Shown: piece by piece, positions 1 to 64,000 of the stretch
How the letters are laid out: the number at the start of each line of letters is the position of its first letter
Position numbering within the stretch: the first letter of the stretch is position 1
Source: Ophelia neglecta
Lineage: Eukaryota
Reading direction: 5' to 3'
Length of the DNA: 64,000 nt
NCBI GenBank assembly: GCA_965285935.1
Contig: OZ260664.1
Location: forward strand, 61,504,001-61,568,000
Program-made: the position numbers and the translations under genes
The notes under the pieces: model-generated
The model's database searches: none
Told to the model about the DNA's origin: nothing
The model's input: the letters and a program-made list of their open reading frames with translations, nothing else

Positions 1-699
1 TAATTAATGTGCAGCAAACAAAAAAATGTGTACTGTATATTTTGTACTTTTTTAATCTCCGTTTTATTTCCTTTGTTTAAATAGGGAAACCTTTCCTCAA
101 ACATAAAGTTTTCTAATATTATATACATACTGTCCTGAGTATATCTTACTAGATGTCTAAGCACACATCTTAAGTTCTTAAGCACCCCAGATGAGTAGTC
201 AAGAGGCTAGCCCTTTCTCCAGGTAGTACTATAAATCTCCCTGTTAACAACCTTTGAGTGAAAGCTTACTTTCATCTAATAAGAAAAAACCATCCTTCTC
301 AAAGAATTTAAAATGGTAATGCAGAAAGCATTTTCCACTTACCACCAAATTTAGATTTATCATTCCATTTTTAATCTCAAATTATTAGATTTATTTTTGC
401 ATTCATTACTGGTTACTAGAATATATTCAAATAGGAGAGTAAACTCTATAGTTTGCAAGGAAAAAACCTGGGATAATAGTAGTTAGCTTTCTCTGATGGA
501 ATTGTGGGCACACGTTGAGAAAAAAAAACTGCGCCAGTTCTACCCCATCTCCTTTTCTCATGGAAGAACCTGAAATAATTTTGTCCAGTTGTATTAGTCT
601 TCTGGGCATACATGTTTATAACTAAAACTGTACTTGAAATTATTATAGTTTCTTGGGGTGATCTTGATTAGAATTATGTATAAACTATTATATTTACAG

Positions 700-778
700 C
701 TACTTGTACCCTGATGGGAGAAGTGTGAATCCTGATCTCAGCTATCTGGTACAAGATACCCCAGAGGACCATATAAAG
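700..778 (+). CDS. CBL: Cbl E3 ubiquitin ligase, internal exon (end of TKB/SH2, start of linker); gene begins upstream of the window
   Basis: AG at 698-699, GT at 779. Translates (x)[26 protein letters not shown], matching Cbl FYLFPDGRNQNPDL...PQDHIK. Ends phase 0 and joins the next exon in frame. Confidence 0.93.
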
Positions 779-850
779 GTAAATACTACAGTAACAACAG
801 ACACTTGGTTGATTACATACAATAGTCTGGAGTATGCTGAAGGTACACCC

Positions 851-3472
851 GACTAGTCTCAGGATAGCAGTTAGGATATGATAGGCTTATGTCAGTTGAC
901 TAGCCTCATGAAAGCAGTTAGGATATGATAGGCTAATCTCTGCTGACTAGTCTCATGATAGCAGTTAGGATATGATAGCCTTATCTCTGCTGACTAGTCT
1001 CATGATAGCAGTTAGGATATGATAGCCTTATCTCAGCTTACTAGTCTCATGATAGCAGTTAGGATGTCATAGCCTTATCTCAGCTGTCTAGTCGCATGAT
1101 AGCAGTTAGGATGTCATAGTCTTATCTCAGCTGACTAGTCTCATGATAGCAGTTAGGATGTCATAATCTTATCTCAGCTGACTAGTCTCATGAAAGCAGT
1201 TTGGATGTCATAGTCTTATCTCAGCTGTCTAGTCTCATGATAGCAGTTAGGATGTCATAGTCGTATCTCAGCTGACTAGTCTCATGAAAGCAGTTTGGAT
1301 GTCATAGCCTTATCTCAGCTTACTAGTCTCATGATAGCAGTTAGGATGTCATAGCCTTATCTCAGCTGACTAGTCTCATGAAAAACGTAAGGATGTCATG
1401 GCCTTATCTCAGCTGACTAGTCTCATGATAGCAGTTAGGATGTCATAGTCTTATCTCAGCTGTCTAGTCTCATGATAGCAGTTTGGATGTCATAGCCTTA
1501 TCTCAGCTTACTAGTCTCATGAAAGCAGTTTGGATGTCATAGCCTTATCTCAGCTTACTAGTCTCATGATAGCAGTTTGGATGTCATAGCCTTATCTCAG
1601 CTTACTAGTCTCATGATAGCAGTTAGGATGTCATAGCCTTATCTCAGCTGACTAGTCTCATGAAAAACGTAAGGATGTCATGGCCTTATCTCAGCTGACT
1701 AGTCTCATGATAGCAGTTAGGATGTCATAGTCTTATCTCAGCTGTCTAGTCTCATGATAGCAGTTTGGATGTCATAGCCTTATCTCAGCTTACTAGTCTC
1801 ATGAAAGCAGTTTGGATGTCATAGCCTTATCTCAGCTTACTAGTCTCATGATAGCAGTTAGGATGTCATAGCCTTATCTCAGCTGACTAGTCTCATGAAA
1901 GCAGTTAGGATGTCATAGCCTTATCTCAGCTTACTAGTCTCATGATAGCAGTTAGGATGTCATAGCCTTATCTCAGCTGATTAGTCGCATGAAAGCTGTT
2001 AGGATGTCATAGCCTTATCTCAGCTGTCTAGTCGCATGATAGCAGTTAGGATGTCATAGTCTTATCTCAGCTGTCTAGTCTCATGAAAGCAGGAAGGATG
2101 TCATAGTCTTATCTCAGCTGACTAGTCCCATGATAGCAGTTAGGATGTCATAGTCTTATCTCAGCTTACTAGTCTCATGATAGCAGTTAGGATGTCATAG
2201 CCTTATCTCAGCTGACTAGTCTCATTATAGCAGTTTGGATGTCATAGTCTTATCTCAGCTGACTAGTCTCATGAAAGCAGTTAGGATGTCATAGCCTTAT
2301 CTCAGCTTACTAGTCTCATGATAGCAGTTAGGATGTCATAGCCTTATCTCAGCTGACTAGTCTCATGAAAGCAGTTAGGATGTCATAGCCTTATCTCAGC
2401 TTACTAGTCTCATGATAGCAGTTAGGATGTCATAGCCTTATCTCAGCTGATTAGTCGCATGAAAGCTGTTAGGATGTCATAGCCTTATCTCAGCTGTCTA
2501 GTCGCATGATAGCAGTTAGGATGTCATAGTCTTATCTCAGCTGACTAGTCCCATGAAAGCAGTTAGGATGTCATAGCCTTATCTCAGCTGATTAGTCGTA
2601 TGAAAGCTGTTAGGATGTCATAGCCTTATCTCAGCTGTCTAGTCGCATGATAGCAGTTAGGATGTCATAGTCTTATCTCAGCTGTCTAGTCTCATGAAAG
2701 CAGGAAGGATGTCATAGTCTTATCTCAGCTGACTAGTCCCATGATAGCAGTTAGGATGTCATAGTCTTATCTCAGCTTACTAGTCTCATGATAGCAGTTA
2801 GGATGTCATAGCCTTATCTCAGCTGACTAGTCTCATTATAGCAGTTTGGATGTCATAGTCTTATCTCAGCTGACTAGTCTCATGAAAGCAGTTAGGATGT
2901 CATAGCCTTATCTCAGCTTACTAGTCTCATGATAGCAGTTAGGATGTCATAGCCTTATCTCAGCTGACTAGTCTCATGAAAGCAGTTAGGATGTCATAGC
3001 CTTATCTCAGCTTACTAGTCTCATGATAGCAGTTAGGATGTCATAGCCTTATCTCAGCTGATTAGTCGCATGAAAGCTGTTAGGATGTCATAGCCTTATC
3101 TCAGCTGTCTAGTCGCATGATAGCAGTTAGGATGTCATAGTCTTATCTCAGCTGACTAGTCCCATGAAAGCAGTTAGGATGTCATAGCCTTATCTCAGCT
3201 GATTAGTCGTATGAAAGCTGTTAGGATGTCATAGCCTTATCTCAGCTGATTAGTCGCATGATAGCAGTTAGGATGTCATAGTCTTATCTCAGCTGATTAG
3301 TCCCATGATAGCAGTTAGGATGTCATAGTCTTATCTCAGCTGACTAGTCTCATTATAGCATTTAGGATATGATAGGCTAATCTCAGCTGTCTAGTCTCAT
3401 GAAAGCAGTTTGGATGTCATAGCCTTATCTCAGCTGTCTAGTCCCATGATAGCAGTTAGGATATGATAGGCA
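851..3472. repeat. 47-bp tandem minisatellite, ~56 copies, in a Cbl intron
   Basis: Consensus GACTAGTCTCATGATAGCAGTTAGGATGTCATAGCCTTATCTCAGCT; period 47 (CAGCTG at 1081 and 1128). No unique spacers, so not a CRISPR array. Confidence 0.98.
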
Positions 3473-3834
3473 TAATTTGTCAAGAAATTACAAAGGATAC
3501 AAATGACATTAAATTATGGTCAAATTTCAACTTCTTATCAAGGTGACTATGCACTAGCTGTTTGAAAAGAAGGGGTTTAAAATTTTTCATGAAAAATGTG
3601 GGGCCCAGCGCATAAAGGGGCAATTTATTTGGGGTCCTTAGTAATGTTTACCCAAAAAAAGGATACCTGGACGGCGTAAATGCAAACCACGCTTTTGTTT
3701 TACTATCAATTCAACAAACAAAACCTACTGCTTAAAGTTATAATATTTGTTTAAAATAAATAGTAAAAAAAGTGACTTTATCTTGTATTTTGTTTTTTAA
3801 GCGGATTCAGCATTTTGTGTAATTTTAATTTCAG

Positions 3835-3975
3835 GTTTCACAAGAGCAGTATGAGCTGTACTGTGAGATGGGCTCCACGTTCCAGCTGTGTAAGATCTGT
3901 GCTGAGAATGACAAGGACATCCGTATAGAACCCTGTGGTCATCTACTCTGTACCCCATGTCTCACTGCCTGGCAG
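3835..3975 (+). CDS. CBL: Cbl exon: linker helix and N-terminal RING finger
   Basis: tttcag acceptor, gtagg donor, 141 nt. [47 protein letters not shown] contains the two linker tyrosines and the C3HC4 RING. Confidence 0.97.
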
Positions 3976-6728
3976 GTAGGCCTCCTACTTCACTACTCAC
4001 CTAACACCTCTGTGTGTGTGCTTACCCTGTGTGCAACATTATACCCCATCCTCGCATCGCTGATTCACAAAGCAGAACTTTCTTGAAATTAATATCATTG
4101 CAGGGGTGTACACCGTCATTAGTACACGGTATACTGTAGCTCCGGTGATTAACTTTTGGTTTTCAAAAAATGTAAGGTAAAAGGCTTTGATTCAATAATA
4201 TGTTGGTAAATTGATATATTTGGTGTGCAAACTTCTTGCAAAGCCCATCGTATCTGTTGTTTATGTCCATTACTACTTTGCGGACGGCAAACCCCGCTGA
4301 TACTGGATACAACACTGTTTCAGTTTACGGTGGTTTTATATGCATGCATCGTTTCTCATAAGTAGTATGTAGGAAATGTAATAAGCAGACAGGAAGTCAC
4401 CCCTCAATGGTGGCAGACAATTGCGGAAATTCATAATTTAGGGATATTTCCTGGGAAAATGTGAAAGAAATTGATTTCTATAACTATATATTAAATCAAC
4501 CATTCCAGTGTTCGCCCCAAAGAAGGTTAAATTTTAAACCTCTATACTATAAAAGGCAGTTTAAAATCAATTTCTGAAAGCAGGTTCTAATCTTAAGATT
4601 AATATGCAACTCTTTTTTTTCAAACACTAGTTATTTTGTAAGCTAAAACCAGACACACTGTTCGTCTTTAGTTTGTTTGGAATGTGGTGATATATTCTTG
4701 AAACTGTGAATTGGGACCACCTGTTTAGATGGGTTATCTTACAATTTAAGTATACATAAAGGTCTCCAGATAGGTGGTCTGAAACAACAGGTTTTGAAAT
4801 TAAAATTTGAATACTTTGCAATTACCAAATATAACTGCACGGTTAAACGCATTTTCCCAACACTTTCTTGTACCAACTTTTAATAAGATATTGCTTGAAA
4901 GTATTTATAAGTGACGGAACTCAAAATTTATATCTTTCTACATGTATTAACTTGCTGAAAATGTGAAATTAATTTATGTTTTTTGTGACCATAGTTTGCT
5001 AGTAACAGGTTTCCTGGAATTTTTTTTCATGATGGATTTTACTCACAAACACAAAATGTCACACTTTCAGTTGCTCGTAAAATTTTCGCTTTTATAGTGT
5101 CCTATTTGCTGCTTAAATGCATGGCAGAGACAAATTATTTTTTTCAGCAAATTATGCAATCCTTTGCTTCTCCAAGGTGAATCCAGTTAGGTTACTCCTA
5201 ATGGCTGGCGATCACATCTGCTCAGAAGGACTAGCAGATAATTGACGTGGCAGCATACTGAGCATAGCAAAATAAAAATTGAGGGTGGTTGAAATTTGAT
5301 CGAAAGGTTTATTATTATATTAATGTTGACTGCACTGATTGGATTGCCTTAAAAACTGTTGTTTTATGTTCGTTAAGATAAAGCAGGTAGACATTGAGTC
5401 TGACAACAGGTTCAGGCAATCTGAGACATCTTTGCTGACTTACAACAGGTACAGTCAGTGAAGCTCGGGCACAGTGTACATTGTGTACAATGATATGTAA
5501 TTGATACTATACCACTTCATGCAATGTAATGTAATTTTTTGTTCCTGTTTATTTCATGACTGCTTGATATTAGTTTCGTTTATATGCTTAGTTTGATGAT
5601 TTGCAGCCATTAATATACCACTATATGCTACACATTTGTTTATTTGCTGTTTACTTCCTCTTTTTTTATTATATGACTATTTGATGAGCTACCGTATACA
5701 CTGCTGTCTAAAAGGGTGTGTAAAAACAAACCAGGTAGACTACGAGTCTGATAACACGTTCAGGCAATCTGAGAGGTTATTTTTCTGGTTGACAACAGGT
5801 TCAGACAGTCCAGCTCATTCTCAGACAATGTCATAGTACTAGTATATGATGTGTTCTTGATATTGGACATGCTGGCGATCCCTTCTATCCATAAACTCAT
5901 CATTCCACTTCTCCCCTCTGTCATCCCATCTCATCTCACCAGCACATCCTGTGTATACACAAGTTATTATTATATTGAATTTTTGGAGAGTGTCCTTTTA
6001 AACCCTTACCTTTTGTACAATCTAAGTAATGAAAATAAATATATTTAAACCAATATTGAACTGTATAGGTGAATCACCTTGTCTGTCCATCCCCCTGTGT
6101 ATAAGGCCCCCCCCCCCCCTAAAGGGAGTGCTATCCCTACATCTCTCCTACCGATTGATCAGCATTATGTGTAAATGTACATGTACATGTACATGTAGGT
6201 GGCATGAAGGAAGAATTTTCGGCATCCTCTATTTTGACAGAGTTTAAGGTCCTTGACACTTAGAAGTTATTAACATTGTAGTATGACCCCCATCAGCCCA
6301 ATTCCTATCACATCAGTTGGTAAATATCATTTATAATAACCCCTACCCACGTACATCATTTTGAGCCAATTTAGGAGTCACCTTGTTTGTTGATTCATCA
6401 ATCTTTAGGTCTGTGTGTCTGCCAGTCCTTAATCTGGAGGAGGGGGGGGGGAGGGGGGGTTATTAGTCAACATGTTCTTTTCCCATTGAATCCGATTTTT
6501 AAGAAAAATGCCTCATGAAATGGCTAATCGAGACCATTATGCTGTGGTCAGTTGAAGGGTAACTACCAAGGCTAGCGGGTTGTGTATAAATTTTCAGGTT
6601 TATTGAACTTTTATAATCGCACCAAACTTTCTCATGTACAAGTAAAAATGGTACTTAGATATATATGACAGTTGTTTTATCCTTGATGTATAATAAGACT
6701 GACCACTACATCTCTGCTCTCTCCCCAG

Positions 6729-6893
6729 GACTCGGATGGTCAAGGCTGCCCCTTCTGTCGTGCCGAGATCAAGGGAACTGAGCAAGTAGTAGTGGATCCC
6801 TTTGATCCGCGAGCCACAGCCAGAGTGACCAGCAGCATGAACCGGCATTCTCCTGGAAATAGCAACCCGGACGACGACGACGATACCTTTGAA
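6729..6893 (+). CDS. CBL: Cbl exon: C-terminal RING and RING tail
   Basis: Pyrimidine-rich ccccag acceptor, gtgagt donor, 165 nt. DSDGQGCPFCRAEIKGTEQVVVDPFDPR...DDDDDTFE. Confidence 0.96.
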
Positions 6894-9464
6894 GTGAGTG
6901 CAAAGCTTGTTACCATTTTTATTTGTAAACGGAATGCATATTATATATTTGTTTTTTCCTCTAATATTTATTGGTCTTTTTCAAGACAAAGGTAGAATAA
7001 AAGTAGTAGAAAAATAGTACAGTAGTATGCTGGCATGATCTGTTGTCAGATGCTGCTGTTTAAACAGACTTTTTTTCTGTGTATATATATATATATATGT
7101 ATATATTGTAATTATTTGTAGAAAAAGTTACCGTATCCCATAAACCTATGTTATAACATCAAATGTTATTTTCTCTGTTCAAAACTTTTATATTTAGTCC
7201 AATCAATGAACTTTTAATATCTTTTAATAAAGAAAAATAACAGATATTTTAAATGGTAATAATATATATCTAATGTCCTATAAACAGGATTTTTGTGTCC
7301 AAAGTTTTGTTAAGTAAAAAAGATAAAAGTTTTGATTTCCCTTTGCCAAATTCAACAGTCTATAAAATACTGTTAAATTCTTTTTCTTGTGCATAGGCTT
7401 GGTTTCAGAACACAACTTATTTTTCCAAGCATTTTGGGATGCCTGTTTTTTTTTATGTGAAATACGCTACTATTGCAGATACAACACACATTCAAAATTT
7501 GGCCTCCTAAGCCCTTCTCACCTACTTTTGTTTTGTTTATATGGAAAAGTCAAAATCCTTCCTGTAATGAAGAAAAATTGAGGTGTCCCCTATCAAATAA
7601 TGTGTCTGCCTTTAGTCGAGCAGCTATTGCTTAATGGTACATTGGGAGCATGTAAGACACCTCATGCTATGTATGGATATTGATAAAAATGGTGACATTG
7701 GCTACCAGTATATGTTCAAGGCTAAATAAGTGAATTTGGAGGGGGGGGGGCAGAAATTTCAAATTAATGGCTAAAAAAGCTGTTGCTGTATATTTGATAG
7801 TAGCCTGGACTTTGACCTAGTATGTTATGGTACTGGGTCTAACCAGAAATGATCCCAGCTGGGGAAGGAACCCCAGTTAGAGACTCCCGGTTTTATTTAG
7901 AAAATTGCAACTTTAATATCTTCTCAATATTTGCCTTTAGGTTGACCTAGATTTTTAACATCAAATCACACATTTAAAAAGGCCCATTGCCCACTTTCTT
8001 GAACTTGATGGAGCTTAGGATGGTGTTGTCCACCCAGCTCATATTACTAGTCACTATGTATTGACCGTGCGGACGACCCCCTTTGCTTTGATTTGCCTTT
8101 TGTCAACCGGTCAGCAGACTTGTCACCTTTCCCTTTTGCCTGGCGCAGAGGCGTGCTGTATTGACACCTTTTAAATGTTGTGGTTTTTGGCTTTTCCAAG
8201 AAATGCATGAACTAAAGAGCTTTAGAAGATATAGGAGAGTATTATGCTCAAAATGATGAATTTTTTGTAATCTATGTTTGGCTTAATATTTTGTTGAGCT
8301 TCAATATTCAGTGACATTTATAGAACTGAGGTCTAGAGACCGACGTGTTTAAATCATTACTTATTTATTTGAGTAGATGTGTGCATGCTTCAGCCTACTT
8401 CTGCTTATACTGCTCAGTTGCTGTTATTTCTACAATGTTATTTGGTTAGCTGTTCAGACAATAGCAGCCTGTATTACATCGTAGCTCAACTACTGTAGCA
8501 TGTTTATCAAGTGTAAAACAGGCCAGATTGGTAGAATTTTTTGTTAAGAAGTATTTTATAAAAGCACGCCAAAAAACATTGGTTCTCATTAATTGTAGAC
8601 CTAAAATTTTAGAATAGGAAAAGTTATGCCACCCAGCCCTGGGCCTCTGCCTACCATCTCCCCCCTCCCCTCCCCCCCCCCCCCCCGCTCACTTGACACC
8701 CTAAGCCTCCCCCCCCCCAATATTTGCTGCATGTTATGACTAATGTTATGGGAATGCAGCCCTATGGAAATAGATCAGAACATCGACTGTTCAAGAATGT
8801 ATAAGGCATGAAGTTAAATTTTGCTCCATTTAACTAATAACTGTTTAACCATGAATCATTTACAATCATTGGTGTGCTGTCAACCCAATAATATTTTATT
8901 TAGCATATTCTGGTTCAGCCTAAAGTCATAAAATTATGTGAATTTGAAATTTACACAAAATTTCATCTAAGCAGAATTCGGTGGTAAGACCAAGGTTGCT
9001 AAATTTAGCCAATTTTGGTAAATAAGTTCCATTTAAATGTGAAAAAACATGGATAGCTGTGAACAGAAATAGGCCTACAATACAAGTATATGAACTAATG
9101 TTAAAACAATAAATATTGAGCTCCAGTTTATGTTGATAGGCTCTTGTTTCTTGTTCACATAGTGTTACTCCTCAATTTGACATCTGTCTATATTTATTAC
9201 ATTAACACACTAGCCCACTAGTTTCAAAGCATGTGGTTGTGGCCAGTATGATAGTTAAGCAGTAGTCCATGTTTTATATCTATATTTTCTCCCTCTATTG
9301 TGTGTGCACATCTGAGTGGTACTCATGTTGTAGAGAATTTTGTGCTGTTTGTACACAGCCTGTATGATGCCTGTGTGTGTGCAGCCCTGTGTGTACACTG
9401 GATGTCAATCTGATGTGGGAGAATGATGTGCTTCAAGTCACTCGTCTATATACTTTGTTTTCAG

Positions 9465-9530
9465 GATCCTTCCCAATGGTTAGCGTCTAGTAATTTACAG
9501 TCTCTAGCCTTGTCCCCACGCTCAGACCAG
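9465..9530 (+). CDS. CBL: Cbl exon (long isoform)
   Basis: tttgttttcag acceptor, gttag donor, 66 nt, phase 0-0. DPSQWLASSNLQSLALSPRSDQ is open in frame. Confidence 0.75.
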
Positions 9531-9972
9531 GTTAGACATATACATCTACTTAGAAATATATTGTAATATAACTGTATATATTAGACAAAATACTGAATAA
9601 CACAATGAGGACATTTTGGCTGCTATTTTCTCTTAGCTCTGTCGTAGTTAACAGTCATTGATTTTTGCTGCTATTTTTGCCATTTGCGTTATGTAAGATG
9701 TGCAAGCACTGGTGTCGGCCGAGTGTTGACAGTAATAATTGTAACATAGAAAGTTTCCACTTTTTTAATGACAAATACATGTATTTATTAATAGTTGCAG
9801 CACCAATTAATTGTAAATAACTAATCTCTAGTTAAGTTGTGAGTAGACATTTGTAAGTAGTTATAAGGCTGTAGGTTTGCAACGTTTGGTAAGGTACCCA
9901 CCAAGTTTCTCTCCCCAAATGGCTGGTCTTATTGCAGAAATATCCCATTTCATTTTGTCCTTTTCTTTACAG

Positions 9973-10112
9973 CCGAAGCATTCCCCAGTGAGTGGGTCAC
10001 CTCACATGTCCCCGAGGGTGTCGAGGAGGGAGGCGCCTGCTCCGCCACCCCCAGTACCCCCTCGCCGTCTCTCTCCAGCGTCTTCCCCACATGGCTCTCC
10101 GATACCTCCCAG
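9973..10112 (+). CDS. CBL: Cbl exon: proline-rich region
   Basis: ttttctttacag acceptor, gtatg donor. PKHSPVSGSPHMSPRVSRREAPAPPPPVPPRRLSP... contains a PPVPPR SH3 ligand. Ends phase 2. Confidence 0.9.
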
Positions 10113-10580
10113 GTATGCTGGTCGTCAAACTCTCTTTTGAGTGGTAAACGCTGGCCATCAAATGCCACTATCATTTCTCTCTTGAGGCCAAATAATGAGG
10201 GAATAAAAAAAAGTTCAAATTAAAGAAGATATCAATCATAATCCCAATGAAAAAATAAATGAATGTTGAAATTGCTTGTATATGTAGCTCATTGGTCTAG
10301 AAGTATCTACTCATTATGATTAAACCACACAAGGGAGGTATAAAATATTGTATTTGTTATCTGGCCCAGAATCGGCCAAGTACTAAGGGACTTCATCTGT
10401 AGTAGTATTCCCCCACCCCCACCCCCCCACCCCCCTCCACTGCTATACACTACCAGATTTTGTTTATCACGTACATGTAGACTGTATAAGTCTTGACTTG
10501 TATAGATTAGACGATTTAAACATTTGAAATATTTACAGTCTAAAGTTAAACATCTAAATGTTCAAGCGTTAATTTTTAAG

Positions 10581-10843
10581 GAGACAACTGCCACCTTATC
10601 CCCCTGCTGCCAATGGAGAGAGACAACTTCCAAGTCAATGCCTGCCGAGCGAAAGTGACTCCGATGATGACTCTGAAAACCTTATAGACATAGGAAAACA
10701 CATAGATATCCAGAAACACATCGCCCAGTTTGAGAAGAATTGTTCCTCTTCGGCCAGCAATGTGCCGAGTGTCCCGGAGAGGAAACACATCCAGAAGAGT
10801 TCTCTGGATGGCTCCACAGAACACCTGTCAAACAGTGCTCAAG
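10581..10843 (+). CDS. CBL: Cbl exon: Pro/acidic region (donor uncertain, 10843 or 10888)
   Basis: tttttaag acceptor; phase 2 gives RRQLPPYPPAANGERQLP...SDSDDDSENL...VPERKHIQ. Two phase-1 donors are possible (AG|gtgaag, AG|gtggca). Confidence 0.8.
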
Positions 10844-11545
10844 GTGAAGGGGACATATCTGGGAGTTCTCTGGCTACTGGGGCACCAGGTGGCATATTAA
10901 ATGTTAAGAAGGCACCAAAGTATAGAAAAACTGAAAGAGGGGTCCTTTTAGTGAAAAGTTGACTTTGTTTACCTACCATAGATTGTTTGTACTATAAGGC
11001 TTTCCCTGCTCAATCCACTTTATGTGTACTGGTATGTCACCACACCCATATGGTGGTCACTAGCTTGACTTTTTCATTCTTGTACAATATACCTAACATT
11101 TAGGTGTTTTAGCATAAACTTTGAGTGCCTGAAAATAAAATAGATATAAAATGAACCAAATGCCAATTTATGTAGTTTCTTGAATCAAATGCATCTAGAC
11201 ACATATGCACCATGTGGGCCATTCGTATCTTAAGTTGGATATAGTTTATATGTTATCTATTGTACTGTCTATTTTTATTTACATGGGGATAATAGTAGGA
11301 AATAAATGGTTATTGAACTTTACTTCATAAAAATCTTCCAGGTGAATGGGTTCCACCACTAGGAAACCTCGTTCTTAGCAACAATTAGGTTGTATTGAAT
11401 GAATGTGCTCTCTCTCTTGATTCTTTATTTTATAGTTTCATGCATTATTGTTTAAAAACAGTTGTCAAAATTTACCACAGTCATATCATAATATATGTGT
11501 ACTTTTTTTTAATGTTCATTTACAATAATTTTTTTTTGTTACTAG

Positions 11546-11704
11546 ATACATCCAACAACCCCAAAAGACTTCCTGAGCTGCATGATGTGCCATATGATAC
11601 CCCTCCCATGGGGCCGCCTTCAAAGCTGATAGAGGAGGTGACAGAGCAGGAGGAGGAGGAGGAGGATGGGGAGTCTCCTTACCAGAATACTAGCTTTACT
11701 GGGG
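11546..11704 (+). CDS. CBL: Cbl exon with tyrosine motifs (YDTP, YQN)
   Basis: Poly-T/actag acceptor, gtaaag donor, 159 nt, phase 1-1. DTSNNPKRLPELHDVPYDTPPMGPP...EEEEEDGESPYQNTSFTG. Confidence 0.85.
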
Positions 11705-12363
11705 GTAAAGCAAATCAAAACAATCAGAATAATAAATAGGCTAATCAATAGGCTTACTGCATTCAGAAAAAAACCTACACAATACTAGAACACTGGGATT
11801 TATTGTTAGATAAACGAAATATACAATACTACAATACTCAGTGTGCTGGGTAGGTTGAGCAGTACCCAAGCTTCTATGGTGGTAGTAGAAATTGCTGTAA
11901 TAATGTACCTCTAGTTGCCCATGGTGAACTCATGGAGTAGGAAAAAGGACAACTTCCAAATATTAGAATGAATAGAAAAATGTAAAAGAGCCAAACAATA
12001 CATTTACTAGATACATGTAGGAAGCTAATACTACAATTAGTTATAGAGTACTAAGTTCACAGATGTAACCAGAGAGAAATGCCGTGAAGTATCCGAGCAT
12101 ACCTGGTGATTGTTTTTCAGATCAGAATTTTTTTTGCAGAAACGGCATAAAATGAAATGCCAGTTTTGATTCACTGAGGAGGCTAAACAGGAGTCAAAAT
12201 AGAAAGCTGGCTGTATTAGTTTAAACATAGTTATTTGTTCTGGGTTCTTCTAATAGCCAAGGAAAATGAAGAGGGGTCCTCAGACTTGGATTAAGTAGGA
12301 AAATTCCAGGGGTACCAGAAACACTTGGGGAGCGTTGGAAAGTGTGGTGGGGTGGGGTGGTCA

Positions 12364-12540
12364 ACTGGTCAACCCGGTGTCAGTATAATGTGACTGGGTG
12401 GGGTTCCCTGTCTGGTGTCTATGGCAGGTACTCCAGTGAGGCAGCACTATAAAGAGGGCATTGGGCCCACTGTCACAAGTAGGCACCGTGGCGCTATGAC
12501 CATACAAGTTTTGAAGCCACGTAAAACTCAAAATAACCCA
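12364..12540 (+). mobile_element. SINE fragment (central and 3' part) resembling molluscan Meta/MESC-type SINEs
   Basis: Highly similar over ~150 bp to 34883-35036 (ctggtcaacccggtgtcagtataatgtgactggg...aggcaccgtgg). Family assignment is from recall. Confidence 0.7.
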
Positions 12541-13119
12541 CCCAAACTTACTTCAACACCATTTAATATATTGATCGTATCTTTAGCAGTTCTGGGTTAC
12601 ATCCCTTTGTAAGGGTATTCAAGCCAATCAAAGTAGTCCAGTGGGGGGGGGGGGGCAGGGGGTGCTTTCAGAGGGTTGGTACCGGGCACAATCCAGACAT
12701 TGGCCTTGTCAACTTTGGAAAATTTGGCCCCCCCCCCTTCCTGAAATCTCGAATCCGCCACTGTGGTCATTGAAATGGGGCTCCTAGAAACATTCACAGT
12801 GGTATATATCTCTTGCCTTAGGTCTCTCGTGGCAGGAAATGGTGTATGTTGATTAATATTATTTGTAAAAGTTAATCACTATAAATATGGAATAATGCGG
12901 GGATTTTGGGGTTGCTTAGAGGGTTGAAAAACGAGCTGCTTGTACAGTGGTGGGCAGGCCCAAAACCCAATATTACTGCTAGTTAGTCCTTACTTGACTG
13001 CCAGTTCTCTAGGTCCCTCTTGTGCTGGGATAAAGCAGTTTATGTTGGTGTCAAATAAAGCAATTTTATTCATATACAATTGTTTTGCAAATTTCCTCAT
13101 TCATACTGTTCAATTTCAG

Positions 13120-13201
13120 AACACAACAGTATACGACGTGTGCCCAGTGACTACGAGTTCCCTCCAACCCCTCAGCCAAAAACCATCTCCAAGCCCAAAA
13201 A
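13120..13201 (+). CDS. CBL: Cbl exon with DYEFP motif
   Basis: tttcag acceptor, gtaagt donor, 82 nt, phase 1-2. EHNSIRRVPSDYEFPPTPQPKTISKPK; this is a different frame from the listed ORF and is phase-compatible with both neighbours. Confidence 0.85.
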
Positions 13202-13391
13202 GTAAGTCACATGTACAACACGTCTGTAACAAGGTAATGTATTGTGGCAGGGTGTTCAACATCCAAAATTAAATTCCATTTCATTCAATACATTTTTTGA
13301 TGTCAACTCTTATTTTTAAGTAATCTTTTTTATTGAATTAAAAACTTCATGGTTTGAGTTGACTCTGAAGTGAGTATGTTTTATACTTCAG

Positions 13392-13635
13392 TAAACTTGA
13401 GGGCGAAGATAAAGCTCAGGTGCCGCTGCCGGTACGCAAGGACATCGGACTGAGGGAGAACCAGGAGAGTAACAAGGAGAACGACCAGAGGTGTGATAGC
13501 CTCTCTGAGAAGCATCTCGAGGAGCTGGTTTCCGAGGGATTCGAGCGAGGCCCGGCCATTAGGGCCCTAGGCGTGTCGCACAACAACATTCAACTGGCGC
13601 GTGATATTTTACGGGAATTTGTGCCGCGAAAATGA
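13392..13635 (+). CDS. CBL: Cbl terminal coding exon: UBA domain
   Basis: cttcag acceptor, phase 2. ...HLEELVSEGFERGPAIRALGVSHNNIQLARDILREFVPRK* is a Cbl-type UBA; TGA stop. Confidence 0.93.
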
Positions 13636-16251
13636 TCCAGGTGGATATTGAAGTGTAAATGCTGGAAACTATGAATGCTGTACTTGCTTGTTGATGTGGT
13701 AATGGGCAGATTTTGGAGTCGGACAGCTAAAGTTTAACGCCACCTGCTCCTATTGCTTTCCACTAAATCAAATCAAACGGTGTTTTGAAGGTAGCGTTCA
13801 GTGCTATTATACATAGGAAATTCTATGATTTGCTATTTTAGTGAACCGTTTTTAGTGTGATGGCTGACAAAGTTGAATTCCTAGGGGTTTAACGACAGTA
13901 CTGGTTTGATTGGTGTAAAGATTATTAGAAAGATAAACGTATCTGCCATACATCCCTCAGGTTCTGTGGCAGGAACACTTAAAGGCTAAAACAAGACTGC
14001 ACTGGATGCTTCTTCAATTACATGTGCTATACAGTTGTACAATTTTATAAAAACGTGTTGATGGTCTGTACATACTATGTCTATTGTATTATATAAACTA
14101 TTCAACAGAAGATCCAGTGTCAACTAATACTAAAAATGAGCTTTAATAATATAATACCCAGAATGGAATTCCCAGTATTTTAATTACCTAACCAATCCGA
14201 TTTAGTTACCGTTATGTCTCATTTGTTACAGTTTTTATGATTTTCCTTTGGATGTTTGTAAATTTGTTGTAATGTCAACCATTTTATTACCCTGGGGCAT
14301 TGTGAGGTTTCTGCAGAATGCAGATAATCGAGACATGGCTTTCTTGTGACAAGTGCTCGTACAATGATCATGTTCATAAAATGCTTGCTTGTAGTTTGAC
14401 TACCTTATCAGGACATAAACATTAAGGGATTAACAGAAATGACAACATTAAACCCCTCTTGTCAAACCAAATATTGGATTATAAATTTTGATGCAATGTC
14501 AAGGTAAAACAGTGATAAGATTATCACCAGATTTATAGATTTTTGTTATTTGTTGGGGATTCCAAGGATAATTAATATAAGCTGAAAACATTGACCTAGT
14601 TGGTTTGAGCCCAATCCCCAGTAGACATGTAGTGAGCAATGCATATATCATCAGGCAGTTCTCCTGTGAACCATTGTGGCAGTGTATGAAATCAGCTTTA
14701 CGTGTAAACCAAGCTTAAGGCCCCCCTCCATAGCTGTGTAAATGAAGGAAACACTTCAGTATGTTCTATGTAAGGACTGATTGCCGATGGCTGTACAGGT
14801 TGTACAGGCTGTACAAGTTGTACAGGCTGTAAATACTGAAGTCAAGTGTGCACATGTGTTCAGTATGTTGAATACTTGATATTAAGGTTGATTTGTTTAA
14901 AAACCTTAATTGCCTGATTATCATTTTTACATATTCAAATTATATGGAAGCTTTACACTTATAAAAGGAAAACAACAATTTTGTTTGCCTGAAATTGGTG
15001 TTGGAACAAAGCCCTGCTTTGCTACAGTATTTTTGGTCTCATCCATTCTGGTGTGAAAGGAAAGGCAAACATATATTGACTGGATCCTAACTTGGATGTG
15101 CACCCAAAATATGAAAACCTATATATTAAATTGCCTGTAAATTTTAGAAATTTCAGGTCAAGTTAAATGCATCTTAGAAAGGTAAAATGTACTTTCAACT
15201 TGATATATATTAATCTAAGCTAAACGGTGTAGTCGGCTATATATTCATTGTCAATTCAAACGCGGATATCCTTCTTGAAAATTTGTACTATGCAAATTAC
15301 ACTTGTTTTGAATTCAAATTATTCCTAGATTTTGGCACGGACCTGTTTCGTATATAATTCGTTCATCTATCGGATATAGATCTCTAAATTTATAGCTGGT
15401 CCCTCATAGATACCAATCTAGTGTAGTTAGTCTTGACCTGCTTGCCTCCATACCAGATGCCTTCTGCTGAAATCACTCCAGCTTATTGTAGGAGCCTATC
15501 AAACTAGTGTAAGTTTTCATGTTATGTGTTGGGAGCAGGGGTCATCTACCCACAAACATATTGACATCATTGTTATCAAGAGTATATATTATTTTTCTAT
15601 TGCTCCGTATATTCAGGACATGGAGGTGTCTTTATACATGTTTTATTATGTGCTAAAAGTATTATTATTGCAAAGTAATATGTGATAATTTATTGGTAAT
15701 TATTCCATTTTCCTCACCCTAATGCTTGTATGGCCGTGGTTGTAAGCTTGCCTTGTTTGTACATGATTCTTGAAAAGTTTGTGGCAAAAAACGCTCCGAC
15801 TAACATATTGTATATTATATGCATTTCATCATTTACACCTGAGGCGCATTATATGCAACTACATATATGTACATTTTCAACACAACTGCTTCAAAATTCA
15901 GTGTTAACATTAAATACTTTGTATATTATGGTACAGCAAAAATATTTAGGTTACTACTTGACTGCTGCAAGTAGTTCTGTGACGGCTAATCATCCCATGT
16001 GCATTTAGATATTAAAAAGTCGATTTAATCGTTACCAGTGTGGATTCTGTCAATTTTTTTTTTCAATAGAATATGGCCAGCAGGCATTAAAAATGTGGAG
16101 AACCATTTGATTGATTCAAGATAATCCAGAATTATTATGGACTGAATGTTCTATGTTTTGTGTAGTATGGTCCCGTCATGTGACCATCTGCGTGCTATGA
16201 CTGGTGTATTTTTTGAACAGAACTGAGCTGGTATGTATTGAATCAATACAA

Positions 16252-16257
16252 AATAAA
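16252..16257 (+). promoter_or_regulatory. Candidate Cbl polyadenylation signal (implies a ~2.6 kb 3' UTR)
   Basis: AATAAA followed by T/GT-rich sequence after a long non-coding stretch. No transcript evidence. Confidence 0.35.
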
Positions 16258-17019
16258 ATCTGAACTATGATAATGTGATTTCAAGTTTTACCATTATCAA
16301 ATATTTGGTTGAGAACTGTTGGACCAATTTCTAATTTACTGTGCTGTGAGTTGTCACATTTCTGAATGTCACTGTCATGAAGACATTTGGTGTGTTTTGT
16401 TTTCCTCACCCACTGTCTTAGGAACTCTGGAACTCTATATTTAAGTCGGTTAGGTCTTCATTGGGAACAAAAAAAAGGCCCTCATAGGTGAATTATTCCT
16501 CTGAAATTAATTAAATAGTCTATTTTTTAGTTAAAATTAAGTATTTGGAGGACTGAAATAAACACTACTAAAGGAAATTTAATTATAACCTTATTGAGAG
16601 ATGGAAAAAAGTTGACGATTCTTAACCCACCAGTGTCCCTTCAGTGCCTCTGTAGTATATGACCAATAAAAAAAAGTAAGAACTACCAGCAGGTACAATG
16701 ATATACACTTTGATATAATTATACAATTATATCCCTTTTAGATCAAAGAGTTATATATACAAGTTCAAATGATTGGTTTTTTTGTAAATATAGAAAAAAC
16801 TTTGTAATTCATAAGCATTCCTCATACAAATCAGTATTGTAGTTGTACAACGGTCGTGCAAGATGCCCGATGGCAGTGATAGGAAAGTAGTATGAACAAA
16901 TGATTTTTTAGGTGGTGAGCTAAAGGTTGTTGTACCCGTCCTCAGCTGCTGCCGTCGGCTATGTCATCTTGGTTTTTGCTTTAGCTTCACGACTGTGAGG
17001 GATCTAATATATTTAACAG

Positions 17020-17970
17020 GTATGTTATATTGGAAAATTTATTGGAGTCAGTGGCAGCAGCCTAGTGCCTATACTACTTGTTCTGCGACCGTATGGTGTG
17101 TAAAGCTCAATCCTAAAAAAGATTCTTTTGCCAATTCATCGAAAGCCAGCTGGACGCCATTCCCTACCTTACTGCGGACGCCATTCGCAATTTGGAATCT
17201 TAGTAGTATGAAAGAAATTTCTGACCAAGTTCCTAATTGCAGCGGTGTAAATGAAAAAGTGTGATGGAATATATGGAGAAAACACATTGAGAGGCCGTGT
17301 TCGGCTTTTCAAGGCGTTGGTGTTATGACGAATTTATTCTTAAGCTCCACACCGCGAGTTTCCCATGAGTTTTCCATTTTAAGTGGCATAAAACAGATAT
17401 GTTGAAGACTTGGCTTATACCGGTACATTTGCATTTGTTTCTCTTTGCTGACGTTCTTAATTGCTCTGCTTAGAACAGAACCAGAGATCAACATAATAAA
17501 GCCTACTTTTCCAATATTTTTCCCAGACAGAACGCTCATTAGTGGGATTCGAACCCACACCCACGTACGTAGGTATGGGTACGAATCCCACATCTGACAC
17601 CATGTTAAGATTCTTTCTGATCACTCCTAGTCTCCAGATATTAATAGTACAATATTGATAGTACTACAGACAATATGAGATAAGCTGTGCTATAGGTTTT
17701 TGCTAGAACACAAACTGAAGTAGTACATGGCATGGTAAATACTAGTAGATATCGAGTAGTAATATTACAACACACCGTACCGATTCGACCCCCGCTTCTA
17801 TAGGTCCGTAACAATGGGTTTTAGTAGCGCCAGCCGATACCAGGTAGTGAATTTAAAGGATGGAGAACATAATGATGGTAACAGCCAGAAAAGTAAATTA
17901 TCAATCCAATTGCAGACGTGCTCATAATCCCTTTTAAAAGCATGTGTACTTACATAAATTGAAATGAAAG
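17020..17970 (+). pseudogene. Decayed GT32 glycosyltransferase paralogue
   Basis: Colinear relic motifs: YWSQW, ADAIR (17174-17188; GT32 RADAxR), VMTNLFLSSTPR (~VMTAFMACRPK), NNGF..QPIPGS. Stops and frameshifts. Confidence 0.65.
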
Positions 17971-18299
17971 TTTACATTTAAGCCAAAACGACTAGGTGTG
18001 TTCACCGCCTGGAGTTTCAAATGAAATTTATGATACTGTCTAGTGTATAAGAATGAATTATAGCCCTCAAAACAATTATCTGTCGAAAATATGAGGCAGA
18101 AAGATATGATTGTATTTATACATAACTATCAGAATGTTCTGTTTTTTAACACTGTTGAGGTTGCGTATCTTCAATTCCGATATTGCTAAAAAAAAAAGAA
18201 ATGTAATAAGCCTAATCTTTAACTTTATTTATTGTTGTTATGGTGTATAGACATAAAGAACTTGCATATAATTGAAAAAACAACCCTATATGGTTGAGT

Positions 18300-19250
18300 G
18301 TTCAAAGACGAGCGAGGTCATAATATTTCTCAGCCAATCGCTTTCTTTCCGCTTTGTATTTTACACCTGAATGGCCATTGACTGCTCTTTCACTTCATTG
18401 AACAGTGCAGGCCTCAGTATGGGGACTGTCGCCTTTGGCCATAGTGTTGTAGGCGCAGAAGCCAAAATTGAGAGGTGCTCAAAGAAAAAGATGGGAAATT
18501 GAGCAGTTGAGCGATCGACCAAGCTGGTTTAAACAGAGTGAAATACCATGTGGATGTTGTCCAATCCTGAAAAGGTCCAAGGGGCTGGCTGCTAAGACAT
18601 GGACTGGCAAACAATTTCAAATCTTTATAGGTGAGGGAAAGAAGGAATATTCATAAACATTCAAGCGAAGGGCCACCTATTGTAATAGTACTTGGATAGA
18701 TGACGGCAGTATTAGTAGGGTTTAATTCCCGTTTTCTGAGGTCGGTTGGACCTAAAATTGTAGGCGTGGGTGAAGAGCACATTGCGAAGAAGCCCGCGTT
18801 CGATGAGAGACGCCCAAAATGAAATATAATCGGAAATTGCTGAAAATGCGGCAGTTCATAAGATGCGGGAGGGCGGGGAATTAGTAAATTGAGGAGGTCA
18901 CCCGGCGGGTGTGGATAACTTGACGGGCCTATGTAATAATATGTCTACGGCCAGCAGGAGCTGATTGATCAGTGACCGATATTTTAATCTAGCTGTGGAA
19001 AATTTGTATATTATAAAGGCTTTGGCATTAGCTATTCTACTCTGCTGTCGTCTGCCAATCCAATTACGACTTGTGGCATGACGTTCATTCGTGCCAAGTT
19101 GCCCACAGTCGGTTTTCCCAAGACGCCGGCATCATGTCCCTGGACATCTTGTGTAACCCATACTTCTAGCTTTGTCCTGTTTACCACCGTGTGTTGGTGC
19201 TACTAGTAGGGAACTTTTCTTGTTACGGGTTTGAATCGAGATTTATATCC
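18300..19250 (+). pseudogene. Possible decayed GT32 paralogue (stem region and weak catalytic traces)
   Basis: GHSVVGAE resembles NHTVIGAA of the 27.7 kb relic; RNIHK (~RIIHQT) near 18643. The rest is weak. Confidence 0.35.
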
Positions 19251-20149
19251 CAGCTTTTGAAAACACCGTTGCCAGGAACTGGAAACGCCTCCAACTTCAC
19301 TTTCAGAGGCTTATTCGAATAAGGAACTAGGAAATAGCCTCCAACTGTATTCATAACATAATAATTCTGCCTTATACTCAGATGACTAAGCTGCTTTATA
19401 CTCAGATGACTACAGAGGCCTCTCTAACTAGACGAAAACTGTTAGTTAAATGCCTTTTATTTTACAACCGATGGCTGCAAAAGGTAAAATAGACTAAATT
19501 TTTATGTGCATTAATTAAACAGACAAGTGTTTGTTTCACCTGGCAGAATAATCGTTGCAACGCGGGAATTACAGCAGCGACTTTACTCGGAATATCAGCG
19601 CTTTCGCTGGTCTACGTTACCTTCCCAACAGTGATAAAGTTGCACATGCATGTTAGATGGCATTAACTTCATTCCAACAATTTTCGCGGTTAAGTGTTCC
19701 TTTCAAAGTCTGCAATAAGGGCTGTCCACCGCGAGTATGTTCCTCTGAATTGTGTATGTCCTATATCATTCGCACCTTTTAGTGCAGCAGTCTAACGTTC
19801 CCATTTTGGCTTTGCAATGGACAGACATAAATAAGGAGTAATCACTCCAAGTGCTTGTTGCTTGAGAGAAATTGCCTGCTTTCGGCCTCAGCTCCTTCCG
19901 CAAACACAAAACTGAACCTGGAAAAAGGCGATGTTCAATCTTGTTCGGAGCCCAATCAGTACCCTTTTTGTCATAATCTCCCGCCTCTAATACATCAAAT
20001 CCGTCGACCGAGTCCACACTTTAAGCTGCTTGAGTCGGCTTTGGAAGTAATTTGATGTATTGGAAGCCACCAGGTCGTGTCACAAATGGCGTCGGTATTG
20101 TCTTCATTACCGCAGAGGCTGCAGAGGACGTCGCTTCCGAGACCTGTAT

Positions 20150-21400
20150 TAAAACAACACGAGAATGAATATTCTGCAGTATGCATCTGACATTTACAAT
20201 GAAATCTACATTATATCACAATTTGGCTATAAATGCTAGTTCTCCTGGTCTCATGGCAAGCATCGCTTTTGCTGTTATTATGAAGTTGCCTTGCAGTGTA
20301 ATTTGACATTTGCCGTTAAATAAATTAATCTAGGATTCAACCTTGGAAAGTCGTGATCTAACGTGCCGTTTTTGACAGTGCTGTCGGTGTGTAGACGCCA
20401 TTTTGGCACAGCCCTGAATACTGTCGATATTGGCACGTGTGTTACACGCCTCAATCTCGAGCCTAAATAACAGTCACGGGCTTTATTGTCTCTCTCATCT
20501 TTGGCAACCAATCAACTAGTGGTGAATGTTTAAGTTCAATTATTTTCCCCGGTCTCCACACTGGTCTCACACTGGGCCGATATTCTGTAGTATATAGGAA
20601 TGCCTACTAGAGCAAAAATGGTCATTCTGAAAAACGTGATACATGGAATAAGAAATGCAGAGATAAAACATTATATTAGGGTTGGCAATGGGGAACATTG
20701 GGGGAGGGTTTTGAAAAACTCCAAACTGTAACAGTTCATCTTTAAAGTTCACCCTAACACTAATCTCTACCACTGCCTGCAATTGAACCACCTTTCCTTT
20801 TGTCTCGTATCTGGTATCTGGGTCCTAACAGGTTAAACAGAAAGACGCTTTAATTGGAAACTTTATCCAACTAGATCTAGTCTTAATAAAGAATGTATAG
20901 AAAAATTCTATACAGAAATGAAGAAAACAACTAACATTATGCTAGCTTAGAACTGTCTGTGGAGTACAGCTGCGAAGGCCCAGAAAACACGATTTCAAAC
21001 GAAGGGAAACCATCCTAGCAACATATTATTATTCATTGTCTTCTTTGGGGAAACTGCATTACACCAACTGAGAAAGGATAAACCCATAAAATGAACCCAG
21101 CCTTTGCAGCCGGGCTGCCTGCCGGGGATGTCGGTCATTATCTTAACCGTTTCTTTTTTCCGCTGGCTGATTTTAAGAGCAAATATTGCCTTGCTCAGGA
21201 AAATCACGACTGCAATTCCCTGTTTATGGTCGTTACTTGGTTGTGGTGTATGGTTCTCTGTAGGCTTTTATTCAATCTCAAATTTATGTTCGAAGAAGAG
21301 TAGCGTCATATACCCCTATTTATTTGCCTCACGGGCCATTTGGCAACAAAGGAAATCGGAAGAATCTTTATCCAGCCCTGAGCAGGGCTTGTGGGATTGG
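20150..21400 (-). pseudogene. Decayed GT32 paralogue
   Basis: In order: DIPGRQPGCKGWVH (~AIPGQVKHWVQ, 21091-21132), FISAFL..FFRMTIFAL, ILQNIGPV (~VLKSTGPM), VFRAVPKWRLHTDS (~VYIAPPQWFMPTFDS), HCKATS..QQKRC. Confidence 0.7.
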
Positions 21401-21879
21401 CGTTTCATTAGAAAGTAAATCCTCCTCTATCCGTTCTCTACGATTTATACTTGATACTAGTCCGTATAGGCAAAGAACTTTATTTCAATGTCGACAATAC
21501 AGATCAACGATGTATTTTTCTTCAAATTGTTTTTGTAAAGCGATTTCTTTACCACGAGGAAACATGTTGGTTCGTTTCCTTTGCAATAAAACCGATCCAT
21601 CAGATCTGATTAACACTATATTTCATGCATCACGAACAAACTATACCCTACAGAAATAAACAGCATACTGATTATAGTACAGTACGTTTTAGAATACAAC
21701 TAGGACTACTACCCCGTTTGAGCTGATAATTATGTATATACTTCAATGTTATCTACAGGCTTATGGTGTTCCCTATGGCGTACTGCCTATCTAATTGCTT
21801 GCTTGGTTTTGAAACCCAAGAAAACAGCGCAAAGCTATGTATGTCTCCTTTCCTCCCTCACGTTACTTCAAACCCGGGA

Positions 21880-23540
21880 AGGTTTTCGTGCCGTGTTCAC
21901 CAACTATTGACATACGCATGACCTAAATATTGAATTCAACAAACGCGCCAAAAAATATCAAGGAAGTCGCCTCATAAATGGCTGAGACAGGGTCGAAAGG
22001 AGGCAGAGCATTTCAGATTTTTGGATCGAGCCTTAACGTTTATCAACTAACGCAGCAGTTTACACAACTAAATATTTCCAATTGGTTAATAAACGGCTGA
22101 GATATGGACATTAAATTTTCAACTTTCCATGATTGCGTTTCCACAGAGACATTATCATGAAACCATGTAGCGGGCCATTTCCTCATCAATGTATATAATG
22201 AGCATTCCGAATTATAAAGACAACGTTATTTAGATACGAAAAACATGTCAACCGTGTAATCAATGCACCAAATTTCGAAGAAATCACTCCTTAAGCGCCG
22301 AGATAGTAACCCTCAATGTTTTAAGACATATTTCACCAGCCTTGAATGTCATGTGATATGGCAAAGTAACCTCGTTTTAACATAAAAAAAATCAGTTATC
22401 CGAAAAAGGTGGGTGTCGGCCCCTGTCGACAGGCGCGAAAAAAGGAAGCGATCCATGGCCGATAAGCGCCTTATTGTGATATTTCATTACACTAGCGGTG
22501 TAAGGAGCTTATGCTGACTGAATATAGCCATATGAAAAGTTCAAAATGTCAATGTTACACGCGGAATTATTGTTGGTGAAGCACAATTTCATATGTGAAA
22601 TTTAGACATTATTATTCGAGGCAATACAATTTTGCACCGACCGATAAATTGTTAAGATATTGCAATTGGAAACTTTGATAACAAGATTTTAATTTGAAAA
22701 ATAAAAGAGAAATAATCTTGATAGATTTAGAGTCTGAAAAAGACCATTGCCCGGCTATTCTTTCATTGATCCAAAATTAGCGTTTCATTCGAATCCGTGG
22801 TTTAATTGAATACGACTAAACATAAAGTTGTTGTATAAATATAGAATTCCCACGACTGACTCCAGAACTTGCTATTGCTATGGATGCTTCCGCTTATGGT
22901 TTCGAAACTTTTCCTTTATCAAGTCCTTGTGTGGTGTATGTTGTCCACATCTTCTCCTGATTGACCCTCTTGTAGTTCAAGTCATCCGGGAACTTTACAT
23001 GGAATAAATATATTGGCATGATAGGCAATGCATAAATCTTGGTTTTTTAGACCAGACGACATGCCCATATTTGTACATTTGCAGATAACGCACGCGTATG
23101 ATCAAGAAATTAATGGACTCTGTCCCCAATGACAAATTGTTTTCTAGGACTAGGCGACCGTATCACATATGAAATCTTCATCTCGGCGCTTGTGCAATTT
23201 CCCTTGCTCGCCCCAGCGTAAAATCTCTGGCATATTGAACATTGTACTCCACTGAACAGTTCTCCATCAACCATATGATTTCCATTTCTATGCCACAGAT
23301 CAGTATTCACCACTGTCATTTTCGAATGACTGTCATATTGAGCTGGTCTAACCGAGGCTTCGCTCCGGGACAATATCACGTACATCATGCTCAATTGCGC
23401 TGATGCCGAGGAAACCTTAATTTAACCCTAACGAAGTTAGTCGAGCAAACATAAAATGAGAAGATCGGCTATTTCTTTCTCCATTTCAAAGATATGCCCC
23501 CGGGATGGCCAGGAGAAACCATTGCCATCTTCTTTCTGCA
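21880..23540 (-). pseudogene. Near full-length decayed GT32 paralogue
   Basis: Acceptor plus ATG near 23547-23529; stem DLWHRNGNH..GELFSG; KFWSQSW (22849-22870); FRACRQG..HP (22410-22440); W..NVLK..G; MA...WF; GHAYV..LVN at the end. Colinear with the intact gene. Confidence 0.75.
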
Positions 23541-23879
23541 GCTAGCCTGCAAATAAAACTTGACATGCTAAACGAGTTACGACTATTGTAGTTTGAGTTC
23601 ATTTTTATGTTACCCAAGGCCCGATATCAAGACAGACCTGTCTTATTATTGGTAGTGTTTTTTCTACTACTGATATATTTAGTATAGTCCTACGTTCATT
23701 CAAAATGGCCGCCTTAGTGTATCCTCAAATCCCATTAATGTGCAATAGTTCCTCATTAAAATGAGACAATTTAAATTTAAAACGTCAACATATGAGTTAT
23801 TCCTGGCTTAAAGTACAGTCATATACAGTTTTTTAAAAAAAGGCTTCCGCATGAGGCATCGCTGTCCGTCGTTAATTTA

Positions 23880-24750
23880 ATTTATTCTCATTCAGATAAA
23901 TTCAGATAATCAGGAGAAACAAACAAGTTTCCATAGTCTGTGGAGTTTGGTTTGTAGCAGTTAAAGTTGCAGTGCACAGCCCCAGAGAGATGCCTCCAGA
24001 CTCTGGCAGTCTGTTGCTCATCCATCCAAACACGATTTAAAACGACGTCCCTTCCGTCTAGCTGTTCCAGTTTCTGCTCACGCCACCTCTTTATTACAGT
24101 CTTGGAGAAAGATTGCCGCCTGGATTGGGGTTGGCATGTGGTATTAGTTAGCATTGCGTCTTCCGTAGCCAGAGATCAATAAGACGTCCCTAGTGTCCAA
24201 ACCGACTGGACTTGAACCATACACCAAACATTTTGTTCACCCAAAGAAGGCATTATTGAGTTAACACATATAAAGCAACTGCCATGCCCAAGGAGTTACT
24301 CCCTCTAAACCTTAGCTTACAGTCAAATCGCTCTGAAATTGTCACGACCGGCAACTTAAAGAGTACAGCGTTTGGCTGTAAACACTTTGCAGGACCTATG
24401 TGGCGATCAATCGAGATCACGGCTGTAAAACCTTAGGGGTTAAGGGTTATCACGCCGAGGCACACGGTGGGCTTTAATGCAGCTTTTGAATTATTCGACG
24501 AATACTTCAAAGTGTTCTGTTCTGTTGATCTATGTGGTCTACAATTCGAACGAAATGCCGATGGAGAAAATCTTGGCAAAACTATCGTTTGAACATTAGA
24601 TTCACCGTTCTGGTGACATATTAGAATACTTCCTGAGACCGAAAGTTCTATTCAATGTGACAAATGTATTATCAAACTTACCCTGATACATCAAATTGGT
24701 AACCTTAATACTCGAGGAGAGAACATTTTTTCAGTCATGTGTCCGCCTGG
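23880..24750 (-). pseudogene. Decayed GT32 paralogue, closely related to 46400-47200
   Basis: ~600 bp colinear nucleotide similarity to 46.55-47.15 kb. LTNTTCQPQ...FSKTVIKR (~TAFMACRPKHPFLKFVI); LFVSPDY (~VYIAPPQW). Confidence 0.6.
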
Positions 24751-25673
24751 TACAGTCGACCACATTTCGCTCTATCAAAGTCAAATTCCAAAACACCGCA
24801 GGATATTTCCTTTCATTGTTACGAATTCGGAAATTAAATGGGGGTTTTCGCTCTCTTAAATCGTTCAGAACCTGTAGGTAAGAACTGACCTTTTCGCAAT
24901 ACTTCAACTGGTATATTACCAATGGCTTCAAATGGAGCGGGTCGATCTTAACATAAAAGAATTATTATCTATTACAAGGTTGAAAACATGCTTTTAAAAG
25001 GCCACGCTCATCATTATTTACTTATTAGACCTACGCAATTACGCCGCCGCCCTTCAAACTCACAACGTTATGCTCAATGCGCGGAATTCTGGCAGAGAAC
25101 CTCTACCATAATGATGAGCGCTGAATGCCAGACAGAAACACCACAAAAGTGCACAAAATACATGTAAGCATATTTCCTCATTTTTTCGCATCGCGCTCTG
25201 CGCGTTTGCATGACAGGTCGCTTATGATACGATTTAAATGACAGTAGAACTACTCACAAAAAAGTTGTAGAATTGCTTTTGCGTCAGATTCCCTTCTGGC
25301 TAAAGCTTAGAGAAGGCCCTGTCTTTTGTTAGCCCAGTGCTCAGGCAACAGTGCCAGCTAAAAACCCATCAGTTCTAATTCCAGGGCATCCCTCCAGACG
25401 GCAGAACAATAGGACAGACAGATGAAGGATTGATGGCAAAGTAATTCAAAACTAAAACTGGACCGTTGCTCTTCTGTTGAATTCCGATCTGAGTATTACG
25501 GTAGCTTGCTGGCAAGACTTACAGGCTCATCATAGATAAACTATGCTGTTGGCGTGTTGCCCACAACTGGCTTATGGTGATTACATCACATGGTCTTATG
25601 ACACTCCTTTTGATGGTTTAAAAAGTTTTATACTTTAGTCCCGAGCAGACGAAAATGTAGTCTTTCCCAGCCG

Positions 25674-25824
25674 GTAAATTATTTATCATATGCTGGGAAA
25701 TCCCCGGTATCCAGCAACCCATGTAAGGGTTAGGGTTAGGGTGGCCAGGGTTAGGGTTAGGGTGGATAGGGGGTAGGGTTAGGGTAAGGGTTGGATATCC
25801 CAGCATGTGAAAAATAGACTTACC
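25674..25824. mobile_element. Small fold-back element enclosing degenerate (TTAGGG)n
   Basis: ~30-bp imperfect inverted arms (ggtaaattatttatcatatgctgggaaatcc / ggatatcccagcatgtgaaaaatagacttacc) around ~10 TTAGGG-like units. Confidence 0.65.
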
Positions 25825-25829
25825 CAATA

Positions 25830-27950
25830 CTACAAAAAGACGCATTGTGCTAGTATCACTCCCTACTACCCCTGTTCCACGGAATAATCGACTTGTCGTA
25901 TCTTTTCATATTCTTAACCAGGGAGATAAATGTCGTACCACCTTTGCTTCTATATCTTTCCAGACACAGCGACATCCTCTGTCTATATTGATATACGCGT
26001 CAAGAATTTCAAATGCTGTGTGTACCCCATTAGCTGGTTTTCTTCATATTCTCCAGCCGAATGTTTCTTGCAGTCTTTCCAACTTCGCATGGATAATTAA
26101 TTGTAAATTACACTCATATTTTCTGCATTAGGCATTAGACTGAGCTATTCCCACGGTGCCTATTTAGTTAGTATCTTTGAAGACTTCAATTATCTTGTCC
26201 ACAATCAATTATGTTCAAATAAGTGATCTGGAAGAATAATGACATTCCGAAACGGAAGGAGATTTTTTTCTAAAGAACAGCCTGGATGACGCATATCGGA
26301 CGAATGTAGACTTCAATGCAGTCTCTTGCACAATAAAAGCTTAAAAATTAAATGTTTAAAAAAATAAAATAAAATGCCATTGAATAATAGTCGTCTTGCC
26401 AATTCTTCCGGCGGACCTCTCCAGAGCGCGCCACTTGTACGATTTGACCCCCAATAAGCAACTATGCTAGGTCTGTGTGCTTACAAGTGTGCAAAGACAC
26501 TGTCGATTGAGCTCTCTCTATATGGCATTATATGACTCCTAATGACTCTTGAAATGTTGAAGACATCATCCTAAAAGACATTCCGCAGCGATCGCAAGTT
26601 ATATGCAAGGGGACTATTAGCAAAAATTGCATAGTTTTTGGAAAAACCAAAAATAACATGGAAATTCACATTCATTGGAAATTTGCCATGGCCATGGAAT
26701 TAAAAACAAAACATTCCGTAGAAGTGAAGACGTTTATGTACAGATCTTAGCCTATAATGTGAGAATGAATAACCCCTTGCCTGAGTGAAGATACTGTTGA
26801 TTGTTGTAACCCCTTTGGTTGGTGTCACTTTGGTGTTGGTGTACAGCGGTCGGTTTTTTTGTGTTGATCTGATTATTGCTCGGATCACCCTCCCTCCTCG
26901 GAGTTGGTTTCTTTAATTTTATTATTTGCTTTATATTAAGTTTTAATTTTTCTTCAGGACATTTTTGATAATGAGGAGCTAGCTATCGCTTCATAAGTTC
27001 ATAAAGTTACGGGTTTTCAATTAGTGGTGACATATTTTTCATTTATGCTATTTTTTGCCTAATATGGCTCATTTGTAACTATACGGTCACAATAATGTTA
27101 TATAATTAGGTTTAGTTTTTTTGTAACGTTTATAAATATAAGGTCCGTTCCATTAAAGAAAATTAAGATATTTGTGATATTTAGTAGTAAATAATACCCA
27201 TTTACATTTAGAAGTCCTTAAAACAGGAAAACTATACCTGGCTTACCTCCATTTTAAAATTTGGCTTTCAGGTCAGGCTATATAGGCCTACGTTTAAAAC
27301 TGCTTACTCGATGATTCCTGGTTTTGTATCGCACCACAATATTTAAAAAAGTCTATTTTAAACAAAGGCAGGTGTAATACTATTTAAACGGCATTCATCA
27401 AATACAGGTGTAGAAATATCTCTGCCATTCTCAGGTCTGATGAACAATCCCGATAGGGCATGTCAGGTCTGGTAGTTCTGGTGGATAATTGCCATAGCCA
27501 CCTGATCAAGGTTTATGTTGTCCCTGGGAGACCACAAATCAGCGACCACAGCGTTTTTGTTTCGTGCTTCCTCGACCGTTATCGGTGAGGTAATCTTCCT
27601 CCCTTCGGCAAACCCTTCTCCAGGGAGCAGTGCCAAATAAATCCTCGCCAGTTTACCTCGAACTTCATCGAAAAGGCCGCCCGCCGCTCCAATAACCGTA
27701 TGATTTCCATTTCTTCGCCATTGATCAGTATCCATCTCTCCCAAATTGTATTGGCTTTCTGTCAGACTGGGCTCGGTTGGATTGCCCTTCCCCCTTTAAT
27801 TCCGAGACAATAATTGGTGTATATCCTTCAACAGAACCGCTGTAAAAAAGGCACCGATAGAAATGCCATGAAAAAACCCATTCCGGCAAAAGAATGACGG
27901 AGCGCTCTTGTCCCAAAAAATAAACACTAAAATAGCCTATATAGACTCCT
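25830..27950 (-). pseudogene. Decayed GT32 paralogue (exon 1 clear, exon 2 weak)
   Basis: Hydrophobic TM-like stretch; GLFDEVRGKLARI (~DVFNGLRGKLRGI); IVHQT*E at 27428-27448 (~IIHQTWE); then SVFAHL (~GVFADL) and SYKW..PPEELARRLLF near 26390-26490. Confidence 0.75.
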
Positions 27951-28399
27951 ATATTATTGTTAGAAGAACCCCAAGACCAGCAATTACACATTTATAATGA
28001 CAGTGTTCAGTGTTCATTGGAATGTAAAAATATATCTAGAGGAATCAATATCTGTGTGATGTCAAAATTAGTATATTGAATATTGAGGTCATGAAGAATA
28101 AATAAATAAATAAATAAATAAAAGAAGATGGAAAACCAATATAACAAGCCAACCGGAAGTGGATCATTGTTTTTTGATGAAAGAAGGAAGCGATTGGTAT
28201 GACAAGTCGCCAACTCAATGACTGTTTACTGGTTAGTAGCAAATTATCATTAACCGCTTGGCGGTGGGTGATCCAGGTTCATCTTACCCACATAGGTTGT
28301 CAATACTTGTTAAAACGTGGCTGACATTGCTCCAATAAATAAAAGGTGTTTTTGATAAAAGTGGAACAATACGAACTTATATATCACATAGAAGAAAGG

Positions 28400-29400
28400 A
28401 GCATATAGTAGGAATAAAGGTGGTCCTATATGATCTTTCCTTTTTAGATCTCTCTGCCCGGACACAGTGGGACTTAAAAAGGTACCAAATGTTTACCTGG
28501 ATGCCCCTGTGTTGTGCTGTCCGTCCGACAAGGCTCTGGGCTCTGCCCTCTGTTTTACGTGTACGTACAAACTTTATTCACCAACACCACGGCCTATTGG
28601 TCCATGAATGATCCTGCTGATCACCCTCAGGTGTATTTGACAATAAAAACCAGATAATCCGGATAATCCTGAACAATATTACCGAGCCGAGTCGAGACTC
28701 ATCCTGCCATCAGTTTCAATGGCTTGGGCACCTGTGCTGTTAAAATGGGACCCTGCCTGCAAGGTACCAAGGTATTATGTTGGATCCACGCAATAATGTC
28801 TGTGCGTTCACACGGTAACACCATTGAAATGCTTAGGCTTACTTCTAAGAAAATATTACCTTTAAGACAGTCGCTAATGCCAAACCGCTGACGTAGCAAA
28901 TTAGTTGGTAAACTACGTAAGAACAGCAAGGCTAAAAAATATATTCATTGTAAATCCCTATTGTCTGGATGTGCCTGCATGTGCTCAGAGGTTTCAGCTG
29001 GTACCGAATCACGCATCGAGGTTAATAACTCTGACCCAGCCGGAGACAGTATCAGTCCACAGCTTGGCCATCAACACTGGCTCCCAATAAGCTATCAGAT
29101 TCAATTTACGATATGAACCATTGTCCGTGAATGCCTCCGTGGTAATACTCCAGCATGCTTGGTCGATCTGCTGAGGGTTATACTGGTGCTAGGCTGTTGA
29201 AATCAGACCTTGTCTGTCTCCTGCATCAGCCCTGATCCTGTGTGAGTACTGAGCACTGGTAACAAAACTTCTAAAATCTATGTGCCAGGCTTGTGAAATG
29301 GACTGGCTGATAGGATTAAATCAGTAAACAGTTCTCCTCCTGGTTACAATAGGATTTGGAGCACACTTGTTTCATCTGGCTTTTAAAAGTATAAAATGAA
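28400..29400 (+). mobile_element. Degenerate L2/CR1-type LINE, RT core to ORF2 C-terminus
   Basis: VRQGSGLCPLFYVY (~GVPQGSVLGPLLF), ADHPQVYL (~YADDTQLY), FQLVPNHASRLIT, ISPQLGHQHWLPISYQIQF. Frameshifted. Confidence 0.85.
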
Positions 29401-30199
29401 GTCCAATATAGGTTTTATTTGACTAAAACTGTTTATAATTGGTAGTCTTGCTCGCTGGGTTAGAAGGTACGGATACATTTAGCAAGGTTAATAACTACAC
29501 CGACCCCCGATAAGGCATTGGTTCCAATTTTTAAAAAAATCAGCCATTGTTCATGAATGCCCAGTAGCATCCTTCGCAGATAGTTTAACTAAGTAATTGA
29601 GAAAAACTCCCAACAAGGTCATTACAAGAAACACAATAAAACAGATTATAACAGATAATAAGAGGTTCAAACAGGATGTCGGGCAACTCCGAATTTGATA
29701 TATTTATGGTAACTAAAATCAGTCCCCAGATATGTCTTAGTTATATGAACTTAACCAAAATCGCACAAAATATGAACACCAATTATCTCTGAATTTATTT
29801 TGATAAGGTTACACATTATGTTTTATGCTCTCAATGGCGGCGAAACTGGGCGAACAATTGCGCTCACAAAACAACCTACAGTTCCAAGAAAATAACTAAT
29901 GGTACGTTAAATATAAACTAGTATGCAAGGGCTCAGAGTGACACAACTTATAATATTATGTTCTGTATAGCTTTTCCTTTTTTGGTATTTTAGTAACATA
30001 ACCTAGTGCATGATGTAACGAACTCAAGTTAATGTGACTCATCGTAAAAAATGAAATTTCACGCTATTATTATTTTTAATATTATAACATGGCATTAAAT
30101 GAATTAAATGCTAGAGTCGTTGCTTACTTGGAAAGCCAACTGTTTTGAGGAAGTCCACAATTTTCTCCCTGTGCCAGGCAACAATAATATTACAGTTTT

Positions 30200-30950
30200 G
30201 GTGGGGACATGTGAAAGGGTTTAGAGTAACTACTAACTTTTTTATGTTTCAGTGACCCGATATATGATTTCAATATACTCATAGCCTTATGTATAAATTG
30301 AATGAATGGAGGCGAGAAACAAGTAACAGGTCATGGGCGGTCATGTCCTATTTCAGTACTCTCCTGATTGAAACCTTGTCTGAAAATTACAAACTCAAAA
30401 TGTACAGCGCCAATATTTTCTCTAGCTACATTGTAATAATTCGTTCTTTCTTGCAAACAGGGAATTGCATCTTTATCGAGAGATAAAGGAAAAAGAAAGC
30501 AACAACTTAATCACAGCGTCGTTTGAAACAAACACATAGGCAATGGACAAGACCCGTTAACAAGCCTATCAATAATGTGTATCATACAGAGGGGATAATC
30601 AAAACCTTTCCTGCAACAGTCCGTCTATGACTACACTTATAGTTGGACAGAAACCGCCTCTCTCCGAGCCTATATTAACGCAGTGGAGACGATGTTAAAT
30701 GGTAATCATAGAGGACAGAGGGTGAATCACCAATGCACTGTCCTCCTGGCGAGAGGTCATGCTCAGTAATCATTACGATAGATGGGATTTCCGTTAATGG
30801 CTGTTGGCGTTTGGTCGGAATTGTTCTTTGTGTGATACGATAACTAGGTTGTCGTTGACCTACAGACTTGGACTTGGTGCACCCAATCTTGCCCTAGATT
30901 GATATGTTTCTCTTTCCACTAGCACCTCTGCTCCTCAAGGGTTAATCAGG
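30200..30950 (-). pseudogene. Decayed GT32 paralogue
   Basis: DY*A*P.ARRTVH (~EYWFWT..SRHMIH); LS.YD.PFNI at 30692-30718 (~LSTYADYPYNI). Confidence 0.55.
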
Positions 30951-31710
30951 CAATTTTCGAGTATAGTTATAGATCATTGCCTTTCTAGAACGAGTGCTCT
31001 TAGACGTCCTACTTGATTGACTTTATAGATAAACATTGTGAATGTTGGAATTATTCTGTTTTGCGCAATTTGTGCTTGAAAGGAATGGTAATTTAAAATA
31101 TAAGATTAAGGTGTTTTATTTTCACATGATAACATGAATTATAAAGAATGACACAAATGTGCTGAATGACAAAAGACATTTATAACGCTTGTATTTCATT
31201 GAATCAAACCTTATAGGATTGACTTTTTTCTGTAGTGAATACGTTTTAAGATTCATTATAAATTTAAATACTACAATTACAATCCAATACTTCATGAAGA
31301 TTCCACACTAAGGTTTATTTATATTTATTTGACATTCAAAAGAATATTTCGGCTTTGTTTCTCGTTTAACCTTGAGTAAAAATGGCATGAAACCAAGTAA
31401 CTATCATTATACTGAGATTTATTAAGGATCCTTTCTAATCACAAATCCACCGGGATGAATTGCCGGAAGAAAAAGGAAAATCTACTAATAAAAATATTGG
31501 ATTAGTTCGGTTCTAAATCATTCAGAATTGTCAGATGCAGACCCACAAAGATCAATCACCTTTCCATAATTGTACATTAGCTTTCAACACAATTAAGTTG
31601 AGGTAATTGATACATGTGTTTTCACCTGAGAAGAAGTCAACGGTTTCCTTTGATTTGATTGTGAGGTTTGTCATTGGTCGGGATCGTCACTTGTCCAAAG
31701 GGGCAAAAAT

Positions 31711-31762
31711 AAGTTTTGAAAACCACGTAAAACCCCAAACAACAACAACAACAACAACAACC
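31711..31762 (+). mobile_element. SINE 3' end with (AAC)n tail
   Basis: aagttttgaaaaccacgtaaaaccccaaac(aac)n matches the end of the 12364 copy (aagttttgaagccacgtaaaactcaaaat). Confidence 0.55.
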
Positions 31763-31999
31763 AAAGAGGCAAACATGCTATGTATATGTAGCACGACACG
31801 CAAAATACTACGGATAAAATTAGTTGGAACACAGTATCAGTGACACATAAGAACAAGAAGAAAAGTACGTAATTATGTGATCGCATGTAAAACATGTAAA
31901 ATATTGGGTTGTATTTTAGGACGAGACGCTTTCATGCGAAAGCCTATTTGCCAGCTTATCTGCATCAAGATATCCTAATTGTTCCAAAATTGATTTTCA

Positions 32000-33050
32000 G
32001 CAAATGAAACTATTGTAGTATGACATCTATGGCCAGCAAATTGTGGCTTCATCCATGTGTATATTGTTTGAAAGTATAATGATGTCCCTTAAGCATCTTT
32101 GATATTTTGAAAAAGGATTGTGCCTTCGTCTTCGTTAGTTGACACTTTTTCCCTTCACTTTGGGTAAAATATCAGGCCGATACATCTTGTTCGTTTCATC
32201 ATTTCTTGCCAGGTGTTTTTTACAGGCGAACTCAATTTCTGTTCCATTAGACAAAAAGTCGAAAAGACGTCTATTTGCAGACATGTTTTACACATGTTTG
32301 TCAATGGAACTTGAACCCAAATCAAAATAAAATGTCATTCATCTTCATTGCAAACATTATGTTAGTTGAGGGAAGTAGAAACATTTCGCCCAACGCATTC
32401 AAACCCCGTCGTTGGCTTATAACTGGGAAGCAAACCAAGATCTAACAGTCGAGCCTGGGTGTTAAAAGCTTTTATATGTGAAGAGGAAAACTGGTTCCTA
32501 ATGTAACTCAGTGTTTGTTATTATAAAGGCATCTCGAGAACAGACGATAGATTGTTAATGCTTGTGCATCACCACCCTTGGTATTCCAGCGGAATTATCT
32601 GTTGATCAACTGATTAAAAATAGCAACACCTTGTCAATTTAACAAAGTTAATCACTTAAGGAAACGTGTTTTTTCCTGATTAACGATCCACACACGCAGG
32701 AAGGAGGCCACTTTTTTTTAAAACCCAGGACATTGGTAGAATCGATTGTCTCTACTGTGATGCAGATTTATCAGACAGACATCAGTTTACGGGACATATA
32801 TGGTATCTATTTATATGCTCCCTTTTTGAAAAAAAATGTTAGTCTGATCGAAAATTCTAGAGGGTGCTAGGTTTTTTTTACCATCAACTGCGTCTGCCAA
32901 AGATCTGAATCTGAACTGCCAACATGGGACAGCAAGTTTCGTTGACAGGTTTGTCTTCGAAACAGCCTCGACAACATAATGATAATCAATATGTGCAGGT
33001 TCAAAACAGCACAAGTTTCTGCTATGGACATTCAATTTTGCAATATATCA
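32000..33050 (-). pseudogene. Possible decayed GT32 paralogue
   Basis: PSRIFDQT (32841-32864, ~IPRIIHQT) and NALGEMFL (32376-32399, ~KSTGPMFL) in the correct order. Confidence 0.45.
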
Positions 33051-34399
33051 AATAACTTCCTTCTCTAATATGAACATATTCTTTTAGCGCAAACTCGTCT
33101 AATACGAATGAGTTAATGGTGATTGGGTTAAGCTTCGTCTGTCGGTTTATTATGTTATAATTATTTGGCTAGTAGTTTACCACAGGCTGTAAAACGCAGT
33201 TGTTTAGGCGTTTTCGTTTGTGTAGATGAATGTTTGTAGTAAAAGAATCAAATGACGTTGTAACTACCGGGCCGATTGTATGAAAGTATTCCCGTACTCA
33301 TAATGACCTACAAACAAAGGAACTACGATAAAGTCATTTAGGATATTTAGTAGACAACGAACACTTTATCAAACTTTCTGTGGTTATAATATAAACATAA
33401 AAACAAAATCAGTGTCTTTAAAAGAGATGGTATCGTTAAACGAAATGAGATCTGGTTTATTATTGGCACTGAACTGGAAATTGTATCTTATTAAATATAG
33501 TCCCCGCCTAAAGGTGCCTTGTCCACAAATGCATAGCAGGTGCCCCGTCATTGTTATAAGATTACGATTGGCACTTCAAGGTCATGACTTGCCTGCAGGT
33601 AGCTCCACGGCCGTGTATCTCGGTGACATTCGTTCCTTCTTCTCACCTTTTGTTGTTACCTACTCTCTTGGGCTCGAGTGAGATAACATCAAGTACAGCT
33701 GACCAGCTGATGTGCATGGTATGACTCACTGCCCTAGGCAGCACTGAAGATTTGCCTCTATATAAACACGAGCAGACTTTTGCAGGCAAGGGTTAAATCT
33801 GTAAGTGCCACACTGTATCTTGACTCAAATGCCACGAATATTGATTTACTCTTGTTCCAGGCTAACCGTCCTCGATTGCTTTCATGGATAGTGGTGTTAA
33901 CAGGAAATCAACCTGTTCCCAACTAATTATCTCACTGATCCGAACAAATTTGATGCGTGCACAGGGAGATTCGTAGGACCGAATTTCCTAGGCGGTATCG
34001 CAACTGGCCATTTCGGATCTACGAATCTACTGTTACTCGTCCATTCTCTACCATAGAAGCTTCTTACACCTTTTGATAAAATTCAATATGATCAAAAAAA
34101 AGGTCGATCTTTGTCTATCAGCAACATTTTTCTATAAAACGACGAAACAAAACGGCAGATAGCGTAGCTAGATCTGACCAATCTGCTATGGAAATTTCCT
34201 CCGGTTGGTGCTGATGGCATTTATTTTCGTACTGACTTTTCGGTTTTGACCTAAAAGGATATAGATACTATGAAAATGCTTTATCGTTGATAAATAGTCG
34301 GAGCAAGTCGGACGTGAGAGCATAAAGTGGAATTGTGCGTTTCGCGTAATGCAGCAAATGGTGTCAGTGTGTTTGTTGTTATATTAATAGACACAAACG

Positions 34400-34870
34400 A
34401 CATCGAGGCTTCAGGAGGATTACAGGAAGTTTGTGATACCCTTAAACCACTCGCTGGTCTGCGGATTAATCCCATTTGAAGATTGACAAGACAAAGTGGC
34501 ATAGTGCTATTTTAGTGCTTTACACGCTGAATAGAGAAATAGTGATAGAGAGCAAGTACAAGGAGGATTTACCTGGTTATCCAAGGCATGAAATAAATTG
34601 GCTGTAAAACACGGGAGTGGACATAAGGCAGACAAGGCACCATCCTCAATGAAGAGTAGTCCATGAAATCGGTCAGAAATCAACAGGAACCAGCAGACGT
34701 GCACAGGCCCACCCACATCAATACCTCAATCCCCACTTCCCAAATAGCAAATAAGTTGTTATGCAAATAATAACAATGAAAACATTAATTGATATTATTT
34801 GTAATAAGGAGGGTAAAGATGATATTCATGGAATACTCCAAATAATGCCACGCCCTGAAGGTATTTCGGG
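34400..34870 (+). pseudogene. Decayed GT32 paralogue, cut by a SINE
   Basis: KHG....AD, QEPADVH (34684), IANKLL..KH*LILFVIRR (~KHPFLKFVID). Nucleotide similarity to 41560-41690 and to the reverse complement of 56100-56215. Confidence 0.6.
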
Positions 34871-34882
34871 GGTAGTATCAGG

Positions 34883-35036
34883 ACTGGTCAACCCGGTGTC
34901 AGTATAATGTGACTGGGGCGGGTTCCCTGTCTGGTGTCTACGGCAGGTACTCCAGTGATGCAGCACTCTAAAGAGGGCATTGGGCCCACTGTCAAAAGTA
35001 GGCACCGTGGTGATATGACCGATAAGTGTTGAAAAC
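34883..35036 (+). mobile_element. Second copy of the same SINE
   Basis: Direct similarity to 12364-12540. Confidence 0.7.
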
Positions 35037-35309
35037 CCTCATGGAAATAAGTCTCCTGAGACATTTCTTGCGTTTCCTGCCATATAGTAATATAGATACA
35101 GGAGATAACCTGTGTCAGATGTCAGATTGATAGTCCTGTACTACATAGTTTGGTTAACCTTCTGTATTTACATTATTTGTGTATATTTTATGAGGCAAGA
35201 ACCAATCATTCAATCAGTAATCAGATGACCAAACTGAATTAAACCCTAAAGAATTGAATGAATCCTCGAGACTCAATTAACGGTTTCTGCGTGGATTGCC
35301 GACACATAC

Positions 35310-35700
35310 AGGTCATCACATATCACTCGATAATCATAATACGGAACGTTCCGGATAACTACATTTCTACATCTACTGTCGATAAGAACAATGTCTACTA
35401 CGATCATTAAGAAATCATTATCATTTCTGCCTTGCATTGAGCAATGCCGAATTAACCTTCTGTGCAGAATGACGAATTTTCCGTGTGTAATGAATAGGCC
35501 ATTACTCCATGGAGCGATATCAGCAAAACAACCCAATTAACTCTGGTTCCAATTCCATGGTACAGCTGGTTTTCTAATTCTAGCTGACAGCAATTGCTCA
35601 AAGCAGACTTCCCAATACACCATCCACAGTAAATGAAGTGCGTGGACAGTCAGGGTATCATTTACTCATTTGAATATGGTTTAAATGTTAAAAATCCTTA
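35310..35700 (+). pseudogene. 5' part of a decayed GT32 paralogue
   Basis: Similar to the reverse complement of 56400-56630. HI.R.I (~IPRII); WFSNSS*QQLLKADFP (~WTDRGSRHMIHDNFP). Confidence 0.5.
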
Positions 35701-35749
35701 ATCGTTTGTGTGACATTCAATAATAAATAATCAAGCTTATAAGATAACA

Positions 35750-36500
35750 AGGTTACAGGATTGGCGAATTATAGTTGTCATGAATGATTGCGCAAGGGCT
35801 TATGTTAATTTTGGGCTTAACTTTGATATCAATCTATCTGGGTGTTTATACTTATCCAATGGTAGGTTGCTGCTGGCAGCTACGGATTGAAAGGGAATTG
35901 TAATGTGTTTAAAGTGCCTTAATCGGTAGTCTTGTTGTCTCTCCCAGGGAAAGATTCCGTCTGGAGAAGAAAAAAACTTGGCCAGTTTGTTATTACCAAT
36001 TAAATTTAGCTGATAAAATAAAACAGAGTGTTGGCCTTCAACATTAGAATAACAAGCAGGACTTCCTAGCCTATTGTTCAACTCACGAGTCAGTGGTGGT
36101 CCTCTTATAACTGATTGGAAATTATAACAGGAGTCCAGGCGAGGAATAGGATTAATTACAAACAGTTTATTATTCTTAAGCTTAATAGACTGTGATTTAT
36201 CGTCCTGATCAATCAAAGCTGCAGGGGTAGATTAAATTATGCCATAATGTTTGAGCCAGATAAGCAGAATTATAACAACGTGGACGATTGAGGCAAACAG
36301 AGGCCGCGAAACCCTCTACGATTTCATTGCTGGTAATTTCTAGATTCTTCCAGTTGGCTTACCATGCGTTATATAAGCACCGGCACGGGTTTTCTAAACG
36401 GTCACCTCAGTCCAAGAGCCTAACATCAGTCAGTCGAGATGAAATAAAAGAACCACCAGCAGTTCGGCAATGACAAGCAGATTTTCATCACTATCGATTT
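35750..36500 (-). pseudogene. Decayed GT32 paralogue
   Basis: HLD*....SWTE (~HPDWEYWFWTD); LKHYGII* at 36232-36255 (~LYxYGGIY); SVIRGPPLT; FFSSPDGIFP. Confidence 0.6.
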
Positions 36501-36899
36501 GTTTTGCAACTGTTGTTTTCTTGCACTTTAATTGGTTCGATGTCTTCATTAGTCCTTACATAAACATCTTTTATTAAGCAAGTCGGTGTCCGCTCAAAGT
36601 TGCACAAAGCTTTCCGACGGACTGAACGAACCTGAACGGATGTCGCCTGATAGGCTAAGGAACGCATTGACCGAACGAGAATATGACAAGAAACGCATAT
36701 TTACGAAGACGAACGGATTGAAAATTTTGCTCCCCGTCGAACGTCCGGTAAGGCCATCCAGCAGGGTGAGACTGTACCATATTGCTTAACCGTTGACATT
36801 TTGAGCATTAGGCCTACTGTACGGTTTAACCGATATGATGCTCGCGAAGAAGTACTTAAGTTCGAGATCCAATATCAAGGGACTTTAATTACACGGTGT

Positions 36900-38000
36900 T
36901 CACATTTACTGCTGAAAAAACCGTCTAAATCAGTACCAACTATAGACAACAAACTAGTTTTTTGGGAATTCAATTAGCATTGCAAAGAGCTGATCAATGC
37001 AAAATGCGATATAAAATTAGCACTCCGATACATGTGGTTCATTAACAAATACATTGTCGAGCGGCATTCATTCTATTCTAGGGACAAACACTGTATTTCA
37101 ATAACTCTGCTTCTTGATATTTCCCTTTCTCCTCGCCCTTGAGCCCGCCCATTTAACCTTGCCAGTCTAGAGTACTTCACCAGAGGCTATGGACCTTGGA
37201 GAACCAATTTCAGAAGATAAACGGAATGTTATGAGGCCATTGATGCCAGACATTTGCCTGTCACGTTAAGGCGTTATTGGAATGCCAAATGGTCACGGTA
37301 CTTGGATTTATACCCATGATTTCTTTATACATTATGATTGATGATTCATGCAATATAGTATTTGCGGGATAATCACATCGTTTTTGAGTTCTTCCAATGC
37401 TCACATGCACAAAGTCAGATCGCGAATCGGTTTTACCGCTGTAGAAAAAGTAAATTAATTCCTAGCCATACACAGGGCTCTTAACGGCATTCATACATAA
37501 CAAGTTTTTACCCAGTAAGTGTCGTCTGCCTTTGTAGCCGTAAACATCTTTGTCATCCTATATTGATTATTTTTGTCTTTTTGTCCATGACTGGGATCTT
37601 CGGCTTATTGTAAAACTATATATATTGTCGGCGTCTGGTTCACCAGAGGTTTCCCTGACGTCGCACAGAGACATAAACACTTCACTCACCTTGCCACGGG
37701 TAGCTCTCCAGAGTTTATTAGCACATACATCCAACAAGTTTGTTGATCTTGGTACGTCACAGAACCCGCCTTCTTCACTGACGAGCAAGACCACTTACGT
37801 CCTTGCTCGTTCACGTGAATGGCGAACATATTTTTTTTTTTATCTGTATTTCCATGCTTAAGCAAATAACAAGAAGATTTAAAGCGTATGTATATGACAA
37901 CAAATAATTGTACAATAATCTTTGTACCCGCAGATATTCCCCAGACAAAACGAGATTTGAATGTCATTATAATTGGACAGTCGGGTGTCGTTACAATGAA
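36900..38000 (-). pseudogene. Decayed GT32 paralogue with TM and stem
   Basis: Hydrophobic IIVQLFVVIYI; LWRATRGKVSEV (~RGKLRGI); KIINIG* followed directly by YWVKT (~HWVQS); DYPAN...IMY..GI. Confidence 0.65.
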
Positions 38001-38399
38001 TTGTCGCACACGTGAACAAAACCGAGACTGTATTTTAGACAATGAACCGGTGTAGGAATAGACGCAGGTGTAACTGAAATAAAAGAGCACATCCCCCAAA
38101 TAAAATACGAAACTGACAGCACGGGAAGCAGGAAAAGACTTCATTGGACTGTTATGTGCTATAACCAATGGGGGCCTGAGTGTCAAGAACATACGTCATA
38201 CGTTTGGTACAACCTAACACCGCTTGACTCCTGAATGGTACATGAGACCTCTAGAGGAAGGAGACTGCGCTTCTTTGAGGCTTATATGGCAAAGGAATCA
38301 GAAGACGCCGTTAGGTTGTACATATGTAAGGGGTGGAAAGCCCCGATTTTATTTCATAAGCCAAAACATTCTTTTTTACACTACATGCTGGACATGAGA

Positions 38400-39300
38400 A
38401 TAATAATGGTTTATTGTCCTGAGATATATTGTTACATTGAAACATGACATCACAACATAGTTTGACGATGATATCAACGGTGATATAACCAAATCCAAAA
38501 CTTAATATATACTAACTATAAACCAGATTGACAAATTTCAGAGAAGGTAGCAGAAGCTCTAGCTCATTTCCCTCATTACAATTTGTCAAAAGCCATTTTA
38601 AGGTGCCAATACAAAGAGAATAATAAAAATAAAACAGCAATATCAATGCGTTGCCTCACAATGGTTGATTGTTTCTTAAATTGTTGATTGAAGAATATCG
38701 GTAGAATGCATCATAAACATTTTGACACCATGCTTAAAGGCTGGCATTGGTTTCATGCCACTGAAGTTCCAAACTACACTTGGCTCTCAGACGAGGTCGT
38801 GTAGGTCACGGAGGTGTGTGGCTTCATCATAGTTGACATTATATTTGCGTTCGATGAAATTTTCAAAGTCAATGAGACAATACCTCGGAATCAGGCGGCA
38901 TATATACGTTTGTCACTTGTAAGTCATACAGCGCGAGACTTGAATAACCGAAATTAAAGTCGTACATGAAAAGCCAAACTTTTAGCCTGTAGAACCCAGG
39001 CTTACCCACCGCAAGAGTACCATCTAGACAAGGCTTTCAAATTCTCCTGAGGATCTGTGCCTTTCACACTCGCAGTACGGCATTGATATGTGGCCTTCAA
39101 ACGTGACCATATAACTTGTGTTCCTCATATTGATAGCATTTCTCCCCGAGTATTCCAAAGAGGCCTAAATAAAAGGTTAACTTATGTTCCAAAGCGTAAT
39201 TCTTGTTTACAAATGGACAGCTAAATTCAAGCGGTAGAAAAAAAACCCAGTTAAACGAATCTCATTGCCCATGAATCTTCCTTGTGCTCCATTTGCTGTG
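38400..39300 (-). pseudogene. Decayed GT32 paralogue
   Basis: LALYD...IYAA; HTSVTY (38801-38818, compare HTSVHY in the 52.5 kb relic); VA*NQCQPL (~MACRPKHPF). Confidence 0.55.
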
Positions 39301-39599
39301 TTATGAAACTCTGTCTGAATTTCTGTTCAATCCTGTCGGATGAAATTGGACATAGTGTCATCCAGAACCAACCTAAAGTGGTTTTCGGCGCAAGCATACA
39401 TTCGCTTACGCGATTCTATCGTTTTTACATTGTTTGAAATATCCCTTAACAAAGTATAATACTATAAAGGAAATTTCAGACATTAGTCTTAAGAATCTTT
39501 TTTTACACTAATACTGCTTTCTATTGTGGCACTTCTAAGGAAAAAATAAAAGCTCACCGGCCGGGCCTCTTGAAATAATTGGTGGGCATATGAATTAAT

Positions 39600-40600
39600 T
39601 TCATAACAATTGGATTATTACAACAACCGTTTCTGTCTACTCAGTTTGCTAAACACAAGGGGGTGGGGTGGAGGTGGGAAGTGGGGGGCGCTTTAGGTTG
39701 ACATACTCGTCTTTTATGACCTGTTTGAAAATAAATATCCGCATGTTATGACTAAAAGTATCTGGATCGTAAAGCAGTTTTGTTTGTTTGAACAACTGCC
39801 CAGGCAGCGATTTTTCTCCGACAAATAAAGGCTGTGCCTGTGTCACCTCAATCTCGATAACTATCATTTATCCAAACAAATATTACCGAACATTTTGGCG
39901 TCTCATAGTTGTTCCTCCCAAACATTTTTCCAAAATTTATTATCAGAGCTCCAAGTTACATTTATATATTTACTAACAATATTGATGCCACTTTATTTCT
40001 TACTGTCATCAACAGAACCAACCTTTGTGCTGTCAACTCTCCGATCTTAAAGCCACACTTGGGTAATTTGAAGCACTAGATACGAAAAGAGGGAAATCTA
40101 CAACTGGTCTTTTATTGAATTTAAGAATAACTCAATTTGTAAAATGGATTTTCCTAGTTGTAAAGGAATATGATGTTGCTTCTGTGTCCTAACAGGATTG
40201 GCATTCATGAAGGGATCTTGAGAAAGCAGACGACAACTTGTAGTTATTCAATCTCTGCAGTAGGCCTGCCTCACTAAATACTGTAAAGCTAAAGCAAGCA
40301 TGTGTACATTGTCTATAGCAGAATAATGATGACATATTATAAGCTGTATAATTATCTTTGAGGCGGAAGGAAATTTTTATGAGCAAGGAATACACACGAG
40401 ATAATTGGCTGAAACATCAATTGGAAATATAATGGCGCCACTTAGAGTATCGTTGAAGGCAAGTGGTCGCCCTAATGCATTGATGCCTTTAGTACCTCGG
40501 CCTGTATTTATAATTTTTTTTTATTATTCGGTCACATGAGGAAGTTTTCCGTAATTTCTACAAAATACATTTCGCTCCTTACGACATACACCTCACAGGA
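39600..40600 (-). pseudogene. Possible decayed GT32 paralogue
   Basis: LKDNY, THA..F.VF.EAG, SCRFPSFRI*CFKLPK (40058-40105). Confidence 0.4.
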
Positions 40601-41299
40601 TCATGGCCATTAAGTTAAACCTGCACGGGGTTTGCTACAAACTGAGTACAAACTGTGTGATGAAATATTGGCGAATATCTTCAACGGTAACAGTAACAGG
40701 TCAAGTTTCTCTTTAATGAGAAGGGTACTTATTTGAAATCACTTCTCACTAAGTTAATGTACTACGAGGATTTATTAAGCACCAGCGATATCGGTTAGGC
40801 TAATGATCGACGAACATGTACGTCGTATGGAATAGACCTTGTCGACGCCAAAGTACGTGTGAGAGACTGAGTTTTAACTGTACATGTATATCTCTATCAA
40901 ATACATACATATCACAAGAGCTTGCGGTCAAAAAATTGGCTCAGAAAAATGTTTTGGTTAAATTGTGGCTTATCTCGGGCAATTATCTTTTATGATGTTA
41001 TTTCCCATTATACAGAATATGAATTTGTATATTGTTTTTTTTCTGTATATCTTCTTCAATCTTATTTGTCATTTGCTATGTTATTTGTCCTATCGTGTGA
41101 TATTTTGCAACCTTATTTATCTCTAGGCTATTCTACACTGAATGATCACATTGCCGGGGTGTTCATAATTAACGGGTGGGTCATGATGTATGAACCCTAC
41201 CAAGCTTACTTTGTCTTAAGGTGATGCATAGCACCTTCATATTTTTTGTTGTAATAAAATAGAGCGAATAGTGTTTAGTTCATTTTCATTGGTATTTTA

Positions 41300-41900
41300 C
41301 TGCCTTTCGCCCCTAGAGAATACACATCATCCAATAAAACATCCCTCTGTGTCAGAAAGAAGGCGGGCCAATTGATTTTGAAAATCCCTAGACGGCTACG
41401 TTGTCTTTCTTTTATAAAACACCATCACGTTGTTTATATCTCTCTTTATCTTCACTCTTATAGAAGATAACAAATGAAATAATTATAACTGATATAATTT
41501 AAATAATTACTTTAAATATAAGCCCTTATCAAATTATTAATCTTGAACAGCCCATTAATAGGTCCGAAGTCATCAGGAACCAGCAGCCATACCACCTTAC
41601 ACATCCATCCCACGCTCCCGAACAGTAAACAAGCTTGTAACGAAATAACAAATCGAAAACAAATTTATATCATTTGCAATAAGAAGTGGTCAGCCGTTTT
41701 CTAGGATGTGAGTCTAAGCACAAAACAAACGGGCCAGTGCCCAACGTAGTAAAGAGGTGAAATAGCTGGTGCGTTGGTTAGAGATGTCTAGCTCATAAGT
41801 TTAGAGACCAAAGAAACAATATTGTACTAATGATTATATACATGTTCATATATCTTACACACTGCCTCGCACTAAATAAAATACTAGATTATATAACTAA
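41300..41900 (+). pseudogene. Decayed GT32 paralogue
   Basis: 41560-41690 is similar to 34670-34810. QEPAA..., VNKLV...NKFISFAIRS. Confidence 0.5.
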
Positions 41901-42499
41901 CGTTGATAACATTTCTTAAAAATGGTATTAATATGCATGTATAAACCACGTGACGCAATTATGAAATAGTGAGTAATTAAGAGAGCACGAGAGTAACATA
42001 GGAAACTCAGCACAAACACAAGATACTAACAAATAAAACTACTAGCTATGCGAGCATGCAATTCTTTTGTTACCAAGACCAGGGGTCAAACATCCCTCTT
42101 ACCTTCTTGACAATTCGCGGGATGGGGGTGGGTGTGTGTGGTTTCTACACTCCTCGTACAAATATCATCGTAATCCGAAATAAAAGCGTTACCGGTACAC
42201 CCTGTTGATCTAACCATTCATTGCACCTTTGGAAATGTAAAGAACGTTTACATTCTTCTGTTGAGTTGTTTTTCTAAAGATAAATCTTTATATAATATCA
42301 TTTTTTGGTGAGAGCATAGTCCGTCAAAGACTCACCTAGGGCATATATCCTCATCGTTCTGGTTTGGCCACTCATTCATTTGTTGTGTGGTATGGCACAC
42401 ATCATATTCACTGGTGACACCGTCTCATTGGAAGTGATATCAATTTTAAGTTATTATGGTTATGTCCGTTACACTTGCATCCTCTGTTAGGATACATGT

Positions 42500-43850
42500 T
42501 TGTTCTGCTGCGGCAGCTGTTTTCTGGTAAAATTTGAATTAATTTAATGGACAGTTCTTTATTATAGATTTCGTTTTGTGTGCCGAGTAAGCATTCCCGT
42601 TTTTTATATTTGGAATAATCTCTTAACCAATAAGAATGCGTTTCTACAACTCATCTATCGTATGTCGAAGCAGATGTCGCAGGTCATTTTTGCAGTCTAG
42701 GTGAAGTTGCCAAACATGTCTCACCAAAGTCTAATACGGAAGGGACGAGAATATAAAACAGTCGCTACCATCCTGTCCCGACTTAGGGGCGGCCGTAGTA
42801 TAGCAGCCAGAGATAAATCCCCATTTAGATCATTTGGGGCGTAGTACGTTGGTTTTTGGAGTCGGAGCAGACTCAGTCTTCTGTTTTTACAATTTCTCGG
42901 ACATTGCTGCATCTTTTCTTGGCAGAAAGTGTGCAGTGGATGGAAAAGAACATTAGATATGGCATTTTGGTTCAAGTCGGGTTAATGTGTAATAACTTGA
43001 GTAAAGTGTGGCCTTGTGCACATTTACAGTAAGTCTTTGTTCCTAGTGCATCTCCAATTAGTTTAACTATAGATAAACCAAGTGAGTTAAAAATATTAAG
43101 AGAGGAGCTACATTTAGAGCCTGTCTGGTTTTCACCCCGTCATCGGAGCAGTTTCTGACCCTTATTATACAGTAACGTTGACCACGTTTTGGTAACATTC
43201 TCATCCAGGTCGTTTTTTAGCCAAATGCTAACTTAACTCGTCATTATAGCTTTCCGCCAAAGGCTGAAACTGCCCATATGGCTTTATGATATTATCCAAT
43301 TTTTCATCATATTAACTGCGTTAATAAATGATTTATTAATTAATGTCAGTTTAAATGAAAACAAAGGCACTTCAATTCCAATTAAAGAACTCGAAATAAG
43401 CATATTATAGCCATGTTCATTTGTTCCATTCCCAACCCTTTCCTATTGTCAAATGTTTGCTTAACGTTTGATTGGCGGAGACCTGTTGATGGGTTTTTGT
43501 TTTAACAATTTTCCAAACACTTTTACTCTTTAATAATAATTCGCTGGCATTGCTTTTTTATTTAGTTCTCGTAGTCTATGAGTCAAGATAAAAGTACCAG
43601 GGGTGAGCGGTTTGAAGCCACTCGTTGCTCTATTACACCGACGAATACAATGTGAAATGTTATACTTTGCAAACCCTCAGGAAATGATTATATGAATTCA
43701 TTTTACCGATTATCTGCTTCGCAAACTGGAAGGACTCCTGCGTGGCAAACACACCAGTCCATATTACTAGAACGTATAAACATGCATTAAGGAGCTTTGC
43801 ATTTTTCAGGAACCGTAAATTGCGACCTAGCAACCACAAAATACCAAACA
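42500..43850 (-). pseudogene. Possible decayed GT32 paralogue
   Basis: TM-like LLNACLYVLVIWTGVF; VSIWLKN..G*E (43200-43232, ~VQSWRTNHPDWE); IGDAL (~RADAL). Confidence 0.4.
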
Positions 43851-44099
43851 CGAGTTCACCAAATGCTGATAATAGAACTACACTTATTCCAATGTTTCCG
43901 CTATGAGAGTCAATTCACAAACCAGGTTTAAAGGGTGTAACCTGCCCTTAATGTATTCTAGCATACAGGAACTGCTAAAATGAATAGCAGGAGGCCTCAG
44001 GGGACATATTTATATGTGGCTGATGTCGAATGCAAAGGATCCTGCATAGAAATGACTTCTTTCATCAAAACTTAGTCAACTTAGAGTGAACCACTATAC

Positions 44100-45200
44100 T
44101 TATTTACACTATGAATGCACACCGGCACTTGCAACAGACCATTGTATCGGGTTTTAGTATGAAACAGGTAGTTATAAAAAGCCCCAATTTCATGGACTAT
44201 TTACGGACTGCAGCGGCTTTGATTTTTCAATTAGACCTCGAAATATTTTCATTTCTTAATTAATCCATAATTAATAATAAAACAATACCTGGGGTTGGAC
44301 GAGTATAAACCACTAAGCTAGGTTTCTATTTCACTCATATGCCCAACAATGAATCATGTGGCTTTGTCTTGTCGCTATTAAATGAAATTATAAACTGTGT
44401 TGGCCCCAAGTTGCACTGACTAGCCATACCAAGTGTATTTCTTGCAAGTTGAAACAGCCGCCGCCATAACAAGGTCTCAGCTGTTGCAACTGCAAGCCGA
44501 ATCCTTTTTAGCTCGCTAAAAGTCCCCTAGTGGTATGAGATATGAGTGTAAAGATAAATTGATAGTTGATAGTCCCACCTGGCCTGCCTTCATTACAATA
44601 ATAAATATTGATGTCTAGAGAGAAGCCGACTGAGCTACATCAATACCACTGGATATTTCGGCTTAATTTTTGTGCGAAAATAATGAGTTACTAGTCTCCA
44701 TGTAAATGCCTAATATCCGCAGCGCCGATAAAGTATAAGCTCATGTCTTAAACAGGTTTATTTATAGCGTTATTATTTGCATAAGAACAGCATTAATCAC
44801 AAGAAACACCATTTTGGATCGCAGAAAATAACCTGTAAAAAGCATTTGTTTCCTCGATTTGTTTAGCTCGCTGGCTGTCCTAGCGAATAGATACGCTAAA
44901 CATTACGTGGGTGTATTAATCAGTAGACATCTCACTCTGTTAAGACATCACCCAGCTGGAAGATTGCATTACTGGCTCTACAATTCAAGGTTGTGTGTAC
45001 CTGCATTTACTGTTGAAATAGAAGGAACGTATGTCGCATAATAACACCCGAGAGACGGCCCTATAGTGCCAAGCTGTGGCCTTGTTGATTTTTGTTCACT
45101 AGCAAAGGCTGAAAAAATAGTGCGCTGCAAATAACAGAAAAAGGTCAGCACATGCATACTAAGTATATGCTTAGTCATGACTAACCAGATCAGCAGATCA
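44100..45200 (-). pseudogene. Decayed GT32 paralogue
   Basis: TM-like HILSMHVLTFFCYL; YH*(G)GLFSELK at 44506-44536 (~YQYGGVFADLD); QLRP (~SLxPL). Confidence 0.55.
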
Positions 45201-46399
45201 CACATCGAGACTTCTGATGAGACTTTATGCTTGCCATGCTGACAGCGTTGACAAGTTGTTAAATATGGTAGATGTCTTTATAAAACTGAACAGGCAGCAT
45301 GTTTTAGTCCGTATTGACCTAACTAACATCAGGGATGACAGACTAGCCACTAGTCATCCACAGCACCAGCATTTTTCATCCTGAACATCGAGAAACACAC
45401 AATATTAACAGTTTTGGAAATGTGATGCATATGAAATATATCCTAAAGGCTCTCACTTCGGGATTGAAAGGCAGCCTAAGAACGGGACACTTGGCGGGTT
45501 GACGATGGGTTTTTCTATTGATATATCGTAGCATTGCGCCTGCAGCACATCAACGAATACAGGTTACCCTTCCTGTTAATCCTTTAAAGGTCAAGTTATC
45601 GTGACCTTACCTTAGTCATACATTATTATACATAAATGACAATTACTAGATTGTTTGGAAGCTCTGGATTATATTTAACTACTTTTCCGCCTGCGCTACT
45701 TGCGCCGTCTAACGTTAGTACCCCAGACACCATTCAAGAAACTTGCGTATGTCTCAGGTGGCGATCTCTTGGGAACCGAGGTAGAGCATCACATGATTTA
45801 ACCATTGTCAGACATGAGCCAGAATATTAGGAAGCACTAATGTTCAGTTTTTAAAGGTCTTTTGAGCAAATGGTGCTGGTTGTTTGGTTTTTAAAGGACA
45901 TTAGAGCAAGGGGTGCTGGTTTTTATGCATGTCTAGATATTCTGCTAATTACCAACTGCTTTATATTTCATGAATGAATTATAAACAATTTTTTATCTTG
46001 ATTGGGGAAATATAGGCCAACATTCTTTTCCTGACGAGAGTTGTCCGGTTAACTATTTCAAATAATTCTGGGTACCTCCCTCTAGTACTTGTATTGTTCA
46101 AAATCTTTCGGCAAATCCATAATGGATTGAGCACAACTCGTGATTGACAATGCAATTTAACTCTTGAATGAAATCCATTATTTATTTATAATTATAAATT
46201 AAGTTTGATCCCAATTTAAGTGCTTGAATAATAGATAATACCAAATCAGTTCAGACAGACCATAGAGTGTATGGGAAAAACCACTTATCAATTGTTGAAA
46301 CACAATATTCCGCAGTTTTACATCGAGTAAATGAGTGATACATCGATTTTTCAAAGATATCCTAACTACTCTTACCGCAATGCCGCAGCACACCTAAAG

Positions 46400-47204
46400 T
46401 GGGATCGGGGATTCAACAAAACAGATTCACGTTTGTATTAAAGTCTTTAAAAGCTAATAACATATTAAGAGAATCTGCTTGACTTCCTTAATCTCTTGTT
46501 TTGTTTCTGTATTGATACCTTTTATCGTCGTGAAGTTGGCTGACAGTAACATAAAAAGCAACATCAGTGTTTGGCTTCCTGCAGTTAATATCAAATTGGC
46601 ACTGAAAAGCAATCTCAAGCAGTCAGTACATGTTGATCCTTCATCCAATATGGATTAAACCTTCCCTTCCGCCTGTTCAGTTTTCTGCTCACGCCGTCTC
46701 TTTATTGCCAATCTCTAAGAAGGAGATCGCTCGTACTGGGGGCGTCATGCAGCATCACAATTAGAAGTGCGCCCTCAGCACACAAAGATCAATACGCCGT
46801 ATTGTGAATTGTCTCAGCCGGCTGGACCAGCAGGGGAGGAAAGTTCTTCCCCGCTCGACAAATAGTTCATTGAGTTTCCATGTATAAATCATAATGCAAG
46901 TCTTCGGGTTTTATCAATAATAACCTGAGCTAAAATCGTAGTTGTTCTGAAATTGGTACTAGCGAAGGCTTGGCAAAGTACACGGCTTAGTTTGTAAATA
47001 CTAAACAGGGCCTTGTTTGAGACCACTAGAGAAGACGATCAGAAAGCCATGGGGGTGAGGTCTTATCAAACCCAAGCACGCAACGCCATTTAATGCGACT
47101 TGTAACTTATTGAACGAACACTTCTAAGTGCCAATTGCCTCAATTTAAAGGACGGAGGAGTAGATTCACAGAAGCAAATAGATCATTAAAGCAGACGAGA
47201 CAGT
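46400..47204 (-). pseudogene. Decayed GT32 paralogue abutting the Gypsy insertion
   Basis: SN...A*RPQY..RLAIKR (46700-46765, ~ACRPKH..FVI). Colinear with 23.95-24.6 kb. Confidence 0.6.
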
Positions 47205-47209
47205 CTTGT

Positions 47210-47398
47210 TGTAATGTATTGATAGTAGTATGGAAGATATTCCGTGTTTAGTTCGTATTGTAGTTTTGCCATGCAAAAACACATCCGGGTCTTCTGTAGC
47301 AGCCATTTTCCTGTCAACCTTGGAATAAATAATAGTTCGTTATCAAATCCGAATTTGTTACTGTTTTGATGGGTCATCCACAAACGGGTAACATAACA
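47210..47398 (+). repeat. 5' LTR
   Basis: Direct repeat of 51704-51892; contains AATAAA. Confidence 0.98.
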
Positions 47399-47401
47399 AA
47401 T

Positions 47402-47414
47402 TGGCGACGAGGAT
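47402..47414 (+). promoter_or_regulatory. Primer-binding site, probably tRNA-Ser(GCU)
   Basis: TGGCGACGAGGAT is complementary to ATCCTCGTCG-CCA, the recalled 3' end of metazoan tRNA-Ser(GCU). Confidence 0.8.
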
Positions 47415-47450
47415 CTATAGGAGCGGGATTGCTTACAGTGAGTGGAGATC

Positions 47451-50400
47451 ATGGCGGTATACGGGAATATGGACATATTTTCACCGGAGACGGAGTCTTG
47501 GATTTCCTACTCTGAAAGGTTTGACAATTACCTGCTGGCAAACAAGGTCACGGACGAAGCTCAAAAAAAGGCTCTATTCCTGACGGCATTGGGTAAAGTA
47601 ACATACAATGTTTTACGATCCCTGGTAGCGCCAGAAAAAGCTAGTGACAAAACTTTGGCACAGTTACAGGATAAACTGAAGTCGTATTATTGCCCTAAAC
47701 CAAGTAAAATTGTCACCAGATACAAGTTTAATACATGTGTTCAGAAAAGTGGACAGTCAGTGGCGGATTTTCTAGCGGAATTGAGAGCTTTGAGCGAAAA
47801 TTGTGAGTTCGATAACATGAATGAATGGTTATTGAGCAGACTTGTTTGTGGTATCAGAGACGAAAGTACACTTAAGACATTTTTGTCTGAGTCAGAACTG
47901 ACCTTAGAAAAAGCAGTTGGTATGGCTTTAAGCAGAGAGCTGGCTACTAAAGGAGTGGCTGAAATAAGAGGCATGACCACAGAGGAGAAGCCAATGTCTA
48001 GTACCTCTGCAGTCAATAAACTGAAAATCACATGTTGGCGATGTCTAGGAGATCATAAACCAGATCAGTGTAAATTCAAGGATTCATCTTGCTTCTTTTG
48101 CAATACCAAGGGGCACATTTCCAAGGCATGTAGGAAAAAGAAAAATAAGCAGGAGAAAAAGAAGAAGAAATTTAGGCAGAAACAAGGAGAGGCCAAGTTT
48201 TTGGAAACTGTCAATGCTTCTGCTTCTCATGAGCTGGGTGAATATGAGACTTTATATACACTGAGAAACCTCACTAAGCCCTATTGTATATCAGTCAATA
48301 TTGAAGGGAAAAATGTTAGGATGGAGGTTGATACAGGTGCATCTGTGACCGTAATGAACATTGATAATTTCAAAAAGTTGTTTGAAAAAACAGACCTTCA
48401 ACCTGCCAAGACTGTAATACGAGGCTACACGGGAGAGGTAGTACCAATGGCTGGAGAAGCACAAGTAATGGTGAATCATAATAACCAGTCTCAAGTCTTA
48501 AATCTATGCATCACAAAACAAGGACCAACTTTGTTGGGCAGAAATTGGATGGAGCTCATAAAACTTAGCTGGGACCAGGTTAATGTTTTGAGTTTAGACC
48601 ACCCAGCACAGGCTTTGGTTGAACAATATAACGAGTTGTTTGACAATAAGTTAGGATGTATGAAAGGAGTGCAGGCCAAAATCATAGTGACCGATGATGC
48701 ACAGCCAATATTTCATAAAGCCAGAACAGTGCCACTGGCACTAAAAAACAAAGTTTCATCCGAGCTGGAGAGACTTGAACGAGAAGGTACCATAGAGAGA
48801 GTAACACACTCTGATTGGGCAGCACCCATAGTACCTATATTAAAATCTGACGGCACAATTAGGATCTGTGGTGATTACAAGGTGACTGTAAATAGAGTAT
48901 CAAAGGTGGAGCAGTATCCAATTCCCAAAATAGAAGAAATACTGTCAGTGATGAGTGGGGGGAAAAGTTTTTCCAAGCTGGACTTGTCAGCGGCATATCA
49001 ACAGTTGGAGCTTGAGGAGGAGTCTAAGCAGTATACAACCATAAATTCTCATTTGGGTTTGTTTCGGTACCACCGATTACCCTATGGAATTTCCTCCGCT
49101 CCCGCTATTTTTCAACGGGCATTGGAAAACTTACTCAAGGGCATTCCCTTCACAATTGTACGTCTTGACGACATTTTGGTATCAGGCCGGAATGACAAAG
49201 AACATTTAGCTAACCTCCAGGAGATTTTCAAACGCCTTCAGGAAGCGTGTGTTAGACTCAAGGCAAGCAAATGTCAGTTTTTTGAGCCACAAGTAGTATA
49301 CTGTGGAAATTTGGTGAATCAGAATGGTGTGAGACCAGCACCGGGCAATGTTAAGGCCATATTGGAGGCTCCAAGACCTACAGATATCACTGAAGTCAAA
49401 AGCTACCTAGGAATGTTAAATTACTACCACAGATTCCTGCCGAGGTTGTCTACCCTAATGGAGCCACTTCACCGGCTGATTAGGAAAGATGAAACATGGT
49501 CATGGGGTGATCTTGAACAGCAAGCATTTGAGGAGTCAAAGAAGCTATTGACTTCTGAAAATCTACTCGTACATTACGAGACGGATAAAGAACTGGTCCT
49601 TGCTTGCGATGCCTCGCCGTATGGCGTGGGATCGGTGTTATCTCATGTGATGGAAGATGGAACAGAACAACCAATAGCATATGCCTCACGTACACTCAAC
49701 CAAGCTGAACGTAATTATGCTCAAATAGACAAGGAAGGACTGAGCATAATTTTTGGGGTAAAGAAGTTTCATCAGTTTTTATGGGGCCGGAATTTCAAGA
49801 TTTTTACAGACCACAAACCGTTACTCGGAGTGCTGGGGGAGAAAAAACCTGTTCCACAAATGGCATCACCACGTGTTGTCAGATGGGCATTAACATTGGC
49901 TGCATATGAATATGAACTGATTTACCGCCCAGGCGCTGCTCATGCTAATGCTGACGGCTTAAGCAGATTACCTTTACCAGATCAGCCGAAGTATGTACCA
50001 GTACCAGAAGAAAGTATCAGTATGTTAGAACACATGGATGAGACAACCGTGAAAGCAGAAATGATACAGCAGTGGACCAGAAGGGATCCGGTACTATCAC
50101 AGATTATGCGGTATGTGCAAACAGGGTGGCCAGAGAAATGTCCAAATGAAAAACTCAAACCCTATTTTAATAGACAATCTGAATTGAGCGTGGACAAAGA
50201 CTGTTTGTTTTGGGGAACCAGGGTCATTATTCCATTACCAGGAAGGAGTGCGATACTCAAAGAATTACACGAGGCACATCCTGGAATGGTTAGAATGAAG
50301 GCTCTGGCCAGGAGCTATGTTTGGTGGCCCGGTTTAAACAGTGACATTGAAACCACAGTCAGAAAATGTGAATCTTGCCAAATGAATGCCAAAAGTCCGA

Positions 50401-51419
50401 TGCTAGCACCCCTTCATCCGTGGGAGTATCCAGCGAGACCGTGGCAGCGCCTTCATATCGATTATGCGGGACCTTTTCTAGGCAAGATGTTTTTGGTGTT
50501 AGTTGACGCTTACTCAAAATGGATTGAGGTTTTCCCACAAACCACATCCACCAGTACAGCCACAGTTAACAGTCTAACGGAGTGTTTTGCGACACACGGA
50601 GTTCCGTCGCAGATAGTAAGTGACAACGCCAGTTGTTTCACTTCGGAGGAATTCGAAGCATTTCTAGACCGAAATGGAATTCACCATATAACGTCGGCAC
50701 CATATCATCCGTCGACAAATGGCCTTGCGGAACGAGTAGTACAAACTTTCAAAAACAGTATGAAACGCATGGAACTATCAGATTCCGATAAGAAGGACAA
50801 TTTGAAATTGAGAGTAGCAAAATTTCTATTTCAATACAGAATCACCCCTCACGCAACTACAGGTAGATCACCTTCAGAACTACTTATGGGGAGAAAATTG
50901 TACACTAGACTTGATTTACTAAGACCTGATGTCACCAGAAAAGTGCAGGCTCAACAAAATATTCAGAAACAACAGCATGATCGTACTGCAAAGCTACGCA
51001 AATTTCAGACTGCAGATACAGTATACGTGCGTGACTATCGACCAGGTCATAAGTGGATGCAAGGACTAGTAGAATATCGGACAGGTCCATTGTCTTATCG
51101 TGTTAGACTACCATCAGGTGACTTAGTTCGTCGTCACCAGGACCAAATGCGTCAGCGCCTCGATAGAGAAATACCAGTCAGTCCGGAAGCAACACTGACT
51201 GTACTGCCTCCGTCCGAGAGTACTGTTTCTACGGACATCAAATCACCAGTACCTCAGACCGCTATCGAAAACATGCCAGTTACTACACTTGAGATGCCTA
51301 TCGAGGTGCCAGCTCAGCCAAGCGTAACTGAGAAAATATGTACATGTACACCTACTCCACGTTATCCAATGAGGACTAGGATCCGCCCAAGGCGTTTTCA
51401 AGATTATGAAATAACTTAA
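47451..51419 (+). CDS. Gag-Pol polyprotein (~1322 aa from the first ATG)
   Basis: Two Zn knuckles (CWRCLGDHKPDQC, CFFCNTKGHISKAC), protease VDTGA, RT (LPYGISSAP, RLDD), RNase H (CDASPYGVG, TDHKPL), integrase HHCC and D-D-E (HIDYAGP, SDN, NGLAER). PR-RT-RH-IN order. Confidence 0.97.
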   Translation: MAVYGNMDIFSPETESWISYSERFDNYLLANKVTDEAQKKALFLTALGKVTYNVLRSLVAPEKASDKTLAQLQDKLKSYYCPKPSKIVTRYKFNTCVQKSGQSVADFLAELRALSENCEFDNMNEWLLSRLVCGIRDESTLKTFLSESELTLEKAVGMALSRELATKGVAEIRGMTTEEKPMSSTSAVNKLKITCWRCLGDHKPDQCKFKDSSCFFCNTKGHISKACRKKKNKQEKKKKKFRQKQGEAKFLETVNASASHELGEYETLYTLRNLTKPYCISVNIEGKNVRMEVDTGASVTVMNIDNFKKLFEKTDLQPAKTVIRGYTGEVVPMAGEAQVMVNHNNQSQVLNLCITKQGPTLLGRNWMELIKLSWDQVNVLSLDHPAQALVEQYNELFDNKLGCMKGVQAKIIVTDDAQPIFHKARTVPLALKNKVSSELERLEREGTIERVTHSDWAAPIVPILKSDGTIRICGDYKVTVNRVSKVEQYPIPKIEEILSVMSGGKSFSKLDLSAAYQQLELEEESKQYTTINSHLGLFRYHRLPYGISSAPAIFQRALENLLKGIPFTIVRLDDILVSGRNDKEHLANLQEIFKRLQEACVRLKASKCQFFEPQVVYCGNLVNQNGVRPAPGNVKAILEAPRPTDITEVKSYLGMLNYYHRFLPRLSTLMEPLHRLIRKDETWSWGDLEQQAFEESKKLLTSENLLVHYETDKELVLACDASPYGVGSVLSHVMEDGTEQPIAYASRTLNQAERNYAQIDKEGLSIIFGVKKFHQFLWGRNFKIFTDHKPLLGVLGEKKPVPQMASPRVVRWALTLAAYEYELIYRPGAAHANADGLSRLPLPDQPKYVPVPEESISMLEHMDETTVKAEMIQQWTRRDPVLSQIMRYVQTGWPEKCPNEKLKPYFNRQSELSVDKDCLFWGTRVIIPLPGRSAILKELHEAHPGMVRMKALARSYVWWPGLNSDIETTVRKCESCQMNAKSPMLAPLHPWEYPARPWQRLHIDYAGPFLGKMFLVLVDAYSKWIEVFPQTTSTSTATVNSLTECFATHGVPSQIVSDNASCFTSEEFEAFLDRNGIHHITSAPYHPSTNGLAERVVQTFKNSMKRMELSDSDKKDNLKLRVAKFLFQYRITPHATTGRSPSELLMGRKLYTRLDLLRPDVTRKVQAQQNIQKQQHDRTAKLRKFQTADTVYVRDYRPGHKWMQGLVEYRTGPLSYRVRLPSGDLVRRHQDQMRQRLDREIPVSPEATLTVLPPSESTVSTDIKSPVPQTAIENMPVTTLEMPIEVPAQPSVTEKICTCTPTPRYPMRTRIRPRRFQDYEIT

Positions 51420-51703
51420 ATTCAAGTTATTATATTAAGAGTAAGCACAGGATCAGAATAATATCCTGTTTATATTATTAAGAGATTGAGGTAGTCTACC
51501 CTCACCTCTAGTAGAAAGTTATTAGTCGTGTTCTTTAACTTTAAAAGTAAAAATTTCTGAACGTTATGCATTTAATAGTAAAAACAACTATGAAGAGTTG
51601 ATTGAACATTTTATTTCAAAATGATGTTACATATGAAACTGAATGACCTGAACATTACAGTGATACCTTATACGAGGAATTTTCAAACCTTAGGGGGAGG
51701 GAA

Positions 51704-51892
51704 TGTAATGTATTGATAGTAGTATGGAAGATATTCCGTGTTTAGTTCGTATTGTAGTTTTGCCATGCAAAAACACATCCGGGTCTTCTGTAGCAGCCAT
51801 TTTCCTGTCAACCTTGGAATAAATAATAGTTCGTTATTAAATCCGAATTTGTTACTGTTTTGATGGGTCATCCACAAACGGGTAACATAACA
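51704..51892 (+). repeat. 3' LTR
   Basis: Direct repeat of 47210-47398, preceded by the PPT. Confidence 0.98.
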
Positions 51893-52049
51893 CTTGTGAC
51901 GCATCATTACTAGGAAGTCTCCAATAAAATAATTTAACGATCAATTCCCAAAAATTAGCAATTTTGTTTCAAAATGTTGAAGTATAATTATCCGTTTAAT
52001 ATACATGAAATAAATGCTCTTTTAGTTTTTTTAGTCATTTTAAGAAATG

Positions 52050-52900
52050 TCAGCTTCTTTAACTGTTCAAGGACATTAACGGCATCCTCGCTTCAATGCA
52101 AATATGCTAATATTACTCCCCGGATATTGACTTTTTCTGACGTGACCGAACCCTTAAAGTCGTATTGGATGTTCCAACACCTATAACAGTCAGCAATTTG
52201 TTTTTGAAGGCACATGGGCTGAATATTGAAATTTAATCGAGGGTGAGCTATATAAATAATGTTCCCCTTTAGAATGTGATTGTATTTTTCATATAACTAA
52301 GGCTGGACATTTTTGTATTTCTCGGTTTATTGAGTATCTCTCCTGCTTAATTACCATATTATTTAACTGCTAGAAATACTTGATTCTAGCAGACGCCACT
52401 TTTGGCCATTGGCGATATTGTGCAGGCCATCCTTTGTGGCAGGTGAGTCCGAAGGCATGTCTGACCTTCGAAAGGACAATCAGGATTTGCCAATTTCAAG
52501 TAGTGTACACTGGTGTGTTCAGAACAAGTGGGTGCATTTGGCAGATTCGCATTTCACTAGATTAAAGGCACAATGGATCTAGTGTTGCATTAATAAGTGA
52601 CGTCGCCGAAATACTACAAATAATTCTTTTATCGCGAACTTAGGGCATAAAATGCAGTCAATACATTTGTCAATTTAAAGTTTGGGTGCCTTTAGATGTC
52701 TTCCAGCGTCTCCCTCTTCTCAATGATGCATCCCTAAGCCGGTTTGTCGTGTTGTCAAGAGGAACAGGCGTCTTCATTGGCAACAAACGGAGTTTATGGG
52801 TTTATCGTAAGTGCCATTTTTGAATGTCAATTAATGTAAGGATAATGATGGCCGTGGCACGCTAACCGGTCCATCCTCTATGTGCTCTATAGCAATCAAA
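52050..52900 (-). pseudogene. Decayed GT32 paralogue
   Basis: One frame reads L*YFGDV.....TRSIVPL......EHTSVHY (52500-52619, ~LYQYGGVFADLDVESLLPL...EHQALLY), then TCLRTHL and IYIAHP. Confidence 0.7.
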
Positions 52901-53282
52901 CCCGTCACAACGACACTAGTCCAGCAGTGAATATGCCAGGCGAACGACCTCAATTATCTCTTCCCTCATATTTCACAGCTGAGGCTACAAGAGATACCAA
53001 ATGGCAATCAATGTGAGCAGAAGAAATAACACAAATGCATTACTATTGTGATACAAAGAGAAGATCTATATCACAATTACCCCAATATTTAGTTCTATAA
53101 TATTCCACATATTGGATTTCCATAAATATCCTGTGGCTTTGTATTGGAATTGTGTATTGTGTGAGACGATAAAAAGGTTGTTGGTCACCAAATACAGGGT
53201 TCTGTGTTTATTCAGTCATGGCCCAAACTGATGTCTCTGTATTCAACACTCTTTCGTAGACTCTCGATGGAAGGTTCTACCT

Positions 53283-53459
53283 GTATCACCACACAATTTT
53301 ACCTTCTACAAATGTTATAATATCGTAAAGAAATTATTGAGTATGTGATCCTACTATTGTTTGTGTATTTGTTTTATGTATCTCCACACAATTTTACCGT
53401 CTACAAATGTAATAATATCATATTGAAATGTATTGAGTATGTGGCCTAAGTATTATTTG
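53283..53459. repeat. ~95-bp tandem duplication (2 diverged copies)
   Basis: tgtatc.ccacacaattttacc.tctacaaatgt.ataatatc...tattgagtatgtg occurs twice. Confidence 0.85.
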
Positions 53460-53559
53460 AGTAAAAAATAGCATATATGCAGAGAAATTATATACGATTA
53501 TATAAACAAATAATTGTACTGTGTATGCGCTCTCGTGTGAATTTCATTAGGCATGATAT

Positions 53560-53780
53560 GGTGAACCATCCAATTTTATGGTTGTCACCTGCAAATGCCA
53601 ACAAACTGGGAAAAATCAAGCATGAAGTGTCGTGTATAGTTAAAGAACCTTTTAATTGACTCAGAAGTCGACAGGGAACCGGTGCAGCTCACACAGGAGG
53701 GGTGCTATACAGTTTACTGGAGAGAGTAGCAAGGCGTTTCCGTAGTTTAATTAAAACATTGGTATGGATAAACGTATATC
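53560..53780 (-). mobile_element. L2/CR1-type LINE ORF2 C-terminal fragment
   Basis: CIAPLLCELHRFPVDF*VN*KVL*LYTTLH (~HITPVLxxLHWLPVxxRIxFKxLxLxYKALH). Confidence 0.6.
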
Positions 53781-54129
53781 AAAGCAACAACTAAAAAGAA
53801 CTTAACGGATTTACATTTCTTAGATTTTGTGGGTTATGGCAAACATTTCCTTTGGTTGAAAGTACGTTAAACACTCGTGCGACAACTACTGTCTTGCAGA
53901 CGTGACTGGATGCCTGTCGGACGTAAAAGATATTTGTCGATCAAGAAAAACTCCAATCAATCGTTCTAAATTCCTAAGGAACCATCTAATAATCAGGTGT
54001 GTATACCCGGAGATTAAACAAAATCATTAATTAAGAATGGTTCATTTAATCGGTAATAAATGCAGCAAGCGTCAGCTGTAGGACTAAAAAGTTCCATCCG
54101 CAATTGCCTTACCGAAAAAAAAACTAGTA

Positions 54130-54262
54130 CAGTGAAACCTGTGATTGTGGTCACCTGTGTAATAAGGTCACCTGCCCTTATGATCACTTAACAATAGCCC
54201 AATACCATATTGTGGTCAGTTTTTTCAGTCCTTTTACTAACCTGAACAGACAGGTTTTACTG
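54130..54262. mobile_element. Tc1/mariner (pogo-like) MITE
   Basis: TA-CAGTGAAACCTGT ... ACAGGTTTTACTG-TA: TIRs with TA target duplication. Confidence 0.85.
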
Positions 54263-54269
54263 TAATAAT

Positions 54270-54750
54270 AAAGTTATATGTGATACTTGAAGTGAGAAAT
54301 AGGCACCAGTTTAGTACTATTACATAATAGACATGACTTCCTTCAAATTAGATAAATATGTAAATTCCTGTTCCTTGGTGAACATTTGCATATCTCCTGG
54401 TGGTAATTATGTTCCTCCGTATGTGCTGTATTAGACTTATACTTGCTATACATTATCGATGTGTTTCCTCTTCAAAGATGAGCAGCTCTCCCTCATCGTA
54501 ACCTTGTCTATTCACCCTTTTCGCAGTTGTGATCTTGGCTAGCCAACAAGAAGGCAATTCTTTTTTCCAAACAATGCCCCCAATCCTTTGATTTATGGGT
54601 TGTCGACATGGAATTGCTGGCTTTGTTGTGGGTCGATGGCTGACCCTATTACAGCACCGTCGACGCCATTATATTCTTCGCGTAAATAATTTGAGATTAG
54701 AGACTTGGCCTACGTTTCATTTCATTTAAGGAACGTGTGATTTTTTGTTG
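54270..54750 (-). pseudogene. Decayed GT32 paralogue fragment
   Basis: KDWGHC (~PDWEYW); YGGT*L...DMQ near 54390-54421. Confidence 0.5.
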
Positions 54751-55499
54751 CAAAAAGCATTTCATAAATTGACAAAAGAAATGTCTGGAGAAAAAACGAA
54801 TGGAAATAATACCTCCGCCCCGTATATAAATTGGAACGCCGCAACACTAAAGTATTTCAAATAACATTGAAGCCTCGCACAATTAATTGTGAATCACAGA
54901 AAAACTTAAATTGGTGCTTAATGAATAGAGACATTTCTAACGTGCCTTGTTGATGCTTTGTTATTAAGCAGAAGGTTCAACAAATCCATGAGATCAGGAT
55001 ATTCTTTGCCTTGTCTAACGGGTATACACTTTTTCTTTTTCCATTTTTCTTCTAGAATAAAACTCAGATGTAAGCTGGTTGCCCCCCCCCCCTAAATGAA
55101 ATGACGTTTAGAACATTGTCCAAAGACACTTAGATGCCTTTGCCTCCTATATAAAATAATGTGCTAACTATTGCTCGTATTTTAAAGTCGTCGCCTTGAG
55201 CATTGATAAACATTATTACCCACCCTATTTTAAGAGTATTGGCATCCTGCCGACGAAACCCGGCTAGGTTTTGCTTGCTTTTGTATTGCCACATTACGTC
55301 TCGTAGTTAATGCTCAATAACGATATTGAATTAATGTCGGTAATGCGTACACAGGGCGGGCAGGAAAGAGAAGGAAAACGCAGTTATTTACCTTTACATT
55401 TTCACTGCAATATTTTCTTCTTTATAAAACCTCAGAAGGCATATTATGAAAACTTGTTATTGTTTAGAAATCATTCTTCTCCAGAAGGCCAAGAAATCG

Positions 55500-56640
55500 A
55501 AACTATTTTAGCCCATTGATAGGAAAAACCGCTGTGAGTACCCGACTGATGAAGGAAATCGTTGATCAAGAACTGTTAATTAATTTGGTCCGAAATCATC
55601 AGGAATTTACAGCTGCAGCTGAAAACATCAAAACCAGCTCGATTAGCTTGTAATGATTTAATGGTAAAGACCAAGGAAATTGGTTTTACTTGCCACGAGA
55701 AATAGTTTTACAGTTTTCCATGATGCGAGTCAGAACAGAAAACAAAAAAGTGCGTACGTTTTGGTATTTTACCGACTATTGATGAATGATGCCCCAGGAG
55801 AGTCCATGGTGGACTAATCTCTCGTATAACTCGGAGACTAAAAGCTATTTGTCTCACAAAACAGAACCCCAGAGAAATATGTAAAAAGTCCTGTATACTG
55901 AAGAGGAAAAATGGTTTTACGTCTCCTCGATGTTGCAACAAAATTTTAACTATGTAAAGTGAAACAACGCTTTTATTGTGACTCAACACGTGCCTCTGCA
56001 AAATACCATGTTACATGTTATATCAGTGTGAAGCAAATGCCCATAGCCCCTAGCACTAGGAGGAGCGGAATAAAATCACAATTTGCGACCGAATCCTTCG
56101 GCAAGGTGTTTGTGGGCCTACAGCTGTTGATTTCCGATGATTTCTTACAATTCAATAAACTAGTCTTGATTAGTGATGGTGTTTTGTCTGTCGGGTGTCC
56201 ACTCCCGTGTGTTGGTTTTAGCATTAATAACACGATAGAGTCATAGCTATGTTAAACAATGACCTTTCCGACTATTGTACTAAAATGTTTTTTTTTAATC
56301 GACAGTGCATGAAATGAAGTCTATATGAAAGGTATATAAATGACTAAAAGGCAGCATGGGTTCTAACACAATCTATTTTATTGATATCCACTGATGTGCG
56401 AATGGAAGTTGTTTTGTGTGAATTGCTATCTGTTAGAATTAGAAGCCGAGCTGAGTCGAGCTGATAATTGGGTTGTTTTGCCAATATCTGTCTTGTAGTA
56501 ATTATCTGGCCATTTCACAGAGATCCCGTGGAATTGGGTGCAATTAATCAATACAGACAACTGATTAATGTGAATATATGCCATTATCAGAGCTACCTAC
56601 AATTGATTATCGGGTGATGTGAAATGACAATGGTGATGTA
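55500..56640 (-). pseudogene. Decayed GT32 paralogue
   Basis: Shares nucleotide blocks with the plus-strand relics at 35310-35620 and 34600-34740, in the order expected for one gene. Confidence 0.55.
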
Positions 56641-57218
56641 TATAAGGTTACACCGGGCTTGGCCTATGTTTTGAATTACAAGAATTGCAGCCATTTGTAT
56701 GTTTCATTAAAAATGGTGGTATGAAAGTATTATTAAATGAGAAAAGTGTTCTCAACCGTTATATTTTTTTCCCAATATTGTTCTTTTAAACGGATAGGGA
56801 GCTTTTACAATTTCGTCGAAGAAAAACACAGAACTCATTGAAGTTTTAAAATTCATGCAAGATAGTGCAAGTCAACTTTCATTTATAAAGACAAAATGGT
56901 ATTTACAGTTTTTATTCCTCAGGTAGTTCGTTGCATAGGCGTTGATTTCATATGACAAATATTTGACTCGATCTTCGCCAGTTGCCAGACGACCTCAACT
57001 ACCTAACGCGAGTTAAAATAAACCACCTTACTCGGGCAACATCACCGAGACACAAAGAGATAATGGTTAAACTTTGATATCGGAAATCAGAGTACAAAGT
57101 ATAAAATCTTACACGTTTTACCAACATTTCGGTTTATTTATTGGTAGAATGCTTTCCAAAATATGGACAACAAATGTATTTTTCATAGAATGAGTTATTC
57201 TACCGAAAAATCTTTATA

Positions 57219-57401
57219 CCGTGAAACCTGGAAATTAGGGACAGGCAAGGGACTGTGTTAAAGTGCCCTGTTTTCTAAGGTGCCCTAATTTCAAGGTTAT
57301 TTTACATACATGTATAAAACGATGTGTTGGGTCCTAATGTAGCTGTCCCTAATTATCAGGTGCCCCTTATTTCCAGGTGCCCTTTAGACCAGGTTTCACT
57401 G
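57219..57401. mobile_element. Tc1/mariner (pogo-like) MITE
   Basis: TA-CCGTGAAACCTGG ... CCAGGTTTCACTG-TA with internal (a)ggtgccc sub-repeats. Confidence 0.85.
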
Positions 57402-57649
57402 TATATAGACTTTAACATTGAGATAATTTGGAGCCTGTCCTTAGGGAATGGTTAAATTTGGTGAACGATTTTTCTTCTAGTCCTAGTGCTTAATTTGGTA
57501 CAAGTCAAGGCCCTCATCACTATTTAAACCAATTCGCACAGAATGGTGCATCGAAATTTAATAAGTAACTCTGTCCGGTCAATTTTGTTATCGCAGATGG
57601 TGACTTTCCGCTTCTTAGGAGGCTTTAATGACACCAGCCCCCGGCGATG

Positions 57650-58700
57650 TTATCACTCAAGGCTTTCTGCATAAAAGTAACGCTCGATGCAGTCGGTGCC
57701 GAGCTCGCGCTGGTCTCCGCTCGGCACATGCACAAAGAGTGAGATCAGGACTCGAGCAGCGCCAGACACAGCTTGTAGTAATTTCCTGCTGAACGTCTGC
57801 TTACACGTTTCAACAGCGCCTTTATAGAGAACTGCAGTGTTGGGAAATGACAAGGGCATCAAGAGAACGTAACCTTACAAGGGCAGAGTAGCTTGGCTTA
57901 AGGGGAGATGTCAAGCAAATAGAGCTGTCGTGGAAGGTATCGTCCAATCCGTGGCCATACATACCCGATCTGGCGGATAGAACCCAGTGCGGTAGCCACT
58001 CGGTGATTACTTGGGTGAATGGTGCTTTTAGTAGAGACTGGCAACAGGGAGATGTCTTGTTTAGAATACCTGATTTGAAGAGCATACAAGGAGGAGGGCA
58101 ACTGTGCCGGATTTGGTGTGCTTGTTGGTACGAAATCACAATAGGATTCGAGTGTGGTTGCGTCTAAACAAATAATATTGCTTGGGAATGCAGTAATTTT
58201 CAAAAAATATTTGTAAAGGACGTTTTTACCAACATGAATTATATGATCCTAAGCGTTTGATTCGCTTTTAAGGGGTGTTTCAATGACATACTTAGGTAAG
58301 TTCAAATAATTAAAAACACACTGGTGACAAGTATCGTGTATATTTGCTTAGTCTAGAACATTTACAATCAGGGATTTGCATGGCAGCATATGCGCAGAAT
58401 GAAGAAAACTTTTGCGAACGAGAGACTTGTACACGTGTCACCCGCAGGTGTTTCTTCGCCACTTTTATAGTGAGAGTAATTTTCAGTTTTAACGGCAGGG
58501 GAATTTGACATCTACCGCCTACAATGCTCCTTGTTTGATGCAGTTATTTCCATACCCCTTAATGAGACTAGATATTGTAGATAGGCCTATCGTTTATCAA
58601 AACTTGCACCTGACAAGGAGAGCGCTCTAGTTTTAAAGTTCATTGGACCTGTCTTGGTGGTGGTGTTTGTTAAAATATCTTCATATTATCAAGTGGTACG
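57650..58700 (+). pseudogene. Decayed GT32 paralogue immediately upstream of the intact gene
   Basis: VLGND; GDVKQIELSWK....WPY (57904-57960, ~GQVKHWVQSWRTNHPDWEY); QGDV; YK.GG..ADL; KHTG; VHVSPA.CFFATF (~VYIAPPQWFMPTF); HW..SW at 58641. Confidence 0.8.
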
Positions 58701-58862
58701 TTATAATTTCAGAATGTAACCTTGTTATTAATTTATATATTATGAAGATTGACCTTTCCCCGAAAATTGGCAGGAGTCGGAATCTATTGCATATACATCC
58801 TAAAATTCTAAAGGGCCAACATATTTCTCATTTTTTCATGTTTACTTTTTGATTGTTTTCAG

Positions 58863-59137
58863 AATCGAGTTCAATCGAAGCGGCGATCGGTGCTTATGAG
58901 ATAAGTTGTCACACATGACACTTGATGATAGTCTGTTATTGATGTTGAGCCGAGGGTGAGTGAACCAAAACAACAATAAGTGAGAACAAGAAGCACTTGT
59001 CACCGAAAGACAGCATTGCTACGTGACCTCTTGGAAGAGGTCATGGCCTTGGAATACCCAATGTAATCGCGTCGGACCAAACAGGCAGAAGGAAGGCACG
59101 TAGGCGAAAACAGACGACAATTCAATGGTTGATCCAG
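58863..59137 (+). other. Candidate non-coding 5' UTR exon of the GT32 gene
   Basis: T-rich ttttcag acceptor and ccag|gtatt donor. The next acceptor (tttgtag, 59321) lies 26 nt before the ATG. Confidence 0.45.
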
Positions 59138-59347
59138 GTATTTGTACATTTTTACGCTTTAATACAAACGTAGCAAAGTCTTCTCTCAAACGATTTGATT
59201 TCCATTAAAAAATCTTTGTCACCTCAGACCATTTACTGGCTATTTCAGCATTTGTACCATTTGTAATCATGCCAAATTCTATCAAATATGAAACAATAAT
59301 TGCACCTGTTTTTGTTTGTAGGTGAAGAAATACGTGTTCGATTGAAA

Positions 59348-59884
59348 ATGGCTGTCACAATATGCTTGAGAAGAAAGATAAACCATCGGAAATATGGCGC
59401 TTATCTGTTGCTCTCATTTTCCTTATTCAGTGTTTTATATTTGTGCATCACCCACAACACTTTAATTGAGTGTGAAATAGAGAATACTATATTGGAGCGC
59501 GAAGGCCAACAAGGCCTTGCCTCGTTGCCCATTGCAAACAGACAGCACACAGGAATGGTGTTGGGAAATGATTCCAAGGAAATATATGAGGTAATCAGGA
59601 CTCAGGGCGACGTTTTTAATGGACTTCGTGGCAAATTACGAGGGATTTTACGGCACGGTGGCCCAGGCAGCCTGGACAACCCGCAGGGAAATGATTATTA
59701 CACAAATGGCATAGGAGAAAATGAACATAACAAAGGCACCGACACGAATATTTTGTCTCGAAGTACTATCAAGAAACCCGGCCCTTATCCGGCGGATAAG
59801 ACAGCAGAATCAAAAGGAGCTGACAAGCATCGCATTCCACGAATTATTCATCAGACCTGGGAGGATTTGGCCATCCCCGGGCAG
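59348..59884 (+). CDS. GT32 glycosyltransferase coding exon 1 (basic tail, TM anchor, stem, IPRIIHQTW)
   Basis: MAVTICLRRKINHRKYG, hydrophobic AYLLLSFSLFSVLYLCI, ...HRIPRIIHQTWEDLAIPGQ|gtagg. 179 codons, phase 0. Confidence 0.9.
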
Positions 59885-60235
59885 GTAGGGTTTTTATACG
59901 GCTGCGATAATGCGAGACTATTGATTTATATTCCATACTGAATTTCTAAAAGTACCATCACTGTTTTCATTAACAATAATTGTTGCACTGTTAAGGTTGT
60001 TTCCATAGCGGCCTTGTTTTCTACGAGTAGTCATATTCATATTTGAAAATGACTAAGTCACATATATAGTTACAGGTGAACTGCATTAAGTCACAGCTGT
60101 AATAAGTTAAAGCTGTATCATCTGTAGGATAAATAATACTTTCCGAAATTCTAAATGGGGTCGCATTTAGTCTTCTTAGTGCTACTATTCAATAGTTTCA
60201 AAATAAACAAGTCCCATTTTTATTTCTGACTCCAG

Positions 60236-61027
60236 GTGAAACACTGGGTTCAGTCGTGGAGGACAAACCACCCTGACTGGGAGTATTGGTTCTGGACAGA
60301 TCGAGGAAGCAGACATATGATTCACGATAACTTCCCAACATCGGTGTTATCCACGTATGCCGATTACCCTTACAACATTAATAGAGCAGACGTGAGGAAA
60401 CTTCTAGTCTTGTATCAGTACGGCGGAGTGTTTGCTGATCTTGATGTGGAAAGTCTACTTCCTTTGGATGATCTACTTTCAAAATACCAGTGTATAATTG
60501 CTCAGGAACCGTTAGAGCACCAAGCATTACTTTACGAATACAAACATTCACGTTACGTTATGACTGCTTTCATGGCATGTCGACCAAAACATCCATTTTT
60601 AAAGTTCGTAATCGACGCCCTACCTCAATATGCCAACAGAGCCTTGACGCTTGACTGGAACGATAATGTTTTAAAAAGTACCGGACCTATGTTTCTTTCA
60701 GAGGTGCTGGACCAGTACCTCAACAACTCGTCATACACAGGAAGCACCGAGGAGTATGTGTATATAGCCCCACCACAGTGGTTTATGCCAACCTTCGACT
60801 CCATAAATATGGACACCTATGTCCAAAAATGCTCAAACATATCAGCTGTGCCTTCTAAGCAAAAGGGCGTTTGCAAAAGATTAATGGCCAATGACTTTAA
60901 AAATACACCGATAGTGGGAGCATTCACCAATCATCACTGGCTTCACTCCTGGGGGTATGGATTCGTCCCGAAAGGACATGTTTCTATAGAACAAGTTGTT
61001 AATAATTTTACAAAACTAGATAGCTAA
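60236..61027 (+). CDS. GT32 glycosyltransferase coding exon 2 (catalytic DxD domain, OCH1/SUR1-like); total ~442 aa
   Basis: tccag acceptor. SWRTNHPDWEYWFWTD, RADVRKLLVLYQYGGVFADLD, MACRPKHPF, STGPMFL, HHWLHSW; TAA stop; AATAAA at 61092. Confidence 0.93.
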   Translation: MKHWVQSWRTNHPDWEYWFWTDRGSRHMIHDNFPTSVLSTYADYPYNINRADVRKLLVLYQYGGVFADLDVESLLPLDDLLSKYQCIIAQEPLEHQALLYEYKHSRYVMTAFMACRPKHPFLKFVIDALPQYANRALTLDWNDNVLKSTGPMFLSEVLDQYLNNSSYTGSTEEYVYIAPPQWFMPTFDSINMDTYVQKCSNISAVPSKQKGVCKRLMANDFKNTPIVGAFTNHHWLHSWGYGFVPKGHVSIEQVVNNFTKLDS

Positions 61028-61949
61028 CAAAGTCATTAAATAACTTCGTTTTGTTTACATGTATGCGTTATTTGTAACTTTATGGCCATTGAATAAATGT
61101 GCTAATTGGGTTTTGTACCCAAATACATTTCTGAACGATAAGCGATATTTATGGAGGCCGTGTTGAGGACAAAACCGACCAGCACGCTTTATAATATTGT
61201 TTCTGACCTACATTCATCCGAAACCAAAGCTTTAGTCCGTTTTTATTGACTGGTGTCTATTTCTCTTTTCAACGGAAATTAAAAGATTGGCTATAACCAA
61301 ATCAAATATTAACTAGATTTTGCTGTTGGCGGAGCTTCTCAACTTTTTGTAAAGCGGCAGAAAGACCAATACACTTCTGACGAGTCAAAGCATGACCTTT
61401 AAAATAAAAGTATTGCCGCTGTGTTTTTTTACCTGTTTTTTTCTTTTAACAAACGCGTCCCTTACATAATGTACGTAGCGGTATTGTGGGATAGTATCTT
61501 ACTTGATTTAAGTAGAAATATAACCCTTTCTATTGCTCGGAATTTCCATCGTCGACAACACTTTGATTTCAACTAACTTCAAAAAACGTTTACACTCACT
61601 TCTTTCTAAAGTTTAGTTGCTGCTTTTGTGGCATTTTCTGTGTACACAGGTTTACTGGCTCTTGTCGGAAATAAAAAATACAATGTATAAATAGATAGGC
61701 AACTTCTGCGAAGTCACGCTACCTATTTTTCGACCAGCTATTGACCTTTCGATTTACTAATTACTGTTACTGATAAGTAGAGATTTGTTTGCTGTGTGCC
61801 GCATAAAAGACAACAGTTATTTGATCATTAGTTTTAGCTTTTGGTTTAAGTATTTTAACATGGATTGAGTGACCCAGTTTAAATCAACATCGTCAAACTG
61901 ATGTAAAAAGGTTTCAACTGATATTTTCCTAGTTTTGAGATGATCCCGG

Positions 61950-63400
61950 AAACTTTTTCTATTGGTCAATTAGAGTGATAAACATGCTAGTCTGATATAT
62001 TCGCTCACGTTTTGTACCTGCTCTCTCATTAGAACATTCCTGTGGAGCAAATGGCCCAAGTGCAAACATCCATCTAATGAAAAAAGCCTACATGAAATAG
62101 GTGTATTACCCTGCCCTCACAAAATACTTTCGAACCTCCTATCTCTGGCATCGCAATCGATTGGACGATGGTGACTGTTCACAGCAAACCTGTGTAAAAT
62201 CTGGGAGACATGTTTTTTCCAGTCATTGTCAGTGCCTGACAACTGATGGCACTAGAGGTTGGTAAATGCTCATTTCACTTCCCACGTTGACTAATGCAAT
62301 ACTCTGCTGTTTGATGTTTCTGCAGCGGTGCTTAACGGTTCCAGAAAGACCAAAATTTCACTACTAGCTGGGTAACAAATAACAAAATACGACCACTTAA
62401 CACTGGTTTTATACTATCTTCACTGGCTTCCAGTATAATACCACATCCACTTTAGCTTTCATTGATAATTGCTTTAGCTGACGTGACTGCTACAAAGATA
62501 CGTACCTCACCGTACTCTGCAGTTTCAGTGAAAGAAATTAATAGTTGTACCACCAAAAAAACAAGACTATCCAGAGCTGTTGGTTGATCGTTTAAAACCC
62601 ACGGTCTCAGAATCTGTGATTACTTACTGGTTTATGGAAGATCTTGTTAGTACTTTCCAAAGCGAGTATTTATTATTAACACAATCTTTCAATAGCTTTT
62701 ATAGCGAGCATAAAAATGGTCTCAGTGGAAAAAGGCAGAAAACATACTTGGCAGACGAAACAAAACCATCGATATAAAACGCGTACTATACGTTTAAATA
62801 GCATCAACCACACGGCCAAGACTTACGGTTAAGTTCATAACTTAATTAGAATGAAATAAATAGATAGTATAATTCCTAAATATTACTAACAAAGCGAGGT
62901 TGTCTACAATTTCCTTAATGTTGGCCAATCAGGAAAAAAACGAACCAGTGCTAAAAGCATGCAGGACAAAGATGAAGTATGCACTTGGACAATCTTGATT
63001 TGGTCATAACTCTCTTGCATATTTTAGGAGCCAGCAAATTCAATTATCTCCCTGTGCACACTTCTGAAGAGGTGGTAGAAATACACTCATTACAGTCTGA
63101 AGAGGTAATATGATTTATATATTTCTCTTCATAATAGAATACAAATGATGTTACCGTGGCAACGTAAAGCAGCCATACTTCAGCCAGACTGCAAACGCGC
63201 ATTTGCAATGTACGATAACATACCAAGATCTTTAGAAAAGTTCATCTGCTCTAGACTCCCATGGTAGTGTCGTATGTTTTAGGAATATGATATGGCCACA
63301 GCATGTAAAACTGTAGATTGCTCTGAATTTTAAATATCATATATTAGTTATGTTCAAGAATTTTGTTTATTCACAATTCTTCCGCAGATGTTGCCCTGGA
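61950..63400 (-). mobile_element. Possible highly decayed DNA transposase (Academ-like)
   Basis: Scattered motifs in plausible order: FTCCGHIIFLK, YGCFTLPR, VNNKYSLWKVL, CHQLSGTD, RIYQTSM. Recalled similarity only. Confidence 0.3.
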
Positions 63401-64000
63401 TATTGTACTAATGGGTACCACAGTGCTAATGGGTACCACAGTGCCGCCCTCGGTTGCTGTCTAATGCGTACCACTTATATGTTGAATAAATTAAAAATAT
63501 ATATCTGATATGTTCGCCAGGGGAGACTTTTGTCAATAGGAACTTGATTGGCATCAGAATGCATCTCAGTTTACCAATGTTGCAGAATTGTTTTTTGGCT
63601 ACAGTTCTGGTAATCCGGCAATTTATTTAGCTTCTGCACTGGACATGACCAGTTTTGTCTATGTAGCCTAGCGGCATCGTGGGCATCACTCGGACCCCAG
63701 AGGGAGATTAGTTGGCAATTCTAAGCTCCAAGTCCGATTCGAAATGGTTTATCGTTCCCTCAGTTTACTAAGAGTCGTGAGCCAATTGTGCGATAGTTGA
63801 CTTAAGTTCCATGTGCCCAACAACACCAGCTGCTTCCAGACGGGTGGTTTGTCAGAAGTGCTGTTGGCATAACGTACCCGGTAAAAGTATGTTTGTCTCC
63901 AGACGTGGCGATTTGCCGCGTGATGACTACTGTGTGATCGGAATAAGAATGATATGATTCTATTAATATCCGAAATGCAGTGACATTTTACATCCTTATT

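What the first reader, a model, noticed from the sequence alone, without database searches (positions are those of the whole stretch)
17020..61027. Hidden ~42 kb array of about 20 decayed GT32 glycosyltransferase paralogues beside one intact gene
Seen: the region between Cbl and the intact GT32 gene has no long host ORF, but frame-hopping translation repeatedly recovers the intact gene's ordered motifs (TM/stem RGKL, IxHQTW, WVxSW..HPxWEY.FWTD, RADA.R..LY.YGG..D.D, QEP..H, ACRP.HPF, TGP.FL, V..AP..WF, HW..SW). They recur every 1-2 kb on both strands. Known: GT32 enzymes (OCH1, SUR1, A4GALT, A4GNT) are retaining alpha-glycosyltransferases that shape surface glycans and glycolipids. Inference: this locus underwent a large birth-and-death expansion of a glycan-modifying family, then collapsed to one survivor in this window. 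That would fit a past glycan/pathogen arms race or mucus specialisation. The copy count is approximate and weaker copies may be false.
Basis: partly seen in the sequence, partly recalled or inferred. Interest (0 to 1): 0.9.

Follow-up and report, generated by a model that had tools for sequence, protein, structure and literature searches.

The report
Four GT32 pseudogene fragments, not twenty
Next to one working glycosyltransferase gene, this invertebrate DNA holds only four badly decayed fragments of old gene copies rather than about twenty, which is the ordinary debris of an old local gene duplication.

Summary
The intact gene is real. It is a two-exon, 442-aa GT32 (PF04488) type II membrane glycosyltransferase at 59348-61027 (+), downstream of Cbl. 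The claimed array of about 20 relics every 1-2 kb on both strands is not there.

Every protein-level test of 17-59 kb stayed at shuffle level, except for one exon-1 relic. The tests were tblastn, a family HMM on six frames, PF04488, exact motif counts and a frameshift-aware alignment.

DNA profile searches, seeded from a paralogue 41 kb downstream, find four GT32-derived fragments. All are on the minus strand and all are broken:
- exon-1 relics at 23.2-23.6, 27.4-27.9 and 55.2-55.5 kb;
- the 3' third of exon 2 at 33.0-33.3 kb.

Two of them have matching flank blocks. These sequences occur nowhere else in the 762-Mb genome, so they are not transposons.

Across 264 kb the locus holds 2 intact genes, 1 near-complete pseudogene and about 10 fragments. 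Many of the fragments are secondary copies of already truncated relics. The rest of the span is intergenic DNA, with a young Ty3/gypsy element at 47.2-51.9 kb and SINE-like repeats.

The birth-and-death idea is right in kind but about five times too large in number, and it is ordinary.

The parts
59348..59884 (+). Exon 1 of the intact GT32 gene: cytoplasmic tail, transmembrane anchor, stem, RGKL and IIHQTW. The splice donor GT is at 59885-59886.
   Evidence: ORF and translation; sequence read; 51% aa identity to exon 1 of the paralogue at C7:61606775-61607341.
60236..61027 (+). Exon 2 of the intact GT32 gene: catalytic domain with the D-L-D (DXD) motif. The acceptor AG is at 60234-60235 and the stop codon at 61025-61027.
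   Evidence: PF04488 E 4.4e-17. Homologues at 75-78% identity, all carrying PF04488. Och1 structure 9n3s at E 4.7e-4. Ka/Ks 0.09 against the paralogue.
57538..57983 (+). Upstream block U1 of the gene unit, shared with the paralogue's upstream region and with other units of the locus.
   Evidence: nhmmer E 1e-32 to 105333-104907 in window-equivalent coordinates. Out-of-window profile E 2e-59.
55182..55459 (-). Relic R4: a decayed fragment of exon 1 (first ~100 codons) with 4 frameshifts and 4 stops. It lies head-to-head with the intact gene.
   Evidence: nhmmer E 4e-12 and 1.9e-11 with the paralogue's DNA. Out-of-window profile E 8e-12. Alignment.
52744..53258 (-). Downstream block D of relic unit R4. 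It matches the sequence 1.0-1.6 kb 3' of the paralogue's stop codon. Exon 2 is not recognisable between it and the exon-1 relic.
   Evidence: nhmmer E 1.2e-26. Profile E 1.8e-60. In a global alignment the interval is 41-46% identical (background level), against 56-68% in the flanks.
33556..33944 (-). Relic R3, upstream part: it matches the sequence just 5' of exon 1 in both the gene and the paralogue.
   Evidence: nhmmer E 1.1e-5 with the gene and 1.4e-8 with the paralogue.
33033..33288 (-). Relic R3, coding part: the 3' third of exon 2 (about residues 195-262) with 6 stops and 3 frameshifts. It is the only catalytic-domain remnant in 17-59 kb.
   Evidence: nhmmer E 0.003 with the gene alone. 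Out-of-window four-sequence profile E 2.5e-6. The protein-level score of 52-55 is noise level on its own.
30448..30953 (-). Downstream block D of relic unit R3.
   Evidence: nhmmer E 3.8e-20. Profile E 6.7e-54. The family is confined to this locus genome-wide.
27429..27892 (-). Relic R2: the best-preserved exon-1 relic (paralogue residues 30-178) with 8 frameshifts and 3 stops. It keeps NGNH..V..RGKL and I.HQT, and is the only relic visible at the protein level.
   Evidence: Frameshift-aware score 100 against a shuffle maximum of 69. nhmmer E 9.8e-24. Profile E 5e-74. Genome-wide matches lie only in C7:61.53-61.66 Mb. Alignment.
23171..23558 (-). Relic R1: an exon-1 relic (paralogue residues 30-119) with 3 frameshifts. 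It belongs to a different clade from R2.
   Evidence: nhmmer E 3.5e-11. Profile E 2e-28. Tree clade B with the copies at 139 and 145 kb. Alignment.
19814..20195 (+). Locus-restricted duplicated block F1. It is one anchor of an old inverted segmental duplication, 19.8-30.9 kb against window-equivalent 123.2-131.9 kb.
   Evidence: Genome-wide there are only two other copies, both in this locus.
23945..24514 (+). Locus-restricted duplicated block F2. Other copies lie at 46569-47130 (+) and window-equivalent 127843-128271 (-).
   Evidence: No dispersed copies were found genome-wide.
44464..47130 (+). F7-F2 block, colinear in inverted order with window-equivalent 129.8-127.8 kb. No GT32 coding remnant was detected in it.
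47210..51892 (+). Young Ty3/gypsy LTR retrotransposon inserted into the span. It is not GT32-derived, and it accounts for the only long ORF in the span.
   Evidence: Pfam RVT_1, RNase H, integrase and protease domains. The 189-bp LTRs are 99.5% identical. The LTRs run TG...CA and are flanked by a CTTGT target-site duplication.

Best explanation
The span is ordinary intergenic DNA of an invertebrate chromosome. The best named homologues are bivalve and nemertean proteins. It lies at the edge of an old, locally duplicated GT32 gene cluster.

One ancestral two-exon unit (U1-U2-exon 1-intron-exon 2-D, about 4-5 kb) was copied several times in tandem and in inverted orientation over at least 150 kb. 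Two copies stayed under purifying selection: the window's gene and one 41 kb downstream. The others became unprocessed pseudogenes and were eroded by substitutions, indels, deletions and transposon insertions.

Four such remnants lie in the window (units R1-R4), all on the minus strand and all non-functional. Three keep only part of exon 1, and one keeps only the 3' third of exon 2.

The excess of exon-1 fragments arises mainly because two already truncated relics were copied again as part of larger segmental duplications.

Shown: the presence, coordinates, strand, brokenness and locus-restriction of the relics; the clade structure; and selection on the intact pair. Inferred: the order of events, and that the intact gene encodes a Golgi-type retaining alpha-glycosyltransferase.
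For: - DNA-level hits with the paralogue as query: E 1e-23, 4e-12 and 3.5e-11 for exon 1, plus U and D blocks.
- Profiles that leave out all window copies confirm exactly three exon-1 relics and one exon-2 relic. Nothing else scores below E 0.1, and the reversed control gives nothing better than E 1.5.
- An iterated search converges on 13 exon-1 and 5 exon-2 copies in 264 kb.
- The relic, D, F1 and F2 sequences match only this locus in the 762-Mb genome.
- All 10 exon-1 relics are broken: nine carry 1-8 frameshifts, and six carry stops, among them the one without a frameshift.
- The exon-1 tree has three clades with support of at least 99/98. Clades B and C consist only of exon-1 fragments.
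- Colinear inverted anchors D, E1-C, F2 and F1 link 19.8-30.9 kb to 123.2-131.9 kb.
- Gene against paralogue in exon 2: Ks 1.15, Ka 0.10.
- A near-full pseudogene with stops lies at C7:61675763-61676853.
- Simulated neutral exon-2 relics are detected up to about 0.7 substitutions per site, so recognisable copies would have been found.
Against: - Copies decayed beyond about 0.8-0.9 substitutions per site are invisible to every method used, so the true historical copy number could be higher.
- The exon-2 relic R3 is significant only with a profile (E 2.5e-6) and sits at noise level in protein space.
- The unit boundaries and the segmental-duplication history rest on a few anchors each.
- No RNA data were available to show that the intact gene is expressed or that the relics are silent.
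Confidence: 0.85

Rival explanations
1. One reading: about 20 decayed GT32 paralogues tile the 42 kb on both strands, left by a large expansion that collapsed to a single survivor.
For: Four real relics exist, and one of them (27.4-27.9 kb) does show RGKL and I.HQT after frame-hopping. GT32 is a large family in this genome, with 52 PF04488 matches. Very old copies would be undetectable.
Against: - No hits beyond the four fragments in tblastn, family HMM, PF04488, frameshift-aware alignment, motif counts or DNA profiles, each with shuffled or reversed controls.
- No relic lies on the plus strand.
- A second intact copy lies 41 kb away.
- About 4.7 kb of the span is a gypsy element.
Confidence: 0.03
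2. The exon-1 fragments are remnants of a variable-first-exon cluster of the UGT1A or clustered-protocadherin type. In that layout many alternative 5' exons (tail, transmembrane anchor and stem) once spliced to a shared catalytic exon.
For: - Exon-1 copies outnumber exon-2 copies 13 to 5 in 264 kb.
- Exon 1 ends in phase 0 at a clean donor.
- Four plus-strand exon-1 relics (124-146 kb) lie upstream of a plus-strand exon-2 pseudogene at 172 kb.
Against: - Every extra exon 1 is broken.
- Some units carry their own exon-2, D or U blocks, as whole-gene duplicates would.
- Clades B and C look like repeated copying of two truncated relics inside larger blocks.
- In the window the three exon-1 relics face away from the intact exon 2.
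Confidence: 0.05
3. The weak DNA matches are chance, or belong to a repeat family that happens to overlap the gene, so the span holds no GT32 relics at all.
For: Identities are low (57-62% to the genes). Protein-level tests miss three of the four fragments.
Against: - Unbiased profile E-values run from 5e-74 to 2.5e-6, while the reversed controls give nothing better than E 1.5.
- The matches fall in coding exon 1 and translate to homologous peptides in the right order.
- The flank blocks U and D lie in the expected order and spacing.
- Genome-wide the sequences occur only in this locus.
- A related species' exon 1 matches R1 and R2 at 77-79% over 80-100 bp.
Confidence: 0.02

Closest known systems
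Unprocessed (duplicated) pseudogene fragments inside tandem gene clusters, the classic birth-and-death pattern of multigene families such as olfactory receptor, MHC and globin clusters (from general knowledge)
   Same: Local duplication in direct and inverted orientation. A few copies are kept under purifying selection. The others are broken by frameshifts and stops, truncated, interrupted by transposons and copied again as fragments.
   Different: The family is GT32 and the host is an unannotated invertebrate genome. The relics are near the limit of detection, because even the two intact copies differ by Ks of about 1.15. The surviving fragments are biased towards exon 1.
GT32 retaining alpha-glycosyltransferases (Och1/Hoc1, Sur1/Csh1, A4GALT, A4GNT); Pfam PF04488 Gly_transf_sug
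   Same: The intact gene has the PF04488 domain, a DXD motif (D-L-D), an HQ.W motif before it and an N-terminal type II membrane anchor. The nearest solved structure by sequence is the Och1 alpha-1,6-mannosyltransferase, 9n3s.
   Different: Identity to any characterised enzyme is low (E 4.7e-4 to Och1 over about 80 residues). No Gb3_synth (PF04572) domain was reported at E<=0.001. Donor, acceptor and linkage are unknown. The closest homologues are unnamed metagenome or invertebrate proteins.
Variable-first-exon clusters (UGT1A, clustered protocadherins)
   Same: Many copies of a 5' exon encoding the N-terminal part, and fewer copies of the 3' exon.
   Different: All the extra first exons here are broken and lie in both orientations. 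They group as secondary copies of truncated relics. No evidence of shared-exon splicing was found.

Membership tests
GT32 / PF04488 (intact gene) | Match to the Gly_transf_sug sugar-binding region above Pfam's gathering score | tested here: met
   63 bits against a cut-off of 23, E 4.4e-17, residues 4-85 of the exon-2 product. In the own-genome search the match scores 66.2 bits.
GT32 / PF04488 (intact gene) | DXD metal and nucleotide-sugar binding motif inside the domain | tested here: met
   The exon-2 translation reads ...YGGVFADLDVESL..., which contains D-L-D. The motif is conserved in the paralogue.
GT32 / PF04488 (intact gene) | Type II membrane topology: short basic N-terminal tail, one transmembrane helix, then a stem | tested here: inconclusive
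   This was read directly from the translation: MAVTICLRRKINHRKY, followed by a hydrophobic stretch of about 19 residues. No topology predictor was run.
GT32 / PF04488 (intact gene) | Retaining alpha-glycosyltransferase activity with a defined donor and acceptor | not testable with these tools
   The only support is weak sequence similarity to the Och1 structure 9n3s (E 4.7e-4).
   There are no protein-level hits except one exon-1 relic. With exon 2, 0 of 29 bins exceed the shuffle 95th percentile. Motif counts are 8 against 7.6 +/- 2.7 in shuffles.
   There are four fragments, all on the minus strand, at 23.2-23.6, 27.4-27.9, 33.0-33.3 and 55.2-55.5 kb.
Unprocessed pseudogene relics of a local duplication | Homology to the parent gene that includes non-coding flanks or intron, in the same order as in the parent | tested here: met
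   U2, the exon-2 remnant and D lie in order in R3, and exon 1 then D in R4, at parent-like spacing. Clade C copies share about 140 bp of intron after exon 1.
Unprocessed pseudogene relics of a local duplication | Disabling lesions (frameshifts, stops, truncation) | tested here: met
   The three exon-1 relics carry 3-8 frameshifts and 0-4 stops. R3 has 6 stops. No relic has both exons.
Unprocessed pseudogene relics of a local duplication | Not a dispersed repeat: copies confined to the locus | tested here: met
   Genome-wide DNA searches with R2, D, F1 and F2 hit only C7:61.52-61.66 Mb.

The most novel reading that the evidence does not exclude
The 13-to-5 excess of exon-1 over exon-2 copies across the 264-kb locus could be the fossil of a variable-first-exon GT32 cluster. 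In it, many alternative anchor-and-stem exons would once have spliced to shared catalytic exons, as in UGT1A or the protocadherins. That arrangement has not, to my knowledge, been described for Golgi glycosyltransferases.
Probability: 0.05. Interest if true: 0.6.

Novelty: new member of a known kind. Interest (0 to 1): 0.15.

Why it matters
It matters mainly as a correction. The striking claim of a 42-kb graveyard of 20 glycosyltransferase genes shrinks to four fragments, which is normal debris at the edge of an old duplicated gene cluster.

There is also a methods point. Frame-hopping by eye over 42 kb in six frames recovers short motifs at chance level, so similar "hidden fossil array" notes from the same reader (GT31 and TRPM2-like, elsewhere in this genome) need the same controls.

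One practical lesson came out of the work. The relics became visible only when a neighbouring paralogue and relic-to-relic profiles were used, not with the intact gene's protein.

For annotation, the locus yields two conserved GT32 genes of unknown specificity in an invertebrate.

Tried and rejected
- tblastn of both exon products, at default and very sensitive settings: only self hits, and scores equal to shuffles.
- Family HMM on six-frame fragments: nothing above 3.9 bits outside the gene.
- Whole-genome searches with PF04488 and with each exon protein: no hit in window 1-59 kb.
- GT32 paralogues from other chromosomes as queries: only the intact gene.
- Pfam on the ten longest remaining ORFs of 17-47 kb: no family, so there is no sign of another host gene or of further transposon proteins.
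- Rfam on the whole window: nothing.
- Looking for exon 2 inside relic unit R4 by global alignment: background identity only.
- Synteny in a relative: the one fetched contig (75% protein identity) shares only the GT32 gene with this locus and is flanked by Ninjurin genes. It is too distant to place the relics. A second relative's contig gave no DNA.
- RNA evidence: no RNA runs are on record for this organism.
- A 20-kb own-genome DNA search was swamped by a high-copy SINE-like element and said little about the rest.
- Literature: two full-text searches found nothing on GT32 pseudogene arrays or invertebrate GT32 expansions.
- The spliced protein was never joined.


Full report
**Setting.** The window is C7:61504001-61568000 of a 762-Mb animal genome. 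The best named relatives of its GT32 protein come from a bivalve and a nemertean, so the host is probably a lophotrochozoan. Cbl is confirmed: its Cbl_N and Cbl_N3 exons lie just upstream of the window on the plus strand.

**The intact gene.** Two ORFs, at 59300-59941 and 60236-61027, join cleanly. The donor is CAG|GT at 59884/59885 and the acceptor AG| at 60235/60236, both in phase 0.
- Exon 2 carries PF04488 (E 4.4e-17) and a D-L-D motif.
- Exon 1 carries a basic tail, a hydrophobic anchor, RGKL and IIHQTW.
- The nearest solved structure by sequence is the Och1 alpha-1,6-mannosyltransferase 9n3s (E 4.7e-4).
- I searched each exon on its own by reference.

**Testing the claimed array at the protein level.**
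- tblastn of both exon products finds only the gene itself.
- With word size 2 and E up to 1000, the best scores in 17-59 kb (20.8 bits) are no better than ten shuffles (20.4-29.3 bits) or the reversed sequence.
- An HMM built from 23 family members and run with --max on all 4787 six-frame fragments scores the two real exons at 413.6 and 16.0 bits. Everything else scores 3.9 bits or less.
- PF04488 and each exon protein, searched over the whole genome in six frames, give no match in window 1-59 kb at E<=10.
One hundred order-2 Markov shuffles give 7.6 +/- 2.7.
- I wrote a frameshift-aware Smith-Waterman, in the manner of tfastx. With exon 2, which holds nearly all the listed motifs, 0 of 29 1.5-kb bins exceed the shuffle 95th percentile (real maximum 61, shuffle maxima 58-77).
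- With exon 1, one place stands out: 27406-27893 on the minus strand, scoring 100 against a shuffle maximum of 69. The alignment shows real homology, with RGKL and I.HQT in order.
- A planted-relic simulation shows the method detects full exon-2 relics up to about 0.7 substitutions per site with indels, and loses them at 0.9 or more.

**What is there at the DNA level.** The intact gene's DNA gives only weak hits. The own-genome search revealed two more copies: a second intact gene at C7:61605805-61607341 (minus strand, 84% aa identity in exon 2) and a stop-ridden pseudogene at C7:61675763-61676853.

Using the paralogue's DNA as query, nhmmer finds exon-1 relics at 27.4-27.9 kb (E 1e-23), 55.2-55.4 kb (4e-12) and 23.2-23.6 kb (3.5e-11). 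It also finds upstream and downstream flank blocks.

I then assembled 264 kb around the window and iterated profile searches. They converge on 13 exon-1 and 5 exon-2 copies, and reversed-sequence controls give nothing.

To avoid circularity I rebuilt the profiles from copies outside 15-59 kb only. In 15-59 kb they find the following:

| Part | Hits in 15-59 kb (all minus strand) | E-value |
|---|---|---|
| Exon 1 | 27430-27865 | 5e-74 |
| Exon 1 | 23171-23413 | 2e-28 |
| Exon 1 | 55183-55355 | 8e-12 |
| Exon 2 | 33033-33263 | 2.5e-6 |
| D block | 52744-53253 | 1.8e-60 |
| D block | 30448-30953 | 6.7e-54 |

The next best exon hits have E of 0.1 or more, and one of those lies inside the gypsy element.

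**The relics are locus-specific, not transposons.** Genome-wide DNA searches with relic R2, the D block and two further duplicated blocks (F1, F2) hit only C7:61.52-61.66 Mb.

**Anatomy of the four relic units.**
- **R4:** exon 1 at 55459-55182, then D at 53258-52744, at parent-like spacing (about 1.7 kb against 1.9 kb). The interval where exon 2 should lie is only 41-46% identical in a global alignment, which is background. The flanks are 56-68% identical.
- **R3:** upstream block at 33944-33556, the last third of exon 2 at 33288-33033 with 6 stops, and D at 30953-30448. Exon 1 and most of exon 2 are deleted.
- **R2 and R1:** exon-1 pieces only.
- All ten exon-1 relics in the 264 kb are broken: nine carry 1-8 frameshifts, and six carry stops, among them the one without a frameshift.

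**History.** The exon-1 tree has three well-supported clades:
- clade A: gene, paralogue, 72k, 55k and 136k;
- clade B: 23k, 139k and 145k;
- clade C: 27k, 97k, 124k and 158k.

Clades B and C contain only exon-1 fragments. The anchors D, E1-C, F2 and F1 lie colinear but inverted between 19.8-30.9 kb and window-equivalent 123.2-131.9 kb. So much of the exon-1 excess comes from re-copying two already truncated relics inside larger segmental duplications.

The cluster is old. The two intact copies differ by Ks 1.15 with Ka 0.10 in exon 2 (Ka/Ks 0.09). A related species' exon 1 matches R1 and R2 at 77-79% over 80-100 bp, which suggests these lineages are ancient.

**The rest of the span.**
- A young Ty3/gypsy element lies at 47210-51892. 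It has a 1325-aa open polyprotein, 189-bp LTRs that are 99.5% identical, and a CTTGT target duplication. I describe it only.
- A SINE-like element with more than 2900 candidate copies lies at 34860-35037.
- There are small locally repeated elements and an interstitial (TTAGGG)n-like run at 25726-25792.
- The ten longest other ORFs of 17-47 kb match no Pfam family, and Rfam finds nothing.

**Verdict.** The gene, Cbl and the lack of long host ORFs are right. One relic carrying two of the listed motifs is real, and three more fragments exist at the DNA level.

The birth-and-death reading is right in kind but modest in scale. It is also not a collapse to one survivor, because a second conserved copy lies 41 kb away and the genome has dozens of other PF04488 matches. 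An arms-race or mucus role is untested.

**Limits.**
- Copies older than about 0.8-0.9 substitutions per site cannot be excluded. They would also leave no motifs to see.
- No RNA data exist for this organism.
- Synteny with the one available relative was uninformative.

Noticed in passing
window 47210-51892 (+): An apparently complete, young Ty3/gypsy LTR retrotransposon. It has one 1325-aa gag-protease-RT-RNaseH-integrase ORF, 189-bp TG...CA LTRs that are 99.5% identical, and a 5-bp CTTGT target-site duplication. It is described only.
   Followed up: partly
G000:C7:61605805-61607341 (-), window-equivalent 101.8-103.3 kb (L014 5802-7317): A second intact two-exon GT32 gene lies 41 kb downstream of the window's gene, convergent with it. 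Identity is 84% aa in exon 2 and 51% in exon 1, with Ks 1.15 and Ka/Ks 0.09. It was the key query that exposed the relics.
   Followed up: yes
G000:C7:61675763-61676853 (+) (L015/L024): A near-full-length GT32 pseudogene. Its exon 2 is 62-71% identical to the window's gene and carries several TAA and TAG stops. Only about 60 bp of exon 1 are left.
   Followed up: partly
G000:C12:41.10-41.30 Mb, 46.62-46.79 Mb and 56.49-56.52 Mb: Other chromosomes carry much larger GT32 (PF04488) clusters with open frames. One of them is a run of at least 12 short partial matches (profile positions 63-92 only) within 200 kb at C12:41.1-41.3 Mb. The genome has 52 PF04488 matches in all.
   Followed up: no
window 851-3469: A 47-bp tandem repeat of about 56 copies (91% matches) lies in the Cbl part of the window, presumably intronic.
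   Followed up: no
window 34860-35037 and 31709-31763: A very high-copy, young SINE-like element: more than 2900 candidate copies genome-wide, and the scored ones are 94-97% identical. The two window pieces match adjacent parts of the element but lie 3.1 kb apart and in swapped order, on either side of relic unit R3.
   Followed up: no
window 25726-25792: A short interstitial telomere-like run, (AGGGTT)n with about 11 imperfect copies, lies between relics R1 and R2.
   Followed up: no
L033 11349-13290 (-): In the related species' contig the GT32 gene is followed by two Ninjurin (PF04923) genes. No Ninjurin similarity was found in the 264 kb around the window, so the neighbourhood is not conserved.
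   Followed up: partly
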